From Herpetosiphon sp. NSE202 (lineage in GTDB: Bacteria > Chloroflexota > Chloroflexia > Chloroflexales > Herpetosiphonaceae): 64,000 nucleotides of DNA. Position 1 is the stretch's first letter; every line of letters begins with the position of its first letter. Below, in pieces: positions 1 to 64,000 of the stretch. The stretch lies in the NCBI RefSeq assembly GCF_042688385.1, contig NZ_JBHUPY010000007.1, positions 66,110 to 130,109 on the forward strand. Reading direction: 5' to 3'. The notes under the pieces are model-generated. The model was not told the DNA's origin. It searched no databases and saw only the letters and a program-made list of their open reading frames with translations. The position numbers and the translations under genes are program-made.

Positions 1-1
1 C

Positions 2-217
2 TACAATCGCGCTAGTTTGGTCGCTCGAATGATCATCAAGAATGGTCAGTTGCCAATCGCTGCTGGTTTGCTGCGCCATCCCACGCAACACATGGCCAAT
101 ATTGTGCGCTTCATTCCGCGCTGGCACCAATACAGCGATGCTTGGCAGTGGCTCAGGCGCTGGGCGTGGCTCAATTTGGGGAATTTTTTTGAGCAACAGC
201 GCATCACGCACCAATAA
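2..217 (+). CDS. 3' end of an unknown gene entering from upstream of the window (partial)
   Basis: The reading frame is open from base 2 to a stop at 215-217. The tail is Trp/Arg-rich. I recognise no domain. Confidence 0.25.
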   Translation, partial: YNRASLVARMIIKNGQLPIAAGLLRHPTQHMANIVRFIPRWHQYSDAWQWLRRWAWLNLGNFFEQQRITHQ

Positions 218-271
218 AATCAACGAAGCCAAGCCTAAGCCTAGCCCAATCACAACAGGAAGCATAGATCA

Positions 272-1639
272 ATGAATCCTCAAACTGCAAAACAATCAGC
301 ACACTATATCACGCAGCAACCACGCCCATGGATGGATCAGGTCGTGCCGTGGTTGATAATCGGCCTACTTTTGCCACTTTATTGGCTAATGAGCAGCCCA
401 ACTATTAGCACAGCCTATGGCAGCAGCGACAGCGGCGAGTTGGCAACCGCGCTCTGGTTTGGCGCAGTGCCACATCCACCAGGCTCGCCAAGCTATTTGT
501 TGATTGGGCAAGTTGCGCTCCACTGGTTTGGCGGCGAGCCAGCCCAACGCTTAGCATTGTTGAGTGGTTTGGCAACGGCCTTGAGTGCAGGCATCGTCGC
601 CGCCTGTGTTAGATTAAGCGCCAGCGACCAGCCACGCTCGATCCGCTGGAGCGCAATGTTGGCCGCAGGCTTGGGCTTTGGCTTGAGCCAACGAATTTGG
701 CAACAAGCCCTAGTCATCGAAGTCTATGCCTTGGCGAATGTGTTTCAGCTGCTTTTGCTGTGGCTCAGCTTGCGTTGGCAGCACTGGCAACGAACGCGTA
801 CACTGGCAGCGCTTGGCTTGGTCTGCGGCTTGGGATTGGGCGTGCAATTACCTGTTGCAGCGTGGTTGGTCGGCTTTGGGGTGTGGTGGTTTAAGGCCAA
901 ATGGGCGATTAAATGGCCGCAAATTGGGCTATTGTTGCTTATGCTGCTGCTCGGGGTCAGTAGCTATCTCATATTGCCTTGGCGCGGCGCGGTGGTTCCA
1001 CAAGCAAGTTGGGGCGATTGGAGTAGCGTTGCTGGCGCAATCAGCCACATCAGCGCTAGCGAATATCGCTATTTAGTTGGCGCAGTGCCACTGAGCGAGC
1101 AAGTTCAACGCTGCATTTTAGCAATTCGCGATTTGCTTGCTAGTTATTGGTGGATCGTCGGCCCGCTGCTCATTGGCTGTGGTTGGCAAAAAATCACGCT
1201 AGCTCAACGCTGGATGCTGGTTGCTTGGGCTGGCGTAACCCTGCTTTGGGCTATCAGTTATGGTGGCGCTGATGCCCAAGTCTATCTCTTGCCAATTCAT
1301 GGCTTGGCCGCTTGGCTGCTTGGCATGGGCGTGGTATGGTTGGCGCAAAAGCCAAGGCTTGCAGGTTGGATTTGGCTTGCGCCAATGTCGATATTAATCT
1401 GCTTGCCCTTGGGCTGGCGATTTTCGCTGCGTGGCCAAACCCAAAGCCGCGATCAAGCAATCGCGCTGCTGCAACAACAGCCAGCTCATGGCCAATTGCT
1501 GAGCAACAATGATCAAACAACATTTAGTACTTGGTATGTGCAAGCAGTGTTAGAGGTGCGGCCTGATGTGCAGATTATTGATCAGCGCCTACAACAACAG
1601 TTGTGGTATCAGCGACGGGAAGGGTTATCAACTCGCTAG
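272..1639 (+). CDS. DUF2723-type polytopic membrane protein, a glycosyltransferase-39 / TMEM260-like fold
   Basis: It is a 455-aa ORF with many hydrophobic segments. The N-terminal motif is SDSGELATALWFGAVPHPPGSPSYLL, which is typical of DUF2723 proteins (DSGE...HPPGYP). Its 3' end overlaps the convergent PP2C gene by about 65 nt. Confidence 0.55.
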   Translation: MNPQTAKQSAHYITQQPRPWMDQVVPWLIIGLLLPLYWLMSSPTISTAYGSSDSGELATALWFGAVPHPPGSPSYLLIGQVALHWFGGEPAQRLALLSGLATALSAGIVAACVRLSASDQPRSIRWSAMLAAGLGFGLSQRIWQQALVIEVYALANVFQLLLLWLSLRWQHWQRTRTLAALGLVCGLGLGVQLPVAAWLVGFGVWWFKAKWAIKWPQIGLLLLMLLLGVSSYLILPWRGAVVPQASWGDWSSVAGAISHISASEYRYLVGAVPLSEQVQRCILAIRDLLASYWWIVGPLLIGCGWQKITLAQRWMLVAWAGVTLLWAISYGGADAQVYLLPIHGLAAWLLGMGVVWLAQKPRLAGWIWLAPMSILICLPLGWRFSLRGQTQSRDQAIALLQQQPAHGQLLSNNDQTTFSTWYVQAVLEVRPDVQIIDQRLQQQLWYQRREGLSTR

Positions 1640-2975
1640 GATCTTTAATAATATCAACGATCACCAAGGTCAGGTCGTCTGCTTGGCGGGCAGCACCACG
1701 GAAGCGATCAACATCGGCGCAATAGGCATCAATCAAGCTCGCGGTATTTTCTGCTTCAAGCTGGCGTACCGCCAAGCACCAACGATCAAAGCTATACAAC
1801 TCGCGTTGCTCGTTCATGGTTTCAATTACGCCATCGGTATAGACCACCAAGCGATCGTTGGCTTGCAATTGGATGGTTTGCTCAGCATAGGGAAAGTTGC
1901 GAATTGAGCGCAACGGCGTGCCAAAGGCCTCTAATTCCTGAATTGCGCCATTGCGCCGCAAGAGCGGAAATGGGTGGCCTGCGTTGGCAAAGCGCAATTG
2001 ATGATTGCGCAAATTCAGCACCCCATACCAAACTGTCATCATCTGATTAACTGCATCGTCGGCGTGCAAAATCGCATTAACATGGCGCAACACATGGCCG
2101 GGGTTGCGCGAACGGCGGGCCTCGCTGCGAATAATCGAGCGCGTCATGGCCATAACCATGGCGGCAGCAACGCTCTTGCCAGTTGCATCACCAACAATAA
2201 TTGCAATTTCATCGTCGTTCAAACGAATCAGATCATACAAATCGCCGCTCGTTTCGAGCGCTGGCTGCACCGAAGCACCAATATCGAGGCATTCGCTATA
2301 GTGTTGGGGCTTGGGATAGAGGTCTTGTTGCAAATTGCGCGCAATCGCCAACTCCTGGCGAATCAGCGTATCTTGCATCAATTGCTGACGCGCTGCTTGC
2401 AGTGAGAGCATTGAATTATCAAGTGTGCGTTGGTAGAGCCAAGCAATCGCCGTAATTACGACAAAAAAGCTTAATATTGGCAAAAGATCGGCAATCCAAG
2501 CAAAGTTTGGTTGATAGATTAAGTAGAAAATAATTGATATATTAGCAAAAAAAGCGATAAGAGCTGATTTATAATTTACTAGAAAGGTAAATAGCATAAT
2601 ACAAATACTACACATATACATAAATAAATTAACAGAATTATTACTTTCTGTTGCTGCTAGAGCCATAAACATCAAATTTGAATATGTACAAAATATTATA
2701 TAGGGTTTATTATTATCAACTTTTTTACTTATATACTTAACAAATAAAAAATAGCTCATATCAATTGCCAATATCAACATTGGCATAAAACGCATTTCTT
2801 GATTGAGAATAGATGTAATAAAAATAAGTGCTATAAAAAATATATGAATATAAATAACAACATTAATAATGGTATTAAAAAAAACAGACTTTCTTACTGA
2901 ATCTGTTTGATCTTCAAGGTTTTTACTACTTTTAATATCAAGTAAGCCCATAGTTAGTATATTATTCAGCCACAA
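1575..2975 (-). CDS. PP2C-family Ser/Thr phosphatase (SpoIIE/RsbU-like) with a roughly 170-aa N-terminal polytopic membrane module
   Basis: The C-terminal half carries the SpoIIE/PP2C motifs IIVGDATGKSVAAAMVMAM and VVYTDGVIE. The N-terminal half is very hydrophobic, with about 6 TM segments, and is encoded by 25-30% GC DNA at 2450-2975. The track start at 2975 is a TTG. The first ATG (MGLLDIK) is at 2951. Confidence 0.7.
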   Translation of the reverse strand: MWLNNILTMGLLDIKSSKNLEDQTDSVRKSVFFNTIINVVIYIHIFFIALIFITSILNQEMRFMPMLILAIDMSYFLFVKYISKKVDNNKPYIIFCTYSNLMFMALAATESNNSVNLFMYMCSICIMLFTFLVNYKSALIAFFANISIIFYLIYQPNFAWIADLLPILSFFVVITAIAWLYQRTLDNSMLSLQAARQQLMQDTLIRQELAIARNLQQDLYPKPQHYSECLDIGASVQPALETSGDLYDLIRLNDDEIAIIVGDATGKSVAAAMVMAMTRSIIRSEARRSRNPGHVLRHVNAILHADDAVNQMMTVWYGVLNLRNHQLRFANAGHPFPLLRRNGAIQELEAFGTPLRSIRNFPYAEQTIQLQANDRLVVYTDGVIETMNEQRELYSFDRWCLAVRQLEAENTASLIDAYCADVDRFRGAARQADDLTLVIVDIIKDPSELITLPVADTTTVVVGADQ

Positions 2976-3000
2976 TATTAATGAATAATGTTGTGGCTGA
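2968..3000 (-). promoter_or_regulatory. Intergenic stem-loop between the peptide gene and the PP2C gene
   Basis: It is a perfect 9-bp inverted repeat, CAGCCACAA ... TTGTGGCTG, with a 15-nt A/T loop. It lies between the stop of the 3016-3234 ORF and the first ATG of the PP2C gene. No clean U-tract follows. Confidence 0.4.
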
Positions 3001-3015
3001 ATTCTAAATCAAAAA

Positions 3016-3234
3016 TTAATACCAACCAGCAAGACCTCTAGCTGAGATGCCTTGACCTTGAAAATTAGTGGCAGATTCTTCAACTTGTTTCAATTCATCA
3101 TCAGTTAAGTTAAAACCATGGTTTTTAACAGTTTCGGCAATATTGCTACTATCCAACAGTTCTTGACGGAAGGCTTCGTCCGAGGTGGCTTGATCGATCA
3201 GGCGTTGAAATTCATCGCTATGCTTTGAACTCAT
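3016..3234 (-). CDS. Small Nif11-like protein, a candidate RiPP-type precursor or signalling peptide of 72 aa
   Basis: A strong RBS, AGGAGGAACCG-ATG, sits at 3235-3250. Residues 5-50 read EFQRLIDQATSDEAFRQELLDSSNIAETVKNHGFNLTDDELKQV. This matches the Nif11 / N11P leader pattern (AFLEKV..D..LQ.KL......VALAKE.GF.IT.EEL). The C-terminal tail is ESATNFQGQG-ISARGLAGWY. The gene is about 42% GC against a neighbourhood of about 55%. Confidence 0.5.
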   Translation of the reverse strand: MSSKHSDEFQRLIDQATSDEAFRQELLDSSNIAETVKNHGFNLTDDELKQVEESATNFQGQGISARGLAGWY

Positions 3235-3398
3235 ACGGTTCCTCCTGGGTAGGATGTTGGATGACCATCATTATATGAAGATCTTGGATATTAGCAATAG
3301 GTTATTAGTTCAAGCCATTCTTACAGTTCAAGCCAAGCCTCGGCTACATCAGCCAATGTATCTTTGGGTACAATCGGCTGTTGGTTATGGTAAGTATA

Positions 3399-4019
3399 TT
3401 AGTGTTTGAGTGTCGCGAGAATATAGTTAATCAGGTCGCGGTCGCGATCATCAAGGCCATGGAGTAGGCGTTGCTGGTCGCGTTCGCCAGCCCAAATTTG
3501 CTCAACTGGTGTGATCAGTTGCCAACCAAGGCTCTCAAGGTCGGCCAAAGTCAAGCGTAATTCGGCCCGTGGTAGCGCAGGATCGTGTGTTGCTGCTACA
3601 ATAGCATCAAGCAAACTTGTAAAATCTTCGAGATCCATTCCGCCGCCAGCATCACTCTGTTTGGCAACCAGCATTTGAATGCTCAGCAATAACTCACCAA
3701 TTTGGTCTTGCTCATGGCGCTCTAAGCGATCATACAAGAACTGAATTTGGGCTTGATCGTTATTCAACACCGCTTCGCGTAAATCGAGCGGAAGTTGATC
3801 GATCAACTGCTCCAGGGTTGGGGCTTCGGCATAGCTATCAAGCGCTTGCTCGATCTGAAGCTGCTGAAATTGCTCAAGCTGTTGGCTCACGAGGGTTTGT
3901 TGTTCGGCTGGCATCGCGGCAAAAGCTGCTTCAAACGCCACGCTATCGCCGCTTTCTAGCGCTTGCAGCACAGCTGGGGGTAAACTAGCAAGCAAGCCAC
4001 GTAGTTCGGTGGTATCCAT
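3399..4019 (-). CDS. Hypothetical acidic, Gln-rich protein of 206 aa
   Basis: It is a long ORF with a pI well below 5 and coiled-coil-like Q/E/L repeats. I recognise no domain. Its codon usage matches the host. Confidence 0.45.
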   Translation of the reverse strand: MDTTELRGLLASLPPAVLQALESGDSVAFEAAFAAMPAEQQTLVSQQLEQFQQLQIEQALDSYAEAPTLEQLIDQLPLDLREAVLNNDQAQIQFLYDRLERHEQDQIGELLLSIQMLVAKQSDAGGGMDLEDFTSLLDAIVAATHDPALPRAELRLTLADLESLGWQLITPVEQIWAGERDQQRLLHGLDDRDRDLINYILATLKH

Positions 4020-4067
4020 AACTGCCTCCTTTGCAGCTATCGTATCACAGAAGTTTGGGGGACATTC

Positions 4068-5360
4068 ATGGGTCGTTTTGTTCGTTGGCTGGTGTTTCGC
4101 CTCTTACGTTTGTACTATCCACGCATCGCCGTCGAAGGCTTAGAGCAATTGCCCCGTGGCAGGGTGATGTTTGTGCTCAATCACCCCAATGGTTTGCTTG
4201 ACCCATTGTTGCTGATGTTGATTCTCGGCCAGCCCGTCGCGTTTTTGGCCAAAAATACCTTTTTCAACAACCCAATTGGCCGTTGGATGATGCATGCGTT
4301 TGGCGCATTGCCAATTTATCGCCAAAGCGATGCCGCTGAAGGCAGCAATACCCGCGATTTGAATGAACAAACGTTTGCCCGTTGCCGTCAATTACTTGCC
4401 GACCAACACCATTTAGCCTTGTTCCCCGAAGGAACATCGCACTCCGAAGCCTATCTCTTGCCGTTGCGCTCAGGTGCGGCCCGCATTGCGCTCGGTGCAG
4501 AGGCAGAGCACAATTGGCAACTCGATTTGAAGATTGTGCCAATTGGCTTATGGTATGAAGATAAGCATATTTTTCGTTCTTCAGTGCTCTTATTAGTTGG
4601 CAAACCAATTAACGTTAATCAATTTCAGCATGCCGAGGCCGAGCGCGAACAGGCAGTTGCCAGTTTGACCACGCGCATGGCTGAGCATTTGGGCGGCGTG
4701 GTTTTCCAAGCTGGCAATGCCGAATTATTGCGTGGCCTGCCAGTGATGGTTGGCTGGACAGTTGATCGCTTGCGGCGCAAACGCCCAAGTGGCCGCGAAG
4801 CCTATACCTCGCTCACGCCAACCGAACGCGTACAACTAGCAACCTTGGCGGCCAAAGCCCAGCGCTACGCTCGCACCTTGCGACTTTTGGGCATCGCCGA
4901 CCCGTGGGCACCGCAATTGCCCTTGGCCACTCGTTGGCGCTTTTGGCGCAAATTTTTGTGGACGTTGCTGGCCTTTATTCCAGCAGCCTGTGGCATTTTG
5001 CTCAGCTACCCCATGTATCGATTAAGTGGAATCATCGCCACCCGCATGACCAAAGAGCTAGAAGTATTGAGCACAATTAAATTGATTGCTGGCATGGTTT
5101 TGCAACCGATTGGCTGGATTGTAACCAGCCTGATCATTGGTTTGCTCACAACCTGGCAAGCTGGTTTGATTGTGTTGCTACTGGCCCCGCTATTTGGCTT
5201 TATTGCCCTGCGCTGGAGCGAGCGCTGGCGGGCTGTGCGCGAGGCAACCGCCGCTTCGTGGCTACGCCTGACCCAACCAGACCTCACCAGTCAATTATTA
5301 CAACGCCGCCGCGATTTGGGCGAGCAAATTTCCAATACCATTTTGAGCTTAAACGATTAA
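4068..5360 (+). CDS. Lysophospholipid / 1-acyl-sn-glycerol-3-phosphate acyltransferase family (PlsC-like) with a C-terminal TM extension
   Basis: The acyltransferase motif I is HX4D (VLNHPNGLLDP). Motif III is FPEGTSHSE. The C-terminal 130 aa are hydrophobic. Confidence 0.65.
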   Translation: MGRFVRWLVFRLLRLYYPRIAVEGLEQLPRGRVMFVLNHPNGLLDPLLLMLILGQPVAFLAKNTFFNNPIGRWMMHAFGALPIYRQSDAAEGSNTRDLNEQTFARCRQLLADQHHLALFPEGTSHSEAYLLPLRSGAARIALGAEAEHNWQLDLKIVPIGLWYEDKHIFRSSVLLLVGKPINVNQFQHAEAEREQAVASLTTRMAEHLGGVVFQAGNAELLRGLPVMVGWTVDRLRRKRPSGREAYTSLTPTERVQLATLAAKAQRYARTLRLLGIADPWAPQLPLATRWRFWRKFLWTLLAFIPAACGILLSYPMYRLSGIIATRMTKELEVLSTIKLIAGMVLQPIGWIVTSLIIGLLTTWQAGLIVLLLAPLFGFIALRWSERWRAVREATAASWLRLTQPDLTSQLLQRRRDLGEQISNTILSLND

Positions 5361-5370
5361 TTAAATAGAG

Positions 5371-5397
5371 CGCAGGATGAAGTTCATTCTGCGCCCC
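5371..5397. terminator. Candidate bidirectional terminator hairpin between convergent genes
   Basis: GCGCAGGATGAA-gt-TTCATTCTGCGC forms a 12-bp stem with one mismatch. It is flanked by A/T runs and lies between the acyltransferase gene (+) and the MBL hydrolase gene (-). Confidence 0.45.
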
Positions 5398-5401
5398 CAA
5401 T

Positions 5402-6325
5402 TTAAATTAATTCAACTGCCTGCGGATTGCGATCAAAAAAGAGTTTTAAGCCATGCACGCTCATCGCCAAATTGCCCCAGAGCACCAAATTGAGCGCTGG
5501 CGAAACAGGCTCCTTGGTTGGTAGTGCCTGTTCAACAATCGCCTCAACTGGCAATTCAGCAGCATGCAGATTATCACGCACATCGCGCACGATCTTGACC
5601 AAACGCTCGTGCATTTCTTCGAGGGCCAAGGCTGGCGGGGCAACCGTCGGGCCAAAGTGCGAAGGCAACAATTGGCGAATCGGGTATTTGGCTAAAGTTT
5701 GAAAGGCTTGCAGCTGATCAGCCAAATTGAAGGCTGGTGGCGGGGTGACGGGCATATTGAGATTATAGGTGCTCATCAAAATGCCAATCGAATCGCCAGC
5801 CCATAGTGTGCCAGAATTAGCTTCCCAAAACGCCAAATGATCGGGCGAATGGCCAGGCGTTGGCACAGCTTCAAGCACAATCCCTTTGCCCAAATTCAGG
5901 CTCAAATGTTCGGCGGGCAAAATTCGCTCGGCTTCAATAGGCAGCATTGTGCCATACACCTGCCACATTGGGCCAACCGCCCGCTCCACGCTACGCATGA
6001 GTTTGCTTGGCTCGGCCAAATGCGCCGCCGTCATTGAGTGCAAATAAACCTTGGCATTGGGCAAATGCTGAGCCAAAATCCCAGCTCCACCGCTATGATC
6101 CATGTGAACGTGGGTTAAGAGAATATGTTCAACTGCGGCGGGGTCGATTCCAAGTTGCTGCAAACCGGCTAAGGTTGCTTCGGCGGTTAACGATGTGCCA
6201 GTTTCGATGAGGGCAACCTGATCGCCTTGTACCACATAGGTTGCGCCAAAACCATCGGTTGTCAGCAGGCCATTATCGATCATGGCAATCTGATCGCTCA
6301 GTTGGGTTAGCGGAACTTGCATCAT
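5402..6325 (-). CDS. MBL-fold metallo-hydrolase
   Basis: It carries the HxHxDH motif (LTHVHMDHSGG) and downstream His/Asp ligands. It is 307 aa. Confidence 0.7.
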   Translation of the reverse strand: MMQVPLTQLSDQIAMIDNGLLTTDGFGATYVVQGDQVALIETGTSLTAEATLAGLQQLGIDPAAVEHILLTHVHMDHSGGAGILAQHLPNAKVYLHSMTAAHLAEPSKLMRSVERAVGPMWQVYGTMLPIEAERILPAEHLSLNLGKGIVLEAVPTPGHSPDHLAFWEANSGTLWAGDSIGILMSTYNLNMPVTPPPAFNLADQLQAFQTLAKYPIRQLLPSHFGPTVAPPALALEEMHERLVKIVRDVRDNLHAAELPVEAIVEQALPTKEPVSPALNLVLWGNLAMSVHGLKLFFDRNPQAVELI

Positions 6326-6435
6326 TGCACTCCGTTTCGATTACAAAATCAACGTATGGCTATTTTACCTGATTCAGTTGAGAATCGCACCTCAGCATTA
6401 GATGTAACTATTTGATAGGCTAAGCATGATACAAT

Positions 6436-6465
6436 TTGACATGGTTCGGACGGTCAGGCTATAAT
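6436..6465 (+). promoter_or_regulatory. Sigma-70-like promoter upstream of rpmH
   Basis: TTGACA, then 18 nt, then TATAAT. Both hexamers match consensus exactly. The site is about 105 nt upstream of the rpmH start. Confidence 0.45.
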
Positions 6466-6571
6466 AGATAAGCTACAGCGCGTCCATGGCGGCGTGCTAT
6501 CAATTTTGTCTTATCTATACAGAAGCGCGAGCACGCGCTTTTGTTTCGTCTGACACCGGAGGATTCGCACA

Positions 6572-6748
6572 ATGCCAAAACGAACTTGGCAACCAAAACG
6601 CATCAAGCGCCGCCGTGTTCACGGTTTCTTGGAGCGCATGCAAACTCGCACAGGCCGCGCCGTATTGAAAGCTCGTCGCCAACGTGGTCGCTGGAAGTTA
6701 ACTGTTAGCGACAAACGCCGACCAGCAGGCCCAGGCGGTCATCGCTAA
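6572..6748 (+). CDS. rpmH: 50S ribosomal protein L34
   Basis: The 58-aa product reads [45 protein letters not shown]. It falls below the ORF-track length cutoff. A GGAGG RBS is present. Confidence 0.85.
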
Positions 6749-6751
6749 ACA

Positions 6752-7123
6752 ATGCAACGTTCACAGCGCCTTCGCTCGCCACGCGATTTTCGCCGTGTTC
6801 GCGAAGGCGGTCGTACATGGTCACATCCACTCTTGGTGTTGAGCGTCGCGCCAGCGCGGGCCAATCGCGTTCGGTGTGGGATTGTGGTTCGCAAAGCGCT
6901 GGGCACAGCCGTCGAACGCAATCGTTACAAACGCCGAGTGCGCGAAGCTATCCGTTTGATCTATGATCAGATACGCCCAGGATGGGATGTTATTTTTATT
7001 GTACGAGCGGGATTTCGCACAGCGGCCTGGGAGCAGATTCAGCAGGCCGTTTCGCGTTTACTGCAACAAGCGCAGCTATGGCATGATCGTGAACAACCAT
7101 CACAGGAAGATCGCCATGGGTAA
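6752..7123 (+). CDS. rnpA: RNase P protein component
   Basis: It lies immediately 3' of rpmH. It is a basic 123-aa protein with the [16 protein letters not shown]...LLVL pattern. Confidence 0.85.
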
Positions 7124-7322
7124 GATTTTATTGGCACTTATTCGCTTGTACCAGCGTTTTTCGCGATATACACCACCAAGTTGTATCTATACGCCAACCT
7201 GTTCCCACTATGGCTATCAAGCTATCGCGAAATATGGGGCATTCAAAGGTACATGGTTGACACTGAAACGGATCGCCCGTTGCCATCCATGGGCACAGGG
7301 TGGTGAAGACCCTGTTCCATAA
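7116..7322 (+). CDS. yidD: Membrane protein insertion efficiency factor YidD
   Basis: It is 68 aa and overlaps the rnpA stop. The motif [26 protein letters not shown] is the conserved YidD Cys motif. Confidence 0.8.
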
Positions 7323-7341
7323 GTTGGCACAGGGTTTTTTG
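7309..7341 (+). terminator. Weak intrinsic terminator or attenuator after yidD
   Basis: ACCCTGT, a 13-nt loop, ACAGGGT and then TTTTTT. Confidence 0.35.
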
Positions 7342-7367
7342 CTATGACAACGTAGGAATATACGGCT

Positions 7368-8309
7368 ATGAATTTTCTAGGTCCAATCTTTTTACCATTT
7401 CTCGAATGGCTGTTCCATCTGTTTGGCAACTTGGGGTGGGCAATTATCGCTTTTACGATTTTAGTTCGTTTAGGCATGTTGCCGCTGACACTAAAGCAAT
7501 TACGTTCGCAACGCAAAATTATGGTCATCCAACCAAAATTGCGCGAATTGCAACGTAAATATAGCAAAGATCGCGAAAAACTAACCCAAGAAACCATGAA
7601 GCTCTATCGTGAGCATGGAGCCAGCCCTGTTGGTGGGTGTTTGCCGCTATTGATTTCGTTGCCAATTTTGTTTGGCGTGTGGCAAGCGATTCAATTATTT
7701 GGCACGCAAGTTGAAGCCACTGCCGAACAAGTGCAGTTTTTGTGGTTGCCCCGCCTGACCCCGTTGGTTGACGGTGCAGGCCAAGCGATTGCTGGCAGTG
7801 CCAAAGACCCCTATTATATTTTGCCGCTCTTGGCAATTGGCTTTCAATTCATCACAACCTTGATGGCAATGCAACGCAACCCAGACCCACAGCAAGCCTC
7901 AATGAACAAAGTGATGATGTTTATGCCATTTATCTTTGGCTTTATCTACTTCCAGTTTCCATCAGGCGCAACCCTGTATTCAGTCACTGGTTCGTTGATT
8001 CAAATGGTGCAACAATATTTCACCTCAGGCTTTGGCTTGCTTTCGAAATATTTGCCATTTTTGCCCGAAAAAACTGGCTTCTTGCACCAACCATTGCCAG
8101 AATCGGCTACAATCACGATTGAAGAACCAGAAAGCCCAAGTGATCAGCCCCAACGCCGCGATTTTTGGACTGCGCTTGGCAAACTAGAACCGGTTACTGA
8201 TGTCAGCGCCGCTGGTGCTGCCGCCGAAAGTGGTAGCAGCGACATCGCAACCGAACAAGCAATTGAAGATGTTAAGGCGCAGCTTGGCAAGCCGAAAAAA
8301 CGGCGCTAG
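7368..8309 (+). CDS. yidC: Membrane protein insertase YidC/Oxa1 (short form)
   Basis: It shows the conserved YidC core, LPLLISLPILFGVWQAI...FQFPSGATLYSV, with five TM segments. It sits in the rnpA-yidD-yidC-jag context. Confidence 0.85.
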   Translation: MNFLGPIFLPFLEWLFHLFGNLGWAIIAFTILVRLGMLPLTLKQLRSQRKIMVIQPKLRELQRKYSKDREKLTQETMKLYREHGASPVGGCLPLLISLPILFGVWQAIQLFGTQVEATAEQVQFLWLPRLTPLVDGAGQAIAGSAKDPYYILPLLAIGFQFITTLMAMQRNPDPQQASMNKVMMFMPFIFGFIYFQFPSGATLYSVTGSLIQMVQQYFTSGFGLLSKYLPFLPEKTGFLHQPLPESATITIEEPESPSDQPQRRDFWTALGKLEPVTDVSAAGAAAESGSSDIATEQAIEDVKAQLGKPKKRR

Positions 8310-8342
8310 TCTCGGCTTATAATTCGGAGGAACGTGTAGGAC

Positions 8343-9065
8343 ATGGCGTTGCAAAAAGTTGAAGTACGCGCAGCAAGCGTGGCCGAGGCCGTGGCTCAAG
8401 CCCTCGCCCAACTCGGCAAAGATGAAGATGAAGCTCTGATCGAGGTTTTAGCGCAAACCGCTGATTCAGCCCTTGTCCGCGTCAGCGTCGATGATGATGA
8501 GGATGAGTTGCTGGCTGAGTATGGCGATGATGACGATGAGGAGCAACCCAAACGTCGTCGCCGCCGCGTCGCTAGCACCGATGAGCAAACCGTGGCGCTC
8601 GCCCGTCAGTTGCTTGAGGCCTTGCTCACTCGCATGAACATCGATGCCTTTGTAACGCCGGTTGTACAGAAGGCCAAAGGCTCCGATGAAGAAGAAGATA
8701 CGCTGACCTTGCATATCGAGGGTGTCGATGAAGAAACCACCGGCCTGATGATTGGCCGCCGTGGCGAAACCTTGCGCTCATTGCAATATCTGCTGAATGT
8801 CTTAATTCATCGCCAAACTGGGCGCTGGTCGCAAGTAGTAATCGATATTGGCCAATATCGCCAACGTCGCCAAGATTCACTTGAGGGCTTGGCGTTGCGC
8901 ATGGCCGAACGCGTGCGCCAATCAGGCCGCCCAATGCCGCTTGAGCCAATGAGTTCATTCGAACGCCGCATCATCCATATGGCGCTGCGCGAAGATCCGT
9001 CAGTCTATACCGAAAGCGCTGGCGAAGGTGAGCATCGAAAAATCGTTATTTATCCAAAACGCTAG
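8343..9065 (+). CDS. jag: Jag / SpoIIIJ-associated RNA-binding protein (KH + R3H)
   Basis: It lies 3' of yidC. It has an acidic D/E tract, a KH-like region (GRRGETLRSLQYLLNVL) and a C-terminal R3H motif (ERRIIHMALRED). Confidence 0.75.
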   Translation: MALQKVEVRAASVAEAVAQALAQLGKDEDEALIEVLAQTADSALVRVSVDDDEDELLAEYGDDDDEEQPKRRRRRVASTDEQTVALARQLLEALLTRMNIDAFVTPVVQKAKGSDEEEDTLTLHIEGVDEETTGLMIGRRGETLRSLQYLLNVLIHRQTGRWSQVVIDIGQYRQRRQDSLEGLALRMAERVRQSGRPMPLEPMSSFERRIIHMALREDPSVYTESAGEGEHRKIVIYPKR

Positions 9066-9136
9066 TCAATGGCGATTAGCGCTGTGGTTGAGCGGGTGTT
9101 GTTCTCAGCGCCCGCCAATCAGTATCCAAGGAGTCG

Positions 9137-10123
9137 ATGATGATTCCCTTAACTAACTTGCCTGCCACAGTCAGCATCCGCGAAGTTGGCCCCCGCGATG
9201 GCTTGCAAAACGAGGATCGCATCCTCACCACCGAGCAAAAAATCCTGCTAATCAATGCCCTCAATAATTCTGGCTTGCGCCAAATCGAAGTTGGTTCGTT
9301 CGTCAACCCGCGTTATGTGCCCCAAATGGCCGATACCGCTGAGGTTTTTGCCCGGATCGAACGCCGCCCCGATGTGATGTATAGCGCAATTGCGCCAAAT
9401 TTACGCGGAGCACAACGGGCAATCGAAGCCCGCGCCGATTCGGTGCAAATCTTTTTGAGCGCTTCCGAAAGCCACAATCAAAGCAATGTGCGCATGAGCA
9501 TCAACGAATCGCTGGCTGCTGCCGCCGATATTGCGCTTGCACTCAAAGAAGCCCAGATCGAGTTCGAAGCTGTGCTTTCAGTGGTCTTTGGCTGCCCCTT
9601 CGAAAACGATGTGCCAATCGAGCGCGTCGTGAGCATGACTGAACGCCTGCTCGAGCTGGGAGCCAGCCAAATTACGCTTGGCGATACAACCGGCATGGCT
9701 CATCCGCGCTTGGTGCAAGCGGTGGTGCTAGCCTTACGCGAGCGCTTCCCGCATGCGCCGTTACGCTTGCACCCGCATAGTGCGCGCGGCGCTGGCTTAG
9801 CCAACGTATTGGCCGCACTCGAAGTTGGCATCGATCGGATTGATGCAAGCATTGGGGGGATTGGTGGGTGTCCTTTTGCGCCAGGCGCACCAGGCAATAT
9901 CTGCACCGAAGATACCGTGCATATGCTCCACGAAATGGGCATCGACACCGGCCTCGATATTCCAAAGTTGGTTTCGTGTGCCAAACTAATCGAAAGCTTG
10001 CTTGGCCACGAAGTGCCTGGGCAAGTCATCAAAGGTGGCATTTGTGGCCATATTCCTGGCGGCAAGATGCGTCCATGGAACGAAGCAGCAGTGCTCGACG
10101 CGCCAACCAGCCGCACCGTTTAA
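9137..10123 (+). CDS. Hydroxymethylglutaryl-CoA lyase (HMGL-like TIM barrel)
   Basis: N-terminal IREVGPRDGLQNE. The metal/catalytic motifs are GDTTGMAHP and GIGGCPFAPGAPGNI. An RBS GGAG lies upstream. Confidence 0.75.
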   Translation: MMIPLTNLPATVSIREVGPRDGLQNEDRILTTEQKILLINALNNSGLRQIEVGSFVNPRYVPQMADTAEVFARIERRPDVMYSAIAPNLRGAQRAIEARADSVQIFLSASESHNQSNVRMSINESLAAAADIALALKEAQIEFEAVLSVVFGCPFENDVPIERVVSMTERLLELGASQITLGDTTGMAHPRLVQAVVLALRERFPHAPLRLHPHSARGAGLANVLAALEVGIDRIDASIGGIGGCPFAPGAPGNICTEDTVHMLHEMGIDTGLDIPKLVSCAKLIESLLGHEVPGQVIKGGICGHIPGGKMRPWNEAAVLDAPTSRTV

Positions 10124-10132
10124 GCATCACTA

Positions 10133-10176
10133 ACCCATCCAGGAAGCCATATAGTTTGCTTGGATGGGTTTTTGCT
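10133..10176 (+). terminator. Rho-independent terminator after the HMG-CoA lyase gene
   Basis: ACCCATCCAGG and its complement CTTGGATGGGT form a 10-11-bp stem with a 17-nt loop, followed by TTTTTGC. Confidence 0.5.
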
Positions 10177-10370
10177 TGCCAAAATTTGCCTGCTCCCTCG
10201 TTTGGCTGCCACTACAGTACCCCATTAGTCATGAACAACCCCGCTACGAAGCCTTATAGCAGCGTGCAAAAAGGCCTATACGAGGGCGGACCGATAGACC
10301 ATACCCGGCCTAGGCTATCGGATCTATGCTGCTTGCAAGCAAATGATTCATGGATTAAGGGATTGCCACT

Positions 10371-11192
10371 ATGTTTCAGCCATCAGCCAAGCACGCCAAT
10401 CAAGCAGTCGTCGGGCAAGCCCCTGAACTTTCGGTTATCATTCCCTGTTTCAACGAACAAAAACGGATCATCCCCAGCATCGACGCAATCGTGCAGTATC
10501 TCAACGAACGAGGCCGTTCGTGGGAGTTAATTATTAGTGATGATGGCTCAACCGATCAAACAGTTAGCTTGATCGAAGCCCAAAACTATCCCAATCTGAC
10601 GATCATCAAAAGCTCAAGCAACCATGGCAAGGGCCATGCAGTACGAGCTGGGATTATTGCAGCCAAAGGCAATTTTATTCTCTTTACCGATGCAGATAAT
10701 GCTACGCCAATCACTGAGTTAAATAAATTATTGCCCTCGTTAGAGCAAGGCAACTACGATTTGGCGATTGGCTCGCGGGCCAAACAACTGCTGCAAACCA
10801 AAGAACGGCGCTTGAGCCGCTGTGTAATGAGTGCTGGGCTGCGGCTGATTGTTGAACATGGATTGAAACTAAATATTCACGATAGTCAATGTGGCTTCAA
10901 ACTGTTTCATCGGGCGGTGGCCAAACATCTGGCCCAAGTCCAAACGATCAATGGCTTTGCCTTCGATTTAGAGCTGTTGGTGATTGCCGATATTTTTGGC
11001 TATCAAACCAATGAAATTCCCGTCGAATGGATTGATGTTGCTGACTCAAAAGTCCATCCAATTCGTGATGCCTATCAGTTTCTGCGCGACATTATGATTA
11101 TTCAAATTAACCATTGGCGTGGACGCTACCCAAGCTCAAGCCAAAAAAAAACAAAAGCTAAATCGCAGCAATCAGGCCAGTGGTTTGCCTAA
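10371..11192 (+). CDS. GT2 family glycosyltransferase (dolichyl-/polyprenyl-phosphate sugar transferase-like)
   Basis: LSVIIPCFNE ... ISDDGSTDQT ... FTDADNATP (DxD) ... QCGFKLF. This is the classic GT-A fold signature. Confidence 0.7.
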   Translation: MFQPSAKHANQAVVGQAPELSVIIPCFNEQKRIIPSIDAIVQYLNERGRSWELIISDDGSTDQTVSLIEAQNYPNLTIIKSSSNHGKGHAVRAGIIAAKGNFILFTDADNATPITELNKLLPSLEQGNYDLAIGSRAKQLLQTKERRLSRCVMSAGLRLIVEHGLKLNIHDSQCGFKLFHRAVAKHLAQVQTINGFAFDLELLVIADIFGYQTNEIPVEWIDVADSKVHPIRDAYQFLRDIMIIQINHWRGRYPSSSQKKTKAKSQQSGQWFA

Positions 11193-11400
11193 AAAACCTC
11201 TATTTTGCTGCTTGAATAGCTGATTGCTCAGCATTTATAGCTCCTCAGCCCTTCGCCACGTAGCCGAGGGGCTTCGCGTTGCAATGAGCAGCTTTAGCAT
11301 AGACGAGGCTGCTAACCCTAAGTGCTAGATCTATGCGGATAGCTTGGATTTGATAGCCCTTTCTGTTTCCCCCCTTGGCACTTTAGTAGCGCTCGGATGA

Positions 11401-12720
11401 GTGACTATTCGCTTATTGGTTTCAGCCCTAAACCAATCTATAGTTAAGTTAATGGTATTTTTACACGAAAGTCTGATTATGGGTGTCCTTCAACGTTCTG
11501 GTTTCACAACCACCCACATTCCACTCATGCGGCGGCTCAAACAATTAACGAAGTTCTGGCTGCTCGGCGGTATGCTCTTGGTTAATCTGGCGAATTATGG
11601 CGTTGCAAGCGTGCTTGGCCGTGGGTTAGGCCCAGCAGCCTATGCCCAAATCAACGTCATCATGACCTTGTTTGGCCTCGCAACCTTGGGCAGTAGTTTT
11701 TTTCAAATTCAAGCTGCCCGGGCCAGCCTTAGCCTCAACAATCATGCCAAATTGAGGCAGCTTCGCCAAATAGCTTGGGTTGTTGGGGCACTCAATGGCC
11801 TGCTCTGCGCAGGCTTGGCGGGATTTTGGCAAAACCTGTTTGGCACAAGTCCAACACCATTGTTGCTGCTTGGCTTTGGCTTAATCAGCTACTATCCGCT
11901 TGGGGTTGAGCGTGGCATTATGCAAAGCCAAGCGGCGTTTGGGCGGCTTGCAGGTAATTTGCTGCTAGAAACCATGATTCGGCTCGCTGGAGCAATCATC
12001 GTGCTCAAATTGGGTTTGGGCGTACCATCAGTCAGTGCAGTCTTTGCTGGTTCATTGCTCGCGGCGTGGAGTTTGAGCTACATCAAACCAGCCATAACCG
12101 AGAATGTTGGTTCAACGAGTCAACTTCAGCCATTAGGGCCACTTGGCTTGCGGATGCTAGGCCAAGGCTTAATTCTCAATAGCGATCTGCTTTTGGTAAC
12201 GTTGTGGTTTTCGCAGCATATTGCTGGCCAATATGCAGCTTTAGGCTTGATTGGCAGGCTTGGATTCTTCGTGAGCAGCACGGTTGCAACATTGGGTTTT
12301 GCTAAGCTGTTACGGGCCGATAAGGCAAAAACTGAACAACGCCAGGCATTTTGGCAAAGCGTGGCTATGATACTTGGCATTGGAATCATATTTAGCCTCG
12401 CCTGTTGGGCCATGCCTAATCTGCTCATTAAGGGGCTATTTGGTTCAGCCTATCTGCCGATTGCTGGGGTGCTTTGGCGCTACGCTGCGATTGCCGGTGG
12501 CTATGCAGTGGTAAATTTCCTCGTTGCTTATCAAGCGGCCCAACAGCGGCAGAGCGGAGTTTGGCTGACACTTGGGGCTGGCCTTGGCCAAGTCGTGCTT
12601 TTGATTGCAGCCCATCAAACAATTAACCATGTATTGAATGTTCAAGCCTTGATCATGCTAGGGTTGTTGGCAACAGTTTGCTTGAGCGAATGGCTGGAGC
12701 GCACAAAAAACCGCGCTTGA
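11401..12720 (+). CDS. Polytopic membrane protein, polysaccharide-biosynthesis / flippase (Wzx/MOP) -like
   Basis: It has 12 or more hydrophobic segments and sits next to a GT2 gene. The start is uncertain. The ATG at 11479 (MGVLQ) is an alternative to 11401. Confidence 0.45.
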   Translation: MTIRLLVSALNQSIVKLMVFLHESLIMGVLQRSGFTTTHIPLMRRLKQLTKFWLLGGMLLVNLANYGVASVLGRGLGPAAYAQINVIMTLFGLATLGSSFFQIQAARASLSLNNHAKLRQLRQIAWVVGALNGLLCAGLAGFWQNLFGTSPTPLLLLGFGLISYYPLGVERGIMQSQAAFGRLAGNLLLETMIRLAGAIIVLKLGLGVPSVSAVFAGSLLAAWSLSYIKPAITENVGSTSQLQPLGPLGLRMLGQGLILNSDLLLVTLWFSQHIAGQYAALGLIGRLGFFVSSTVATLGFAKLLRADKAKTEQRQAFWQSVAMILGIGIIFSLACWAMPNLLIKGLFGSAYLPIAGVLWRYAAIAGGYAVVNFLVAYQAAQQRQSGVWLTLGAGLGQVVLLIAAHQTINHVLNVQALIMLGLLATVCLSEWLERTKNRA

Positions 12721-12745
12721 TCGCGATGATCAAGCGCGGTTTTGA
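12704..12745. terminator. Bidirectional intrinsic terminator between the flippase-like gene (+) and the auracyanin-like gene (-)
   Basis: It is a perfect 12-bp stem, CCGCGCTTGATC-gcgat-GATCAAGCGCGG. An A6 run precedes it and T4 follows it. Confidence 0.7.
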
Positions 12746-12760
12746 TTACAGCTAAGCAGC

Positions 12761-13624
12761 TTATTTGACTGTTAGCGTACCCTTCATGCCAGCTGCATAG
12801 TGGCCTGGATAGGCACAGATATAGCTGTAGGTACCTGGCTCCAATTGAGCATCAACACTGTCAGTTTCGCCAGCATTGATCGTTTTGGTGTGAGCAAGCG
12901 ACGTATCGGCGCTTGGTGTGAAGTCAGGGGCGTTAGCAACTGCTGAATCAACAGCTTTTTGCTCTTCGCCTGGTTTGACAATCACAACGTTGTGGGGCAC
13001 AGCGCCAACATTATTGAAGGTTACTTTGACGTTGCCTGCACTTGCGCTAAGCTCGGTTTGGGCAAACTTCAAATCGGCTCCAGCAGCGCTATCGAGGGTT
13101 ACGCCAGCACCACCGCCAGCAGGAGCAGCGCCACCGCCACCAGCAGCAACGACCTTAAACGTGCCCTTCATACCAGCTGCATAGTGGCCAGGGTAGGTAC
13201 AGACATAGCTGTAGGTACCTGGCTCTGCAATATTGAAGGTCGTCGTGTCATTAGCACCGCCATCAATGGTTTTGGTGTGGGCCAATGAATTTGGGGCTTC
13301 AAAATTGGTGGCAGTTGCTGCGTCGGCCACGGTTTTATCTTCTTCGCCGGGGTTGACCAACACCCAGTTGTGAGGCACAACACCCTTGTTATTGAAGGTT
13401 ACTTTAATTTCACCGGTACCTGCGGTTAACTCGGTTTTGGCAAAGGCCAAGGTGGCACCATCGGCACTATCAATGGTCAAATCATTGCTCACTGAGCCAG
13501 CAACCGCGACATCGGGGACACCTTTAAACACACCTACGTTGTCGTCAGCAGTACCACCGCAAGCAACCAAAGTGCCTGCTAATAAAACGCCCGCCAGCGG
13601 ACGTGTCCAGCGCCGAATAGGCAT
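12761..13624 (-). CDS. Lipoprotein with two tandem type-1 blue-copper (auracyanin/azurin-like cupredoxin) domains
   Basis: An RBS GGAGGAAATCG-ATG is at 13624. The signal and lipobox are RPLAGVLLAGTLVAC. There are two copies of the ligand pattern VPHN...Y(V/I)C(T/A)YPGHYAAGMKGT, giving the His-Cys-His-Met ligand set, joined by a Gly/Ala linker. The two domains are also a DNA-level tandem duplication, 12770-12840 versus 13156-13230. The track ORF extends upstream to 13732, but the RBS and signal peptide support 13624. Confidence 0.8.
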   Translation of the reverse strand: MPIRRWTRPLAGVLLAGTLVACGGTADDNVGVFKGVPDVAVAGSVSNDLTIDSADGATLAFAKTELTAGTGEIKVTFNNKGVVPHNWVLVNPGEEDKTVADAATATNFEAPNSLAHTKTIDGGANDTTTFNIAEPGTYSYVCTYPGHYAAGMKGTFKVVAAGGGGAAPAGGGAGVTLDSAAGADLKFAQTELSASAGNVKVTFNNVGAVPHNVVIVKPGEEQKAVDSAVANAPDFTPSADTSLAHTKTINAGETDSVDAQLEPGTYSYICAYPGHYAAGMKGTLTVK

Positions 13625-13782
13625 CGATTTCCTCCATAAAAGCATCTGTTTGTTGGCATTCGTATACACTGAATTATAGCATAATGGCTTGGGCTTGGTC
13701 TCATAGGATCGGCATTGTTTTGGATAGGCCAATTGGTAGTCAATTGCTCACCAAATGCTCACAAAGATTTACCAAAAGTTCC

Positions 13783-13810
13783 TTGACGCACTCACAGGCA
13801 CTGTTATAAT
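13783..13810 (+). promoter_or_regulatory. Sigma-70-like promoter (TTGACG, 16 nt, TATAAT) driving a roughly 170-nt leader upstream of 13982
   Basis: Consensus hexamers were read directly. The leader contains a terminator-like hairpin, GACAGAGGC-atca-GCCTGTGTC plus T6, at about 13898-13925. Confidence 0.35.
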
Positions 13811-13981
13811 ACACACCAAGAGGCTGCTGTACCCGGAAAGGCCCACCCACAATGCGAATTGAATTCGACAATTGGGTTAACGATAGCACGACAGAGGCAT
13901 CAGCCTGTGTCGTTTTTTGTACCAACGCTACGGCGTGGGAACGGCTCACGGCGTTTTTCGCTATATAAGGAGGATCGTCCA

Positions 13982-14269
13982 ATGTACTCCGATATGATTA
14001 GCAAGATCGACAAAGCCAAACGGTACGCCCAAGAACCAGAACGGATTGCAATTCAACAGTTTAGCGCTATCTTCCGTGGTGGCAATAACCACGAAGTCCA
14101 GCTGTTGGCAAGCGGTGAATGGCACTGTGATTGTGAATTTTTTGCCCATTGGAACACCTGCTCACACGTGATGGCATTGCAACGGATCTTAGAGCCAATG
14201 TTAAATGATGACGCTCGCCGAGCTGGCTCACCATTTACCTTCGATGAAATTGCCGAGGCTGTTGGCTAA
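13982..14269 (+). CDS. Small SWIM-type zinc-finger protein
   Basis: An RBS AAGGAGGATCGTCCA-ATG is present. The CxC..(n)..CxH arrangement is WHCDCEFFAHWNTCSHVMAL. It is 95 aa. Confidence 0.5.
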   Translation: MYSDMISKIDKAKRYAQEPERIAIQQFSAIFRGGNNHEVQLLASGEWHCDCEFFAHWNTCSHVMALQRILEPMLNDDARRAGSPFTFDEIAEAVG

Positions 14270-14296
14270 AGGGTTTTTCCAAGGTTTAAGGTTGCG

Positions 14297-14338
14297 CCAC
14301 GTGACGAGTAGCTACTTGTCAACGTGGCGTAGCTGTTT
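14297..14338 (+). terminator. Long imperfect hairpin after the SWIM gene, in the gltX leader
   Basis: GCGCCACGTGAC-gagtagctacttg-TCAACGTGGCG. The T-tract after it is weak. Confidence 0.3.
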
Positions 14339-14410
14339 AAGCGAGAAGAGTCGTGCGCCTATATCACCGCCAGCAACGGCTATGGTATAATCGCGACGCA
14401 AGGAGGTATT

Positions 14411-15898
14411 ATGTCGGATCGTCCAACACCAGCCCGCACGCGCTTTGCGCCAAGTCCGACGGGCTATCTGCATATCGGTAGTTTACGTACCGTGTTATTT
14501 AGCTGGTTGTGGGCACGCCACACCGGCGGTCAATTTTTATTACGGATTGAAGATACCGATCGCAAGCGCTTTGTTGAAGGCGCAGAAGAACAATTAACCA
14601 GTTCAATGCAAGCGATCGGCCTCATGTGGGATGAAGGTCCAATTGTTGGCGGTCCTCACGCACCTTATAAACAATCCGAACGCTTGGATATTTATCAGGC
14701 TCACGCTGCAAGCTTGATCGAAAAAGGCGTTGCTTACCGTTCGTATGCCACCGCCGAAGAAATTGCCGCCCTCAACGCCGAACGCGAGGCTCGTGGCGAG
14801 CCAAAGCTCTTGGTGTTTCGCAATTTGCCCGGCATCGACGACGCAGCCCGTGAAGCAGCTGGCGAGCCATACAACGTGCGGCTGAGCCTCAAAACCACTG
14901 GCAAAACGATCGTCCATGATCTGGTTCGCGGCCAAATTGAGTTTGATAATGCGGCCTTGAAAATGCCCGATCCAGTGCTGTTGAAAACCGATGGCTTCCC
15001 AACCTATGCCCTCGCCGCCATGGTCGATGATCACTTGATGGGGATCACCCACGTGCTACGGGCTGATGAATGGCTACCAACCTGGCCGATTCACCACCAA
15101 ATCTACGAAGCATTTGGCTGGGAGCAACCGGTTTGGGTGCATGTGCCGCAAGTGTTGGGCAGCGATGGCAAGAAGCTTTCCAAACGGCATGGCGATACCT
15201 CGGTGACCGAGTATATTGAGCTTGGCTTTTTGCCCGAAGCAATCGTCAACTATTTGGCCTTAATTGGCTGGTCATACGACGATAAAACTGAGTTTATGAC
15301 CCTTGAAGAGTTGATCGAGCGCTTTGACCTGAATCGGATTCGCCCATCGGGCGGGGTGTTTGATCGCGATAAGCTCTTGCACTTCAACGGGGTCTATTTG
15401 CGCAATTTGGCTGCTGCTGATTTGGCGCAACGGATCGCCCCCTATTTGAGCAAAGCTGGCTTAATTAGTGCAGAACCAACTGCGGCAGAATTGGCCAAGG
15501 TAGCCGAATACTTGCCATTAGTGCAAGAACGGATTAAGCTACTCAGCGAAGCGCCAGAATTGCTTGATTTCTTCTTTGTCGACCCCCAAGGCTACGACCC
15601 AGCCTTGTTGGTGCCAAAGAAGGGCGACCCAGCGCAGACAGTCGAGGTGCTTGGTCAAGTCAAGGCCAGTTTGGAAGCTCTCGAAACGTGGGATAGCCCA
15701 AGTTTAGATAAGCTTTTGCACGATTTTGTCAATCAACTTGGGCTGAAAATTCCCCAAGTCTTTATGCCTATTCGGGTTGCGCTCACTGGGCGAACCACCT
15801 CACCAGGCCTGTTTGAAACCATGGCGGTGTTGGGTAAGGCCGTGACGCTCGCGCGAATCAGCACTGCTGCTGCGGCGCTTTCCTCTGCCTCTGTATAG
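14411..15898 (+). CDS. gltX: Glutamate--tRNA ligase
   Basis: An RBS AAGGAGG is present. The class-I HIGH region is RFAPSPTGYLHIGSLRT and the KMSK-like motif is KLSKRHGD. It is 495 aa. Confidence 0.9.
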   Translation: MSDRPTPARTRFAPSPTGYLHIGSLRTVLFSWLWARHTGGQFLLRIEDTDRKRFVEGAEEQLTSSMQAIGLMWDEGPIVGGPHAPYKQSERLDIYQAHAASLIEKGVAYRSYATAEEIAALNAEREARGEPKLLVFRNLPGIDDAAREAAGEPYNVRLSLKTTGKTIVHDLVRGQIEFDNAALKMPDPVLLKTDGFPTYALAAMVDDHLMGITHVLRADEWLPTWPIHHQIYEAFGWEQPVWVHVPQVLGSDGKKLSKRHGDTSVTEYIELGFLPEAIVNYLALIGWSYDDKTEFMTLEELIERFDLNRIRPSGGVFDRDKLLHFNGVYLRNLAAADLAQRIAPYLSKAGLISAEPTAAELAKVAEYLPLVQERIKLLSEAPELLDFFFVDPQGYDPALLVPKKGDPAQTVEVLGQVKASLEALETWDSPSLDKLLHDFVNQLGLKIPQVFMPIRVALTGRTTSPGLFETMAVLGKAVTLARISTAAAALSSASV

Positions 15899-15922
15899 TT
15901 CGATTAGTCAGGAGGATGTTCA

Positions 15923-16177
15923 ATGACGCTTGACGAAGCCAAAACCGAATTGACCAACTTGGTCTTGGGAGTTTCGCCCGATGCCGTGTTACGCTATAAA
16001 AAACGGGGCAGCGATGAGTTGGCGATTCGGGTTTATGCCCCAGCCGACCACGAGGATGCCATTCGTGAAGCAACCCGCGAACGTTCAATCGCCTTGTTAA
16101 CCGAACACGATTTGGATGTTCAGATTTTGATTTACGATATTTCAACCTCGTTGCCAACCGAAGAAGGCGCAGAGTAA
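15923..16177 (+). CDS. Hypothetical small acidic protein of 84 aa
   Basis: An RBS GGAGGA lies 8 nt upstream. I recognise no domain. Confidence 0.4.
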   Translation: MTLDEAKTELTNLVLGVSPDAVLRYKKRGSDELAIRVYAPADHEDAIREATRERSIALLTEHDLDVQILIYDISTSLPTEEGAE

Positions 16178-16247
16178 CCTGCACCTAGCGGAGCCAACGG
16201 CCTCTAGCAGCAATGCTAGGGGCTGCTTTTGATTAAAGGGAAAGGCC

Positions 16248-17324
16248 ATGGATTCTTATCAACCAACCAGCGATGAACGACAAGCCATGCGGGCATTTTT
16301 GCAACGCGCCGAGGTGCGCATCTCGACGATGCACCGCATTGCTGGCGTGTTTTTGAATGGCGCAGGCTTATTGATTTTGTTGCCAGTGTTTTTTCGCGAT
16401 GCAATTAGCGACATCAACAACATTGTGCTCAAGCAAATTGCCCAGCTGTTTACACTGTGGCAAACTGGCCAATTTTCGTGGTCGGCAGTCGCCGATTTGG
16501 GCCTCTACACGCTGTTATTTATTCCGTTTATCGCAACCTTGGGCATTCCGCTGTATGCGTTTTTGCTGTTATTGAAAGATATTGTCTACTTTTATTTTGC
16601 CAACCAAAGCCCTGGCTTTACCCATAAATTATTTAACCCGCGCTTTATTCTTTCGGGCTTGGCATTTTCCACTGATGAAGCACCAGCAGTCAAACGCGCC
16701 GTGATTCAGCATCAATATAATTCCGATTTGTTGGAGTTTATTTTGCCGTTTGAGCGCCACGAAGCGGCATTTTACGATCAGGTTTATCAGCAAAGCGAGG
16801 GCTTGATCGTGCCGCCCAGTCGTGATGCGGCCCAACTAGCCAGCCAAGGGGTCAATCAAAGCCAAATCAGCCAGCAAGCAATCGAGCGTTTTAACACGGC
16901 CTTGGGTTTATCGGGCTTTTTAGATCGTACCTTAATTGAAGAAGTGGCACGCACTGAAATCTCGGTGGTGCGCTATGCCTTATGTCTACGACGTTTGGTG
17001 TTGCGCTATATCAAAGCCTTGCTCATGTTTGTCTGGACGACCTTGCTCTCGTTTATTTTGGTTTCGTTCCTTGAGCACTTGCAGCCGTTGGTAATTTTGG
17101 CGGTGGGCTATGTGGTTTGGTCGGCGCTTACGCCGTTGGTCGTGCGCATGCCCACCAACTGGATCTGGCAAGCGCTGCGTGAGGATGTCAATCTCAAAGG
17201 AGTGGCCCGTGATGAAGAAATAACCCGTTTTGAACACTTTGTCGTCAAGGTCTGTCGTTTGACCTTGGCAATCGCCATTTTGACCTTGCTCAGCGAAATT
17301 GGGCGGCTGATCGTGCATGTTTAG
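16248..17324 (+). CDS. Hypothetical polytopic membrane protein
   Basis: It is a 358-aa ORF with at least 6 hydrophobic helices. I recognise no domain. Confidence 0.45.
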   Translation: MDSYQPTSDERQAMRAFLQRAEVRISTMHRIAGVFLNGAGLLILLPVFFRDAISDINNIVLKQIAQLFTLWQTGQFSWSAVADLGLYTLLFIPFIATLGIPLYAFLLLLKDIVYFYFANQSPGFTHKLFNPRFILSGLAFSTDEAPAVKRAVIQHQYNSDLLEFILPFERHEAAFYDQVYQQSEGLIVPPSRDAAQLASQGVNQSQISQQAIERFNTALGLSGFLDRTLIEEVARTEISVVRYALCLRRLVLRYIKALLMFVWTTLLSFILVSFLEHLQPLVILAVGYVVWSALTPLVVRMPTNWIWQALREDVNLKGVARDEEITRFEHFVVKVCRLTLAIAILTLLSEIGRLIVHV

Positions 17325-17335
17325 GGATTGAAAGC

Positions 17336-17516
17336 CCCTCACCCCAACCCCTCTCCCATCCGATGGGCGAGGGGCTTTAACGCTGTGGTTCGGCCACAAA
17401 TTCCGTTGCTCCTCCTCGCCCGCGTTCAGTGGGAGAGGGAGTTGGGGGGTGAGGGAATTGCTAATCTCGGCTCCCCCTCGCCCGCGTTCAGTGGGAGAGG
17501 GGGTTGGGGGGTGAGG
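17336..17516. repeat. Cluster of three roughly 42-bp G/C-rich palindromic arms, one forward and two inverted, of the window-wide CCCTCACCCC...GGGCGAGGGG family
   Basis: The arms are CCCCTCACCCCAACCCCTCTCCCATCCGATGGGCGAGGGG at 17336-17375, and reverse-orientation copies at 17413-17454 and 17474-17516. Each arm can fold as a hairpin (CCCCTCTCCC / GGGCGAGGGG). Confidence 0.8.
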
Positions 17517-17527
17517 GAACTCGCTTG

Positions 17528-18280
17528 CTAATTTGCATTCTTGGGCTGAGCAAAACGGCCTAGCAACAAGCCAAATTCAAACAATAAATACATCGGCACT
17601 GCCAAAAATGCGAGGTTGGCAGGATCGCCGGTTGGGGTCAGAATTGCTGCCGCCACCACGGTGATCAGCACCACATAGCGGCGATAGCGCCCGAGTTTGC
17701 GTGGGTTGAGAATGCCAATTTTGGTCAGGGTAAACATGATCATTGGCAATTCAAAGACAATTCCGTTGATCAGCAATAAGCGGGTCAGAATCGAGAGAAA
17801 ATCATCGAGCCGCGGCTTATTTTCAATCAAATTACCAGCATTCTCAGTGCCAAAATTGATCAAAAATTTAATGGCCGCAGGCGCAGTCACAAACCAGCCA
17901 AACGCAATGCCGCCAACAAAGCAGAAAATCACCAACGGCAAACCAATAAAAATCCATTTGCGTTCGGTGCGAGTTAGGCCGGGCGCTAAGAAGGCCAACA
18001 ATTGATAGATGATAATCGGCATCGCAGCAGCAATGCCCAAGGTGAGCGCAGTGCTGAGGTAGGTGGTAAAAGTTTCGGTAACTTCGGTGGTTTGCACGCC
18101 CTGCTCGCCAGCAAAGCTCAAAATCAAATATTTGATAAAGCCAGTGCTATTGACGATGTAAAAGCCACCAAGCATGCCAATCAAAACCGCAATCGAAACC
18201 TTGGTCAGGCGTGAACGCAACTCGCGCAAGTGGTCGAGCAAGGTCATGGTGCCATCAACGGCGGTGGTTGCTTTAGCCAT
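17528..18280 (-). CDS. tatC: Sec-independent translocase subunit TatC
   Basis: MAKATT...TLLDHLRELRSRL, with 6 TM segments. The track ORF runs to 18346, but that extension overlaps tatA/B, so the start at 18280 is preferred. Confidence 0.8.
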   Translation of the reverse strand: MAKATTAVDGTMTLLDHLRELRSRLTKVSIAVLIGMLGGFYIVNSTGFIKYLILSFAGEQGVQTTEVTETFTTYLSTALTLGIAAAMPIIIYQLLAFLAPGLTRTERKWIFIGLPLVIFCFVGGIAFGWFVTAPAAIKFLINFGTENAGNLIENKPRLDDFLSILTRLLLINGIVFELPMIMFTLTKIGILNPRKLGRYRRYVVLITVVAAAILTPTGDPANLAFLAVPMYLLFEFGLLLGRFAQPKNAN

Positions 18281-18743
18281 TGGTCTGCTCCTCGGCGGCT
18301 GAGGCACGCAATGCCTGATCGAGTGGTTGGTCGAGCAAATCGTCATCGAGCATCATACGAGCTTGGTTAGCAATCTCTGGGCGGGCCAAGGGTGGTTTGG
18401 GAGTTGGATCAATCACATTGGCGGCGGCGGTAGTTTTGGGGTCGAGGCCAAGGTCGACGATCATCGCTCGGTCGTCATCGGAGAGAATCGAGCGCCCAAG
18501 CTCCTGAATTTGGCGGCGCGGATCGAGGTCGCGCAACTGGCGGGCCATCTTCTCGACCGATTCATAATCATCGCCCAACTCGTTGCGGGCCTGATTGCGC
18601 AGATCGTTGATCAGCTTGCGGCCTTTACTGATCCACTGGCCAATTTGAAACAGCATTTCAGGCAAGCGTTCAGGGCCGACGACCACGAGGGCAATCACCA
18701 AGATGATCACAAATTCAAACGGGCCAATCCCAAAAATTGTCAT
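18273..18743 (-). CDS. Tat translocase TatA/TatB-family protein. At 156 aa it is TatB-like in length.
   Basis: The N-terminus is MTIFGIGPFEFVIILVIALVVVGPERLPE. This is the canonical TatA/B TM helix followed by an amphipathic helix. Confidence 0.7.
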   Translation of the reverse strand: MTIFGIGPFEFVIILVIALVVVGPERLPEMLFQIGQWISKGRKLINDLRNQARNELGDDYESVEKMARQLRDLDPRRQIQELGRSILSDDDRAMIVDLGLDPKTTAAANVIDPTPKPPLARPEIANQARMMLDDDLLDQPLDQALRASAAEEQTNG

Positions 18744-18807
18744 AAGCGTCTGACCACTAGCTAAAGGCTTTGGGGATACGCTTTACGCAAGTATTAACCT
18801 CAAGCCC

Positions 18808-18861
18808 AACAAATAACAAATGGACAATGCCGCAAGGTTTGAGCCTTGGGTGGCATTGTCC
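18808..18861 (-). terminator. Intrinsic terminator after acpP
   Basis: On the minus strand a perfect 10-bp stem, GGACAATGCC ... GGCATTGTCC, has an extra inner CAAGG/CCTTG pairing. It is followed by a T-rich run, ATTTGTTATTTGTT. Confidence 0.6.
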
Positions 18862-18877
18862 ACTGTTCGCATACAAA

Positions 18878-19117
18878 TTACTCTTGGATGTGTGCTTTGA
18901 TAAATGCTTCGGCATCGCCGACGGTGCGCAATTTTTCAGCTTCTTCGTCGGTAATTTCTACGCCGAATTCTTCTTCGAGCGACATGACCAACTCGACCAA
19001 ATCGAGTGAATCGGCGTTGAGGTCATCCAAGAAGGTTGCGCTTGGGACGATTTTTTCTTCTTCCACGCCCAATTGTTCAGCAACCAATTTCTTCAAGCGT
19101 TCGTTTAAGTCTGCCAT
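18878..19117 (-). CDS. acpP: Acyl carrier protein
   Basis: It is 79 aa with an RBS GGAGA. The 4'-phosphopantetheine attachment site is [16 protein letters not shown]. Confidence 0.9.
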
Positions 19118-19172
19118 TGGTAGAATCTCCGTATAGAAAATAAGTCCGAGGCGAGCAAAAATGCTTCCTGCG

Positions 19173-19613
19173 TTATTCCTCGGATTCAGGTTTATTGACC
19201 ACGGTACTGAGCACGCCATTGACAAATCGGCCAGAATTATCGCTGCCGAAGTGTTTTGCGAGCTCGACCGCTTCATTAATCACGGCTTTAACCGGAGCTT
19301 TATCCGCTGCCGCATCGTAAAGAATTTCAAACAAGGCGATGCGCAGCACCGCAATATCCACGCCTGGCATTTGGTGGACGGGCCAAGATGGTGCGACTTT
19401 GGTAATTAAATCGTCGATTGTTTGACGATTGGTCCATGCACCATTGACAATACGGGCAAAAAAATCACGACCTTCTGCGCTGAACATTTCATCATCGCTG
19501 ATGCGTGCAACAACCGAATCAAGGTCGTGGGTGGTTTGATCAAGTTCAAAGAGTGCCTGAAGTGCCGCAGCACGCACTCGGTGGCGAAGGCTACCCACGG
19601 TTCTGCTCGACAT
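19173..19613 (-). CDS. nusB: Transcription antitermination factor NusB
   Basis: [14 protein letters not shown]...ALFEILY. The NusB fold length and motifs fit. Confidence 0.75.
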
Positions 19614-19953
19614 CCTGAATATAGACGTTAACGGCGCGGACGGGCATCCCGACCATTTCGTTTAACGCTTCGGTTACTGCCGATTGAACACGAGCACCGA
19701 GATCAAGCAAGTTGATGTCGGGTTGGGCGATCAGGTAGCAATCGGCACTGACACTATCATCGACAACCCGAATTGCTACGCCATCGGCGTTGGCAGTTCC
19801 GCTCCCTAGCATGCTGCCCATGCGTTGTTGGCCGGGCACGCTGCCCAAACGCGCAACGCCAGCAACATCTTGGGCCGTCAGCGAGACAATCGCTGAAAGC
19901 ACATCGGGAGCAATTGTCACAGTTCCAAATGGTTGATTCACGGTTTTCTCCAC
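19591..19953 (-). CDS. Asp23/Gls24 family alkaline-shock protein
   Basis: [29 protein letters not shown] is the Asp23 signature. Confidence 0.7.
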
Positions 19954-19960
19954 GACTGCC

Positions 19961-21328
19961 CTAGGCTGTCGCTTCTTTGGCAGTCTGTTGATTTAAAATA
20001 TCAGCCAAGGTGTGCGTGGCAACATCACCGCTCACAAAAGCTGGTTCGTTCATCATGCGCAGTTGAAATGGCAAGGTGGTTGTAATGCCACTAATCACAC
20101 ACTCGCTTAATGCCCGCCGCATCCGTTCAATGGCCTCAAGCCGCGTTTCGCCCCATACGATCACTTTGGCTAACATCGAATCGTAGTTGGTGGGGGTACG
20201 ATAGCCTGAATAAAGATGCGAATCGACCCGCACGCCTGGGCCACCTGGTGGTAAATAGAGATCGACAGTCCCACCAGCAGGCATAAAATCACGGTCAGCA
20301 TCTTCGGCATTAATCCGACATTCAATCGCATGCCCGCGTATTTTAATGTCATCCTGAGTGAGCGTCAAGCGTTCGCCGGCAGCAATCCGAATTTGCCACT
20401 TAACTAAATCCAAGCCGGTCAGCCATTCGGTCACTGGATGCTCGACCTGCAAGCGGGTATTCATTTCCATAAAATAGAAATTTCCCTGATGATCGAGCAA
20501 AAATTCCATGGTTCCGGCGTTGTAGTAGCCAATCTCGCGCACGCCGTGCAAGGCGGCTTCGCCCATTTTTTGGCGCAATTCTGGGGTCAGGGCTGGCGAT
20601 GGGCCTTCTTCGACGACTTTTTGGTGACGACGTTGCAACGAGCAATCGCGCTCGCCAAGGTGAATTGCATTGCCATGCTGGTCGGCCAAAATCTGAATTT
20701 CAACGTGACGCACGACAGGCAAGTATTTTTCCATATACAAATCGCCACGGCCAAAGGCGGCCTCGGCCTCGGCTCGCGCCGTATTGAAGGCTCGTGCCAA
20801 TTCGTCGGGCTGGTTGACCACGCGCATGCCGCGCCCGCCACCGCCAGCAACGGCCTTCAACAGCACTGGGTAGCCAATGCTATCGGCAAGGCCTTGGGCT
20901 TCTTCAACGCTGGTCAACGGGTTTTCGGTGCCAGGAATCAAGGGCAGGCCAGCCAGTTTCATGGCTTGTTTGGCAAGAGCTTTATCGCCCATGCGCTGAA
21001 TCGAATCTGCCGATGGGCCAATGAAGGTCAGACCACATTCGCGGCAACTCTCAGCAAAATAGGGATTTTCCGAAAGAAAACCATAGCCAGGGTGAATCGC
21101 GTCGCAATCGCTAATCAGCGCGGCGCTAATCAAGGCTGGGGCGTTCAGGTAAGATTTAGCGGGTGCTGGCGGGCCGATACAAATTGCTTCATCGGCCATG
21201 CGCACTGCCAGCGAATCGCGATCGGCCTCGGAATAGGCAGCAACCGCTTTGATGCCCAGCTCATGGCAGGCGCGAATGATCCGCACGGCAATTTCGCCAC
21301 GATTGGCAACCAGAATTTTGCGTAACAT
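19961..21328 (-). CDS. accC: Acetyl-CoA carboxylase biotin carboxylase subunit
   Basis: MLRKILVANRGEIAVRIIRAC... is an ATP-grasp biotin carboxylase of 455 aa. The antisense 295-aa ORF at 20438..21325 is rejected. Confidence 0.9.
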   Translation of the reverse strand: MLRKILVANRGEIAVRIIRACHELGIKAVAAYSEADRDSLAVRMADEAICIGPPAPAKSYLNAPALISAALISDCDAIHPGYGFLSENPYFAESCRECGLTFIGPSADSIQRMGDKALAKQAMKLAGLPLIPGTENPLTSVEEAQGLADSIGYPVLLKAVAGGGGRGMRVVNQPDELARAFNTARAEAEAAFGRGDLYMEKYLPVVRHVEIQILADQHGNAIHLGERDCSLQRRHQKVVEEGPSPALTPELRQKMGEAALHGVREIGYYNAGTMEFLLDHQGNFYFMEMNTRLQVEHPVTEWLTGLDLVKWQIRIAAGERLTLTQDDIKIRGHAIECRINAEDADRDFMPAGGTVDLYLPPGGPGVRVDSHLYSGYRTPTNYDSMLAKVIVWGETRLEAIERMRRALSECVISGITTTLPFQLRMMNEPAFVSGDVATHTLADILNQQTAKEATA

Positions 21329-21376
21329 GGTGGTTCCTCAGCTAAAGCGTTCAAGCAAACGTCCCAACGCTGCTCT

Positions 21377-22132
21377 CTAATACATGGTCATGCCGCCATC
21401 GACGGCCAAGGTTTGGCCAGTGATGTAGCCAGCAGCATCGGAAGCCAAGAACACCACCGCATTGGCGATTTCGGCAGGTTGGCCCATGCGCGCCAAGGGA
21501 ATCCGATCCAAGGCTTTGTTGATCAAGTCTTCGGACATGGCGTTGCGGGTCATATCGGTTTCGATAAAGCCTGGGCAAATTGCATTGGCCGTAATGCCGC
21601 GCGAAGCCATTTCTTGGGCCACCGATTTACTAAAGCCGATTAGGCCTGCTTTGGCGGCAGCATAATTGGCTTGACCAGCATTGCCCGTCAGCCCAATCAC
21701 CGAGCTAATCGTAATCACGCGGCCCCATTTATTTTTCATCATCGGGCGCAGCACAGCCTTGGTGAGCAACATCACGCCACGCAAGTTGGTTTGCAACACA
21801 TCATCAACTTCGCTCTCTTTCATGCGCAACAACAAGTTATCACGGGTAATGCCAGCATTGTTGACCAGAATATCGACCCGCCCAAAGGCTTCGGTCGTTG
21901 CTTTAAGCAAGGTTTCGTGGCTGGCAGGATCGGCCACATCTGCTTGCACAGCAAGCGCTTTGCCACCCTTGGCTGTAATCGCCGCAACGACCTCAGCTGC
22001 TGCTGCCTCGCTGCCACGATAATTGACCACTACGGCGGCTCCGCTCGCAGCCAAGGCCTCGGCAATCGACCGCCCGATGCCACGCGAAGCTCCAGTCACA
22101 ATTGCGACACGACCGGTTAAATCTAGTTGCAT
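21377..22132 (-). CDS. fabG: 3-oxoacyl-ACP reductase, the canonical FabG
   Basis: TGASRGIGRSIA, NAG, and SSVIGLTGNAGQANYAAAKAG with the full N-S-Y-K tetrad. The start MQLDLTGR is at 22132. The track extends further 5'. Confidence 0.85.
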   Translation of the reverse strand: MQLDLTGRVAIVTGASRGIGRSIAEALAASGAAVVVNYRGSEAAAAEVVAAITAKGGKALAVQADVADPASHETLLKATTEAFGRVDILVNNAGITRDNLLLRMKESEVDDVLQTNLRGVMLLTKAVLRPMMKNKWGRVITISSVIGLTGNAGQANYAAAKAGLIGFSKSVAQEMASRGITANAICPGFIETDMTRNAMSEDLINKALDRIPLARMGQPAEIANAVVFLASDAAGYITGQTLAVDGGMTMY

Positions 22133-22148
22133 GCTTGCTCCTTCAACA

Positions 22149-22892
22149 CTAAACCATGCGCCAACCGCCATCGACTGGCAGCACTTGGCCGGTAATATAG
22201 CCCGCCTCTGGATTGGCCAGCATAAAAATCGCTGGGGTAATCTCGGCAGGCGCACCCAACCGTTTGAGCGGCACAATATTGGTGGCCCATGGGATATAAC
22301 TTGGGTCAAAACTGGACATATGTGGCCGCGAAATCAGGCCAGGGGCAACGCTATTGACCGTAATGCCCCACGGCGCTACCTCGCGGGCCAGCGATTTCGA
22401 AAAGCCAATAATTCCGCCAAGCGCGGCAGCATAATTGGCTTGGGTCAGGCCGCCAGCCAAAGGCTGATAGCCAGTAATCGTAATAATCCGCCCATAACGG
22501 GCTTTTTGCATTGGCCGCAACACGGCGCGGGTAATGCGGGTTACGCCACGCAGCATCGTCTCCAGCACATCGTTCCATTGCTCCAGCGTCATCTCAGCAA
22601 CTGGCGCGTTGTTGACTGCTGAATGGGCGGTGATCAGCATATCGAGCCGTTCCCAGCGCCGCACAGCCACCTCAACGAGGCTGTTCATGGCTTCAGCATC
22701 GCGCACATCGGCCTTGATCGCAATCAGGCGTTGTTCATCGGCAATCGTGGCACACATTTCTTCGGCCAGCTCATCGCGTTGGCGATAGCAAAAAACCACC
22801 CGTGCGCCACGTTGAATGAGTCCTGAAACAACTTCGCGCCCAATCGCGCCAGTGCCACCTGTGACAATCGCCACTTGATCGTTGATACTCAT
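22149..22892 (-). CDS. SDR-family FabG paralog with a degenerate catalytic tetrad
   Basis: It has a Rossmann TGGTGAIG motif. Aligned to FabG, the catalytic Ser is Gly and the YxxxK Lys is Leu (QANYAAALGG). The Tyr is retained. Confidence 0.7.
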   Translation of the reverse strand: MSINDQVAIVTGGTGAIGREVVSGLIQRGARVVFCYRQRDELAEEMCATIADEQRLIAIKADVRDAEAMNSLVEVAVRRWERLDMLITAHSAVNNAPVAEMTLEQWNDVLETMLRGVTRITRAVLRPMQKARYGRIITITGYQPLAGGLTQANYAAALGGIIGFSKSLAREVAPWGITVNSVAPGLISRPHMSSFDPSYIPWATNIVPLKRLGAPAEITPAIFMLANPEAGYITGQVLPVDGGWRMV

Positions 22893-22901
22893 TCTGCACC
22901 C

Positions 22902-23642
22902 CTATGGCATGACCCAGCCGCCGTCAATCGTCAGCACATGGCCAATAATATACGATGCAGCAGGCGAGGCCAGAAAGGCCACCGCTGGCGCAACTTCTTC
23001 AACTTTGCCAAAGCGTTTGAGCGGAATCACATCAAGCGCCCAGGTTCGCAGCCATTGCGGAATATGGTCGATAAAGTCGGTGTCGATATAGCCAGGCGCG
23101 ACCACGTTGACCACAATTCCATCGGCGGTTACTTCGCGGGCCACGGCCTTGGAAAAACCAACCAAGCCCATCTTGGCCGCAGCATAGTTGGTTTGGCCAA
23201 CATTGCCTGCCAAGCCCGCCAACGAGGCAATGCTAACGATTCGGCCATAGCTGTTGGCGCGCATCGCTGGCAACACCGCTTGGGTGCATAAAAATGCCGA
23301 GGTCAGATCAGCTTTGATCACATCGTCCCATTCCTCGTCTTTCAAACGCTGAAACAGGTTGTCGCGGGTAATGCCCGCATTGTTGATCAAAATGTGAATC
23401 GCGCCCCATTCAGTTAAGGTTTGGGTCACCATGGTTTCAACTGCCTGCTGATCGGTCACATCTGCTTGAATCGCCATAGCTGTGCCACCAGCAGCCTGAA
23501 TTTCGTCAACCACGGCTTCAGCTTTGGCAGCACTTGATTGATAATTAACAACGACTTTAACGCCCCAACTGGCTAGCTCCAAAGCAATCGCTCGGCCAAT
23601 TCCGCGCGATGCTCCAGTCACAATCGCCACATGGTCTTTCAT
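22902..23642 (-). CDS. SDR-family 3-oxoacyl-ACP reductase-like paralog with an intact tetrad
   Basis: TGASRGIGRAIA ... SIASLAGLAGNVGQTNYAAAKMG. Confidence 0.75.
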   Translation of the reverse strand: MKDHVAIVTGASRGIGRAIALELASWGVKVVVNYQSSAAKAEAVVDEIQAAGGTAMAIQADVTDQQAVETMVTQTLTEWGAIHILINNAGITRDNLFQRLKDEEWDDVIKADLTSAFLCTQAVLPAMRANSYGRIVSIASLAGLAGNVGQTNYAAAKMGLVGFSKAVAREVTADGIVVNVVAPGYIDTDFIDHIPQWLRTWALDVIPLKRFGKVEEVAPAVAFLASPAASYIIGHVLTIDGGWVMP

Positions 23643-23674
23643 TCCCCGCATAGCAAATGCCTCACCCATGTACA

Positions 23675-24607
23675 TTACTGGGCGTTATTGTACTCGCCAA
23701 TCTTCGCTATGTCATCAAAGCTGGCAAGATTCAGGCGTTGCAAGCTGGGATCGATGCGCTTGACCAAGCCCGTCAGCACGTTGCCAGCGCCAATTTCAAT
23801 CACAGTTTTCACACCAAGCGCCGCCATTTGTTCGATTGTGGCAATCCAGCGCACTGGAGCGGTAATTTGGGCCACCAACTCAGCCCGAATCTCGGCAGCA
23901 CTGCTAATTGGCTGGGCAGTGCTATTGGCAATCACTGGCACGTGGGCGGCATGGATCGTCGCTGCGGCAATTGCGGGAGCCAAGCCAGCAGCGGTTGCTT
24001 CCATCAAGGGTGAGTGAAACGCGGCGCTGACATTTAAGGGCATAATTTTTTTGGCCCCAGCAGCTTTGGCTTGTTCGCTGGCTGCCGCGACCACCGCGCT
24101 GCTGCCACTAATCACCAATTGGCCATGGGCATTTTGGTTGGCTACAACGCATGCCCCAAGCTCGCTCACATTGGCGCAGATAGCTTCGAGCGGCGCAAGA
24201 TCCAGCCCAATGATGGCGGCCATTGCGCCTTCGCTGGCTTGGGCCATCAATTCGCCACGTTGGCGCACCAAACGCAGCGCGGTGGCAAAATCAAGCGCTT
24301 TGGCGGCAACCAAGGCGCTATATTCGCCCAACGAATGGCCTGCAACCACGCTTGGCTTCAGCTCAATGCCTGCCTCAGCAAGCGCCGCCAACAGAGCCAC
24401 GCTCACGGTCAACAAGGCTGGTTGGGTGTTTTCAGTGGCAGTTAAATCAGCTTCTGGCCCATCAAAACACAACGCCGCCAAATCAAAACCCAGCACTGCA
24501 TTGGCTTCGGCAAAAATTGCTCGAGCCGCCGCCGATTGTTCGTAAACCTCACGACCCATGCCCACTTTCTGCGAGCCTTGGCCAGGAAAAAGCAATCCGA
24601 TTGTCAT
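23675..24607 (-). CDS. fabD: Malonyl-CoA:ACP transacylase
   Basis: LLFPGQGSQKVGMG and GHSLGEYSALVAA show the active-site GHSLG motif. Confidence 0.85.
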   Translation of the reverse strand: MTIGLLFPGQGSQKVGMGREVYEQSAAARAIFAEANAVLGFDLAALCFDGPEADLTATENTQPALLTVSVALLAALAEAGIELKPSVVAGHSLGEYSALVAAKALDFATALRLVRQRGELMAQASEGAMAAIIGLDLAPLEAICANVSELGACVVANQNAHGQLVISGSSAVVAAASEQAKAAGAKKIMPLNVSAAFHSPLMEATAAGLAPAIAAATIHAAHVPVIANSTAQPISSAAEIRAELVAQITAPVRWIATIEQMAALGVKTVIEIGAGNVLTGLVKRIDPSLQRLNLASFDDIAKIGEYNNAQ

Positions 24608-24614
24608 TGGGTAT

Positions 24615-24965
24615 CTTTCTATTATTAAGAGGGGTCGGGGGCTAGGGATTGGGGGTTAGGTTTTAGCCACGAATTACACGAATTGCACGAATTATTTCGT
24701 TGCATCGCAAAGCTATGGCTTATTACCCAAGACCCAAATTCCCAATCCCCAACCTCTATGTTCTATGTGTATAGGTTCATCAGGTTAACTATGGCTTGAT
24801 CCTCTCACCCCAACCCCTCTCCCACGGCGGCGGGCGAGGGGAGCACTCCGATCGCGGTTACCCCTCGCCTCGCATGCGGGAGAGGGGGCCAGGGGGTGAG
24901 GGAATAATCCTTATTGCCAATCCAATAAACTATTCCATCTATGTTCTATGTTCTATGCTCTATGT
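24615..24965. repeat. Repeat-filled spacer between fabD and fabH
   Basis: It contains GGGGTCGGGGGCTAGGGATTGGGGG, ACGAATTACACGAATTGCACGAATT and iterated CTATGTTCTATG. A composite palindromic element at about 24770-24925 has arms at 24801-24840 and 24862-24903. Confidence 0.8.
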
Positions 24966-24966
24966 T

Positions 24967-25953
24967 CTACTTTCCGCCCCACACCAACACGCCCGAAGCC
25001 CAGGTTAGGCCGCCGCCAAATGCGGTCAGCAAAATCGTGTCGCCTGGCTGCATGCGGCCAGCATCGGCGGCTTCGGCGATCGCTACGGGCAAGGTGGCAG
25101 CTGAGGTATTACCATATTCTTGAATATTAACAAACACCTGCTCCATTGGCACGTTGAGCCGCTTGGCGACGGCCTCGATAATTCGCAGATTCGCTTGATG
25201 CGGCACAACCAATTGCACATCGGCAGTCGTTTTGCCAACTTGCTGCAACACATGAACTGAGCTTTCGACCATGGCGCGCACAGCATACTTGAACACTTCA
25301 GCGCCATTCATCTGAATATATTGTTCAGACTGATCAAGCCGCTCGTGAGTTGCAGGGTAGAGCGTGGCTCCAGCCTTAATCCACAGCAATTCGGCGGTAT
25401 CGGGAATTGCGCCCAATTTGTAGGCTTGCAGGCCGCGCTCTTGCTCACTTGCTTCGAGAATCACCGCGCCAGCAGCATCGCCGAAAATCACGCAGGTATT
25501 GCGATCTTGCCAATTTAAGAATGGTGAGATGGTTTCTGCACCGCAGAGTAATACTTTACGCACACCGCCACCGCGAATCATAGCGGTGACCGCGCTGAGC
25601 GCATATAAAAAGCCACAGCAAGCGGCGTTCATATCCATCACGCCAGCATTGATTGCGCCTAGCTTGGTTTGGACCAAAGCGGCGGTTGAGGGCAAGAGCA
25701 AATCGGGCGAGGTCGTCGCCACCACAATTAAATCAAGCTCTTCTGGCTGCACGCCAGCTTTAGCGAGCGCAATCCGCGCGGCGCGGGTAGCCATATCCGA
25801 GGTTGCTTGGCCTTCGGCCACAATATGGCGGCGCTGAATGCCAGTGCGCGATTGAATCCATTCGGCGTTGGTATCGACAATCTGTTCAAGCTCTTCATTC
25901 GTAAGCACCCGTTCGGGAGCGTAGCGCCCCCAGCCAGTAATTGCTGCATTCAT
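24967..25953 (-). CDS. fabH: 3-oxoacyl-ACP synthase III
   Basis: MNAAITGWGRYAPERVLTNEELE... and the active-site AACCGF. The start at 25953 is preferred. Confidence 0.85.
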   Translation of the reverse strand: MNAAITGWGRYAPERVLTNEELEQIVDTNAEWIQSRTGIQRRHIVAEGQATSDMATRAARIALAKAGVQPEELDLIVVATTSPDLLLPSTAALVQTKLGAINAGVMDMNAACCGFLYALSAVTAMIRGGGVRKVLLCGAETISPFLNWQDRNTCVIFGDAAGAVILEASEQERGLQAYKLGAIPDTAELLWIKAGATLYPATHERLDQSEQYIQMNGAEVFKYAVRAMVESSVHVLQQVGKTTADVQLVVPHQANLRIIEAVAKRLNVPMEQVFVNIQEYGNTSAATLPVAIAEAADAGRMQPGDTILLTAFGGGLTWASGVLVWGGK

Positions 25954-26014
25954 TGCAAAACACTCCCGTGGTGAAGCCGTTTCATGCTGCACTGCACAAT
26001 AAACCGCCTAAAAT

Positions 26015-26051
26015 GCGAAAGGGACGAGAACCATGTTCTCGACCCTTTCGC
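26015..26051 (-). terminator. Strong hairpin terminator after rpmF
   Basis: GCGAAAGGGACGAGAAC-catg-GTTCTCGACCCTTTCGC is a 17-bp stem with one mismatch. An A/T run follows on the minus strand. Confidence 0.55.
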
Positions 26052-26072
26052 TGCTTTGCTGCCAAACATGGC

Positions 26073-26264
26073 TTATGCTTCAGCATTGTCCTTCTTGAGG
26101 TATTGGCGACCCTTGTAGGTACCGCAATTCAAGCAAACGCGATGTGGACGGCGATAGCCGCCACAGTTTGGACAAGCCGACAATGAAGGTGCGGTCAAAG
26201 CAAGGTGTTGGCGGCGGTGCCCGCGTTGTTCGCGGGTAATTTTACGTCGTGGCAATGCGCCCAT
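26073..26264 (-). CDS. rpmF: 50S ribosomal protein L32
   Basis: It is 63 aa, basic, with CPNCGG...CLNCG zinc-ribbon cysteines. Confidence 0.85.
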   Translation of the reverse strand: MGALPRRKITREQRGHRRQHLALTAPSLSACPNCGGYRRPHRVCLNCGTYKGRQYLKKDNAEA

Positions 26265-26270
26265 GAGAAA

Positions 26271-26807
26271 CTAGGCTCCTTTCAGCAATTGTTTGAGCGC
26301 GGCTAAACGCTCATCGATCACTTGATCGTCCAAATCGTCGGCTGCTGGGTTATCGTTGCGGTTTTGGCCATCCAACGACAATCCACGACAATCTGGGCGA
26401 CAAATCGGCGCGATTGGTAAGTTGATGAGCGTGTATTCACGGGCAGCATCGCCAAGGTCAAGCAAATGGTTGCCGTTAATTTTGAACACATCAGGCTCTT
26501 CTGGTTCTGGCAACGGTGCGCCCGTCGTTGCATGAACCGTCGCAAAATATTCTTCAGCGAAATCGAACTCAACAGGTTGGCTGAAATCGCTTAAGCATCG
26601 CACACATTCTACGGTGACGTTGCCGCTCATCGCGGCATCAACTAAGACCCCATTTTTGGTGCGGGTCATTTTAACATCGCCTTCGGTAATCCTTAGGCTC
26701 GTACCATCACCCAAATCAAGTTGTTCGTTTTCATATGTATACTGGCGGGTCGCCCCAACATATTCTTGCAACAGTTGGGATACATTGAATTGGAGTTCGG
26801 ATGACAT
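26271..26807 (-). CDS. yceD: YceD/DUF177 large-ribosomal-subunit accumulation protein
   Basis: It sits in the conserved position 5' of rpmF. The C-terminal Cys cluster is CVRCL...CRPDCRGL. Confidence 0.7.
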   Translation of the reverse strand: MSSELQFNVSQLLQEYVGATRQYTYENEQLDLGDGTSLRITEGDVKMTRTKNGVLVDAAMSGNVTVECVRCLSDFSQPVEFDFAEEYFATVHATTGAPLPEPEEPDVFKINGNHLLDLGDAAREYTLINLPIAPICRPDCRGLSLDGQNRNDNPAADDLDDQVIDERLAALKQLLKGA

Positions 26808-26874
26808 ACAGTGACCTCCTGCTGGAATTCAACCCGCAAGCGACGTGACATTATAGGCGCGAGAACGCGCTCTG

Positions 26875-27387
26875 TCAAACTACGCCCAGTTCATCGAGGC
26901 CATTTTGAATAATTGTCAGCGATTTGCCGATATGTTCTTCAAGGTTGAGCAACACTTGACGCGCATATTCATCGGCATCAGAGCGCACTTTGGCTGCTTC
27001 TGATTCTGCTTCGGCAATCATTCTGGTACGTTCGCGCTGGGCAATTTCAAGCATGCCCTGTTCCGAAAGCGTGATCGCAATTTTCTTTTTGGTAGCCTCG
27101 ATCAGTTGGTCGCGTTCGCGCACAATCTGGCGTGCTTGGCGTAATTCATTGGGAACCGCAACCCGCATCCGGTCGATAATGTCGAAGACTTGCTTCTCGT
27201 CGATCATTAATCGGCTGGTTAAGGGCACACGGCCACCACTCGCTAAAACCTCTTCCAACTCGTTAATCAGGCGCTCAAACTCGGCCTCAGCATATTCTGG
27301 GGGGCGCTGGTGTTGCCCGACTGGCTCCACGCTGGTTGCTTCCTGATGTTCACTGGGCTGTTCTCCCCATTGGGCTTGTTCGCTCAT
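26875..27387 (-). CDS. Hypothetical coiled-coil protein
   Basis: It is 170 aa, charged and helical, and overlaps the coaD stop by 4 nt. I cannot place a domain. Confidence 0.4.
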   Translation of the reverse strand: MSEQAQWGEQPSEHQEATSVEPVGQHQRPPEYAEAEFERLINELEEVLASGGRVPLTSRLMIDEKQVFDIIDRMRVAVPNELRQARQIVRERDQLIEATKKKIAITLSEQGMLEIAQRERTRMIAEAESEAAKVRSDADEYARQVLLNLEEHIGKSLTIIQNGLDELGVV

Positions 27388-27881
27388 GTGCGTGACTCCT
27401 CATGCTTTTGATAGGCTTGCTTGAGCGCAAGGGCAATATGGGCGGGCACAAACGAGCTAACGTCGCCGCCATAGGCCGCAATTTCGCGCACCGCGCTTGA
27501 GCTAAGCAACGTAAACCGTTGGTCAGCCATCAAACAGACCGTATCAAGCGTGGGAGCCAAGTGATGATTGATATGCGCCATTTGAAATTCGTGCTCGAAG
27601 TCGGTCGAGGCTCGTAAGCCACGCACCAACACCGTCGCATTAATCCCAAGCGCATATTCCACAACTAAACTCGAAAAAGCATCCACCCGCACATTTGGCA
27701 GGTGCGCTACCGATTCGCGAATCATGGCAATCCGTTGCTCGGTGGTAAATAGCAACTTTTTGTACGGACGATGAGCTACCGCTAAGACCAACTCATCAAA
27801 CAAGCGTGATGCGCGCTCGGCAACATCAAGATGTCCGTTGGTAATTGGGTCGAAGCTTGCAGGGTAGACAGCAATAGTCAC
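27384..27881 (-). CDS. coaD: Phosphopantetheine adenylyltransferase
   Basis: MTIAVYPASFDPITNGHLD is the HxGH nucleotidyltransferase motif. Confidence 0.85.
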   Translation of the reverse strand: MTIAVYPASFDPITNGHLDVAERASRLFDELVLAVAHRPYKKLLFTTEQRIAMIRESVAHLPNVRVDAFSSLVVEYALGINATVLVRGLRASTDFEHEFQMAHINHHLAPTLDTVCLMADQRFTLLSSSAVREIAAYGGDVSSFVPAHIALALKQAYQKHEESRT

Positions 27882-27887
27882 AGGTGA

Positions 27888-28463
27888 TTACTCCGATTGC
27901 GGCGGTAACGCTGGGCTCAATTCATACATTGAGAAACAGGAATCGCCGATACGCCGATGCTTGAGTAAACTCAGTGGCCCAAGTTGGGGCGGCATCACCA
28001 GCTTTGGCCAATGGCCTAAAACTAATACGCCATTTGGATCTAAAATGCCGCGTTCAGCAACCCGCACCACAAGGTCGGGAATGCCTTCCATAGCATATGG
28101 CGGATCGAGCAGGATTATAGCATATTTTGTTTTTTCGTCGATGATTTGCAGAAATTTATCGACGGAAATGTTCCAAACTTTGGCTCGCTCAGCCAGTTTG
28201 GTAGTTTTTAGGTTGTCTTTGGTCACCGCCGCCACATGGCTGCGCGCCTCAACAAAATCGGCCCATTCAGCCCCACGCGATAAGCACTCGATGCCCAACG
28301 ATCCGGTGCCAGCAAATAAATCGAGTGCGCGGCCTTCAAAGGCATCAAAGCCCTCTAAAATAGCAAATAACGATTCTTTGACCCGATCAAGCATCGGGCG
28401 CGTGCCAATATCTGGCGGGCCTTTTAATTGTCGCCCCTTGGCACTGCCAGTAATCACCCGCAT
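27888..28463 (-). CDS. rsmD: 16S rRNA (guanine966-N2)-methyltransferase RsmD
   Basis: MRVITGSAKGRQLKGPP ... LDLFAGTGSLGIE ... DPPY. Confidence 0.8.
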   Translation of the reverse strand: MRVITGSAKGRQLKGPPDIGTRPMLDRVKESLFAILEGFDAFEGRALDLFAGTGSLGIECLSRGAEWADFVEARSHVAAVTKDNLKTTKLAERAKVWNISVDKFLQIIDEKTKYAIILLDPPYAMEGIPDLVVRVAERGILDPNGVLVLGHWPKLVMPPQLGPLSLLKHRRIGDSCFSMYELSPALPPQSE

Positions 28464-28464
28464 T

Positions 28465-28615
28465 GGCGTAACCCCGTAAATAAAGGATGAGGGATGAAGG
28501 ATGAAAATTCAGAGCGAATTATGAGTAAGCCAATTTTTAGGCTAGATTAATGGCAATAAACCCAATAACCTATAAATTTTCGCTTATCCTCATTCATAAT
28601 TCATCCTTCATCCTT
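28465..28615. repeat. Spacer with the inverted GGATGAGGGATGAAGGATG / CATCCTTCATCC motif pair
   Basis: GGATGAGGGATGAAGGATGA at about 28485 and its reverse complement at about 28592-28612 bracket an AT-rich core. Confidence 0.6.
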
Positions 28616-28963
28616 CTAAAAGACTTCTGCGCCGAATTCGGCTAGCTCGTCGGCAATCGATTCAATATCGTGGATGGTGCGCATTTTTTTGATCAGCCCC
28701 GTATATTTTTGGCGATTGGCATCGTGAGCCATCACCGCCCGCTCAACATATTGGGTCAAATACAATTTCAGGGCCGCTAATTGGCCTTCATCCAAGCGCT
28801 CGCCGTTCATATAAGCATCGACAGCAGCCTCTAAAACGCCAGTTTGTTCTTCCATCCAAAAGCGTGGTGGCACTGCCACCTTAAATGGATATGGGTATTC
28901 GCGGTTGGGCACAAATACTAAATTGCCAATTTGCTCGGCATCTTCGGGCCATTGCTCTGTCAT
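28616..28963 (-). CDS. Hypothetical protein of 115 aa
   Basis: It is a clean ORF with host codon usage. I recognise no domain. Confidence 0.4.
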   Translation of the reverse strand: MTEQWPEDAEQIGNLVFVPNREYPYPFKVAVPPRFWMEEQTGVLEAAVDAYMNGERLDEGQLAALKLYLTQYVERAVMAHDANRQKYTGLIKKMRTIHDIESIADELAEFGAEVF

Positions 28964-28986
28964 TTTCGCAGAATCCTTCAGTAGAT

Positions 28987-30027
28987 TTAGTTCTGAATAT
29001 CGTTCAAGCTCGCCAAAGGCACAATTGGGTCGATTTGCTGCACGCTATTACTTTCAGCGGCATCAATTGCCCGCATAATTAAGCGCCAATCGGCCAATGC
29101 GCTTGCCAACGTGGCCACAATTGGCTCATCGTCAACAATCGCCGCGTAAAAATTACGAAACTCGCTTTCGTAACCACGCAAATCACGAGCTTGGTAGTGT
29201 TCTATTGTACCATCAGCCCGATATAATGTCGTCTGATCGCCACGAATCGTAATACTACCACTCGTGCCATGCACAACTGTCCAATCAAACGAGGGATTTT
29301 CGGTTTTCACTGCGCCCGAAAAACACAGCGAACCAAGCGCACCCGAGGCAAAGCGCAAATTCAAAACCATGGTGTCAGGGCCGCGCAGCACCGGATGCAC
29401 ATCTTTAATGAAGGCATGGGCGCTTTCGATTGGCCCGCCAATTTCGCGCAACAAGGCTGCTTGATGCACCCCAGCATCGGCCAACACCGCGCCGCGATAT
29501 TGATGATCGTGCCGCCAAGGCGTTGCGCCAAAGCCTTGGGTTGGATCACTCCAAAAGGTTGCACGTAGATCAATCAACACCACATCGCCAATCGCGCCTG
29601 CATCCATCCAAGATCGCGCTTGTTTAAGATCATCGCGATAATGAAAATTCTCGGCAATCAGAATTTTGACTGGGGCATATTTGCACGCTGCAACCAACGC
29701 TTCGGCTTGGGGCAAATTCGCCGCCAATGGTTTTTCGCAAATCACATGTTTGCCAGCAGCCACTGCCGCCTGAATTGCCTCGGCGTTGCGCTGAATTGGC
29801 AACGAAATTAACACTGCATCGACCGACGAATCAGCAAAGAAATCCACCCACGAATCAGTGATCGTTGGGTGGATATCCAGCAGGCATGCCAACGCCTCAG
29901 CATTTGCCCGATTATGGTCGCAAATGCTAACAATTTGAAAGGAATTTGGTAATGCTTTGAGCGCTGGCAGATGCAAATGCTTGACCGCTAAACCGGCTCC
30001 AAGCACTCCTAACCTGATTGTTTTCAT
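28987..30027 (-). CDS. Gfo/Idh/MocA-family NAD(P)-dependent oxidoreductase
   Basis: MKTIRLGVLGAGLAVKHLHLPAL is the Rossmann N-terminus of this family. The conserved EKP motif is HVICEKPLA. Confidence 0.75.
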   Translation of the reverse strand: MKTIRLGVLGAGLAVKHLHLPALKALPNSFQIVSICDHNRANAEALACLLDIHPTITDSWVDFFADSSVDAVLISLPIQRNAEAIQAAVAAGKHVICEKPLAANLPQAEALVAACKYAPVKILIAENFHYRDDLKQARSWMDAGAIGDVVLIDLRATFWSDPTQGFGATPWRHDHQYRGAVLADAGVHQAALLREIGGPIESAHAFIKDVHPVLRGPDTMVLNLRFASGALGSLCFSGAVKTENPSFDWTVVHGTSGSITIRGDQTTLYRADGTIEHYQARDLRGYESEFRNFYAAIVDDEPIVATLASALADWRLIMRAIDAAESNSVQQIDPIVPLASLNDIQN

Positions 30028-30383
30028 TAATGGCGAGCCTCGCGCTGGAAGCGGCGACGTTGCATGAGGGTTGGGCGACGGCGAATTTTGAAGGGCGATG
30101 GTGGAGTTAATGGATCATCAGCAGCCAAACGAGCGCGGCGCTTGGGCCGTTCAAAGCGATAATAATCGAAGCCAACTAAGCCAACCCCAATCACGGCGGC
30201 AACCGCGATAACCACCGAACCAACCAGGCCTTCAGCGTTGCGGGTATAAACCAAGCCGCTCACAAAGGCAGTTGCGAGGGTTAGCCAGCCCAACGCACCT
30301 TGCCAGCGCTTGCGAAAAACAAACAACACAAGAACAGCAAACACCGCTAAAAAGCCGAAAACGAACCAATCAACACGAGTCAT
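30027..30383 (-). CDS. Hypothetical small membrane protein
   Basis: It has three hydrophobic helices and an Arg-rich C-terminus. Its stop overlaps the start of the downstream gene. Confidence 0.4.
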   Translation of the reverse strand: MTRVDWFVFGFLAVFAVLVLFVFRKRWQGALGWLTLATAFVSGLVYTRNAEGLVGSVVIAVAAVIGVGLVGFDYYRFERPKRRARLAADDPLTPPSPFKIRRRPTLMQRRRFQREARH

Positions 30384-30566
30384 AGCGTGCTCCTCTAAGT
30401 CAAAGCATGGCGGTTAATACTGTAGCACACAATGGGCCATGCCTTCCGAGCCAATTCCGATTGATTATGGTTAATCATGGGCCATAATCGCATGTTTGAC
30501 AAGCAGGCTTTAGATCTATTATTCTATACCTTGTATAACAAAGTATCCTTTATCACAAGGTAGCCT

Positions 30567-30902
30567 ATGTTTGAACGTGAACTTCTTAAAGGTAGCCTCG
30601 GTTTGATGCTGATGGCACTCATTGAGCAAGGCCCAATGTATGGCTACCTGATCGCGAAGGAAATTCGCTCCCTCACCGACGACGTAATTGATCTGAAAGA
30701 GGGATCGCTTTATCCGGCGCTTCATCGGTTGGAAAAAGAAGGGATGATTGAAGGCTTCTGGCAACGCCGTGAAGACGGTGTTGACCGACGCTACTATCGG
30801 ATAACGGCGGCTGGTCAAGCTGTCTTAGACGAACGTCGCGCCCAATGGAGTCGATTTAGTGCCGCAGTTTCAAAGGTGGTCTCCGATGCACCGTCCCAAT
30901 GA
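30567..30902 (+). CDS. PadR-family transcriptional regulator
   Basis: GYLIAKEI...LKEGSLYPALHRLEKEGMIEG is the PadR winged-helix signature. Confidence 0.8.
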   Translation: MFERELLKGSLGLMLMALIEQGPMYGYLIAKEIRSLTDDVIDLKEGSLYPALHRLEKEGMIEGFWQRREDGVDRRYYRITAAGQAVLDERRAQWSRFSAAVSKVVSDAPSQ

Positions 30903-31422
30903 TAGCTATTTTGCTGAACTTGAACATGAATTAGCAGCGCTCAGTGTGGCCGAACGTGAAGCCATTCTGCGCGAGCTTCGTTCGCACTACGACGATGCCG
31001 CTGCCGATCCCACTGCTGATGATCAGACATTACGCTTAGGTTTGCCGTTTCAGGCCGATCAAATTGGGCGTAAGCTCAAGCGCATTCATCGCTCGGCGAA
31101 ACGCGAGGCGATTAAACATCGCACGATGATGATCGTCGCAACCGTGATTGCCAGCATTGCAATTGTGCTCTCGTTTATCTTTCCATGGATCGATGGCAAT
31201 CTTTTGGCCTTCATCCTTGGCGGCACAGCCGTGGTCTGCTCAATTCTCTCAGTTGTCGGAATTTGGCTGCCAAAACAAACGGTCGGCCAATGGCTCTTTT
31301 GGAGTGGTAGCACCGGCCTGACATTAATCGGCCTACCATCGGTGATTAGTTTCAGCAGTTTCTATCTGATCTTCGGCCCTTTGTTGTTGTGGACAGGAAC
31401 CCGACTACAACGGACGTATTAA
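30859..31422 (+). CDS. DUF1700-like membrane protein, the usual PadR partner
   Basis: It overlaps the PadR stop. The N-terminus is YFAELEHELAALSVAEREAILRELRSHY, followed by 4 TM segments. Confidence 0.55.
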   Translation: MPQFQRWSPMHRPNDSYFAELEHELAALSVAEREAILRELRSHYDDAAADPTADDQTLRLGLPFQADQIGRKLKRIHRSAKREAIKHRTMMIVATVIASIAIVLSFIFPWIDGNLLAFILGGTAVVCSILSVVGIWLPKQTVGQWLFWSGSTGLTLIGLPSVISFSSFYLIFGPLLLWTGTRLQRTY

Positions 31423-31429
31423 GCCGCTA

Positions 31430-32509
31430 ATGTGGCTGCCCCGTTCGAGCGGGGTTTCTTTAGTGTGCCTAAAAACAAGGAGTAGCGCTGTGTTACACGA
31501 ACAACAAACCCCTATCACCCCCTTAGTTATCAATGGCCCATGGACGCGCGAAGCCCGCGAACGCGCCATTGCTGAAGAAGTAAAATTAGCCTATATCGAA
31601 TATTTTCGCAAAGCTGTCAAAACCCGCAATTGGTTGCCATGGGACGATTTGCCCTTGCGCGAGATGGAGCAATATGGCCATCTGCTCAGCGAAGATACCG
31701 TAACCTTGGTCGAAAGTTTCCTCGGCGTTGAAGATTATGTCGGCGATTATGTCGAGGATACAATCAACATTGTCCATGGTAAACGTGAACGGCGCAATAT
31801 TCAATTGCAATGGGGCGCTGAAGAATCAAAACATGCAGAAGCCTGGGAATTGGTGTTGTTGCACTCAGGCCGCCGCACCAAAGAGCAATTAGAAAGCTAT
31901 CGCGATCAAGTGGCCGAGCATCGCTGGACGATGTATGAAAATCACCCTGGCTTTGACACGCCCTTGGGCGTTGCCGCCTATGCCATGGTCCAAGAACGCG
32001 CCACCTATTTCAATTATGAAGAATTGCGCAAACGGATTCGCAGCGAATATGGCTTGCCTGAGCATAGCACCGAAGAAGAACGCAAACGTGGCAAGCAAAT
32101 TGGCGCAGCCGCAGCCTTCAAAATTGTTGGCGTTGATGAAATTGCCCACCACGGCATGTTTTTGCGCGTGATCGATATTTACAAGCGCTATTTGCCCTAT
32201 GAAACGCTCGATATGGTGTTTCGGGTGCTGAATGGCTTCAACATGCCAGCGCTACACATTTTGCCCAATGCAGAGGAACTGAAAGCCTCCTTGGAACGCA
32301 CCAAGCTCTATACGCCACTCAAGCATGGCCGTTTTGTCGCCAACCCTGTGCTCGATGCAATGGGCTTCAATAACAAACGCGCCCTTGAACGGGCCGTGCA
32401 ACACGCCAAGCTGTTGCCAACTGGCCTTGGCCCTGAGCACGTCGCGATTGGCCGCGATGGCGAGTTTGTGATTTCGATGCAGCCAGATGCAGAAGTCGAA
32501 GCCGCCTAG
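31430..32509 (+). CDS. Soluble acyl-ACP desaturase (ferritin-like di-iron, stearoyl-ACP desaturase family)
   Basis: The two ExxH di-iron motifs are WGAEESKHAEAW and GVDEIAHHGMF, with further Glu ligands (MVQERATYFNYEE). A probable GTG start is at about 31487. Confidence 0.65.
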   Translation: MWLPRSSGVSLVCLKTRSSAVLHEQQTPITPLVINGPWTREARERAIAEEVKLAYIEYFRKAVKTRNWLPWDDLPLREMEQYGHLLSEDTVTLVESFLGVEDYVGDYVEDTINIVHGKRERRNIQLQWGAEESKHAEAWELVLLHSGRRTKEQLESYRDQVAEHRWTMYENHPGFDTPLGVAAYAMVQERATYFNYEELRKRIRSEYGLPEHSTEEERKRGKQIGAAAAFKIVGVDEIAHHGMFLRVIDIYKRYLPYETLDMVFRVLNGFNMPALHILPNAEELKASLERTKLYTPLKHGRFVANPVLDAMGFNNKRALERAVQHAKLLPTGLGPEHVAIGRDGEFVISMQPDAEVEAA

Positions 32510-32524
32510 GATTTTGCCTAAAGC

Positions 32525-32560
32525 CCAAAGCGCAGGGAGCATTGAATCCCTGCGCTTTGG
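32525..32560. terminator. Bidirectional terminator between the desaturase gene (+) and the STAS gene (-)
   Basis: It is a perfect 14-bp stem, CCAAAGCGCAGGGA-gcattgaa-TCCCTGCGCTTTGG. Confidence 0.65.
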
Positions 32561-32605
32561 TGTTTAACCCAGCATTCATCGAACAACAAATGGTTAAGAA
32601 GAACG

Positions 32606-32971
32606 TTAAGAATTCGAGATTGATGATTGTTGGGTGTTGGTGTAGGCTGCCAAATCTTGTTCTTCAATTACTGGCATAAAGCGCGTCATCTCGACCATCT
32701 TGAAGATTTTTTGATGATGGGGGCTGACATGGAGACAAAAGACTTTATAGCCATTCTTGCGCGCAGCCACCACAAACTTCAGCAGCACCGAAATGCCAGC
32801 CGAGTTGATAAAGGCCACATCGGCAAAATCTAAAACCGTAATTGGTTTCATTTGAGTACAAGCATGCTCGATCGCTGCCGCCGAAACGGCATCGACGCTG
32901 TTGGTCAAAATATGCAACAGCACGACATCATCCCACTCTTCTCGGCGAATTACCGATTGTACGTCGCTCAT
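32606..32971 (-). CDS. STAS-domain anti-sigma-factor antagonist (RsbV/SpoIIAA-like)
   Basis: ITVLDFADVAFINSAGISVLLKFVVAARKNG places the phosphorylatable Ser in the canonical D(F/L)xxVxFIdSaG context. The start MSDVQS is at 32971. Confidence 0.75.
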   Translation of the reverse strand: MSDVQSVIRREEWDDVVLLHILTNSVDAVSAAAIEHACTQMKPITVLDFADVAFINSAGISVLLKFVVAARKNGYKVFCLHVSPHHQKIFKMVEMTRFMPVIEEQDLAAYTNTQQSSISNS

Positions 32972-33099
32972 AATAGATCTCCTAGGTTGGTCAACGCGGC
33001 CAACTCTGCCTTGATCATAGTTGAGCAAGCGATTTTTGGCAACCAAGCTGCATGAAATTTTGATGACAGATCTTATAGAACAGAGAGCAAAGAACATAG

Positions 33100-33477
33100 A
33101 ACATAGGATTGAGATTAGGGTTCAGGGGCGAGGGGCCGGGGATCAGGGGCAAGGTTTAACGCAGAGGCGCAAAGGGACGATGGTTATGGGCTGTGTGTAC
33201 TGATTCATTGCGTTAACAACGATTCCCCCTCACCCCCTAGCCCCCTCTACCGCCCGCGAGCGAGGGGGAAACGCTGAATCAGTGCTCCCCTCGCCCGCGT
33301 TCAGTGGGAGAGGGGCTGGGGGTGAGGGCATGCACCTGGTTGCCAACCCAATGAGCTAGTACAGCTAGGGGCTATCGGTGATTCATTAGAACTATCGACA
33401 ATTGTTCCGCTAGCCCCTAGACCCCAATCCCTGAACGCTAGCCCCGACCCCTGATCCCCAGCCCCCGCCCCCACTCA
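33100..33477. repeat. Repeat-filled spacer containing one complete MITE-like element
   Basis: The element spans about 33190-33370. Its arms are CCCCTCACCCCCTAGCCCCCTCTACCGCCCGCGAGCGAGGGGG and, inverted, CCCCTCGCCCGCGTTCAGTGGGAGAGGGGCTGGGGGTGAGGG. Its tail is GGTTGCCAACCCAATGAGCTAGTACAGCTAGG. It is flanked by GGGGATCAGGGG-type and GAACATAGAACATAG motifs. Confidence 0.8.
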
Positions 33478-33897
33478 CTACTTCGCTTTGAAAATTCGCA
33501 GCCGCAAACTGGTGCCAGTGCCAGAGCTTTGCACCTCGTATTGATCGACCAACTCGCTAATCAGATACGAGCCAAAACCACGCAGCATGCCCGATTCAAG
33601 ATTATCTTCCTCGACCACGCGGCGCTCGGTGTTGAAGTGCTCGATGCCTTTGCCATGATCGATAATTTCAACTTCTAATTGATCGGCGTGCAACGAGAAA
33701 ATAACTTCGACCGAGCCAGCCACGCCGCCACCACCGCCATGCTCAATCGCGTTGGTGACGGCTTCGCTCACCGCCAGCTTGAGATCTTCGACGCGCTCGC
33801 GCGGAAAGCCCATGGTGCTGCCAAGCTCGGCAGCGCTGGCCCGCACAACCCGCTCAAAAACCAGGTCAGATGGAATGTTGAGGTGAATCCGATTCAT
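33478..33897 (-). CDS. Anti-sigma regulatory factor, a Ser-protein kinase (RsbW/SpoIIAB-like HATPase_c)
   Basis: AVSEAVTNAIEHGGGGG is the N-box/G-box of GHKL kinases. It is 139 aa. Confidence 0.75.
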   Translation of the reverse strand: MNRIHLNIPSDLVFERVVRASAAELGSTMGFPRERVEDLKLAVSEAVTNAIEHGGGGGVAGSVEVIFSLHADQLEVEIIDHGKGIEHFNTERRVVEEDNLESGMLRGFGSYLISELVDQYEVQSSGTGTSLRLRIFKAK

Positions 33898-35450
33898 CGT
33901 GAACCTCCACGGGCCATTGCGCGGCCCTTTTGGGGTAATTGTTCCTGTTGATTGATCAGATGTTCATAGCGGCGAAGGTAGGCTTTGCCCAAGGAGCTGT
34001 TGCCAACTTGCAGGTAACATGCCCCCAGATAATAGAGTGCTTGGGTATGGCGTGGGTTACGCCGCAGCACTTTTTCAAATAACGGGATGGCTTGGGCTGG
34101 CTCGAGCATTTCTTTATAGCACGTGCCCAGCATAAAGGTGGTTTCAATATCATCGGGCCAGTGCATCAGCACATGGCTAAATTCACGTGATGCCAAATCG
34201 TAGCGTCGCCGCCGCGTGTACATATAGCCCAAATCGTAGCGCAATGAATGGGCATGCGGTGCTAACTCCACCGCTTTGCGCCAAGCAGCCAAGGCCCAAC
34301 TTTCGTGGCCCAACACGGTATACATAAAGCCCAGCAAGTAGTAGGCGTTGGGATCTTTGGGCAAGAGCTGCACCGCACGTTCAAAAGCACGCATGGCGGC
34401 ATGATGTTTTTCTAAATCATAGAGCAGTTTGCCCATTTGCAAGAAAATTTGGCCATCGTTGGGGCGCAATTTGGCGGTGCTATACAAATGGTTGTAGGCC
34501 TCGCGATGCTTACCCTGAAAACGCAAAATCGCGCTGATGCGTAGCCGCGCATCAACATAATAGCGATCTTGCGGTGGAATTTGGCCATACTCTTGGAACG
34601 CCAATTCCCAGCGCCGCGCCCGCGCTAACAAATTACCAAGCAAATAGCGCGCCCGATGTTCGGTTGGCCGCCATTTGAGCAAGGCTTCGTAAATTCGCTT
34701 GGCATCTTCGTCGTAGCCTTGAGCTTTGAGGTCGTCGCTCAAACGGTAGTACCAGTTGGCAACCTCTTGCTCCGATTTGCTCACCAGCACTTCATCGGGG
34801 CCAACGCTGGGCGAGATAAAGGTTGGCTCAACCCGCAACGCCTCAGCAAAACAACGCTGAGCCAATTCGTGAGCACCATGGGCTTGGTGCATCAAACCCA
34901 TGTAATACAAAGGTTCGCCAGCGTAGGGCCGCAACTCGCGGGCCGAGGTAAAGTGAATATAGGCCCGTCCAGCGTCGTCGAGCATCTGATAGGCGCGACC
35001 AAGCGCAAAATGGGCCTCGTACAAGCCATTGTTATGCTCAAGCGCTTCCTTGAAAGCGCCAATTGCGCGATCAATTTGGCGCATCGCCCCAAAAGCCACG
35101 CCCAAGTTATAGTGCGCTTCGGCCAGTTGCGGATCGGTTTGTACCGATTCCAAATATTCGCGCTGGGCAGTTGGCCAATCATCTTGAAACGCGCAGGCAT
35201 TGCCAATATACAAATAAATAATCGCCCGCTCGCGATCATAAATTTGCGATTTCTCATCGCCCTCGACATAGGCCGCGATCAACGCGGTTTTGAAATGCTC
35301 GATTGCATCAGGATAATTGGCGGCCAAATAGGCTTTGATCCCGCGTCCAAACGCAGCACCCAAGCGCGTCCCAGCCATAAAACGCTCGCTCCCAGCAAAG
35401 GTATCGAGGTCCAGCGGCATTACATTGAGCGTGTCAACATTGGTAGTCAT
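33894..35450 (-). CDS. TPR-repeat protein
   Basis: At least 10 TPR-like 34-aa repeats are present (AxxYxxLGxxYxxxGxxxxAxxxYxxAL). The antisense 366-aa ORF at 34656..35756 is rejected. Confidence 0.7.
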   Translation of the reverse strand: MTTNVDTLNVMPLDLDTFAGSERFMAGTRLGAAFGRGIKAYLAANYPDAIEHFKTALIAAYVEGDEKSQIYDRERAIIYLYIGNACAFQDDWPTAQREYLESVQTDPQLAEAHYNLGVAFGAMRQIDRAIGAFKEALEHNNGLYEAHFALGRAYQMLDDAGRAYIHFTSARELRPYAGEPLYYMGLMHQAHGAHELAQRCFAEALRVEPTFISPSVGPDEVLVSKSEQEVANWYYRLSDDLKAQGYDEDAKRIYEALLKWRPTEHRARYLLGNLLARARRWELAFQEYGQIPPQDRYYVDARLRISAILRFQGKHREAYNHLYSTAKLRPNDGQIFLQMGKLLYDLEKHHAAMRAFERAVQLLPKDPNAYYLLGFMYTVLGHESWALAAWRKAVELAPHAHSLRYDLGYMYTRRRRYDLASREFSHVLMHWPDDIETTFMLGTCYKEMLEPAQAIPLFEKVLRRNPRHTQALYYLGACYLQVGNSSLGKAYLRRYEHLINQQEQLPQKGRAMARGGSR

Positions 35451-35460
35451 AACAGTTCCC

Positions 35461-36558
35461 TTAGGACGATCCTTTGGTGGATTGGAGCAAGCGATATTCT
35501 TCGATCACTGGGCGCAATTGCGCTTGAAGCTCGCGGGCAATTCCACGGCCAAATTGGCTGGCCACCATTTCATTCAACGGACGCAACAACTCTAGGCATT
35601 GGTCGGGCGTGCGGTTTGCGCCAACAAGGTCTAGGCTTTGCCACCATTCATCAGCAGTCATTGGCCCAACCACATCGGCCACAATGCTATGCATTTCATC
35701 AAGCAAATTGGCCAAACGCCGCCGCACGAGCACCATCGTCACATCATCGTGTTTGAGTTGGCCTTGGGTCCAAGCACGAACTTCGCTGAGCACGCGGGCC
35801 ATCAATGCCCGTGGCTTAAGGTGGCCAACTGTTTGTAAAAGGCTCTGAAAGCGTGGGTAGCCATATAAAACTTGATGCTCATTGGTCGCTTCAACAACCC
35901 CGTCAGTGTACAACATGACTGAATCGCCATAATTTAGTTGCAAGATGGATTCAGTATAGCAATCAATCTCCATCACGCCGAGCGGCACACCTGACGTTTC
36001 GATTTCAACAACTTGATTATTGATCACAATCAGATAATTGTGCCCAGCATTTGCCAATTGCATCATGCCAGTTTGCGGGTTGATTAATGCATAGAGCATC
36101 GTAACCATGCCCTGCGGCATTTCTTCGATCAAAATATTATTGACTGCGGCCAAGGTGTGGCCTGGCGATTGACCACGCCGCACTTCGGCCCGAAAAACCG
36201 TGCGCGCCACAGCCATGCGCAAAGCAGCAGGCAAGCCCTTGCCGCTCACATCGCCAATCATAATCCCTTGCGAGTCGTTGACCGCCAGAAAATCATAGAG
36301 GTCGCCGCCAAGCTCGCGGGCTGGCAACGAAACTGCGCTCAGCTCCCAGCCCGGCAGGCGCGGCACGGTTTCGAGCATCAGGCCTTGCTGCAAATCACGC
36401 GCCAATTGCAAATCTTGTTCCAACTCAGCTTGACGTTGGTCGGGCACTGGTGCTGCGGGCACTGGCGCAGGCAAAACAGGCTCAAGCGGAATCGCCACCC
36501 GACCATGAGCACGGTGACTGAGCAGTGAACTATAGATTGCTGGCTGTACTTTTTGCAT
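35461..36558 (-). CDS. PP2C-family phosphatase (SpoIIE/RsbU-like), soluble, with a Pro-rich N-terminus
   Basis: IMIGDVSGKGLPAALRMAVARTVF and VMLYTDGVVEATN. Confidence 0.75.
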   Translation of the reverse strand: MQKVQPAIYSSLLSHRAHGRVAIPLEPVLPAPVPAAPVPDQRQAELEQDLQLARDLQQGLMLETVPRLPGWELSAVSLPARELGGDLYDFLAVNDSQGIMIGDVSGKGLPAALRMAVARTVFRAEVRRGQSPGHTLAAVNNILIEEMPQGMVTMLYALINPQTGMMQLANAGHNYLIVINNQVVEIETSGVPLGVMEIDCYTESILQLNYGDSVMLYTDGVVEATNEHQVLYGYPRFQSLLQTVGHLKPRALMARVLSEVRAWTQGQLKHDDVTMVLVRRRLANLLDEMHSIVADVVGPMTADEWWQSLDLVGANRTPDQCLELLRPLNEMVASQFGRGIARELQAQLRPVIEEYRLLQSTKGSS

Positions 36559-36562
36559 AAAA

Positions 36563-38020
36563 TTAAAATGTTCCTTGGCTGGCTTCTAAGCTGCCAATCC
36601 AGCGTTCGCAGGCTGAACGCAACCACCCGACCGCGATGCCGTCAATGACGGTGCTACTTGAATGTTGGGCCAACTTGCGTAACGCATGTTGATAATAGCG
36701 CAAGGCTGCGGTTTCCCGCCCTTGGTGGCGATAGCTTTCGGCCAAATGAAAGGCGATTGTTGGCGATTCGGGCACCAAATAGCTGGCACGCTCCAAATAA
36801 TTAATCGCTTTATCCCACGCACCTTGGTTGAGCTCGATCATGCCCAGCACCACATAGGCGGCATCTTGCAAGACATCAAGTTCTAAGGCGCGGCGGGCCT
36901 CGGCAGCAGCTTGCTCGTTTTGGCCAAGGTCGGCATGCAATTGCGCAGCCAAAGCCAAAATTGCTGGCTGGCGCTGATTGGGCGCAATACTAGCCAATAA
37001 GCTCAAACCGCGTCGCTGCTGGCCTTGTGCCCGCAAGGTACGGGCTTCAGCCAATAAACTCGCTACATCAGGCGCTTTCAGCACATCAACAGTAACGATG
37101 GGCCGCGTAATTGGCCGTGGTCGCGCTGGAGTTGGCTCGACTGGCTTATCGAGTGGCTTGGTAATGGGCCGTTCGATAGTCGGGCGTGGCTTGGGCTGAC
37201 CATCGCCTTTACGATAAATGAAAGCGCCAGCCACCTCGACCGTTTCAAAGCGATCAAAAATGCCCCACAGCGATTCAGAAAAGCCCAAGAGCAAATAGCC
37301 ACCAACCGCCAACGCCGCATAAATCCGTTCGATCAACTGGCGACATGTTTCGAGTTGAAAATAGATTGTGACGTTTTGGCAAAACACCACATCAAGCTGA
37401 TAGGCCCAATGCGGCAGTGCATCAAGCAAATTGTGCTGTTCGAATTGTACCAAGGATCGCGCTGCTTCGCTGACGCGCAGCGACCCGTTGGGCTGTTGCT
37501 CAAACCATTGTTTGTAGTCGGCTTGAACATTGGCCAACGAACGCCCACGATACTCGCCAGCAATCGCGCGCTCAAGCGGCACATGGCTTAAATCGGTGGC
37601 CCAAATCGAAATCGGGCGGCTTGGCGGATTACCCCATTGCTGCAAGGCAACCATGGCCATGCTATACGGCTCCTCGCCAGTTGAGCAGCCAGCGCTCCAG
37701 CAGCGCAGCGGACGCAACGGCGAACGAACACGCTGAAGTTCAGGAAAAATATGCTCGCGCAAGGCCCGAAAATGGGCTGGGTTACGAAAAAATTGAGTTT
37801 CGTGATTGGCCAAGCGCTCAGCCAACCATTGCAATTCGCTCGCATTGGTCGGGTCTTGAATGCGCAGCGTATAGGCCGCTGGGCTAATTTGCAATTGGCG
37901 ATAGCGTTCCTGAACAAACATGCGGCCTTGGCGCATGCGACTATCATCGAGATACAAGCCCGCTCGACGAGCGAGATAATCACGAATGATCGTCCATTGT
38001 TCAGTGCTTAACTCACTCAT
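36563..38020 (-). CDS. cheR: Chemotaxis protein methyltransferase CheR with a C-terminal TPR domain
   Basis: The SAM-dependent MTase core reads RCWSAGCSTGEEPYSMAM. C-terminal TPR repeats are present. Confidence 0.8.
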   Translation of the reverse strand: MSELSTEQWTIIRDYLARRAGLYLDDSRMRQGRMFVQERYRQLQISPAAYTLRIQDPTNASELQWLAERLANHETQFFRNPAHFRALREHIFPELQRVRSPLRPLRCWSAGCSTGEEPYSMAMVALQQWGNPPSRPISIWATDLSHVPLERAIAGEYRGRSLANVQADYKQWFEQQPNGSLRVSEAARSLVQFEQHNLLDALPHWAYQLDVVFCQNVTIYFQLETCRQLIERIYAALAVGGYLLLGFSESLWGIFDRFETVEVAGAFIYRKGDGQPKPRPTIERPITKPLDKPVEPTPARPRPITRPIVTVDVLKAPDVASLLAEARTLRAQGQQRRGLSLLASIAPNQRQPAILALAAQLHADLGQNEQAAAEARRALELDVLQDAAYVVLGMIELNQGAWDKAINYLERASYLVPESPTIAFHLAESYRHQGRETAALRYYQHALRKLAQHSSSTVIDGIAVGWLRSACERWIGSLEASQGTF

Positions 38021-39099
38021 CGACGTTCAGCTTCACTGAGCAGCGCCACCAACCGCGGCGCAATCGAATCGGCAGCCAAAAATTCCATCGCCGCCCCAAC
38101 TTCCTCGGCGGCTCGCGGCATGCCCCAAATCGCGCTGGTTGTGCGATCTTGGGCAATTGTGCGTGCGCCCGCTCGCCGTAAGGCCAACAACCCTTGTGCG
38201 CCGTCACGGCCCATGCCCGTTAACAGCACGCCAATCGTTTGCTTGGGCAAAACCTTAGCCGCTGATTGCATGGTTACGTCAACCGATGGATACAGTAAGT
38301 TATCTGGTTGCGATTCAAGATGCACCGTCCAGTTGCCATCGATACGCAAATGATGGGTATCAGGGGCAACATAGACATGGCCGTTTTTCAAACTGCCGCG
38401 ATGCTGCGCCAACTCCACCTTCAAGGGCGAATGATTGTCCAACCAGTCTACCATTGTACCAACAAATCCCTCAGCGATGTGCTGCACAATGATAATGCTT
38501 GCGGGGATGCTCGCAGGCAGGCTATGCAGGAGTTTGTATAACACACGTGGGCCACCCGTCGAAGCGCCAACGACAATCAGCCAGCGTTGGCTTGGCGGGC
38601 TAATTGAAGCCATCAATAAGGGAATATTGGTCTCAGTAGTTGGCGATTTGCGCCGTCGCCCGCGTAAATGGGTTACAACTTTGACCCGTGAAAGCACCTT
38701 GACTCGTTCCAATAGTCGCATTCGATTTGCTTCGCCTTGGGCAAGTGTCAAATCGTTGGGTTTTTCCCACACTTCCAACGCTCCGGCATTGAGCATCTGA
38801 AAGGTTAAATTGCGATCATGGCGGGTCAGCGATGAGGTAATCACCAAAATTGGGGTTGGATGATAGGCCATAATTTCTTCAGTGGCCTGCAAACCATCCA
38901 TCACTGGCATGCGCACATCCATCGTGATAATGTCTGGTTGCAAGGCTGCCGCCAATTGCACCGCCTCACGCCCATCACGGGCCTCGCCAACCACTTGAAT
39001 CGCCGAATCACTGGCTAAAATAGTGCTGATGACTCGGCGCGAAACCGCCGAATCATCGACAACTAAGACGCGAATTGGTGCAAGCGGCCCTGTCATCAT
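38017..39099 (-). CDS. cheB: Chemotaxis response regulator protein-glutamate methylesterase CheB
   Basis: The REC domain is IRVLVVDDSAVSRRVI...DVRMPVMDG. The methylesterase region is VVGASTGGPRVL ... IVQHIAEGF. Confidence 0.85.
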   Translation of the reverse strand: MMTGPLAPIRVLVVDDSAVSRRVISTILASDSAIQVVGEARDGREAVQLAAALQPDIITMDVRMPVMDGLQATEEIMAYHPTPILVITSSLTRHDRNLTFQMLNAGALEVWEKPNDLTLAQGEANRMRLLERVKVLSRVKVVTHLRGRRRKSPTTETNIPLLMASISPPSQRWLIVVGASTGGPRVLYKLLHSLPASIPASIIIVQHIAEGFVGTMVDWLDNHSPLKVELAQHRGSLKNGHVYVAPDTHHLRIDGNWTVHLESQPDNLLYPSVDVTMQSAAKVLPKQTIGVLLTGMGRDGAQGLLALRRAGARTIAQDRTTSAIWGMPRAAEEVGAAMEFLAADSIAPRLVALLSEAERR

Positions 39100-39458
39100 T
39101 ACATACCCAACAACAGTTTGACCCGATTGGGCAAATCGAGCAAATCAAGGTCTTTGTTAAGATAATCGTCGACTCCAGCTTCAAAGCCAGCCCGTTTATC
39201 ATCCATCGAGGTCAACATGATAATTGGCAATTCTTCAAATAAGGGATTGGCGCGCAACTGACGGCAAACCTCGTAGCCATCAATGCCAGGCATTTGCACA
39301 TCCAACACCACTAAATCAGGCGTGAGATCGCCGATTTTTTGCAGCGCTTCCTCGCCGCTATAGGCCAAATCGACGGCATAGCCATACATTTCGAGCCGCA
39401 TTTTGACAATATCGGTAACCAGTTTGCTATCGTCAACAACTAAGATTCGTTCACTCAT
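39099..39458 (-). CDS. cheY: CheY-like single-domain response regulator
   Basis: ILVVDDSKLV ... VVLDVQMPGIDG ... LTSMD ... GVDDYLNKD. Confidence 0.8.
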   Translation of the reverse strand: MSERILVVDDSKLVTDIVKMRLEMYGYAVDLAYSGEEALQKIGDLTPDLVVLDVQMPGIDGYEVCRQLRANPLFEELPIIMLTSMDDKRAGFEAGVDDYLNKDLDLLDLPNRVKLLLGM

Positions 39459-39508
39459 TGAAAAACTCCTCGCAGGGAAAGATTGGTAGTAATCAAGGCC
39501 AGGCTACT

Positions 39509-41815
39509 TTAGCGGCCAAGTAATTGATGAATCGTTTCGAGCAAGTTGCTTTGATCAAACTGGCTTTTGACGATATAAGCTTGTGCGCCAGCCAATAAGC
39601 CTTCACGCCGATCGCTATCACGGGCTAGGCTTGTGATAATAATAATTGGCAGTTGGCGCAAACGTTCATGGCCACGCACCCGACGGGTCAACTCAAAGCC
39701 AGTCAGCAACGGCATTTCAACATCGCTTACCAGCAGATCGTAGGAATTGAGGTTGAGCTTGTCAAGCGCATCTTGGCCGTTAATGGCGGTTTCGACGATG
39801 TAGCCCGCCGATTGTAGCATCGAGCGTAGTAGCTCGCGGGTGGTAAACGAATCTTCGGCAACCAACAATTTGGCTGGCTGACGTTTGCTTGGCGCTGGCA
39901 AGGCCACTGGTTTGCCCCATTCGCGCGCTCGCGCCGCAATCGCCAATGGATTGAGCACCAGCACCAAACGCCCATCGGGTAAGGCAATTGCCCCAGTGCA
40001 CAAGCGCTGTTCGTTCAACAACGCTCCCAGCGATTTCACCACAACTTCGCGTTCATCAACCAATTTATCGACCAGCAAGGCCAAAGGCCGATTGGCCGGC
40101 CCCAAAACCACCAAATTGGAAATATCCGATGGTTGGGGCAACGGCCCACGCTGCTCAAGCAATGGTGCAAGCGCCACAATGCTCACGCTGCGCTCATCGA
40201 CGCGCACGCTTGGGCGGCCTTCGACCATTTGAATTTGTGCGCCCGAAACCCGCCGCCCACCCAAACAGGCGGTCGATGGCAAGGCATAGGTCGTTCCAGC
40301 CACATCAAACAACAGCACCCGCGTGGTCAGCAAGGTAATTGGCAAAATCAGGGTGAACGTCGTGCCTTGACCAAGCACTGAATGCACATCAACCCGTCCG
40401 CCAACTTCGCTCACAGCGGCGCGCACCACATCCATGCCCACGCCACGGCCAGAAACATCGGTGATGATTGCGCTGGTGGAAAAACCAGGCTGCCAGATTA
40501 ACTCCAAAGCTTCTTCATCGCGCAACCGCGCCGCCGATTCAGCATCGATAATGCCGCGTTTAATTGCTGTCGCCCGAATCACCGCCGGATCAATGCCACG
40601 GCCATCGTCGCTGATGATAATTTCAATCGTGCCGCCCAACGAGCGGGCTTGCAAGCGCAAGGTGGCCTCAGCAGGCTTGTTGGTTTTAATCCGATCTTCG
40701 GGCGTTTCAACCCCATGATCAAGCGCGTTGCGCACCAAATGCAGCAACGGATCAGCCATCAACTCAATCACTTTGCGGTCGGCCTCGGTGGTTTCGCCTT
40801 CGGTGATTAAGTTAACTTCTTTGCCCAACGAGCGTGCCAATTCGCGCACTGCTCGAGGAATTGGCGCAAACAAACCAGCGACTGGCTGCAAGCGCGTTGC
40901 CATCACCTCGGCCTCAAGTTCATCGACCAAGGCTTCACTGGCGGCGCTATGGCTGCTCCAACGCTCGCTGAGCAAGCGCAATTGGTTGCGGGTCGATTGC
41001 GCCAGATTTTGCAATTGGCTGGCGAGTTCGCTGGCTTCACGCCGTTGCTGAAAGGTCACGCGCTGGCCAGTTAAGCGCTCGCTTAGTTGTTGGCTCAGGC
41101 GCTCGCTTTTGCTCAGCAATTTATCCAAGGCTTCGAGATCGGCCACATGCTCAAGGTGCAATTGGCGGGTAACGACCAACTCACCAGCCGTATTCAACAA
41201 GCGATCTAAGCGTGCAATCGGTACACGCACTGTCGAACGCGTGGTGTTGATTAGCTTTGGAGCTTCGCCCGTAGGCCTAGCTTTTTTCGGGGCTGGGCGC
41301 GCGACAACTGGGGCTGGCTCAGGATTGGGTTGCTCAAGCACAACTGGCACTGGCTCGGGTTCTGGTTCAGCCAAAGGCTCAACAATCGGCGCTAGCTTTT
41401 TGGCTGGCGGCGCAGTTGGCAGGCTTTCGCCAGCTGCCAAGGCATTCAGTTGCTCGACCAACATATCGACATTGGGATCGGTCGGCGGCGGCTCGTTGAC
41501 GTTGGCGTTCAAGGCCAACAGCACATCAGCGCTAGCCAGCAGCACATCGTTAATGCTTGCATTCATGGCCAGCATGCCACTGCGCAAAGCCGAAAGCAAG
41601 CTTTCCATCGAATGCGCTAAACGCCCCATATCGATTTGGCCAAGCATGCGGGCTGAGCCTTTGATCGTATGCGCAGCCCGAAAAATCGTATCAATCGCTT
41701 CGCGATCGCCTGGGTTTGACTCCAAGGCCAACAAGCCTGTGGTCAAGGCCCGCACATTCTCTTCAGTTTCTTCGCGAAACTGGCCAAAAAATGCTGATAA
41801 ATCAAAACCGCCCAT
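39509..41815 (-). CDS. cheA: CheA histidine kinase with a fused C-terminal receiver domain
   Basis: The Hpt region is FRAAHTIKGSARMLG. The HATPase region is DDGRGID...SGRGVGMD. A CheW-like domain and a C-terminal REC (LLVAEDSFTTR...DVEMPLLTG) follow. The antisense ORF at 41109..41822 is rejected. Confidence 0.85.
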   Translation of the reverse strand: MGGFDLSAFFGQFREETEENVRALTTGLLALESNPGDREAIDTIFRAAHTIKGSARMLGQIDMGRLAHSMESLLSALRSGMLAMNASINDVLLASADVLLALNANVNEPPPTDPNVDMLVEQLNALAAGESLPTAPPAKKLAPIVEPLAEPEPEPVPVVLEQPNPEPAPVVARPAPKKARPTGEAPKLINTTRSTVRVPIARLDRLLNTAGELVVTRQLHLEHVADLEALDKLLSKSERLSQQLSERLTGQRVTFQQRREASELASQLQNLAQSTRNQLRLLSERWSSHSAASEALVDELEAEVMATRLQPVAGLFAPIPRAVRELARSLGKEVNLITEGETTEADRKVIELMADPLLHLVRNALDHGVETPEDRIKTNKPAEATLRLQARSLGGTIEIIISDDGRGIDPAVIRATAIKRGIIDAESAARLRDEEALELIWQPGFSTSAIITDVSGRGVGMDVVRAAVSEVGGRVDVHSVLGQGTTFTLILPITLLTTRVLLFDVAGTTYALPSTACLGGRRVSGAQIQMVEGRPSVRVDERSVSIVALAPLLEQRGPLPQPSDISNLVVLGPANRPLALLVDKLVDEREVVVKSLGALLNEQRLCTGAIALPDGRLVLVLNPLAIAARAREWGKPVALPAPSKRQPAKLLVAEDSFTTRELLRSMLQSAGYIVETAINGQDALDKLNLNSYDLLVSDVEMPLLTGFELTRRVRGHERLRQLPIIIITSLARDSDRREGLLAGAQAYIVKSQFDQSNLLETIHQLLGR

Positions 41816-41830
41816 GCGATAGCTCCTCGC

Positions 41831-43417
41831 TTAGCGTGTATTGGCCTCGATGTTGACCAACGAATGCAAACGGTTTGCAATCGCGGTGAGTTTGGATGCT
41901 GCATCGGCAGTTTGGCGCGAACCAGCCGCCGTTTGACGTGAGACTTCGGCAATTTCACGCATGGTTTCGACAACTTGCTCCGATGCAGTTTGTTGCTGAG
42001 CAGTCGCTAGGCTAATTTCTTGGGCCAATTGGGCGGTATGTTCGCCCAAAACCACAATCGAATCCATCTCTTGGCCTGCCCGATGCGCCAAGTTGACCCC
42101 TTGAACAACTTCTTTGACGCTTTCTTCTGTCGCCAGCACCGAGGCATTGGTCGCAGCCTGAATTTCGGCAATCACATCTTTGACTTCGCGCGAAGCGGCC
42201 AAGGTACGGTTAGCCAAGCTCTTGACTTCGGCGGCAACCACCGCAAAACGGCGACCATGCTCGCCAGCACCAGCAGCTTCAATCGCCGCATTCAAAGCCA
42301 ACAGGTGAGTTTCATCGGAAACATCGTCAATCAAGGCGATAATTTCGCTAATATGATGCGAACGTTCGCCCAAGCTCAAAACCCGCGATGAAACCTCTTG
42401 CACCCGTTGCTTAATCCGTTCCATGCCTTGAATCGCTTCATCAACCGATTGCTGGCCCATCGCCAACGAGGTCAAGGTTTGTTGAGCAGCAATGCTCACT
42501 TGATCCGAGGCGCTAGCGATTTGGCGCGCTGTAAAGCCCAATTCTTCAATCGTTGATGAAACTTCGGCAACTGCCGAAGCTTGTTCGGTTGCGCCCGAAG
42601 CTTGTTGCTGCGAGGCAGCCGACAATTCGGTAGCGGCAAACGAAAGATCGGTGCCAAGCTCAATCTGCTGAATATTTTTCTCGATCAATTGCTCGTTGGC
42701 CCGCATCAAATCGGCAGTCCATTGCTCGCTTTTGAGCGAATATTCGGCCAAAGCCTTGCTGAAAATCGTGGTTAGCACAATCGTTGTCGCCAAGCCCACA
42801 AAAAACAGCACAGCGCCAACGCCATACACACCTGCATCACCAGCGGTTAACGTGCCTTCAGAAACCCTGAATGAGCCAAGATTATCTTTGAGCAGCAGCA
42901 ACATGCCATAGGCAAAGGTGATCGAAATGCCATAGGCCACAATTTCGCGCCAAGTTGCTACCAAGCCAACGATAAACAGCATGACCAGCAACAACGAAAT
43001 GATCAGGCTTTGATCGATGCCGCCATAACGCACGGCACATGCTAAAGCTGCCAGCGAAATCGTGCCAATCAAAACATAGGTGGCAATTTGTTCTTGGCCT
43101 TGGCGAATCATACGCAAGCTAAAGAAGGCCACCAGCAAAATCGCGCCCATCGAAACAAACAGTACCCCGAGCGCATTCCACAATTGCGGATTATTGCGCT
43201 CGTAAATCCACGCTACCAAGGTGACTAACAAGGGCACGACCAAGGCAGCCAAGGCGACAATCCGCATAATCACGCGGCGGCGATCAGCTAAATTCGTAAA
43301 ATCGAGTGAGAAAAGCGAACCTAAATTCGCCATGAGCAGACTCCTTGGCACTGGTCTAGCGCTTTGCGTGTACCAGCACAAACAGTTCGAGATCAAGCAT
43401 GAGGCATGGGCATTCAT
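41831..43417 (-). CDS. Methyl-accepting chemotaxis protein with a polytopic membrane N-terminus
   Basis: The MCP signalling hairpin reads ETHLLALNAAIEAAGAGEHGRRFAVVAAEVKSLA. Roughly 6 TM segments come before it. The start could be 43334 or 43267. Confidence 0.8.
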   Translation of the reverse strand: MNAHASCLISNCLCWYTQSARPVPRSLLMANLGSLFSLDFTNLADRRRVIMRIVALAALVVPLLVTLVAWIYERNNPQLWNALGVLFVSMGAILLVAFFSLRMIRQGQEQIATYVLIGTISLAALACAVRYGGIDQSLIISLLLVMLFIVGLVATWREIVAYGISITFAYGMLLLLKDNLGSFRVSEGTLTAGDAGVYGVGAVLFFVGLATTIVLTTIFSKALAEYSLKSEQWTADLMRANEQLIEKNIQQIELGTDLSFAATELSAASQQQASGATEQASAVAEVSSTIEELGFTARQIASASDQVSIAAQQTLTSLAMGQQSVDEAIQGMERIKQRVQEVSSRVLSLGERSHHISEIIALIDDVSDETHLLALNAAIEAAGAGEHGRRFAVVAAEVKSLANRTLAASREVKDVIAEIQAATNASVLATEESVKEVVQGVNLAHRAGQEMDSIVVLGEHTAQLAQEISLATAQQQTASEQVVETMREIAEVSRQTAAGSRQTADAASKLTAIANRLHSLVNIEANTR

Positions 43418-43790
43418 CGAGCATAATAATGCCTAAAATGCTGGGGTCGAGCAAACTATCGGAAACTAAACTTGGCAATGGTTGCACGGTCAGTGCGGCC
43501 CGAATCGGGTCGCCCAATTGATCAACGACCACGGCCAAGCTTGCTTGTCCAGCCACAAATAAGGCTAAGCGATTGGTTTGTTCGCCAATTGGCTGTTGCA
43601 GCCACTGATTTAAATCGATCACGTCGATTGGGTTGCCGTGCTGAATCACACGGCGAATTGGCTGCCCGCTATTAGCAACATAATCCACACCTACCAAGGC
43701 GGTTTGGCGAATTAAGAGCGTTTGATCGCCAACACTCAGCGGATACAAATCGCTGACAACTGTTGGACTAACCATTGTTGATCGACCCAA
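43356..43790 (-). CDS. cheW: CheW-like coupling protein (copy 2)
   Basis: It has a CheW-fold length and pattern. The likely start MVSPTV is at 43775, 4 nt after the upstream cheW stop. Confidence 0.65.
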   Translation of the reverse strand: MGRSTMVSPTVVSDLYPLSVGDQTLLIRQTALVGVDYVANSGQPIRRVIQHGNPIDVIDLNQWLQQPIGEQTNRLALFVAGQASLAVVVDQLGDPIRAALTVQPLPSLVSDSLLDPSILGIIMLDECPCLMLDLELFVLVHAKR

Positions 43791-44274
43791 GCAGCGCAGC
43801 TAGATCAAGCCAAGTTGCAAAACCAAACGGCGTTGGCAGCAAGCCTCTGCTAGCAACCGTGCCGCGATGCGGCGTTGGCTCAGCCAAACTTAAGTCAAGC
43901 TGTAACATATCGAGCACTTGATCAACTGCAATTGCACAGTCAATCTGTTCGTGAACCAGCAAAAAGCGGCTGCGGCGGGTTGGCGTAATAGGCTTCATGC
44001 CCAAGATTACCCGCATATCAACCGCTGTCAGCAACACGCCACGCTGATTGATAATGCCCATAATCGCCGCCGCCGTGCCGGGAATTCTGGTTGGCGTGCG
44101 CCAACGCTCGATGCCACGGGCTTGCTCGACGGGCAAGGCAAAGCGTTCTTGATCGAGGATAAAAACCACAAATTGCGCCAATTGATCCGCAACTTGGCTC
44201 ACAGCAGGCTCTCCCCATGATTCAATGTTGGCAGCCTTGGCCACATGCCAAGCAACCAACGAGCAAATCATCAC
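43768..44274 (-). CDS. cheW: CheW coupling protein (copy 1)
   Basis: QFVVFILDQERFALPVEQARGIER ... IPGTAAAIMGIINQRGVLLTAVDMRVILG. Confidence 0.75.
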   Translation of the reverse strand: MMICSLVAWHVAKAANIESWGEPAVSQVADQLAQFVVFILDQERFALPVEQARGIERWRTPTRIPGTAAAIMGIINQRGVLLTAVDMRVILGMKPITPTRRSRFLLVHEQIDCAIAVDQVLDMLQLDLSLAEPTPHRGTVASRGLLPTPFGFATWLDLAALLGSINNG

Positions 44275-44279
44275 AAATG

Positions 44280-44840
44280 GCGCGTTCTAAAGCAGCAAAT
44301 CGTAGCTTAGCATAGTCGCAAGGTAGCCCAACTGTCAAGCGTACTAAACCAAGTAATTCAAGGATGAAGTATGAGGGATGAGGGCCTACAGAACATAGAG
44401 CATAGAACATAGAACATAGGATTTGGGGATCAGGGATCGGGGATTGGGCTATTGGCTATTGGCTAGCGGAAGATTATTCGTGGAATTCGTGGCTAAAAAC
44501 GTGTGGATATTGGCTTTTGGCGTTGAGGACATAATCTGTGGTCATCTGGCTCAATCTGTAGCTAAAATGCTCTTCGCGATCTTCGCGGCCTTTGTGGTTT
44601 CAAGCTTCTTGCTCTTTGTGCTCTTCGCGGTTCAATATTTAACGCAGAGGCGCAGAGAATGTTTGGCTTTTGGCTAGCAGAATTTTATAGTGTGAGACCT
44701 AATCCTTCGTTTTATAGCCCATGGCCTATCGCCTATAGGCTCATCCTTCGTGCCCTTCGCGTTCTTCGCGGTTCAATAATTAACGCAGAGGCGCAGAGAA
44801 TGTAGCGCTATTGGCTTTTGACTTTTGACTTCTGCCTTCT
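44280..44840. repeat. Roughly 560-bp mosaic repeat spacer inside the chemosensory array
   Basis: It carries GGATGAAGTATGAGGGATGAGGG, GAACATAGAGCATAGAACATAGAACATAGG, GGGGATCAGGGATCGGGGATTGGG, CTATTGGCTATTGGCTAGCGG, ATTCGTGGAATTCGTGG, CTCTTCGCG four times, TTCGCGGTTCAATA(T/A)TTAACGCAGAGGCGCAGAGAATGT twice, and TTTTGACTTTTGACTTCTGCC. Confidence 0.8.
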
Positions 44841-44841
44841 A

Positions 44842-45168
44842 TTACAACGTTTGTAATTGCGAGATCAAGTGTTGGCCAGTGATTGGCTTGGCAAGGCTTA
44901 GGCAGCCAGTTGTTCGCGGTTGAGGCAAATCAGTCAACAGAATATAATTTTGATGATCAGCCCAGTTCAGCATGGTGCTCTGTTCGTTCGAAATTGCTTC
45001 ATCAAGAATTACAAAGCGTGGTTGATATTGCTGGTTCAATTGTTCGGCCAGCAGCGAACTATCAGCTTCGTAGACTGTGTATCCTGCTCGACGAAGGTGA
45101 TAGCGCATGAGTGTTCGGGTAATTTGATCAGGATCGACGAGCAAAACAGTCATTGGCATACAAAGCAT
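44842..45168 (-). CDS. Stand-alone receiver-domain protein
   Basis: LLVDPD, the phospho-Asp in FVILDE, T in ILLTD and K in LAKPI are all present. The likely start is MPMTVLL. Confidence 0.55.
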   Translation of the reverse strand: MLCMPMTVLLVDPDQITRTLMRYHLRRAGYTVYEADSSLLAEQLNQQYQPRFVILDEAISNEQSTMLNWADHQNYILLTDLPQPRTTGCLSLAKPITGQHLISQLQTL

Positions 45169-45235
45169 CCTTATAGTGATGGATCAATTGGACAACCATC
45201 ACCATCACTATAAGTACACAAGTTTACGAGTCAGA

Positions 45236-45946
45236 TTACAAGCCCCGCCGCGGTTGGACATCAAAGACGTAGCCCACGCCACGCACGGTTTTGAGGTAGA
45301 TTGGCTTGGATGGGTTGTCCTCAAGTTTGGTGCGCAACGAGCGAATTCGCACCCACAACGATGATTGATCGCCTTCTTCGCCCAAGCCCCAGGCTTTGCG
45401 CAACAAGGTTGTGGTGGCCACGGCCACGGTTGGCGTTTGCAGCAATAAATACAACACCCGCAGCTCAATTGGCTCCAAGGGAATCGCTTCGCCCTTGCGC
45501 ATCAAAATATGTTGGCCGAAATTGACCGATAAATCTTCATCTATCACAATCAACTCGCCTGGATGCAAGCCACCCTCATACGATTTGGTCAGCAGTTTGT
45601 TGACCCGCGCCCGCAATTCTGGGTAGCGATAGGGCTTGGTCATATAATCATCGGCGTGTTGCTCTAGCCCGCGCACAGTCGTCGCTTCATCGGAAATCGA
45701 AGTCAGCATGATGATCGGAATTTCAACATAGCGGCGCAAACGATCAGAGAGTTCAAATCCGGTCATGCCAGGCATCATCAAATCGAGAATCGCCAAATCG
45801 GGCCATGAACTTTCGACCATCGCCAGCGCCGATTGGCCTGATTCTGCGGCCATCACTTCAAAGCCATCGTTGAGCAAATTGCTCACCAAGGTGCGCCGAA
45901 TAATCGTGTCATCATCAACCACCAGAATCCGCCATCGTGCTGGCAT
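45236..45946 (-). CDS. OmpR-family response regulator (REC plus winged-helix)
   Basis: RILVVDDDTIIRR ... LAILDLMMPGMTG in the REC domain. YLKTVRGVGYVF in the trans_reg_C domain. Confidence 0.8.
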   Translation of the reverse strand: MPARWRILVVDDDTIIRRTLVSNLLNDGFEVMAAESGQSALAMVESSWPDLAILDLMMPGMTGFELSDRLRRYVEIPIIMLTSISDEATTVRGLEQHADDYMTKPYRYPELRARVNKLLTKSYEGGLHPGELIVIDEDLSVNFGQHILMRKGEAIPLEPIELRVLYLLLQTPTVAVATTTLLRKAWGLGEEGDQSSLWVRIRSLRTKLEDNPSKPIYLKTVRGVGYVFDVQPRRGL

Positions 45947-45952
45947 TGGGTC

Positions 45953-47548
45953 CTACTCCTTCCAAGGTAGTTGCAGGGTAACGGTCGTCCCCTTGCCTAC
46001 TTGGCTATCAACGCTAATTGTGCCGCCATGAGCGCCAACTGCTAAATTACAGAAGGTCAAGCCCAGCCCTGTGCCGCGCGACTGTGCAGCAGTCCGGCCT
46101 TGGTAAAATTTATCGAAAATATGCGGAATATCTTCGGCGGCAATGCCCTGCCCAGTATCGCTAACCAGCAGCGTAATCAATTTGGCCGCTTGATCAATCG
46201 TGCCAACCACGCGAATTGTACCGCCTGGCTTGGTCCATTTGATACCATTGCTGACCAAATTGGCCAAAACACGTACCATTTTATGCTCATCAAGCACCAC
46301 CAATGGCGCAGCAGGCAGATTTAGCTCGAATGTTAGCTGTTGCTCAACCGTAATTGGCAGCACTTGCTCACTCAGCAATTCGCCAATTCGCTCAAGGCTG
46401 GTGGTTTCTTGGCTCAGCACCAAGCGCCCAGCTTCAGCTTTGTAGACATCAAGCAAATCGTCGATTAGGCGTTGTTGGGCTGCGCCTGCCCGAAAACCAA
46501 GCTCGACGAACAATTTGCCATCGTCATCAAGTTGGGTGGTCATCAAGGCATCGAAGCAGCCAACCATGCCCGCCAATGGCGCACGCAAGTCGTGAGTCAA
46601 CATCTGAATAAACCCATCGCGGCTATCTTCGGCCTCGCGCAGGCGAGTGTAAACCGCCGCATTGGTCAGGGCAACGCTCAATTGATCAGTCAGGGCTTTG
46701 ATCAAGGTTTCTAGCTCGGTCTTGAAGAAATTGCGCTGTGGATGCACCAAAATAAATACGCCGATAATCGTATTTTGAGCATAATTATGTAATGGCAAGG
46801 CCAGCGCTGAGCCAATTTCCTCGCGATCATCATAAAAATGTTTCCAGCGCGGATCGTTTTGGGCATCTTCGACAATTTGCACTTCGCCAGTGCGCAAGGC
46901 ATACGAGGCTAAGCCCTCGCGCAGCACCGCCTCAATAGCTTGCTCGGCCTCTGCTGGCGGCAAATGTGGCCGAAACAAAATGCGCCGCCAAACCCGATTT
47001 TGATCATCAAGCAGCAACACGCTGCCACGGCTGGCTCCCAGCAGTTCGTTAATTGCATTCAAGGCTTCGGGCAACACCTGATCAATATCCAACGAACGGT
47101 GCAAGGTTTGCGAAACCCGATACAGAAAGCGCAGGCGTTCTTGTTCGCGGTGCAAAGCGCGGCGGGTGTGCTTCAAGCGCAGCAGCACGCGCATGCGCGC
47201 CAGCAATTCATCGCGATTCACCGGCTTGGTCACGTAATCGTCTGCGCCAAGATCCAAGCCTGTAACCGTGTCGGCGGTGGTTTGCTTGGCCGAAACAAAA
47301 ATAATCGGGATGAAGGGCAGATGGTTACGCTCGCGAATTGCTTGCAGGGTTTGATAGCCATCCATTTCAGGCATCATTACGTCAAGCAAAATCAAATCGG
47401 GCACTTGTTGTTCGAGCATTTCCAAGGCTTCGAAGCCGCTGCGAGCACAGGCGGTTGCATAGCCAGCGCGTTCCAACATACGCTGTAACACCATCACATT
47501 GGTGGTTTGATCATCCACAATCAAAATTAGCTCGGGTGTTGCTTGCAT
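45953..47548 (-). CDS. Hybrid sensor with N-terminal REC, then GAF, HisKA and HATPase
   Basis: The REC domain is ILIVDDQTTNVMV ... LILLDVMMPEMDG. The HisKA H-box is LTHDLRAPLAGMVG. The HATPase region is DTGQGIAAED ... GTGLGLTFCNLAV. Confidence 0.8.
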   Translation of the reverse strand: MQATPELILIVDDQTTNVMVLQRMLERAGYATACARSGFEALEMLEQQVPDLILLDVMMPEMDGYQTLQAIRERNHLPFIPIIFVSAKQTTADTVTGLDLGADDYVTKPVNRDELLARMRVLLRLKHTRRALHREQERLRFLYRVSQTLHRSLDIDQVLPEALNAINELLGASRGSVLLLDDQNRVWRRILFRPHLPPAEAEQAIEAVLREGLASYALRTGEVQIVEDAQNDPRWKHFYDDREEIGSALALPLHNYAQNTIIGVFILVHPQRNFFKTELETLIKALTDQLSVALTNAAVYTRLREAEDSRDGFIQMLTHDLRAPLAGMVGCFDALMTTQLDDDGKLFVELGFRAGAAQQRLIDDLLDVYKAEAGRLVLSQETTSLERIGELLSEQVLPITVEQQLTFELNLPAAPLVVLDEHKMVRVLANLVSNGIKWTKPGGTIRVVGTIDQAAKLITLLVSDTGQGIAAEDIPHIFDKFYQGRTAAQSRGTGLGLTFCNLAVGAHGGTISVDSQVGKGTTVTLQLPWKE

Positions 47549-47572
47549 TCCTGTGCTCCATATCTCTGAACA

Positions 47573-49453
47573 TTACGAAGCTGCGGCTAACTCCGAAAGC
47601 TCCATCCAGCGTTCGTAGCTTTGTTCTAAGGTTTGGCTAACCTGCTCAAGCTCGCTGCTCAAGCGGGTATAGGCCTGATAATCACTGCCTGCATTATTCA
47701 ATGCGTCATTGAGCTCGGTTTGGCGGGCTTCCAAGCTGGCGATGGTTTTTTCCAACTCGCTTAATTCGCGTTGTTGTTTAAAGCTTAGTTTACGTGGTTT
47801 TTCTTCGCGTGGGCGCTCTTGAGTTGACGGTTTGGTTACAGCCTTGGCGCTGGCTTGCTCGCGTTCGGAGGCCTCGCGATAGGCACTGTAGTCGCCTGGG
47901 AAGTGGCGCACCTTGCCATCGCCCTCAAAGACCAGCAAATGATCAACCGTGTTATCGAGAAAAGCGCGATCGTGGGAAACCACAATCACTGCACCATTAA
48001 ATTGCTCAATGTATTCTTCCAAAATTGCAATCGTCTGGACATCGAGATCGTTGCTTGGTTCGTCGAGCAGCAACACATTTGGGTTACGCATCAGGGTGCG
48101 CAATAAATACAAGCGCCGACGTTCGCCCCCAGACAAGCTGTGGATATAATCCCAGTGCTGGCTATTGGGAAACAGAAAGCGCTCAAGCATTTGGCTGGCG
48201 GTGCGCAACCCTTCGCCAGTTTGCACCAACTCTGCTCCATCGCTCACATACTCGATCAGGCGTTGGTTGGGGTTGAGATCGCTGCTGCTTTGATCGTAAT
48301 AGGCCACGTGGATGGTTTCGCCAACGACCAATTCGCCGCTATCTGGTTGCAAACGCCCAGCGATCAAATTGAGCAAGGTCGATTTACCAACGCCGTTGGG
48401 GCCGATAATCCCCAAACGATCGTCGCGAGTGAGCTGATATTCAAAATTCTGCAATAAGGTTTTGCCAGCAATTTGCTTGTTCAGGCCATGCATTTCGATC
48501 AGCTTTTTGCCAAGCCGCCGCCCAGTTGATTCAAGCTCCAAGGTACCGCGCTCTTGGCGACGCTCTTGGTTGATCAAGGCATTGGCGCGATCGACGCGGG
48601 CTTGTTGTTTGGTGGTTCGCGCTTGCGCGCCTTGACGCAACCAGGCCAATTCGCGGCGCACTTCGTTGCGATGATCAAGCTCGGCCTTGGCGCGTTGGCG
48701 TTCACGCTCAATCCGCTCGGCTACAAAGCGCTCGTAATTGCCAGGATATGAGTGCAATTGGCGATCTTCAAGCTCAATAATTGCCGTCACCACCCGATCC
48801 AAAAAGTAGCGATCGTGGGTGATCATCAACAATGCACCTTGCAAATTGGCCAAATAGCCTTCGAGCCAAGCGACCGTGGTTGGGTCGATGTGGTTGGTGG
48901 GTTCGTCGAGAATCAACAGATCGGGCTTCTCGATAAGCACCCGTGCCATTGCCACCCGCTTGCGTTGGCCACCAGAAAGCGTGCCAAGTTGGGCATCGAG
49001 CGTGGTAATGCCAAGCCGCGAAAGCACAGTGCGCGCGCTCAACTCGGTATCCCAAGCATCGAGCGTGGTCAGGCGTTCGCTAAGTTCGGCAACGGCAGCC
49101 AGCGCTTTAGCATCGTTGGGGTTTTGCTCAAGTTGCAAGCTGGCGAGCGTATATTGGCTGAGCAAAGTTGCGCCTTCGCCCGCCGCAGCATAGACATATT
49201 CAAGCACTGTTTGGTTGGCATCCATTGGCGGATCTTGGGCCAAATAGCCAACCCGACAATCTTTGCGCAAGGTTACGCGGCCAGTATCTGGTTGTTCTAA
49301 GCCAGCCGCAATTTTCAAGAGCGTTGATTTACCGCTGCCATTGACCCCGATTAAGCCAATGCGATCGCCACTTGCTAAGCCCAAGGAAATATTTTCAAAC
49401 AACACTTTAGGGCCATAGGCTTTGGAAACAGTTTCTAAATTGATAATGTTCAT
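47573..49453 (-). CDS. ABC-F family ATPase (EttA/Uup-like, no TM domain)
   Basis: Two ABC cassettes are present: GLIGVNGSGKST ... LSGGQRKRVAMA ... LILDEPTNHID, and GIIGPNGVGKST ... LSGGERRRL ... LLLDEPSNDLD. A charged C-terminal tail follows. Confidence 0.85.
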   Translation of the reverse strand: MNIINLETVSKAYGPKVLFENISLGLASGDRIGLIGVNGSGKSTLLKIAAGLEQPDTGRVTLRKDCRVGYLAQDPPMDANQTVLEYVYAAAGEGATLLSQYTLASLQLEQNPNDAKALAAVAELSERLTTLDAWDTELSARTVLSRLGITTLDAQLGTLSGGQRKRVAMARVLIEKPDLLILDEPTNHIDPTTVAWLEGYLANLQGALLMITHDRYFLDRVVTAIIELEDRQLHSYPGNYERFVAERIERERQRAKAELDHRNEVRRELAWLRQGAQARTTKQQARVDRANALINQERRQERGTLELESTGRRLGKKLIEMHGLNKQIAGKTLLQNFEYQLTRDDRLGIIGPNGVGKSTLLNLIAGRLQPDSGELVVGETIHVAYYDQSSSDLNPNQRLIEYVSDGAELVQTGEGLRTASQMLERFLFPNSQHWDYIHSLSGGERRRLYLLRTLMRNPNVLLLDEPSNDLDVQTIAILEEYIEQFNGAVIVVSHDRAFLDNTVDHLLVFEGDGKVRHFPGDYSAYREASEREQASAKAVTKPSTQERPREEKPRKLSFKQQRELSELEKTIASLEARQTELNDALNNAGSDYQAYTRLSSELEQVSQTLEQSYERWMELSELAAAS

Positions 49454-49473
49454 GGATTCCTAACACAACTAAT

Positions 49474-52059
49474 TTATGGTGCGACATCCTGCGCACATCG
49501 AAAACCAACATTAATATTGGCAAGCTCGGGGCGGAACGAATTGCGACCTGTCGTATGCGCCGACATCAAATCATCGAACCAAGAGCCACCACGCAACACC
49601 CGCGAACCATCGCCGCTTGCCAATTCTCGCCCATCACTGGGATGGTAGGGATAGGGAATATACAGTGATTGGGTCCATTCCCAGACATTGCCTGCAAGAT
49701 CTAGTGTGCCATAGGGTCCAGCGTTTGGCAATGAACCAACAGGCATGGTGCGGCCTGGCCCAAAATCTTTGATATTTAGCAAACTTGCGTCTGCTTGGTC
49801 ACCCCACGGAAAAATCGTGCGTTGATCGCCACGGGCAGCGCGCTCCCACTCGGCTTCGGTTGGCAAGCGCTTGCCCCGCCATTCGCAATAGCTCCGTGCA
49901 TCATCCCAGGTTACATTGACCACTGGATGTTGGCTTAAGGAAATTGGCACGGTGCGCTCTGGCAGCCACAACGAAAGCCCAACCGGATCAAACGAGTTGG
50001 TCGGCACCGGGCGAGCGGTAGCGCTGATAAATTCAGTATACGCTTGGTTGGTCACTTCAGTCTGGTCAAGGTAAAAAGCAGTGGTTGAGATTGGGGTTGA
50101 TGGTTCTTCGTTCTGTAAGCCTTCCCAGCCATAAACCTGTTTGTAATGCGCCAAATCTTCTGCTGTCGCGCCCATCGTCCAGCGCCCGCCAGCAATAAAA
50201 TCCATGCCTTCGGGCACATAAAAATCGGTGGTTACGCAACGAAAGCCAATAATATTCAAGGGCAATTCTGGGTCACGACGTTCGCGCACAGCAGCACGGG
50301 CATTCTCAGGGTTCGTGCCGCTAAAACTGCCGCGCACAATCCGCGATCCAGGTTGGGTTGGCACTTCGCGGCCATCGCCAGCATTGTAGGGATACGGCAA
50401 ATCAAGGCTGCTCGTCCATTCCCACACATTGCCCGCCAAATCGAGCACACCTTCTGGCGTTGCACCAGTGGGATAGCTGCCAACTGCTTGGGTATCGCCA
50501 GCAATACCAGCGCCCCAGGCATTCAAACGGCTTGCATCCCATTCGTCGCCCCACGGATAGAGGCGGCCTTCCGTGCCACGGGCGGCGCGCTCCCATTCGG
50601 CCTCATTGGGCAGGCGCTTATTTTGGGCTTGGCAATAGGTTGCTGCTTGCTGCCATGTCACATTGATCATTGGGTAATTGCTGTAGGCTTGGTTATCGTA
50701 ATAATCAGTTACGGTCAACGAGCTGCGATCTGCTGGCTCGCTACAGCGTTGTTGAGCAACACACTCGCGATAGGCGGCGACGCTGATCTCGGTGCGATCA
50801 ATATAAAAAGTTGGCAAGTAGCCACGGCCAACTGGCTGCTCGTTGGGAGGGCCATCAGTGCTGCCAATCACAAACGTCCCAGCCGGAATCGCAACCATGC
50901 CCGGTGGCGCTGGCCCAATTACAACTGGCACAATTGGAGCCTCGGTTGGGGTTGCTGCTACAAGGCTCGGCGTGCTGAGGGCAACGCTGGTTGGCACAAG
51001 TTTGGTTTCAAATAGGCCGAAACTGCGGGCCAGCAAAAAGCCAATCAGGCCAATGCTCACCACCGCCAACGCCAGCCACCACCAATTTGAGGCTTTAGAT
51101 TTGGGCGTGGTTGCTTGATGGATTACGGTGGCATCAGGCAGGGCAGCAACCTGAATTGGATTTAATGCCTGATCGACAGCAATTTGAAAATCGCGCATTG
51201 ATTGAAAGCGATCATCAGGGTCGGGATGCATGGCGCGATGCAGCACATCGCTCAAGGCTGTTGGCACGGTTTCGCGCAAATTATGCGCCAATGGCGGGCG
51301 GGTACTTTCGCGTTTGGCAGGCTCAAAACGGGTAATCAGTTCGTGAATGACCATCGCCAAGCTATAAATATCCGAGCGCTGGTCGGTTTGGCCAAAGCCA
51401 TATTGCTCAGGCGGTGCATAGCCAGGCGTGCCATAAATCACCGTATCGCCTTCTTGGCCATGCTTAAATAGGCGTGCAATCCCAAAGTCGATCAAGGCAA
51501 TGCGGCCATCGGGGCGTAGCATAATGTTGGGTGGCTTGAGATCACGATAGATAATCGGCGGGTTTTGATTATGCAAATATTGCAGCACGTTGGTTAATTG
51601 GCGCATCCAATCGATCACGGTTTCCAAGGCCAATGGCTCGATGCGGCCTTCCAACTCGGCGCGCAGGGTTTGGCCCTCGACATATTCCATCACCAAAAAC
51701 TCGTTCTCAGTATGGCGGAATTGGTCGATAACGCGGGGCAAATTGGGGTGGCTCAAGCGAGCCAACAAGGCTGCCTCGCGCCGAAACTCGCCAATCGCCC
51801 GCTCCCAAGCATCGGTATCGCCTGGTTGGTGCAAGCCGGTCATCTCTTTGAGCGCAACTGGCGCATCGCCAAGCCGGCGATCGGTCGCCAAATAGACCGC
51901 GCCCATGCCACCACGGGCCAAGGGTCGAATCACCACATAGCGATCAATTAAAACATCGCCATTGGCAAGTCGGCCAGTCCAACGGGGCAGACCAGCACCA
52001 CACTTGGGGCAAAAACGCGCCCCAGTTTTCAATTCGGTTGAACAGCGTGGACAAACCAT
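49474..52059 (-). CDS. Ser/Thr protein kinase fused to two tandem FGE-sulfatase (SUMF1/DUF323) domains, anchored by a TM segment
   Basis: The N-terminal zinc ribbon is CPRCSTEL..CPKCGA. The Hanks kinase region is AVYLATD...VALKEM...YRDLKPPNIML...DFGIAR...GTPGYAPPE. A TM helix follows. Then there are two copies of ...AGNVWEWT...R(I/V)(V/L)RGGS(F/W)...GFRC. The antisense 289-aa ORF at 50146..51015 is rejected. Confidence 0.8.
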   Translation of the reverse strand: MVCPRCSTELKTGARFCPKCGAGLPRWTGRLANGDVLIDRYVVIRPLARGGMGAVYLATDRRLGDAPVALKEMTGLHQPGDTDAWERAIGEFRREAALLARLSHPNLPRVIDQFRHTENEFLVMEYVEGQTLRAELEGRIEPLALETVIDWMRQLTNVLQYLHNQNPPIIYRDLKPPNIMLRPDGRIALIDFGIARLFKHGQEGDTVIYGTPGYAPPEQYGFGQTDQRSDIYSLAMVIHELITRFEPAKRESTRPPLAHNLRETVPTALSDVLHRAMHPDPDDRFQSMRDFQIAVDQALNPIQVAALPDATVIHQATTPKSKASNWWWLALAVVSIGLIGFLLARSFGLFETKLVPTSVALSTPSLVAATPTEAPIVPVVIGPAPPGMVAIPAGTFVIGSTDGPPNEQPVGRGYLPTFYIDRTEISVAAYRECVAQQRCSEPADRSSLTVTDYYDNQAYSNYPMINVTWQQAATYCQAQNKRLPNEAEWERAARGTEGRLYPWGDEWDASRLNAWGAGIAGDTQAVGSYPTGATPEGVLDLAGNVWEWTSSLDLPYPYNAGDGREVPTQPGSRIVRGSFSGTNPENARAAVRERRDPELPLNIIGFRCVTTDFYVPEGMDFIAGGRWTMGATAEDLAHYKQVYGWEGLQNEEPSTPISTTAFYLDQTEVTNQAYTEFISATARPVPTNSFDPVGLSLWLPERTVPISLSQHPVVNVTWDDARSYCEWRGKRLPTEAEWERAARGDQRTIFPWGDQADASLLNIKDFGPGRTMPVGSLPNAGPYGTLDLAGNVWEWTQSLYIPYPYHPSDGRELASGDGSRVLRGGSWFDDLMSAHTTGRNSFRPELANINVGFRCAQDVAP

Positions 52060-52298
52060 GGATTAGGCCTCGTGTGCAGCAGCAGTGTCATCCTATTGTA
52101 GCATCTCGATCAAGCCATCTCAATCGTTAGAATCGGCTATTTACCAAGCCTGCTATGCTGAAAACCCTTGACACCCAAGCCATGCGGGGGATTAGGATTA
52201 AAATCCCCCCGTGAGGGGGTCAAACGGCTGTTGCATCACCCGTATGGCGTGCTATACTTCAGATCTCAGAACTAGTACGATGATGGAAGGAAGTCCTT

Positions 52299-53312
52299 GT
52301 GGCTGATGCAGCAGCGTTACTTACCCAAGCACAGACCCAATTGGCGCATGCCTTGCATGCCTTGCGAAGTGAGGCGGCGCAACTGCGCGAGCAACATACC
52401 GCAATTACCCAACAAGGACGCAAAATGTATCGCACTGCCGATGAACTGGCGGTGCAACGAACCTTCGCCGAACAACTCAACACGCCAGCGGTTGGCCGTT
52501 TGCGCCAACAAGAAGCAGAGTTGCGCAGCAAAATGGCGGCGATCGATGCCAAAACGAGTGCCACTGCTGAAGCGCTCAAACGCCTCGAACAGCTCATTCG
52601 CCAAATTGAGATGAGCAGCACCAGCCTCAGTGGCACAACCAGCATTGGCCAACAAAATGATCCGTGGGCCTTAGCCTTACGTGGTCAGATTATCCAAGGC
52701 CGCGAAGACGAGCGCTTACGCCTGGCCCGTGAAGTCCACGATGGGCCAGCCCAAGTTTTAGCCAACGTCTTGATGGGCTTGGAACATGCCATGAATTTGC
52801 AGCAGGGTAATCCGGCCCAGCTTGAACCATTTTTAAACGAATTACGCAGTGCTGCTCGCCAAGGGCTCCACGAAGTGCGCGGCTTTATCGCCGATTTGCG
52901 GCCAGGGGCACTCGACCAAGGTTTCCCCACCGCCTTGGCCGATTATGTCCAGAAATATCAACAAACCACCAAGGTCAAAGTCACAATTGACCTGCTCCAC
53001 TGGCCAACCCGCCTTCCTGCTGAAGCTGAGATTGTGCTCTATCGGGTAACACAAGAAGCATTGCAGAATATTCACAAACATGCGCGCAATGCCAATGTTT
53101 TGATCCGCAGTGTGTTACAAGGCAACCTGCTGATCGTCACCATCCGCGACGATGGCCCAGGCTTTGATCCACGTGAAGTTGTGCGGCGCTCTGGCAAAGA
53201 GAGTTGGGGATTGACCAGTATGCGCGAACGAGTCGCCTTACTTGGCGGAGATTTTGCCATTGCTTCACGCCCAGGGGCTGGCACTGAAGTGACCATCAGG
53301 ATTAGCATCTAA
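52299..53312 (+). CDS. Cytoplasmic NarL-class sensor histidine kinase (HisKA_3 plus HATPase_c)
   Basis: The H-box is EDERLRLAREVHDGPAQVLAN. The ATPase region is LIVTIRDDGPGFD ... GLTSMRERVALLGG. There is no TM segment and the N-terminus is a coiled coil. Confidence 0.75.
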   Translation: MADAAALLTQAQTQLAHALHALRSEAAQLREQHTAITQQGRKMYRTADELAVQRTFAEQLNTPAVGRLRQQEAELRSKMAAIDAKTSATAEALKRLEQLIRQIEMSSTSLSGTTSIGQQNDPWALALRGQIIQGREDERLRLAREVHDGPAQVLANVLMGLEHAMNLQQGNPAQLEPFLNELRSAARQGLHEVRGFIADLRPGALDQGFPTALADYVQKYQQTTKVKVTIDLLHWPTRLPAEAEIVLYRVTQEALQNIHKHARNANVLIRSVLQGNLLIVTIRDDGPGFDPREVVRRSGKESWGLTSMRERVALLGGDFAIASRPGAGTEVTIRISI

Positions 53313-53334
53313 GCTCACCCAGAAGGAGATACCC

Positions 53335-54048
53335 ATGGAGCAAATTCGCGTTCTTATCATTGATGATCACCCGCTTTTTCGCCAAGGCATCTGCTGGAGC
53401 CTCGGCCAAGAAAAAGATATTGAGGTGATCGGCCAAGCAGAAAATGGCGCTGAGGCGATTAAGCTCACCGAAACGCTCAACCCCAATGTTGTGCTCTTGG
53501 ATATTAATTTGCCAGGCTTGAATGGCTTGGAAGTTGCTCGCGTGCTCAAACGCCGCGCCCCACGCATGGGCATTATTGTGCTCAGCATTCACGACGACGA
53601 TGAGCAATTGTTCAACGCCATCAAGGCTGGCGCTGCTGCCTATGCATCCAAGGAAATCGATCCCACCCAACTCGTAGGCATGATTCGCGATGTGGCCCAC
53701 GGTCGCTATGTGATCAACGAAAGCGTTATGTCAAAGCCACATGTTGCCACCCGCGTGCTCAACCAATTTCGCGAGCTTTCGAATGTTGCCAACAGCAGCG
53801 AAGATACCTCGGCGATGTTTGCGCCCTTGACCAGCCGCGAAATTGAAATTCTCGATTGTATTGCCCGCGGCCTCTCCAACAAAGAGATTGCCAACCAACT
53901 TTCAATTAGCGGTCAAACCGTCAAAAACCATATCACCTCAATTCTCAGCAAGCTCCAAGTCAACGACCGCACGATGGCTGTTATTCATGCTATTCAACAA
54001 GGTTGGATCAAACTAGGCTATGATGAAAGTCGCAGTCGCACCGCTTGA
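53335..54048 (+). CDS. NarL/LuxR-family response regulator
   Basis: The REC domain is IRVLIIDDHPLFRQGI ... VVLLDINLPGLNG. The LuxR HTH is LTSREIEILDCIARGLSNKEIANQLSISGQTVKNHITSILSKLQVNDR. Confidence 0.85.
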   Translation: MEQIRVLIIDDHPLFRQGICWSLGQEKDIEVIGQAENGAEAIKLTETLNPNVVLLDINLPGLNGLEVARVLKRRAPRMGIIVLSIHDDDEQLFNAIKAGAAAYASKEIDPTQLVGMIRDVAHGRYVINESVMSKPHVATRVLNQFRELSNVANSSEDTSAMFAPLTSREIEILDCIARGLSNKEIANQLSISGQTVKNHITSILSKLQVNDRTMAVIHAIQQGWIKLGYDESRSRTA

Positions 54049-54095
54049 CGAACAGACCGTCTCTCGGCTAAAGTTGGCCCATCGCTGGTAATTGG

Positions 54096-54127
54096 CAGCC
54101 TCGCTCCGGCGGGGCTGTTCTTTTTTG
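54096..54127 (+). terminator. Intrinsic terminator after the LuxR-type regulator
   Basis: CAGCCTCGC-tccg-GCGGGGCTG followed by TTCTTTTTTGG. Confidence 0.55.
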
Positions 54128-54136
54128 GGGGGATTA

Positions 54137-55243
54137 ATGTCGATTGCATTTAACGATCTTGGGCGGCATGTGGCCACAATGGAAGCAGAGATCGAGGCCG
54201 CCAGCCTGCGGGTGTTACGCAGTGGCTGGTTTGTGCTTGGCCCAGAAGTTCGCGCCTTTGAAGCAGAATGGGCAGCCTATTGTGGCGCACGCCATTGCAT
54301 CAGCCTCGCCACTGGCACCGATGCCTTGATCTTGGGGCTACGCGCCTTGGGCTTGCAAGCAGGCGACGAAGTGCTGACCGTGGCCAATGCAGGCAGTTAC
54401 ACAACCTTTGCCACCCACACAGTTGGCGCAACCCCACGCTATGTCGATGTTGATCCACAGCACTACACGCTTGATCCAAGCCAATTGGCGGCTGCAATTA
54501 CGCCCCGCACCAAAGTGATTGTGCCGGTGCACTTGTATGGCCAAGTTGCCAATCTCGAAGCAATTTTGGCAGTTGCCGCCGATCATCAGTTGCCGGTGAT
54601 CGAAGATTGTGCCCAAGCCCATGGGGCACGCTACCAAGGCCAGCCCGTTGGCACATTTGGCGCTTTAGCCACATTCTCATTCTACCCAACCAAAAATTTA
54701 GGCGCGTTGGGCGATGGCGGGGCAATTATCACCAACGATGATGCCCTTGCTGCCAAAATCAAACAATTGCGCACCTATGGCTGGGCCAACAAATATCAAG
54801 TGACGCTTGAACATGGCACCAACAGCCGCCTCGATGAGTTGCAAGCTGCGATTTTGCGGGTCAAATTAGCCCATCTTGATGCCCAAAATGCACGCCGCCA
54901 AGCCTTGGCAGCCCGCTACAATGCAGGCCTCGCTGCCACCCCAATCCAATGCCCACAGCTCGATGATGCTCAGCATGTGCAGCATTTGTATGTGGTGCGG
55001 GTTGCCGCCGAACAGCGTCAAGCTTTGCGCGATCATTTGCAAGCAGCAGGCATTGGCAGCGATATTCACTATCCAATTGCCGATCATCAGCAGCCAGCTT
55101 GGGCCGAGCGCTATCAGGATGTGCATTTGCCAGTAACTGAAGCGCTCAGCAACGAAATTCTATCGTTGCCCTGCTATCCAGAGCTAAGCGATGCAGAGGT
55201 TGATCAAGTGATTCACTGCATTCAAGCCTTTTTTGCCAAATAG
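54137..55243 (+). CDS. DegT/DnrJ/EryC1/StrS-family PLP-dependent sugar aminotransferase
   Basis: [12 protein letters not shown] ... HLYGQ ... [18 protein letters not shown], with the Lys in the PTKNL context. A start at 54137 is preferred because of the upstream terminator. Confidence 0.8.
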
Positions 55244-55412
55244 CATCAATATTGAGCAGGCAGCAGCCAACCAGCATTTCGCTATGGGTGCTGCTGCCGC
55301 TAAAACCTCAGTTTAGCCCCATGCGTCAAATTGCCATCTCACCTATCCTGCGTATAATGCAAATCGCTGGCCATCGGCTCGATGGCTATTTATTTGAACA
55401 CAAGGATGAGCT

Positions 55413-56321
55413 ATGGCACAAACATCACTCGAACAAACCGACCTTTCGCCACGGCGCGAGGCCTTACAGCTGTGGATTCCCTTGGGAATTGTGCTGTTTT
55501 TGACAGTTGTCACCGCCTTTTTTCTAACTGGCCAATATCAAATTGCCGCTGGCAAGGGCATTGTGCAAGGCTTAGGCGAGCCATTGCCAATTTCCTCGTC
55601 GGCGCATTTAATTGTTGTGCCATGGTTTTTCGATTGGCATGATCCGTTTTTCCAAACTCAAACCTTCGACGTTGCGCTGCATATGGGCACATTAATTGCG
55701 CTCTTGCTGTTTTTTTGGCGCGATTGGTTGAATTTAGTTTTGCACATGCATCAACCACGCAGCCAACAAGGCCAAATGTTTTGGTTTATCGTCTTGGCCT
55801 CAATTCCAGCAGGGATTGTGGGCTTGCTGCTCGATAGCTTGGCCGAAGAATATTTCATTGATAAATATTTGGTGATTGCCGCCACGATGAGCATTATGGG
55901 CGTTGTGTTGTATATTGCTGATCGCTTTGCACCGCGCCGCTATGAGCTAAGCGACCTCACGTGGAAACATGCCTTGCTGGTTGGTTGCGCCCAAGCCTTG
56001 GCTTTGATTCCTGGGGTTTCGCGCTCTGGCAGCACCATGACGATGGGTCGGGCGTTGGGCTTTACCCGCGAAACCGCCGCTCGTTTCTCGTTTTTGATGG
56101 CGATTCCGATTACCTTTGGGGCGGGCGTGCTCAAACTACGCGATATTGATAGCTCGCAATTGACTGCACCCTTTTGGCTTGGGATTAGCGTCTCATTCGT
56201 GGTCGGTGCCTTGGCGGTTGGCTTCTTGCTGCGCTATGTTCGCACCAACTCGTTTTTGCCATTTATCATCTATCGGCTGATCTTAGCAGCGGTCATTGTG
56301 GCCGTCTATGTAGCTCGCTAA
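55413..56321 (+). CDS. uppP: Undecaprenyl-diphosphatase
   Basis: The BacA motif is GLGEPLPISSSAHLIV. A second motif is PGVSRSGSTMTMGRALG. It has 8 TM segments. Confidence 0.85.
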   Translation: MAQTSLEQTDLSPRREALQLWIPLGIVLFLTVVTAFFLTGQYQIAAGKGIVQGLGEPLPISSSAHLIVVPWFFDWHDPFFQTQTFDVALHMGTLIALLLFFWRDWLNLVLHMHQPRSQQGQMFWFIVLASIPAGIVGLLLDSLAEEYFIDKYLVIAATMSIMGVVLYIADRFAPRRYELSDLTWKHALLVGCAQALALIPGVSRSGSTMTMGRALGFTRETAARFSFLMAIPITFGAGVLKLRDIDSSQLTAPFWLGISVSFVVGALAVGFLLRYVRTNSFLPFIIYRLILAAVIVAVYVAR

Positions 56322-56340
56322 GCTGGTTGTTCTGGCCGAA

Positions 56341-57051
56341 TTGATTGCAGGAGCACACATGATTTGTAGCGCGTGCCAAGCCCAAGTTCGCGATGGCGCT
56401 GAGCATTGTCAGGCCTGTGGAGCGAAAATCGTTCAAGCAGCAGCAACGCCAGCCACTGGACCATTGCCCCAAACCAAAGCAAGCAAACCACGCCGGCGCT
56501 GGGTTAAATCGTGGTGGAGCTTTATTCTCGGTGTATTAAGCACAGGCGTGATCTTGCCACTGGTCGCAATTATTGGCTTGTGGATTTTTGGTGGCACGAA
56601 TCAAGCGCGCACGCCTTCAGCAGTACCTGATCAGCGCCCAGACATTAGCGTTGATGTTGATCATAGCTATATCGAACAGGCAATTGCCACCAACCCCGAT
56701 TTTCACAATCCGTTGGTGGTCTTGGGCAATCATCCACAAGGCGGCGTGGCCATGACCGTGACGCTTGGCTATGGTTTGCCCTTGGTTGGCGTGCAAACGA
56801 TTCAGGCTCGCACCCAAATTGCCGCAATTGATGGCAACCTCGTGGTCACAACCGAGAGCGTTGGCTTGGGCAAAAATGGCGGGCTTGGCATTCCTGGCTC
56901 GTTTATCGAAAATATGCTTAGCTCAACCCTTAACCAAGAGATTGACAAACGGCTGCGCTCAAATCCGCAACTAGAGATTGCAATTATCAACACCAGCGCC
57001 AGCAATCAAGTGTTGCGGGTTGCAGCAATTATCAATGCCAAGCCAAAGTAA
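56341..57051 (+). CDS. Hypothetical zinc-ribbon-anchored membrane protein
   Basis: The N-terminus is CSACQAQV...CQACGA, then a TM helix, then a roughly 160-aa extracytoplasmic domain. Confidence 0.45.
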   Translation: MIAGAHMICSACQAQVRDGAEHCQACGAKIVQAAATPATGPLPQTKASKPRRRWVKSWWSFILGVLSTGVILPLVAIIGLWIFGGTNQARTPSAVPDQRPDISVDVDHSYIEQAIATNPDFHNPLVVLGNHPQGGVAMTVTLGYGLPLVGVQTIQARTQIAAIDGNLVVTTESVGLGKNGGLGIPGSFIENMLSSTLNQEIDKRLRSNPQLEIAIINTSASNQVLRVAAIINAKPK

Positions 57052-57087
57052 AACCCTTGCTCAGCGTGGAGCCAAGGGTTGGGTTGC

Positions 57088-57687
57088 TTACTCGCTAATC
57101 TCAAGCTCAAGCACAAAGCGTTGATCTGGTTCGCCAGCTTCGAAGACACGTTGATAGACCAACTCAAAACGGCCTGAACCAACTTCGGCTGCTTGAAATG
57201 AGAAGGTTTCCGTGCCGCCAGAGCCTGGCTTTGGATTCGGATCGCTCGATTGATATTGCGCTTGGCCTTGTTGCTCCAACAGGTTGCCAGCATCAGGGCC
57301 AACGCTCCAACGATAGCCAGTGCTTGGGTTGCTAGCCAGCACAATTTGAATCCGATCGCCTTTTCTGAGCTTCAGCGTACGCTTGTTATCCTGCATCGTT
57401 AGTTCGTAAACGCGGATATTCGCTTGATTTTGGCTTGTTGGGGCACACTCGCCGCGCTGAAAAGCCCATTCTTCACATTCGCTACCATCAGGAAAGCCAC
57501 AAAAACCAGTTTGATTGCCAGCAGCATCTTGGCGAATCGTCAGCGTGCCACCGTTCTCAGTACAAAAGACTGAGGCTGGATTAGCCAGATCAAGCGCTGG
57601 CACTGGCGTTGCGCGATTTGCGCCACAAGCAATCAGTACACTCGCGATTAGGCCAACTCCCAAGCACATCATTGATTGACGAATCAT
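57088..57687 (-). CDS. Lipoprotein with a DUF333 domain and a chagasin-like (I42) peptidase-inhibitor domain
   Basis: The signal and lipobox are LIASVLIAC. The DUF333 region is NPASVFCTENGGTL...GFCGFPDGSECEEWAFQRGEC. The C-terminal region is NPSTGYRW...GTETFSFQA...FELVYQR, which is the chagasin NPTTGY motif. Confidence 0.55.
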   Translation of the reverse strand: MIRQSMMCLGVGLIASVLIACGANRATPVPALDLANPASVFCTENGGTLTIRQDAAGNQTGFCGFPDGSECEEWAFQRGECAPTSQNQANIRVYELTMQDNKRTLKLRKGDRIQIVLASNPSTGYRWSVGPDAGNLLEQQGQAQYQSSDPNPKPGSGGTETFSFQAAEVGSGRFELVYQRVFEAGEPDQRFVLELEISE

Positions 57688-57797
57688 CTCTATAGCTCCA
57701 TTGCGATTAATTTCAGCTAAGCCTTATAGTTTGCAATTGCACGCGATAAACACCGCTACCAGCGAGCTTGTTCCGCATTGGGCTAGCAAGCACAAGC

Positions 57798-58205
57798 TTA
57801 GCGCGCAGCTTGATCGATAATCCAAGCCCATTGTTCAGGGCTGCATGCCACCACCGAAAGCCGCGATTGGCGCACCAACATCCAATCGGCCAAGCTTGGC
57901 TCGGCTTTGATTTGGGCCAACGTAACTGCCTGTTTGAGCGCAACCACTGGCTCAATCTCGACCACCACATGCTTTGGGTTCTCGCTGGTTGGATCAGGGT
58001 AGGCGCTGCGACTCACTTGGGCAATCCCGACTGCGGCGCGCACATCGCCGCTATGATAGATCAAACACTGATCCTCAAGCTGCATTGCACGTAAATTGAT
58101 CAAGGCTTGGGCATTGGTCACACCATTCCAAACGGTAGAACCATCACGTACCAAATCATCCCAACTAAACTCGTTTGGCTCAGTTTTGAGCAACCAATAG
58201 GCCAT
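57798..58205 (-). CDS. EVE (PUA-like) domain protein
   Basis: MAYWLLKTEPNEFSWDDL...GVTNAQALINLRAMQLEDQCLIYHS is the EVE signature. Confidence 0.7.
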   Translation of the reverse strand: MAYWLLKTEPNEFSWDDLVRDGSTVWNGVTNAQALINLRAMQLEDQCLIYHSGDVRAAVGIAQVSRSAYPDPTSENPKHVVVEIEPVVALKQAVTLAQIKAEPSLADWMLVRQSRLSVVACSPEQWAWIIDQAAR

Positions 58206-58221
58206 GGCAGCGGCTCCTTAA

Positions 58222-58256
58222 CTCAAAAGCACGGATGGTTTGAGCCATCCGTGCTA
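58222..58256 (-). terminator. Strong intrinsic terminator after sod
   Basis: On the minus strand, AGCACGGATGG-ctcaaa-CCATCCGTGCT is a perfect 11-bp stem followed by TTTGAGTT. Confidence 0.65.
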
Positions 58257-58276
58257 AAACATGCGCTTAATCAAGC

Positions 58277-58879
58277 TTACTTATCGTTTTCAGCGACCTT
58301 GTTCCAATCCAGCACTTCCCACCATGTTTTGATGTAATCTGGGCGACGGTTTTGGTAGCGCAAGTAGTATGCGTGTTCCCAAACATCCAAGCCCAACAAT
58401 GGAGTTTGGCCTTCCATGACTGGTGAGTCTTGGTTGGCGGTGCTGGTTACGGCCAATGTACCATCGGCATTGCGCACCAACCAAGCCCAGCCTGAGCCGA
58501 AGCGGGTGGTTGCAGCCTTAGCAAATTGTTCTTTAAAGGCATCCAACGAGCCAAACGTGGCGGTGATTTCTTCGCCAAGTTTGCCAGCTGGTTCGCCGCC
58601 ACCGTTGGGGCTGAGGATATTCCAGAACAAGCTGTGGTTGGCGTGTCCGCCACCATTGTTGCGCACAGCGGTACGAATATCTTCTGGCAAGCTGTTCAAA
58701 TCGCTGATCAATTCGTGCAATGATTTGCTTTGCAATTCGGGATACTTTTCCAAGGCAGCGTTGAGGTTATTCACATAGGCAGCATGGTGCTTGCCATGGT
58801 GAATTTCCATGGTTTGCGCATCGATTGCTTTTTCTAAGGCATCGGTTGCATACGGCAACGCTGGCAGTTCAAAAGCCAT
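58277..58879 (-). CDS. sod: Fe/Mn superoxide dismutase
   Basis: [16 protein letters not shown]...[14 protein letters not shown] ... DVWEHAYYL gives the metal ligands H, H, D, H. The start at 58879 is preferred. Confidence 0.9.
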
Positions 58880-58959
58880 TGTATGGACTCCTTTTGAGCT
58901 CAATGATGCGTCTGTTGGCGCATCAACACACGGTTCCCACATCTATTGTAGCAGAAGTT

Positions 58960-59740
58960 GGGCCACGCTTGATGCCAATCTTGCGCACATTTGCGATTGG
59001 GGATCGGTTGTTGGGGATCGGGGATCGGGAACGGCGAAGAGCGCGAAGGGATGAGGGATCAGGGGTCAGCGAAACGGAACCACGAAGAGCGCGAAGAACA
59101 CGAAGGGAAGTTTTAACGCAGCGGCACAGAGGAAATGAGGGTATTGGCTATTTGTACTGGTTCATGAGGTTAACCGCGGCTTGATCCCCTCACCCCAACC
59201 CCTCTCCCACTGAACGCGGGCGAGGGGCTTTCATCCTGTGGTTCTGCCGCACGGCGGGGTGAAAATGGGTGCTCCCCCTCGCCCGCCACGTGGGAGAGGG
59301 GGCTGGGGGGTGAGGGGACACGGTTGCCAATCCAATGAACCAGTATAGCTATTGGCTAGCGGAAAATGAGTAAATTTGGCAAAGACGCTGGGCATTGAAG
59401 ATGTACCCGATCCCCAGCCCCTGGCCCCCGATCCCCACTTCTACCGCGAAGAGCGCAAAGGGCACGAAGGTGAGGGAGTAGGTGTAATGATTTATTTGGA
59501 TAGAAACCATTGACGTTCCCTCACCCCCAGCCCCTCTCCCACTGCACGCGGGCGAGGGGAGCCGACCATTGTTCGCCAAGGAATTGCGGGCGAACCAGAG
59601 CGTTAAGGCCCCTCGCCCGCGCCACGGGAGAGGGGTTGGGGTGAGGGAATCATATCCGCAAGCATCAATATCTCATTGAACCCAACGCTCTACATTCAAT
59701 CCAAGCACCCAATTGGCTAAAATGTGTTAAGCTTAATCCT
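58960..59740. repeat. Roughly 800-bp divergent-promoter spacer occupied by motif arrays and two MITE-like elements
   Basis: GGGGATCGGTTGTTGGGGATCGGGGATCGGG, CGAAGAGCGCGAAGG twice and TTTTAACGCAGCGGCACAGAGG are present. Element 1 spans about 59145-59352. Its 20-bp TIRs are CCAATAGCTAT(TTG)TACTGGTTCAT. Its arms lie at 59185-59225 and 59276-59318. Element 2 has arms only, at about 59518-59647. Confidence 0.8.
59145..59352. mobile_element. Best-preserved copy of the MITE-like composite palindromic element
   Basis: The left end is GGCTATTTGTACTGGTTCATGAGGTTAACC and the right end is AATGAACCAGTATAGCTATTGGCTAGCGG. They are inverted relative to each other. They enclose two inverted roughly 42-bp arms, each a hairpin, separated by a roughly 50-bp spacer. 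There is no coding capacity. Confidence 0.6.
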
Positions 59741-59796
59741 AACGATGATTAATCACGGGCAATCACGATTGCCACCACCATAGATTTAGGAATCTC

Positions 59797-62322
59797 ATGA
59801 GCGAACAACGCCGTTTTCCCAAGCCCGAAGTGATGAGTCCAGCGGGCTATTGGCCGCAGTTGCACGCCGCAATCGAAGCAGGCGCAGATGCGGTTTATTT
59901 TGGCTTGAAACATTTTACTGCTCGCGCCAAGGTTGGGTTCACCCTTGGTGAATTGCCCGACGTGATGCGCACCTTGCATCAACGTGGCGTGCGAGGCTTT
60001 GTAACCTTCAATACCTTGGTGTTTGAGCACGAATTGCGCGAAGCCACCCGCTCGTTGGCCGCCATTGCCGAAGCCGGAGCCGATGCGGTGATTGTGCAAG
60101 ATATTGGCATCGCCCAACTTGCCCGCCAAATCGCCCCTGAAATGGAAGTGCATGGCAGCACTCAAATGAGCATCACCAGCGCCGAGGGCGTTGAGTTGGC
60201 CCGTAAATTCGGAGCCAATCGGGTTGTGCTGGCGCGCGAATTATCGCTCGATGAGATTGCCGCAATTCGCCAAGCAACCGATTGCGAGCTTGAAATGTTC
60301 GTCCATGGCGCGCTGTGCGTCTCATATTCTGGCCAATGTTTCTCCTCGGAAGCGTGGGGCGGGCGTAGCGCCAATCGTGGCCAGTGCGCCCAAGCCTGCC
60401 GTTTGCCCTATCAAATGTTGGTTGATGGTAAGCACAAACCCTTAGCTGATGCGCGCTATTTGCTATCGCCAGGCGATTTATACGCAGTGCCCTTGATGCA
60501 CGACATTATCAAATTGGGCATTTCGTCGCTGAAAATCGAAGGCCGCTACAAAGATGCAGATTATGTGGCCTTGACCACCAGCGCCTATCGCAAAGCTGTT
60601 GATGAAGCATGGGCTGGCTTGCCCTTGAGCATCACGCCCGCCGAAGAATTACAATTAGAGCAAGTCTATTCGCGTGGCTTAGGCACGTTTTTCATCGGCG
60701 GAACCAATCATCAAACCGTGGTTAATGGCCGTGCACCGCGCCATCGCGGCGTATTGATGGGCTATGTCAGCGATATTTATGGCGAACGGATTGTGCTCAA
60801 GCCACATGAAAATCATACAATCGCGCCGCTCAAAGCTGGCGATGGCGTGGTATTCGATGCAGCCAATTGGCGCAGCCCCGAAGAACGCGAAGAAGGCGGG
60901 CGAATTTATGGCATCGAAGCGTTGCCAACTGGCGAAATTGAGTTGCGCTTTGGCCCGCAAGCAATCAGAGCCAATCGGATTCGGGTTGGCGATTTGATTT
61001 GGCGCAGCCACGACCCTGAGCTTGATCGCGCTGCCAAGCCATTTTTAGAGGCCGCCGCGCCAGTTGCCAAACAACCGTTACACTTGCATGTGGTTGCTCA
61101 CGAAGGCCAGCCTTTGCAATTAACCTGGACGCTTAGTAACCAGCCTGAATTGAGCGTAACAGTCCAATCACCAGAGCCATTGCCACGTTCGCAAAACCGG
61201 GCTTTAACCAACGAATTTTTGTACGATCAGGCCAGCCGTTTGGGCAACACCGCCTATAATTTGGCCGAAATGCAGGTTGATAGCAGTGGCCAGCCATTTG
61301 TGCCAAGCTCATTGCTGAATAATTTGCGCCGCCAAGCAATCGAACAACTCAGTGCCTTGCAAGCAGCCGCGCCAATGCGCCAAATTCAAGCACCGCTCGA
61401 TGTGTTGGCTCAAGCCCAGCAAAACTTGCAGCCAGCAGTTAGCCCAACCAGCACGCCGCAATTGCATATTTTGGTGCGCACGCCTGAGCAATTGCAAGCA
61501 GCCTTGGCTGCAAAGCCAGCCAGCATCACGCTCGATTATTTGGAACTCTATGGGTTGAAGCCAGCAGTTGAATTGGTGCAATCGCATGGCATCAAAGCGC
61601 GTGTGGCCAGCCCACGGGTGCTTAAGCCCAGCGAACAGCGCATCATTCACTTTTTGCTCAAACTTGGTTGCGAAATTGTGGTGCGCTCGACGGGCTTGCT
61701 CGAAGCCTTGCGCCACGAGCAACACCCAGCATTAATTGGCGATTTCAGCCTGAATGCAGCCAATAGTGTGACCGCCAATACGTTGCTTGAATTAGGTTTG
61801 GAGCGCATCACGCCAACCCACGATTTGAACGCGGCGCAGGTGACGGCTTTGGCACAACAATTGGGCAGTGCCGCAATCGAAGTCATTGCCTATCAACATT
61901 TGCCCGTGTTCCACACCGAGCACTGCGTATTTTGCCGCTTCCTCTCAAATGGCACGAGCTTCAAAGATTGCGGCCATCCTTGCGAGAAACATCGGGTCGA
62001 ATTACGCGATCTGAATGGTCGCGCCCATCCAGTCATGGCCGATGTTGGCTGCCGCAATACGGTGTTTGGCGCAGAGGCCCAAACCGCGGTCGAGCATCTT
62101 GAGGAATGGCAGGCCGCCGGAATTGTGCATTATCGCTTGGAGTTTGTGCACGAAACCGCCGAACAAGTTGCAAGCGTGATCGCCGCCTTCGATCGCACGC
62201 TGCAAGGCCAGCAATCTAGCGCCGCCTTGGCCGAGCAATTGCGCAAGGCAGCGCCGCAAGGCATTACCCAAGGCAGCTTGTTTATTCCCAACGATTACCT
62301 GCGCGTGCCGTTGATGCAGTAG
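59797..62322 (+). CDS. Large peptidase-U32-family protein (collagenase-like / RlhA-TrhP superfamily) with a C-terminal extension
   Basis: The N-terminal U32 TIM-barrel region is GADAVYFGL ... GVRGFVTFNTL ... GADAVIVQD ... HGSTQMSIT ... ELEMFVHGALCVSYSGQCFSS. It is 841 aa. Confidence 0.7.
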   Translation: MSEQRRFPKPEVMSPAGYWPQLHAAIEAGADAVYFGLKHFTARAKVGFTLGELPDVMRTLHQRGVRGFVTFNTLVFEHELREATRSLAAIAEAGADAVIVQDIGIAQLARQIAPEMEVHGSTQMSITSAEGVELARKFGANRVVLARELSLDEIAAIRQATDCELEMFVHGALCVSYSGQCFSSEAWGGRSANRGQCAQACRLPYQMLVDGKHKPLADARYLLSPGDLYAVPLMHDIIKLGISSLKIEGRYKDADYVALTTSAYRKAVDEAWAGLPLSITPAEELQLEQVYSRGLGTFFIGGTNHQTVVNGRAPRHRGVLMGYVSDIYGERIVLKPHENHTIAPLKAGDGVVFDAANWRSPEEREEGGRIYGIEALPTGEIELRFGPQAIRANRIRVGDLIWRSHDPELDRAAKPFLEAAAPVAKQPLHLHVVAHEGQPLQLTWTLSNQPELSVTVQSPEPLPRSQNRALTNEFLYDQASRLGNTAYNLAEMQVDSSGQPFVPSSLLNNLRRQAIEQLSALQAAAPMRQIQAPLDVLAQAQQNLQPAVSPTSTPQLHILVRTPEQLQAALAAKPASITLDYLELYGLKPAVELVQSHGIKARVASPRVLKPSEQRIIHFLLKLGCEIVVRSTGLLEALRHEQHPALIGDFSLNAANSVTANTLLELGLERITPTHDLNAAQVTALAQQLGSAAIEVIAYQHLPVFHTEHCVFCRFLSNGTSFKDCGHPCEKHRVELRDLNGRAHPVMADVGCRNTVFGAEAQTAVEHLEEWQAAGIVHYRLEFVHETAEQVASVIAAFDRTLQGQQSSAALAEQLRKAAPQGITQGSLFIPNDYLRVPLMQ

Positions 62323-62324
62323 CA

Positions 62325-62430
62325 TTTGGGGATTGGTTGTTGGGGATCGGGGATCAGGGGCTGGGGATCGGGAATGTGGGACTAGCATAGGCTGCATTTG
62401 ATGGAGCTTGCGCTAGTCCCTCTTACTTTT
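62325..62430. repeat. Spacer with a GGGGATCGGGG motif array
   Basis: GGGGATTGGTTGTTGGGGATCGGGGATCAGGGGCTGGGGATCGGGAATGTGGG. Confidence 0.7.
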
Positions 62431-62436
62431 CAGTAG

Positions 62437-63222
62437 TTAAATTTCAATCTTGCCTTCAAGATAGAAGACACACGAGCCAGCCAATTCAACACGGTCGCCA
62501 ACCAGCCGACAATTAATTTCGCCGCCCCGCTGCGAGGCTTGATAGGCGCAGAAACTGGTTTTAGCCAAGCGCTCGGCCCAATAGGGGATTAATGCACAGT
62601 GGGCAGCACCAGTCACCGGATCTTCAGGGATGCCCTTGGCGGGCGCAAAATAGCGGCTGACAAAATCATAGCCCTGATCGCCAGGCGCAGTTACTACCAC
62701 GCCACTGCGATCAAGTTGGGCGATTACCGCTAGATTTGGTTTTAGCTCACGCACAAGCTGGGCATGCTCAAGCAGCGCCGTATAATTCACTGCATCACTC
62801 AGCACTTCAACTGGCATCACCCCCAAGGCTTCGGCCAAACCCATTGGCAATGCAACCCGCTGCCATGGCCGAATTGGAAAATTCAGCACATAACCATCGT
62901 CATTTTTGCTGACCATCAATGGCCCACTTTTAGAGGAAAAGGTGACTTGGCTACGAGTTGGCTCTAAACGCTCGATCACCACCGCTGCACTTGCCAAGGT
63001 CGCATGGCCACACAGCGCCACCTCAGTGACTGGCGTAAACCAGCGAATTGCATATTGCTCGCCAGTCGGCACGATGAATGCCGTTTCGGCCAAATTATTT
63101 TCGCTGGCAATCGCGTGTAACACCGCATCAGCAGGAAATTCATCAAACAGCACAACCGCCGCTGGGTTGCCTGAAAAGCGCCGCGTCGTAAACGCATCAA
63201 CTTGAAAGATCGGCACCTGCAT
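62437..63222 (-). CDS. PhzF-family isomerase-like protein
   Basis: MQVPIFQVDAFTTRRFSGNPAAVVL ... C residue in the ALCGHATLA context is the PhzF/DapF-fold signature. Confidence 0.75.
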   Translation of the reverse strand: MQVPIFQVDAFTTRRFSGNPAAVVLFDEFPADAVLHAIASENNLAETAFIVPTGEQYAIRWFTPVTEVALCGHATLASAAVVIERLEPTRSQVTFSSKSGPLMVSKNDDGYVLNFPIRPWQRVALPMGLAEALGVMPVEVLSDAVNYTALLEHAQLVRELKPNLAVIAQLDRSGVVVTAPGDQGYDFVSRYFAPAKGIPEDPVTGAAHCALIPYWAERLAKTSFCAYQASQRGGEINCRLVGDRVELAGSCVFYLEGKIEI

Positions 63223-63299
63223 TATGAAATCCTCTGCACACCATGATAGAAAAATTTAGGGATCAGGGACTAGTTGCCAGGGTTCAGAAAAGTGCTCGT

Positions 63300-63540
63300 T
63301 GAAAAGGAGTATTAATTGATCTTCTGGCCCCTAGCTGTACTGATACATCAAGTTAACCACTGCCTGATCCCCTCACCTCAACCCCTCTCCCATCCGCTGG
63401 GCGAGGGGCTTTAAACGCGTGGTTCTCCGCAATTGCTTGGCGAAAAATAGTCGGCTCCCCCTCGCCCGCGTTCAGTGGGAGAGGGGGTTGGGGGGTGAGG
63501 GGGCATGGTTGCCAACCGAATGAACCAGTACACCTAGCCT
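63300..63540. mobile_element. MITE-like composite palindromic element copy
   Basis: The left end is CTAGCTGTACTGATACATCAAGTTAACC. The arms lie at 63369-63410 and 63457-63501. The right tail is GGTTGCCAACCGAATGAACCAGTACACCTAGCC. Confidence 0.6.
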
Positions 63541-63559
63541 CTGAACCCTAGCCCCTAAC

Positions 63560-64000
63560 TTACAAATAACGCTCGAAAAACTCGGCCACTCGTTTAACAT
63601 AGGCTGGCCGATCGGCGAAATACGCGCCACAATGCGGCATATCTTCGACAATCCAAAGTTCTTTGGGGCCTTGGGCGGCAGCATGCAAATCGTAGGCATC
63701 AATCACCGGAATCACGGTATCGCCAGTGCAATGAATAACCAGCAAAGGCCGTTGCCCATAGCGAATCAAGGCCTCGATTGGCCGCACTGATTCAAAGCGA
63801 TAGCCATAGCGACGGGCCGTAATCTGGTCGGCCAACGCCCGCAACGGACGCTGCGGCAAACGCCGATTAGCAAAGGCAAAATCAACTAAGTTGGCCATTT
63901 CGGCAAAGCTGCTATCAGCAACGACTGCCTTGACTGCTGGTTGGTCGGCGCTGCCTAACAGACTCACCGCCGCGCCCATCGAATAGCCAAGCACCCCAAT
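63560..64000 (-). CDS. Alpha/beta-hydrolase, C-terminal part. The gene continues past the window end.
   Basis: The nucleophile elbow is MLGYSMGAAVS, a GxSxG motif. The ORF is open to base 64000. Confidence 0.55.
   Translation of the reverse strand: MGVLGYSMGAAVSLLGSADQPAVKAVVADSSFAEMANLVDFAFANRRLPQRPLRALADQITARRYGYRFESVRPIEALIRYGQRPLLVIHCTGDTVIPVIDAYDLHAAAQGPKELWIVEDMPHCGAYFADRPAYVKRVAEFFERYL

Follow-up and report, generated by a model that had tools for sequence, protein, structure and literature searches.

A chemosensory gene block colinear with a partner-switch module in Herpetosiphon and other Chloroflexia

Introduction

The pairing of chemosensory (Che) genes with a phospho-partner switch is, as an idea, not new, and is known in proteobacteria. 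The ancestral (stage 1/2) F7 clusters of gamma-proteobacteria (Vibrio, Pseudomonas, Shewanella) contain anti-sigma-factor antagonists and a serine phosphatase (Ortega et al., 2020, PMC7184735). The che1 locus of Shewanella oneidensis includes the CrsR/CrsA partner switch, which controls RpoS (Fortier et al., 2022, PMC9855816; Bouillet et al., 2019, PMC6482189), and the connection between Che1 and CrsR is so far hypothetical. In alpha-proteobacterial che operons (Sinorhizobium meliloti, Agrobacterium) the small STAS-only protein CheS works by binding CheA and shifts the flow of phosphate between CheY proteins; no cognate kinase or phosphatase is mentioned in the review PMC12654446. A STAS protein acting on the chemoreceptor has been proposed for Campylobacterota.

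Partner switches do not always end in a sigma factor. In HptB-HsbR-HsbA and SiaABCD of Pseudomonas aeruginosa, which control the choice between motile and sessile life, a STAS-type protein has non-sigma partners: HsbA binds FlgM and the diguanylate cyclase HsbD, and SiaC binds the diguanylate cyclase SiaD. The canonical rsbV-rsbW-sigB and spoIIA operons co-encode their sigma factor, and the regulatory helical domain of RsbU is N-terminal and binds RsbT. Among non-flagellar Che pathways, the output of Wsp (Pseudomonas) is the REC-GGDEF protein WspR; the outputs of Frz (Myxococcus xanthus) include the receiver protein FrzX, and FrzZ and FrzX act on polarity proteins. FrzZ is also a receiver protein (PMC4546325), and the Frz receptor FrzCD is cytoplasmic (PMC9855816).

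The Che systems of Chloroflexi were all classed as alternative cellular function (ACF) by Wuichet and Zhulin (quoted in PMC3447774). Published surveys indicate one Che system and no flagella in these organisms, and both a Frz-like core in Chloroflexi and a phylogenetic relationship of the Frz core to Chloroflexi systems have been reported (PMC4546325).

Organisation of the locus

We analysed a window of 64,000 nt from Herpetosiphon sp. NSE202, a gliding bacterium that lacks flagella. The DNA of Herpetosiphon giganteus DSM 589 is ~96% identical to the window. ORF calls and Pfam place 14 genes on one strand between 47548 and 32606 (Table 1), bearing out the single-strand layout, the domains and the two repeat-filled spacers of a preliminary description; its count of 15 genes was one too high, as its own list names 14. 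Spacing of at most 50 nt outside the spacers holds in general, the exception being the 67-nt gap between the OmpR-type regulator and REC108. From the ORF coordinates, CheR is 4 nt from PP2C and PP2C 10 nt from the TPR gene, which in turn shares its last 4 nt with the beginning of the kinase gene. None of the scanned ORFs of the window (at least 150 aa, about 50 plausible ORFs) has a sigma-factor, flagellar or pilus domain, in agreement with what had been described.

Table 1. Features of the locus, with positions in the window.
Feature	Position	Strand	Evidence or remark
REC-GAF-HisKA-HATPase kinase	47548-45953	minus	Pfam
OmpR-type regulator	45946-45236	minus	Pfam
Small REC protein (REC108)	45168-44842	minus	Weak Pfam score
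Spacer 5' of first CheW gene	44841-44275	minus	76-nt direct repeat and several short repeat families
Promoter-like TTGACA-18-TATGCT	44338-44309
CheW coupling protein, 168-aa ORF, GTG start	44274-43768	minus	Pfam CheW E=5.8e-21
Second, divergent CheW-like protein, 144-aa ORF	43790-43356	minus	Sub-threshold Pfam CheW, E=0.0011, 19 bits
MCP chemoreceptor	43417-41831	minus	Pfam MCPsignal E=1.1e-36, residues 311-492
CheA-REC hybrid histidine kinase (Hpt, dimerisation, HATPase, CheW-like, REC)	41815-39509	minus	Pfam
CheY, single-domain response regulator	39458-39099	minus	Pfam Response_reg E=1.6e-27
CheB methylesterase with REC	39099-38017	minus	Pfam CheB_methylest E=2.4e-57 and Response_reg
CheR fused to C-terminal TPR	38020-36563	minus	Pfam CheR E=9.9e-52 and TPR families, residues 353-453
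RsbU/SpoIIE-type PP2C serine phosphatase	36558-35461	minus	Pfam
518-aa TPR protein	35450-33894	minus	Pfam TPR families
RsbW/SpoIIAB-type serine kinase (anti-sigma-factor family), 139 aa	33897-33478	minus	Pfam HATPase_c_2 E=8.1e-26
Kinase-STAS spacer	33477-32972	minus	Repeat-rich, variable between strains; promoter-like site near probable STAS start
Promoter-like TTGCCA-17-TATGAT	33042-33014		Just upstream of probable STAS start
Single-domain STAS (RsbV/SpoIIAA type)	32971-32606 (probable; ORF open to 33097)	minus	Pfam STAS E=2.7e-07
Second SpoIIE-type phosphatase	1575-2975

The Che core is complete, with a multi-pass membrane MCP, two CheW-like proteins, CheA-REC, CheY, CheB and CheR-TPR. The presence of two cheW genes is clear for the first; the second, with a possible start at the ATG at 43775, stays below the Pfam threshold here, though the gene in its position is CheW in locus L083 and CheW (weak) in L081 and L082. 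The MCP translation has several hydrophobic segments at about residues 50-220, its N-terminal half being multi-pass; Pfam detected no periplasmic or HAMP domain in it, and its start is probably M29 at 43333. Residues D9/D10, D53, T83 and K102 are present in CheY, and REC108 retains the acidic pocket, acceptor Asp, Thr and Lys-Pro despite its weak score. The ACF type suggested earlier agrees with CheA-REC, CheR-TPR and the lack of flagellar genes, as well as with the class given to Chloroflexi systems by Wuichet and Zhulin.

Conservation in Chloroflexia

Orthologous loci of related filamentous bacteria were surveyed in Herpetosiphonaceae, Roseiflexaceae, Chloroflexaceae and Oscillochloris. Among the 40 full-length loci, 38 are colinear for all ten genes scored between CheW and STAS (both included), the second CheW having been left out of the scoring as too divergent. 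CheW is the first gene of the block in 41 loci, and CheA-REC keeps its position with a median identity of 46%. Of the 52 loci that extend far enough upstream of PP2C, 51 have a CheR match there (within the script's limit of 600 nt in 46, ending further upstream in five others), and TPR-RsbW-STAS follow PP2C in 55 of 57, the exceptions being L039 and L046. This order is fixed in families between which protein identity has dropped to 40-50%, and the flanking genes differ from family to family, so that nothing beyond the block stays linked. Only Herpetosiphon (L001) has the genes for the REC-GAF kinase, OmpR regulator and REC108 ahead of the Che block; the loci of other families lack them there and have different upstream genes. 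Judged by gene order, the conserved unit is therefore one of 11 genes (CheW, weak CheW, MCP, CheA-REC, CheY, CheB, CheR-TPR, PP2C, 518-aa TPR protein, RsbW-like kinase and STAS) and not the 14 of the locus or the 15 of the preliminary description, and the three upstream genes are probably a separate, genus-specific unit.

The adjacency of cheR and the partner-switch genes, first seen in a single genome, is thus real, and the co-occurrence profiling that had been proposed returns Che and PP2C/TPR/RsbW/STAS as one evolutionarily fixed unit across the sampled Chloroflexia. No computational evidence that can be had speaks more strongly than such a class-wide unit for functional coupling between the Che pathway and the partner switch; this coupling is strongly supported by the conservation of the block together with the intact motifs of its proteins. 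CheY, TPR and STAS are its slowest-evolving members (median identities of 75%, 72% and 71% across loci), consistent with a shared output hub; the remaining six Che proteins range from 38 to 54%.

Spacers and promoter-like sites

The spacer 5' of the first CheW gene holds a 189-nt stretch that is 53 nt in DSM 589, and carries a promoter-like site; it probably marks the 5' limit of the conserved block and serves as its promoter region. The kinase-STAS spacer contains eight nested G/C-rich inverted repeats, and its divergent core is 344 nt long here versus 121 nt in DSM 589. Since STAS orthologues are 108-109 aa long, the likely start of STAS is M43, the extra 42 codons being probably non-coding, and the gap to RsbW is then ~506 nt. 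In other genera this gap has a median of ~18 nt (distance between tblastn hits); in L081 RsbW and STAS even overlap. The ~500-nt spacer and its promoter-like site suggest that STAS may be separately transcribed in this strain.

Separate transcription would suit two modules that are co-inherited, perhaps co-expressed, but signal independently, as two regulators of the same process (surface motility or aggregation, for instance). A PP2C without a REC domain, the loss of the downstream half in two loci and the frequency of SpoIIE-type phosphatases in the genome, with a second one in the window, point the same way. Nonetheless, we hold independent signalling to be quite improbable: colinearity in nearly all full-length loci between unconserved flanks, at class-level divergence, would be hard to maintain without functional dependency, and the phosphatase has a system-specific domain that is found, like the TPR protein, in this context only.

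Partner-switch components

The PP2C has a short conserved motif (SLLSH) at its N-terminus, and further consists of a linker helix, a catalytic core resembling RsbU-type enzymes and a C-terminal four-helix domain (residues about 285-363). This last domain is an orphan, seen in this PP2C family only, and may therefore be a system-specific regulatory add-on. The 518-aa TPR protein has 620 homologues, the best 120 of which are all at least 68% identical; the named ones among these are nearly all from Chloroflexia, with one labelled Gracilibacteria. In 55 orthologues, 37% of its positions are at least 95% invariant, including a non-TPR N-terminal segment, LDLDTFxGSERF. By these comparisons the protein is restricted to Chloroflexia and unusually conserved. 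The N, G1 and G2 boxes of the 139-aa kinase are conserved in 57 sequences, and so, at the level of at least 95%, is the STAS motif FINSAGIS, whose near-invariant Ser lines up with the one conserved in SpoIIAA-type proteins. With catalytic and phospho-acceptor motifs intact, phosphatase, GHKL serine kinase and STAS are all motif-competent.

These parts resemble those of the Bacillus subtilis systems RsbU-RsbV-RsbW/SigB and SpoIIE-SpoIIAA-SpoIIAB/SigF: a SpoIIE-family PP2C, an RsbW/SpoIIAB-family GHKL kinase and a STAS protein with a conserved serine. The best PDB sequence match of the kinase is RsbW (6m36, E=3.6e-14), followed by SpoIIAB. The block could then be a classical switch with the Che array as sensor, in which the kinase holds a sigma factor encoded elsewhere, as RpoS is in relation to the Shewanella che locus, and the outcome would be a transcriptional stress or developmental response rather than one of motility. 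The RsbU-like phosphatase core agrees with this, yet we find it unlikely on balance. A sigma factor as target had been assumed in the preliminary description; none recurs beside the cluster in any surveyed locus, unlike in the canonical operons, and the conserved TPR protein would be left unexplained. The non-sigma outputs of HsbA and SiaC also weigh against it. Further differences from B. subtilis are the gene order (PP2C-TPR-kinase-STAS), the upstream sensor (a chemosensory array instead of the stressosome) and the extra helical domain of the PP2C, which is C-terminal and unrelated in sequence to that of RsbU.

Alternatively, the switch might act on the array itself, the phosphorylation state of STAS modulating CheA, CheY dephosphorylation or receptor conformation, while PP2C and kinase set that state according to a separate cue that the TPR protein might help to sense. 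CheS, likewise a small STAS-only protein inside a chemotaxis cluster, and the Campylobacterota proposal offer precedents. No switch target recurs beside the cluster, and strong conservation is expected of a STAS protein that touches conserved Che components. However, STAS evolves far more slowly than the Che core, and the literature consulted on CheS mentions no dedicated kinase or phosphatase, both of which are conserved here alongside a phosphorylatable serine. The kinase, moreover, resembles true anti-sigma kinases, which sequester a third partner. Action on the array seems to us rather improbable.

Proposed signalling and comparison with known systems

The explanation we favour, and consider moderately probable, is that the 11-gene block joins a Che pathway, as input, to an RsbU/RsbW/RsbV-type serine-phosphorylation switch. 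Which way the signal runs is not readable from gene order; we infer this as well as its end point. The receptor array would control CheA-REC, which would phosphorylate CheY, with adaptation by CheB and CheR. Phospho-CheY or the CheA receiver would then alter the activity of the PP2C; because this enzyme has no receiver domain, the signal would travel by protein contacts, for which the TPR protein (as adaptor), the four-helix domain and the SLLSH-type motif are candidates. PP2C would strip the phosphate set by the RsbW-like kinase on the FINSAGIS serine, and unphosphorylated STAS would bind the kinase and displace its other partner. That this partner is not a sigma factor but another protein, for example the TPR protein or a component of motility or adhesion, is a serious possibility that falls just short of probable; that it is a sigma factor encoded elsewhere we entertain tentatively. 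No gene for a switch target is encoded nearby in any surveyed locus. Several points count against Che input into the switch: the REC-less PP2C offers no obvious entry point for phosphotransfer, the roles of the TPR protein, four-helix domain and N-terminal motif are ones we infer, two loci lack TPR-RsbW-STAS, and STAS lies behind a long spacer with a promoter-like site.

The wiring had been called unusual and potentially novel. The F7 clusters, which already pair Che with STAS proteins and a serine phosphatase, speak against this; F7 and che1 share with the block the proposed logic of chemoreceptor input into a partner switch and a system not assigned to flagellar control. The Chloroflexia version nevertheless has different parts and appears to be undescribed. 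CrsR fuses receiver, PP2C and anti-sigma kinase, giving an obvious phosphotransfer entry point, whereas Herpetosiphon has a separate kinase. F7 clusters have cheD and Aer2-like PAS-HAMP receptors in place of a multi-pass membrane receptor without cheD, and no counterpart of the TPR protein or the four-helix domain; the Che class (F7 versus ACF) and the phylum differ too. Frz and Wsp are similar in CheA-REC, CheR-TPR, two CheW-like proteins, CheB and a non-flagellated or surface-associated lifestyle, but neither has the PP2C/kinase/STAS module or the TPR protein, and they differ further in their outputs and, for Frz, in a cytoplasmic receptor. New here are the REC-less PP2C with its orphan domain and the unusually conserved TPR protein.

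HptB-HsbR-HsbA and SiaABCD also differ from the block, as they are without a TPR component and take their input from a phosphorelay to a REC-PP2C-kinase fusion (HsbR) or from a membrane PP2C (SiaA) instead of a Che array. They provide a model both for a non-sigma output and for a branch seen in the Chloroflexales loci, where the STAS gene is followed by genes for a further CheY-like REC protein, which is conserved, and for a REC-GAF-HD-GYP regulator, likely forming a parallel branch.

Gene content of the chemosensory locus

ORF calling combined with Pfam placed fourteen consecutive ORFs between 47548 and 32606, all of them on the minus strand (see table), one fewer than the fifteen of the preliminary description; the domains that it listed for this gene run were borne out. 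Its statement that, apart from two spacers, most genes overlap the next one or lie within 50 nt of it needs one small correction, the gap being 67 nt between the OmpR-type regulator and REC108, a small receiver protein. Directly upstream on the same strand lie an ABC-F ATPase of 626 aa (47573-49453, -) and an 861-aa fusion of zinc ribbon, Ser/Thr protein kinase and FGE-sulfatase (49474-52059, -). Given that these two genes lie at gaps of 20-24 nt, the same-strand run starts before the start first reported.

Features of the Herpetosiphon sp. NSE202 locus and of related loci from other genomes (L-numbers); positions without an L-number are window coordinates
Feature	Position	Strand	Basis or remark
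REC-GAF-HisKA-HATPase kinase	47548-45953	-	Pfam
OmpR-type regulator	45946-45236	-	Pfam
REC108, 108-aa receiver protein	45168-44842	-	Pfam
CheW	44274-43768	-	Pfam
Second CheW-like ORF	43790-43356	-	sub-threshold Pfam
MCP	43417-41831	-	Pfam
CheA-REC	41815-39509	-	Pfam
CheY	39458-39099	-	Pfam
CheB	39099-38017	-	Pfam
CheR-TPR	38020-36563	-	Pfam
SpoIIE-type PP2C	36558-35461	-	Pfam
518-aa TPR protein	35450-33894	-	Pfam
139-aa HATPase_c_2 kinase	33897-33478	-	Pfam
STAS protein	33097-32606	-	Pfam; ORF over-extended
Repeat spacers	33098-33477, 44275-44841; also 59113-59130		repeats, 18-nt motif
REC137 + REC-GAF-HD-GYP	L081 13756-15799		equivalent position in 25-31 other loci
Hydrophobic, transmembrane-like PP2C N-termini	L057, L058, L060, L061, L063; just upstream of position 10001 or 7286

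The second CheW ORF scores below the Pfam threshold (CheW, E=0.0011), and related loci have at the equivalent place a gene that is called CheW. REC108 also scores weakly, yet it retains the acidic pocket, the acceptor Asp, the Thr and the Lys-Pro of a receiver; the receiver active site of CheY is complete. For the MCP, M29 is the probable start. Several hydrophobic segments make up the N-terminal half of the protein, and Pfam detected no periplasmic, PAS or HAMP domain in it. Pfam found both the CheR-TPR fusion and the hybrid CheA-REC, traits associated with the alternative cellular function (ACF) class, to which the architecture had already been assigned from sequence alone. The reported lack of flagellar and pilus genes and of a sigma factor was likewise confirmed for the scanned window ORFs: Pfam found no such domain in some 50 further ORFs, and no other target of the switch was seen among those scanned.

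Conservation of the gene block

The fourteen proteins of the gene run, together with the ABC-F protein encoded upstream of it, were searched by tblastn against 80 loci from other genomes. At least 63 of these loci, a sample rather than a census, are orthologous and carry a full-length PP2C; they come from Herpetosiphonaceae, Roseiflexaceae, Chloroflexaceae, Oscillochloris, Kouleothrix, Viridilinea and other Chloroflexia, and share the order CheW, MCP, CheA, CheY, CheB, CheR, PP2C, TPR, kinase, STAS. Where the listed loci include enough flanking DNA, a CheR match lies upstream of PP2C in 51 of 52 (46 of 52 under the 600-nt limit of our script, the match ending further upstream in five others), and TPR, kinase and STAS lie downstream in 55 of 57. 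Of 40 such loci in which all ten scored genes could be compared, 38 have them colinear. In one locus (L012) tblastn returned no CheR match, and in two others (L039 and L046) different genes follow PP2C. In L039 the expected genes give way to a same-strand ORF of 1373 aa (2920-7041), while in L046 genes on the opposite strand (11382-15697) break the synteny. These breaks could be real rearrangements or artefacts of MAG assembly.

The flanks of the block vary. Upstream there is a polysaccharide deacetylase, a short-chain dehydrogenase or, in Herpetosiphon, two-component genes; downstream there is gyrA, an EamA transporter or, in the present strain, a desaturase-like gene. Since gene order is kept in the listed loci and the flanks are not, the conserved unit is the block of eleven genes from the first CheW to STAS, and not all fourteen. 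The REC-GAF kinase, the OmpR regulator and REC108 were considered as members of the system and rejected, their linkage being confined to Herpetosiphon. PP2C homologues beyond Chloroflexia (Acidobacteriota and others, L064-L080) match the catalytic core only and have no Che neighbours.

Median identities in the listed loci are unusual in being tiered: 75% for CheY, 72% for the TPR protein, 71% for STAS, 58% for the RsbW-like kinase, 52% for PP2C and 38-54% for the other Che proteins (CheW, MCP, CheA, CheB, CheR). The block persists even where the Che core proteins are 40-50% identical, which is strong evidence of functional dependence. We therefore regard it as improbable that the Che and partner-switch modules are co-inherited and yet independent. 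Comparative genomics lends good support to the functional link predicted in the preliminary proposal of a Che array coupled to a partner switch.

Components of the partner switch

PP2C matches the Pfam family SpoIIE (E=1.2e-45), and none of its motifs GGDLYDF, GDVSGKG, TDG and DD.T varies among 16 aligned orthologues; it is a serine phosphatase of the SpoIIE/PPM family with intact metal-binding motifs. The AF2 model (pLDDT 83) resembles phosphatases of the RsbU type, namely SiaA, P. aeruginosa RssB, SpoIIE and the RsbU domain of Rv1364c. SpoIIE is the sole domain of this 365-aa protein, the kinase being encoded by its own gene. A hidden receiver domain was sought and rejected, as no REC match was obtained; PP2C unusually lacks a receiver domain and has an orphan four-helix domain. 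Residues 1-28 are modelled with pLDDT below 50, and residues 39-60 form a linker helix ahead of the catalytic core. In 48 of 60 orthologues a basic stretch near the N-terminus is followed by the motif [ST][LMI][LVIA]xH, and in five deep-branching loci the N-termini are hydrophobic and membrane-like. This short SLLSH-type motif stands in other families where deep-branching Chloroflexia have the transmembrane-like segment, a hint that bringing the phosphatase to the membrane or to the array is of importance. A second, unrelated SpoIIE-type PP2C of 466 aa, with a long N-terminal region free of Pfam matches, is encoded at 1575-2975 (-).

The kinase matches HATPase_c_2 (E=8.1e-26), and its best PDB sequence match is RsbW (6m36, E=3.6e-14), followed by SpoIIAB. 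The N, G1 and G2 boxes of a GHKL kinase are conserved across 57 sequences. The STAS protein (Pfam STAS, E=2.7e-07) is divergent overall; its FINSAGIS motif is near-invariant (at least 95%) across 57 sequences, and the serine in it aligns with the conserved SAG/SSG serine of SpoIIAA-type structures, making it the predicted phosphorylation site. STAS orthologues measure 108-109 aa, so the true start is probably M43, at 32971. Three of the four features of an RsbU/V/W module that can be tested in sequence are present, and a linked target is absent.

Between PP2C and the kinase lies the TPR protein. It has 620 detectable homologues; the best 120 of these are all at least 68% identical, and nearly all of the named ones among them belong to Chloroflexia. 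An invariance of 95% or more is reached across 55 orthologues at 37% of the positions in this protein, including a non-TPR segment at the N-terminus.

When the ORFs flanking the 63 listed loci were clustered, only two recurrent neighbours emerged, both in Chloroflexales: a 137-aa receiver protein (REC137) after STAS in at least 31 loci, and a REC-GAF-HD-GYP regulator with an HHERxDGxGYP motif in at least 25. They are 61-80% and 47-71% identical among loci, respectively. The pair directly follows STAS in Roseiflexaceae, Chloroflexaceae and Oscillochloris and does not adjoin the Herpetosiphon cluster. Together these two neighbours might constitute a branch that links the pathway to c-di-GMP.

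Relation to known systems

The idea of joining a Che system to a partner switch is already known, and to call the circuit unprecedented, as the preliminary description did, was an overstatement. In Vibrio, Pseudomonas, Shewanella and Methylomicrobium, ancestral F7 clusters include a serine phosphatase together with one or two anti-sigma-factor antagonists, and they seem to serve in the response to stress (Ortega et al., PMC7184735). According to two reports, che1 of S. oneidensis includes CrsR (REC-PP2C-kinase) and CrsA (STAS), which control RpoS (PMC9855816, PMC6482189). In Shewanella and Vibrio, the link from Che cluster to partner switch is only a hypothesis. The present block fails the defining features of an F7 stage 1/2 cluster: those clusters have cheD and an Aer2-like PAS-HAMP receptor, neither of which occurs here, and whereas REC, PP2C and anti-sigma kinase are fused in CrsR/HsbR, here PP2C is without REC and the kinase has a separate gene.

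For the Chloroflexi, PMC3447774, quoting Wuichet & Zhulin, classes all Che systems as ACF, with CheR-TPR and without flagella. A Frz-like core has been reported from the phylum (PMC4546325), and Herpetosiphon has one complete chemosensory system according to the literature. An identity with Frz fails on the receptor and on FrzZ: Frz uses a cytoplasmic receptor of the FrzCD type whereas the MCP here has hydrophobic membrane segments, and the dual-receiver output FrzZ has no counterpart, Pfam revealing no REC-REC protein in the block. The literature that we searched goes no further than these three points for the phylum and yielded no mention of a PP2C-TPR-kinase-STAS block. Judged from its sequences, the block is a split, REC-less, TPR-containing partner switch on what is probably an ACF pathway, found across the sampled Chloroflexia.

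Proposed signal flow

How might the components work together? A membrane receptor array would regulate the phosphorylation of CheY by CheA-REC, with CheB and CheR-TPR providing adaptation. Phosphorylated CheY or the CheA receiver would then change PP2C activity through protein contacts, for which the TPR protein would be an adaptor and the terminal elements of PP2C docking sites. PP2C and the RsbW-like kinase would together determine how far the STAS serine is phosphorylated, and unphosphorylated STAS would bind the kinase, freeing the other partner of the latter. We lean towards this direction of flow, from Che through PP2C and kinase to STAS. The reverse, in which STAS acts back on CheA, finds a parallel in CheS, a STAS protein of che operons that binds CheA and modulates the dephosphorylation of CheY (PMC12654446), and STAS proteins have also been noted in che operons of Campylobacterota. 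Such a role seems quite unlikely here, as a cognate kinase and phosphatase argue for a phospho-switch instead.

The identity of the freed partner bears on the nature of the output. A classical partner switch would release a sigma factor, which, if encoded elsewhere, would follow the precedent of CrsR and RpoS. We found no sigma factor in the window and none recurring at the at least 55 orthologous clusters listed, and the classical model leaves the TPR protein unexplained; we consider this sub-case of the proposed flow somewhat unlikely. Because no sigma gene accompanies the listed blocks and the TPR protein has no classical explanation, a partner other than a sigma factor is at least as likely as a sigma factor encoded elsewhere. 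More speculatively, phospho-CheY may be read by the lineage-specific TPR scaffold and the REC-less PP2C with its four-helix domain, which would turn a histidine-aspartate signal into the serine state of STAS and lead to a non-transcriptional output on gliding, adhesion or filament aggregation. STAS or the TPR protein would then bind the motility machinery without release of a sigma factor. As a whole this chain is doubtful, but if true, an effector without a receiver domain would represent a previously undescribed route of Che signalling and a first handle on the steering of Chloroflexia.

For alternative-function Che systems, this is a second case, remote in phylogeny from the first and kept throughout the sampled members of one class, and it adds weight to the idea that Che arrays may feed serine-phosphorylation switches. 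Because the switch is made of individual proteins instead of a fusion, its steps lend themselves better to biochemical tests. Candidates for the regulation of behaviour in gliding filamentous Chloroflexia are CheY, the TPR protein, STAS and, in Chloroflexales, the HD-GYP regulator. To this group belong Herpetosiphon, a predator, and the phototrophs Chloroflexus and Roseiflexus, which build mats. The system would gain in interest should its output turn out to govern gliding or aggregation without acting on transcription.

Intergenic spacers and neighbouring genes

A pattern scan of species-representative genomes showed that Herpetosiphon giganteus DSM 589 carries the same locus, with a PP2C 99% identical to that of the present strain. 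The DNA of the two is colinear at about 96% identity, except within the two spacers: in one, a stretch of 189 nt here corresponds to 53 nt in DSM 589, and in the other 344 nt correspond to 121 nt. These had been described as repeat-filled, and repeats were indeed found: inverted repeats that are nested and G/C-rich, and a direct repeat of 76 nt. The spacers also contain an 18-nt motif, TCTGCGCCTCTGCGTTAA, of which the window has four copies where 0.03 would be expected. From the length differences and the repeats we infer that the spacers are strain-variable intergenic repeat insertions and not ancestral; the difference in length from DSM 589 suggests small repeat elements that are mobile or turn over rapidly. 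In other genera the median gap from kinase to STAS, measured from one tblastn hit to the next among the matches listed, is about 18 nt, and in L081 and L082 (two related loci) the genes overlap by 4 nt. A promoter-like site adjoins the upstream side of the putative STAS start in this strain, from a scan that was not clearly above background: between 32000 and 48000, it gave 19 promoter candidates against 12.6±3.9 in shuffled sequence and 28 terminator candidates against 22.8±4.7.

Convergent with STAS, at 30859-32509 (+), are genes for a HAAS-domain protein and for a 359-aa protein with weak likeness to diiron fatty-acid desaturases; this linkage is not conserved outside Herpetosiphon among the loci listed. 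A desaturase beside a Che cluster would resemble the arrangement of Che7 and Des7 in Myxococcus. We rejected the gene at 31430-32509 as a parallel because of its weak Pfam match, opposite strand and unconserved linkage.

Elsewhere in the window, a fatty-acid synthesis cluster (19961-25992, -) comprises a FabH-like gene, a FabD-like acyltransferase gene, three consecutive short-chain dehydrogenase/reductase genes and a biotin carboxylase. A 323-aa protein (12761-13732, -) has two copper-binding domains of the cupredoxin/plastocyanin type and is reminiscent of the auracyanin-type blue copper proteins of Chloroflexi. Finally, a NarL-type pair of HisKA_3 histidine kinase and REC-GerE regulator (52299-54048, +) lies on the opposite strand, beyond the Pkinase-FGE gene.
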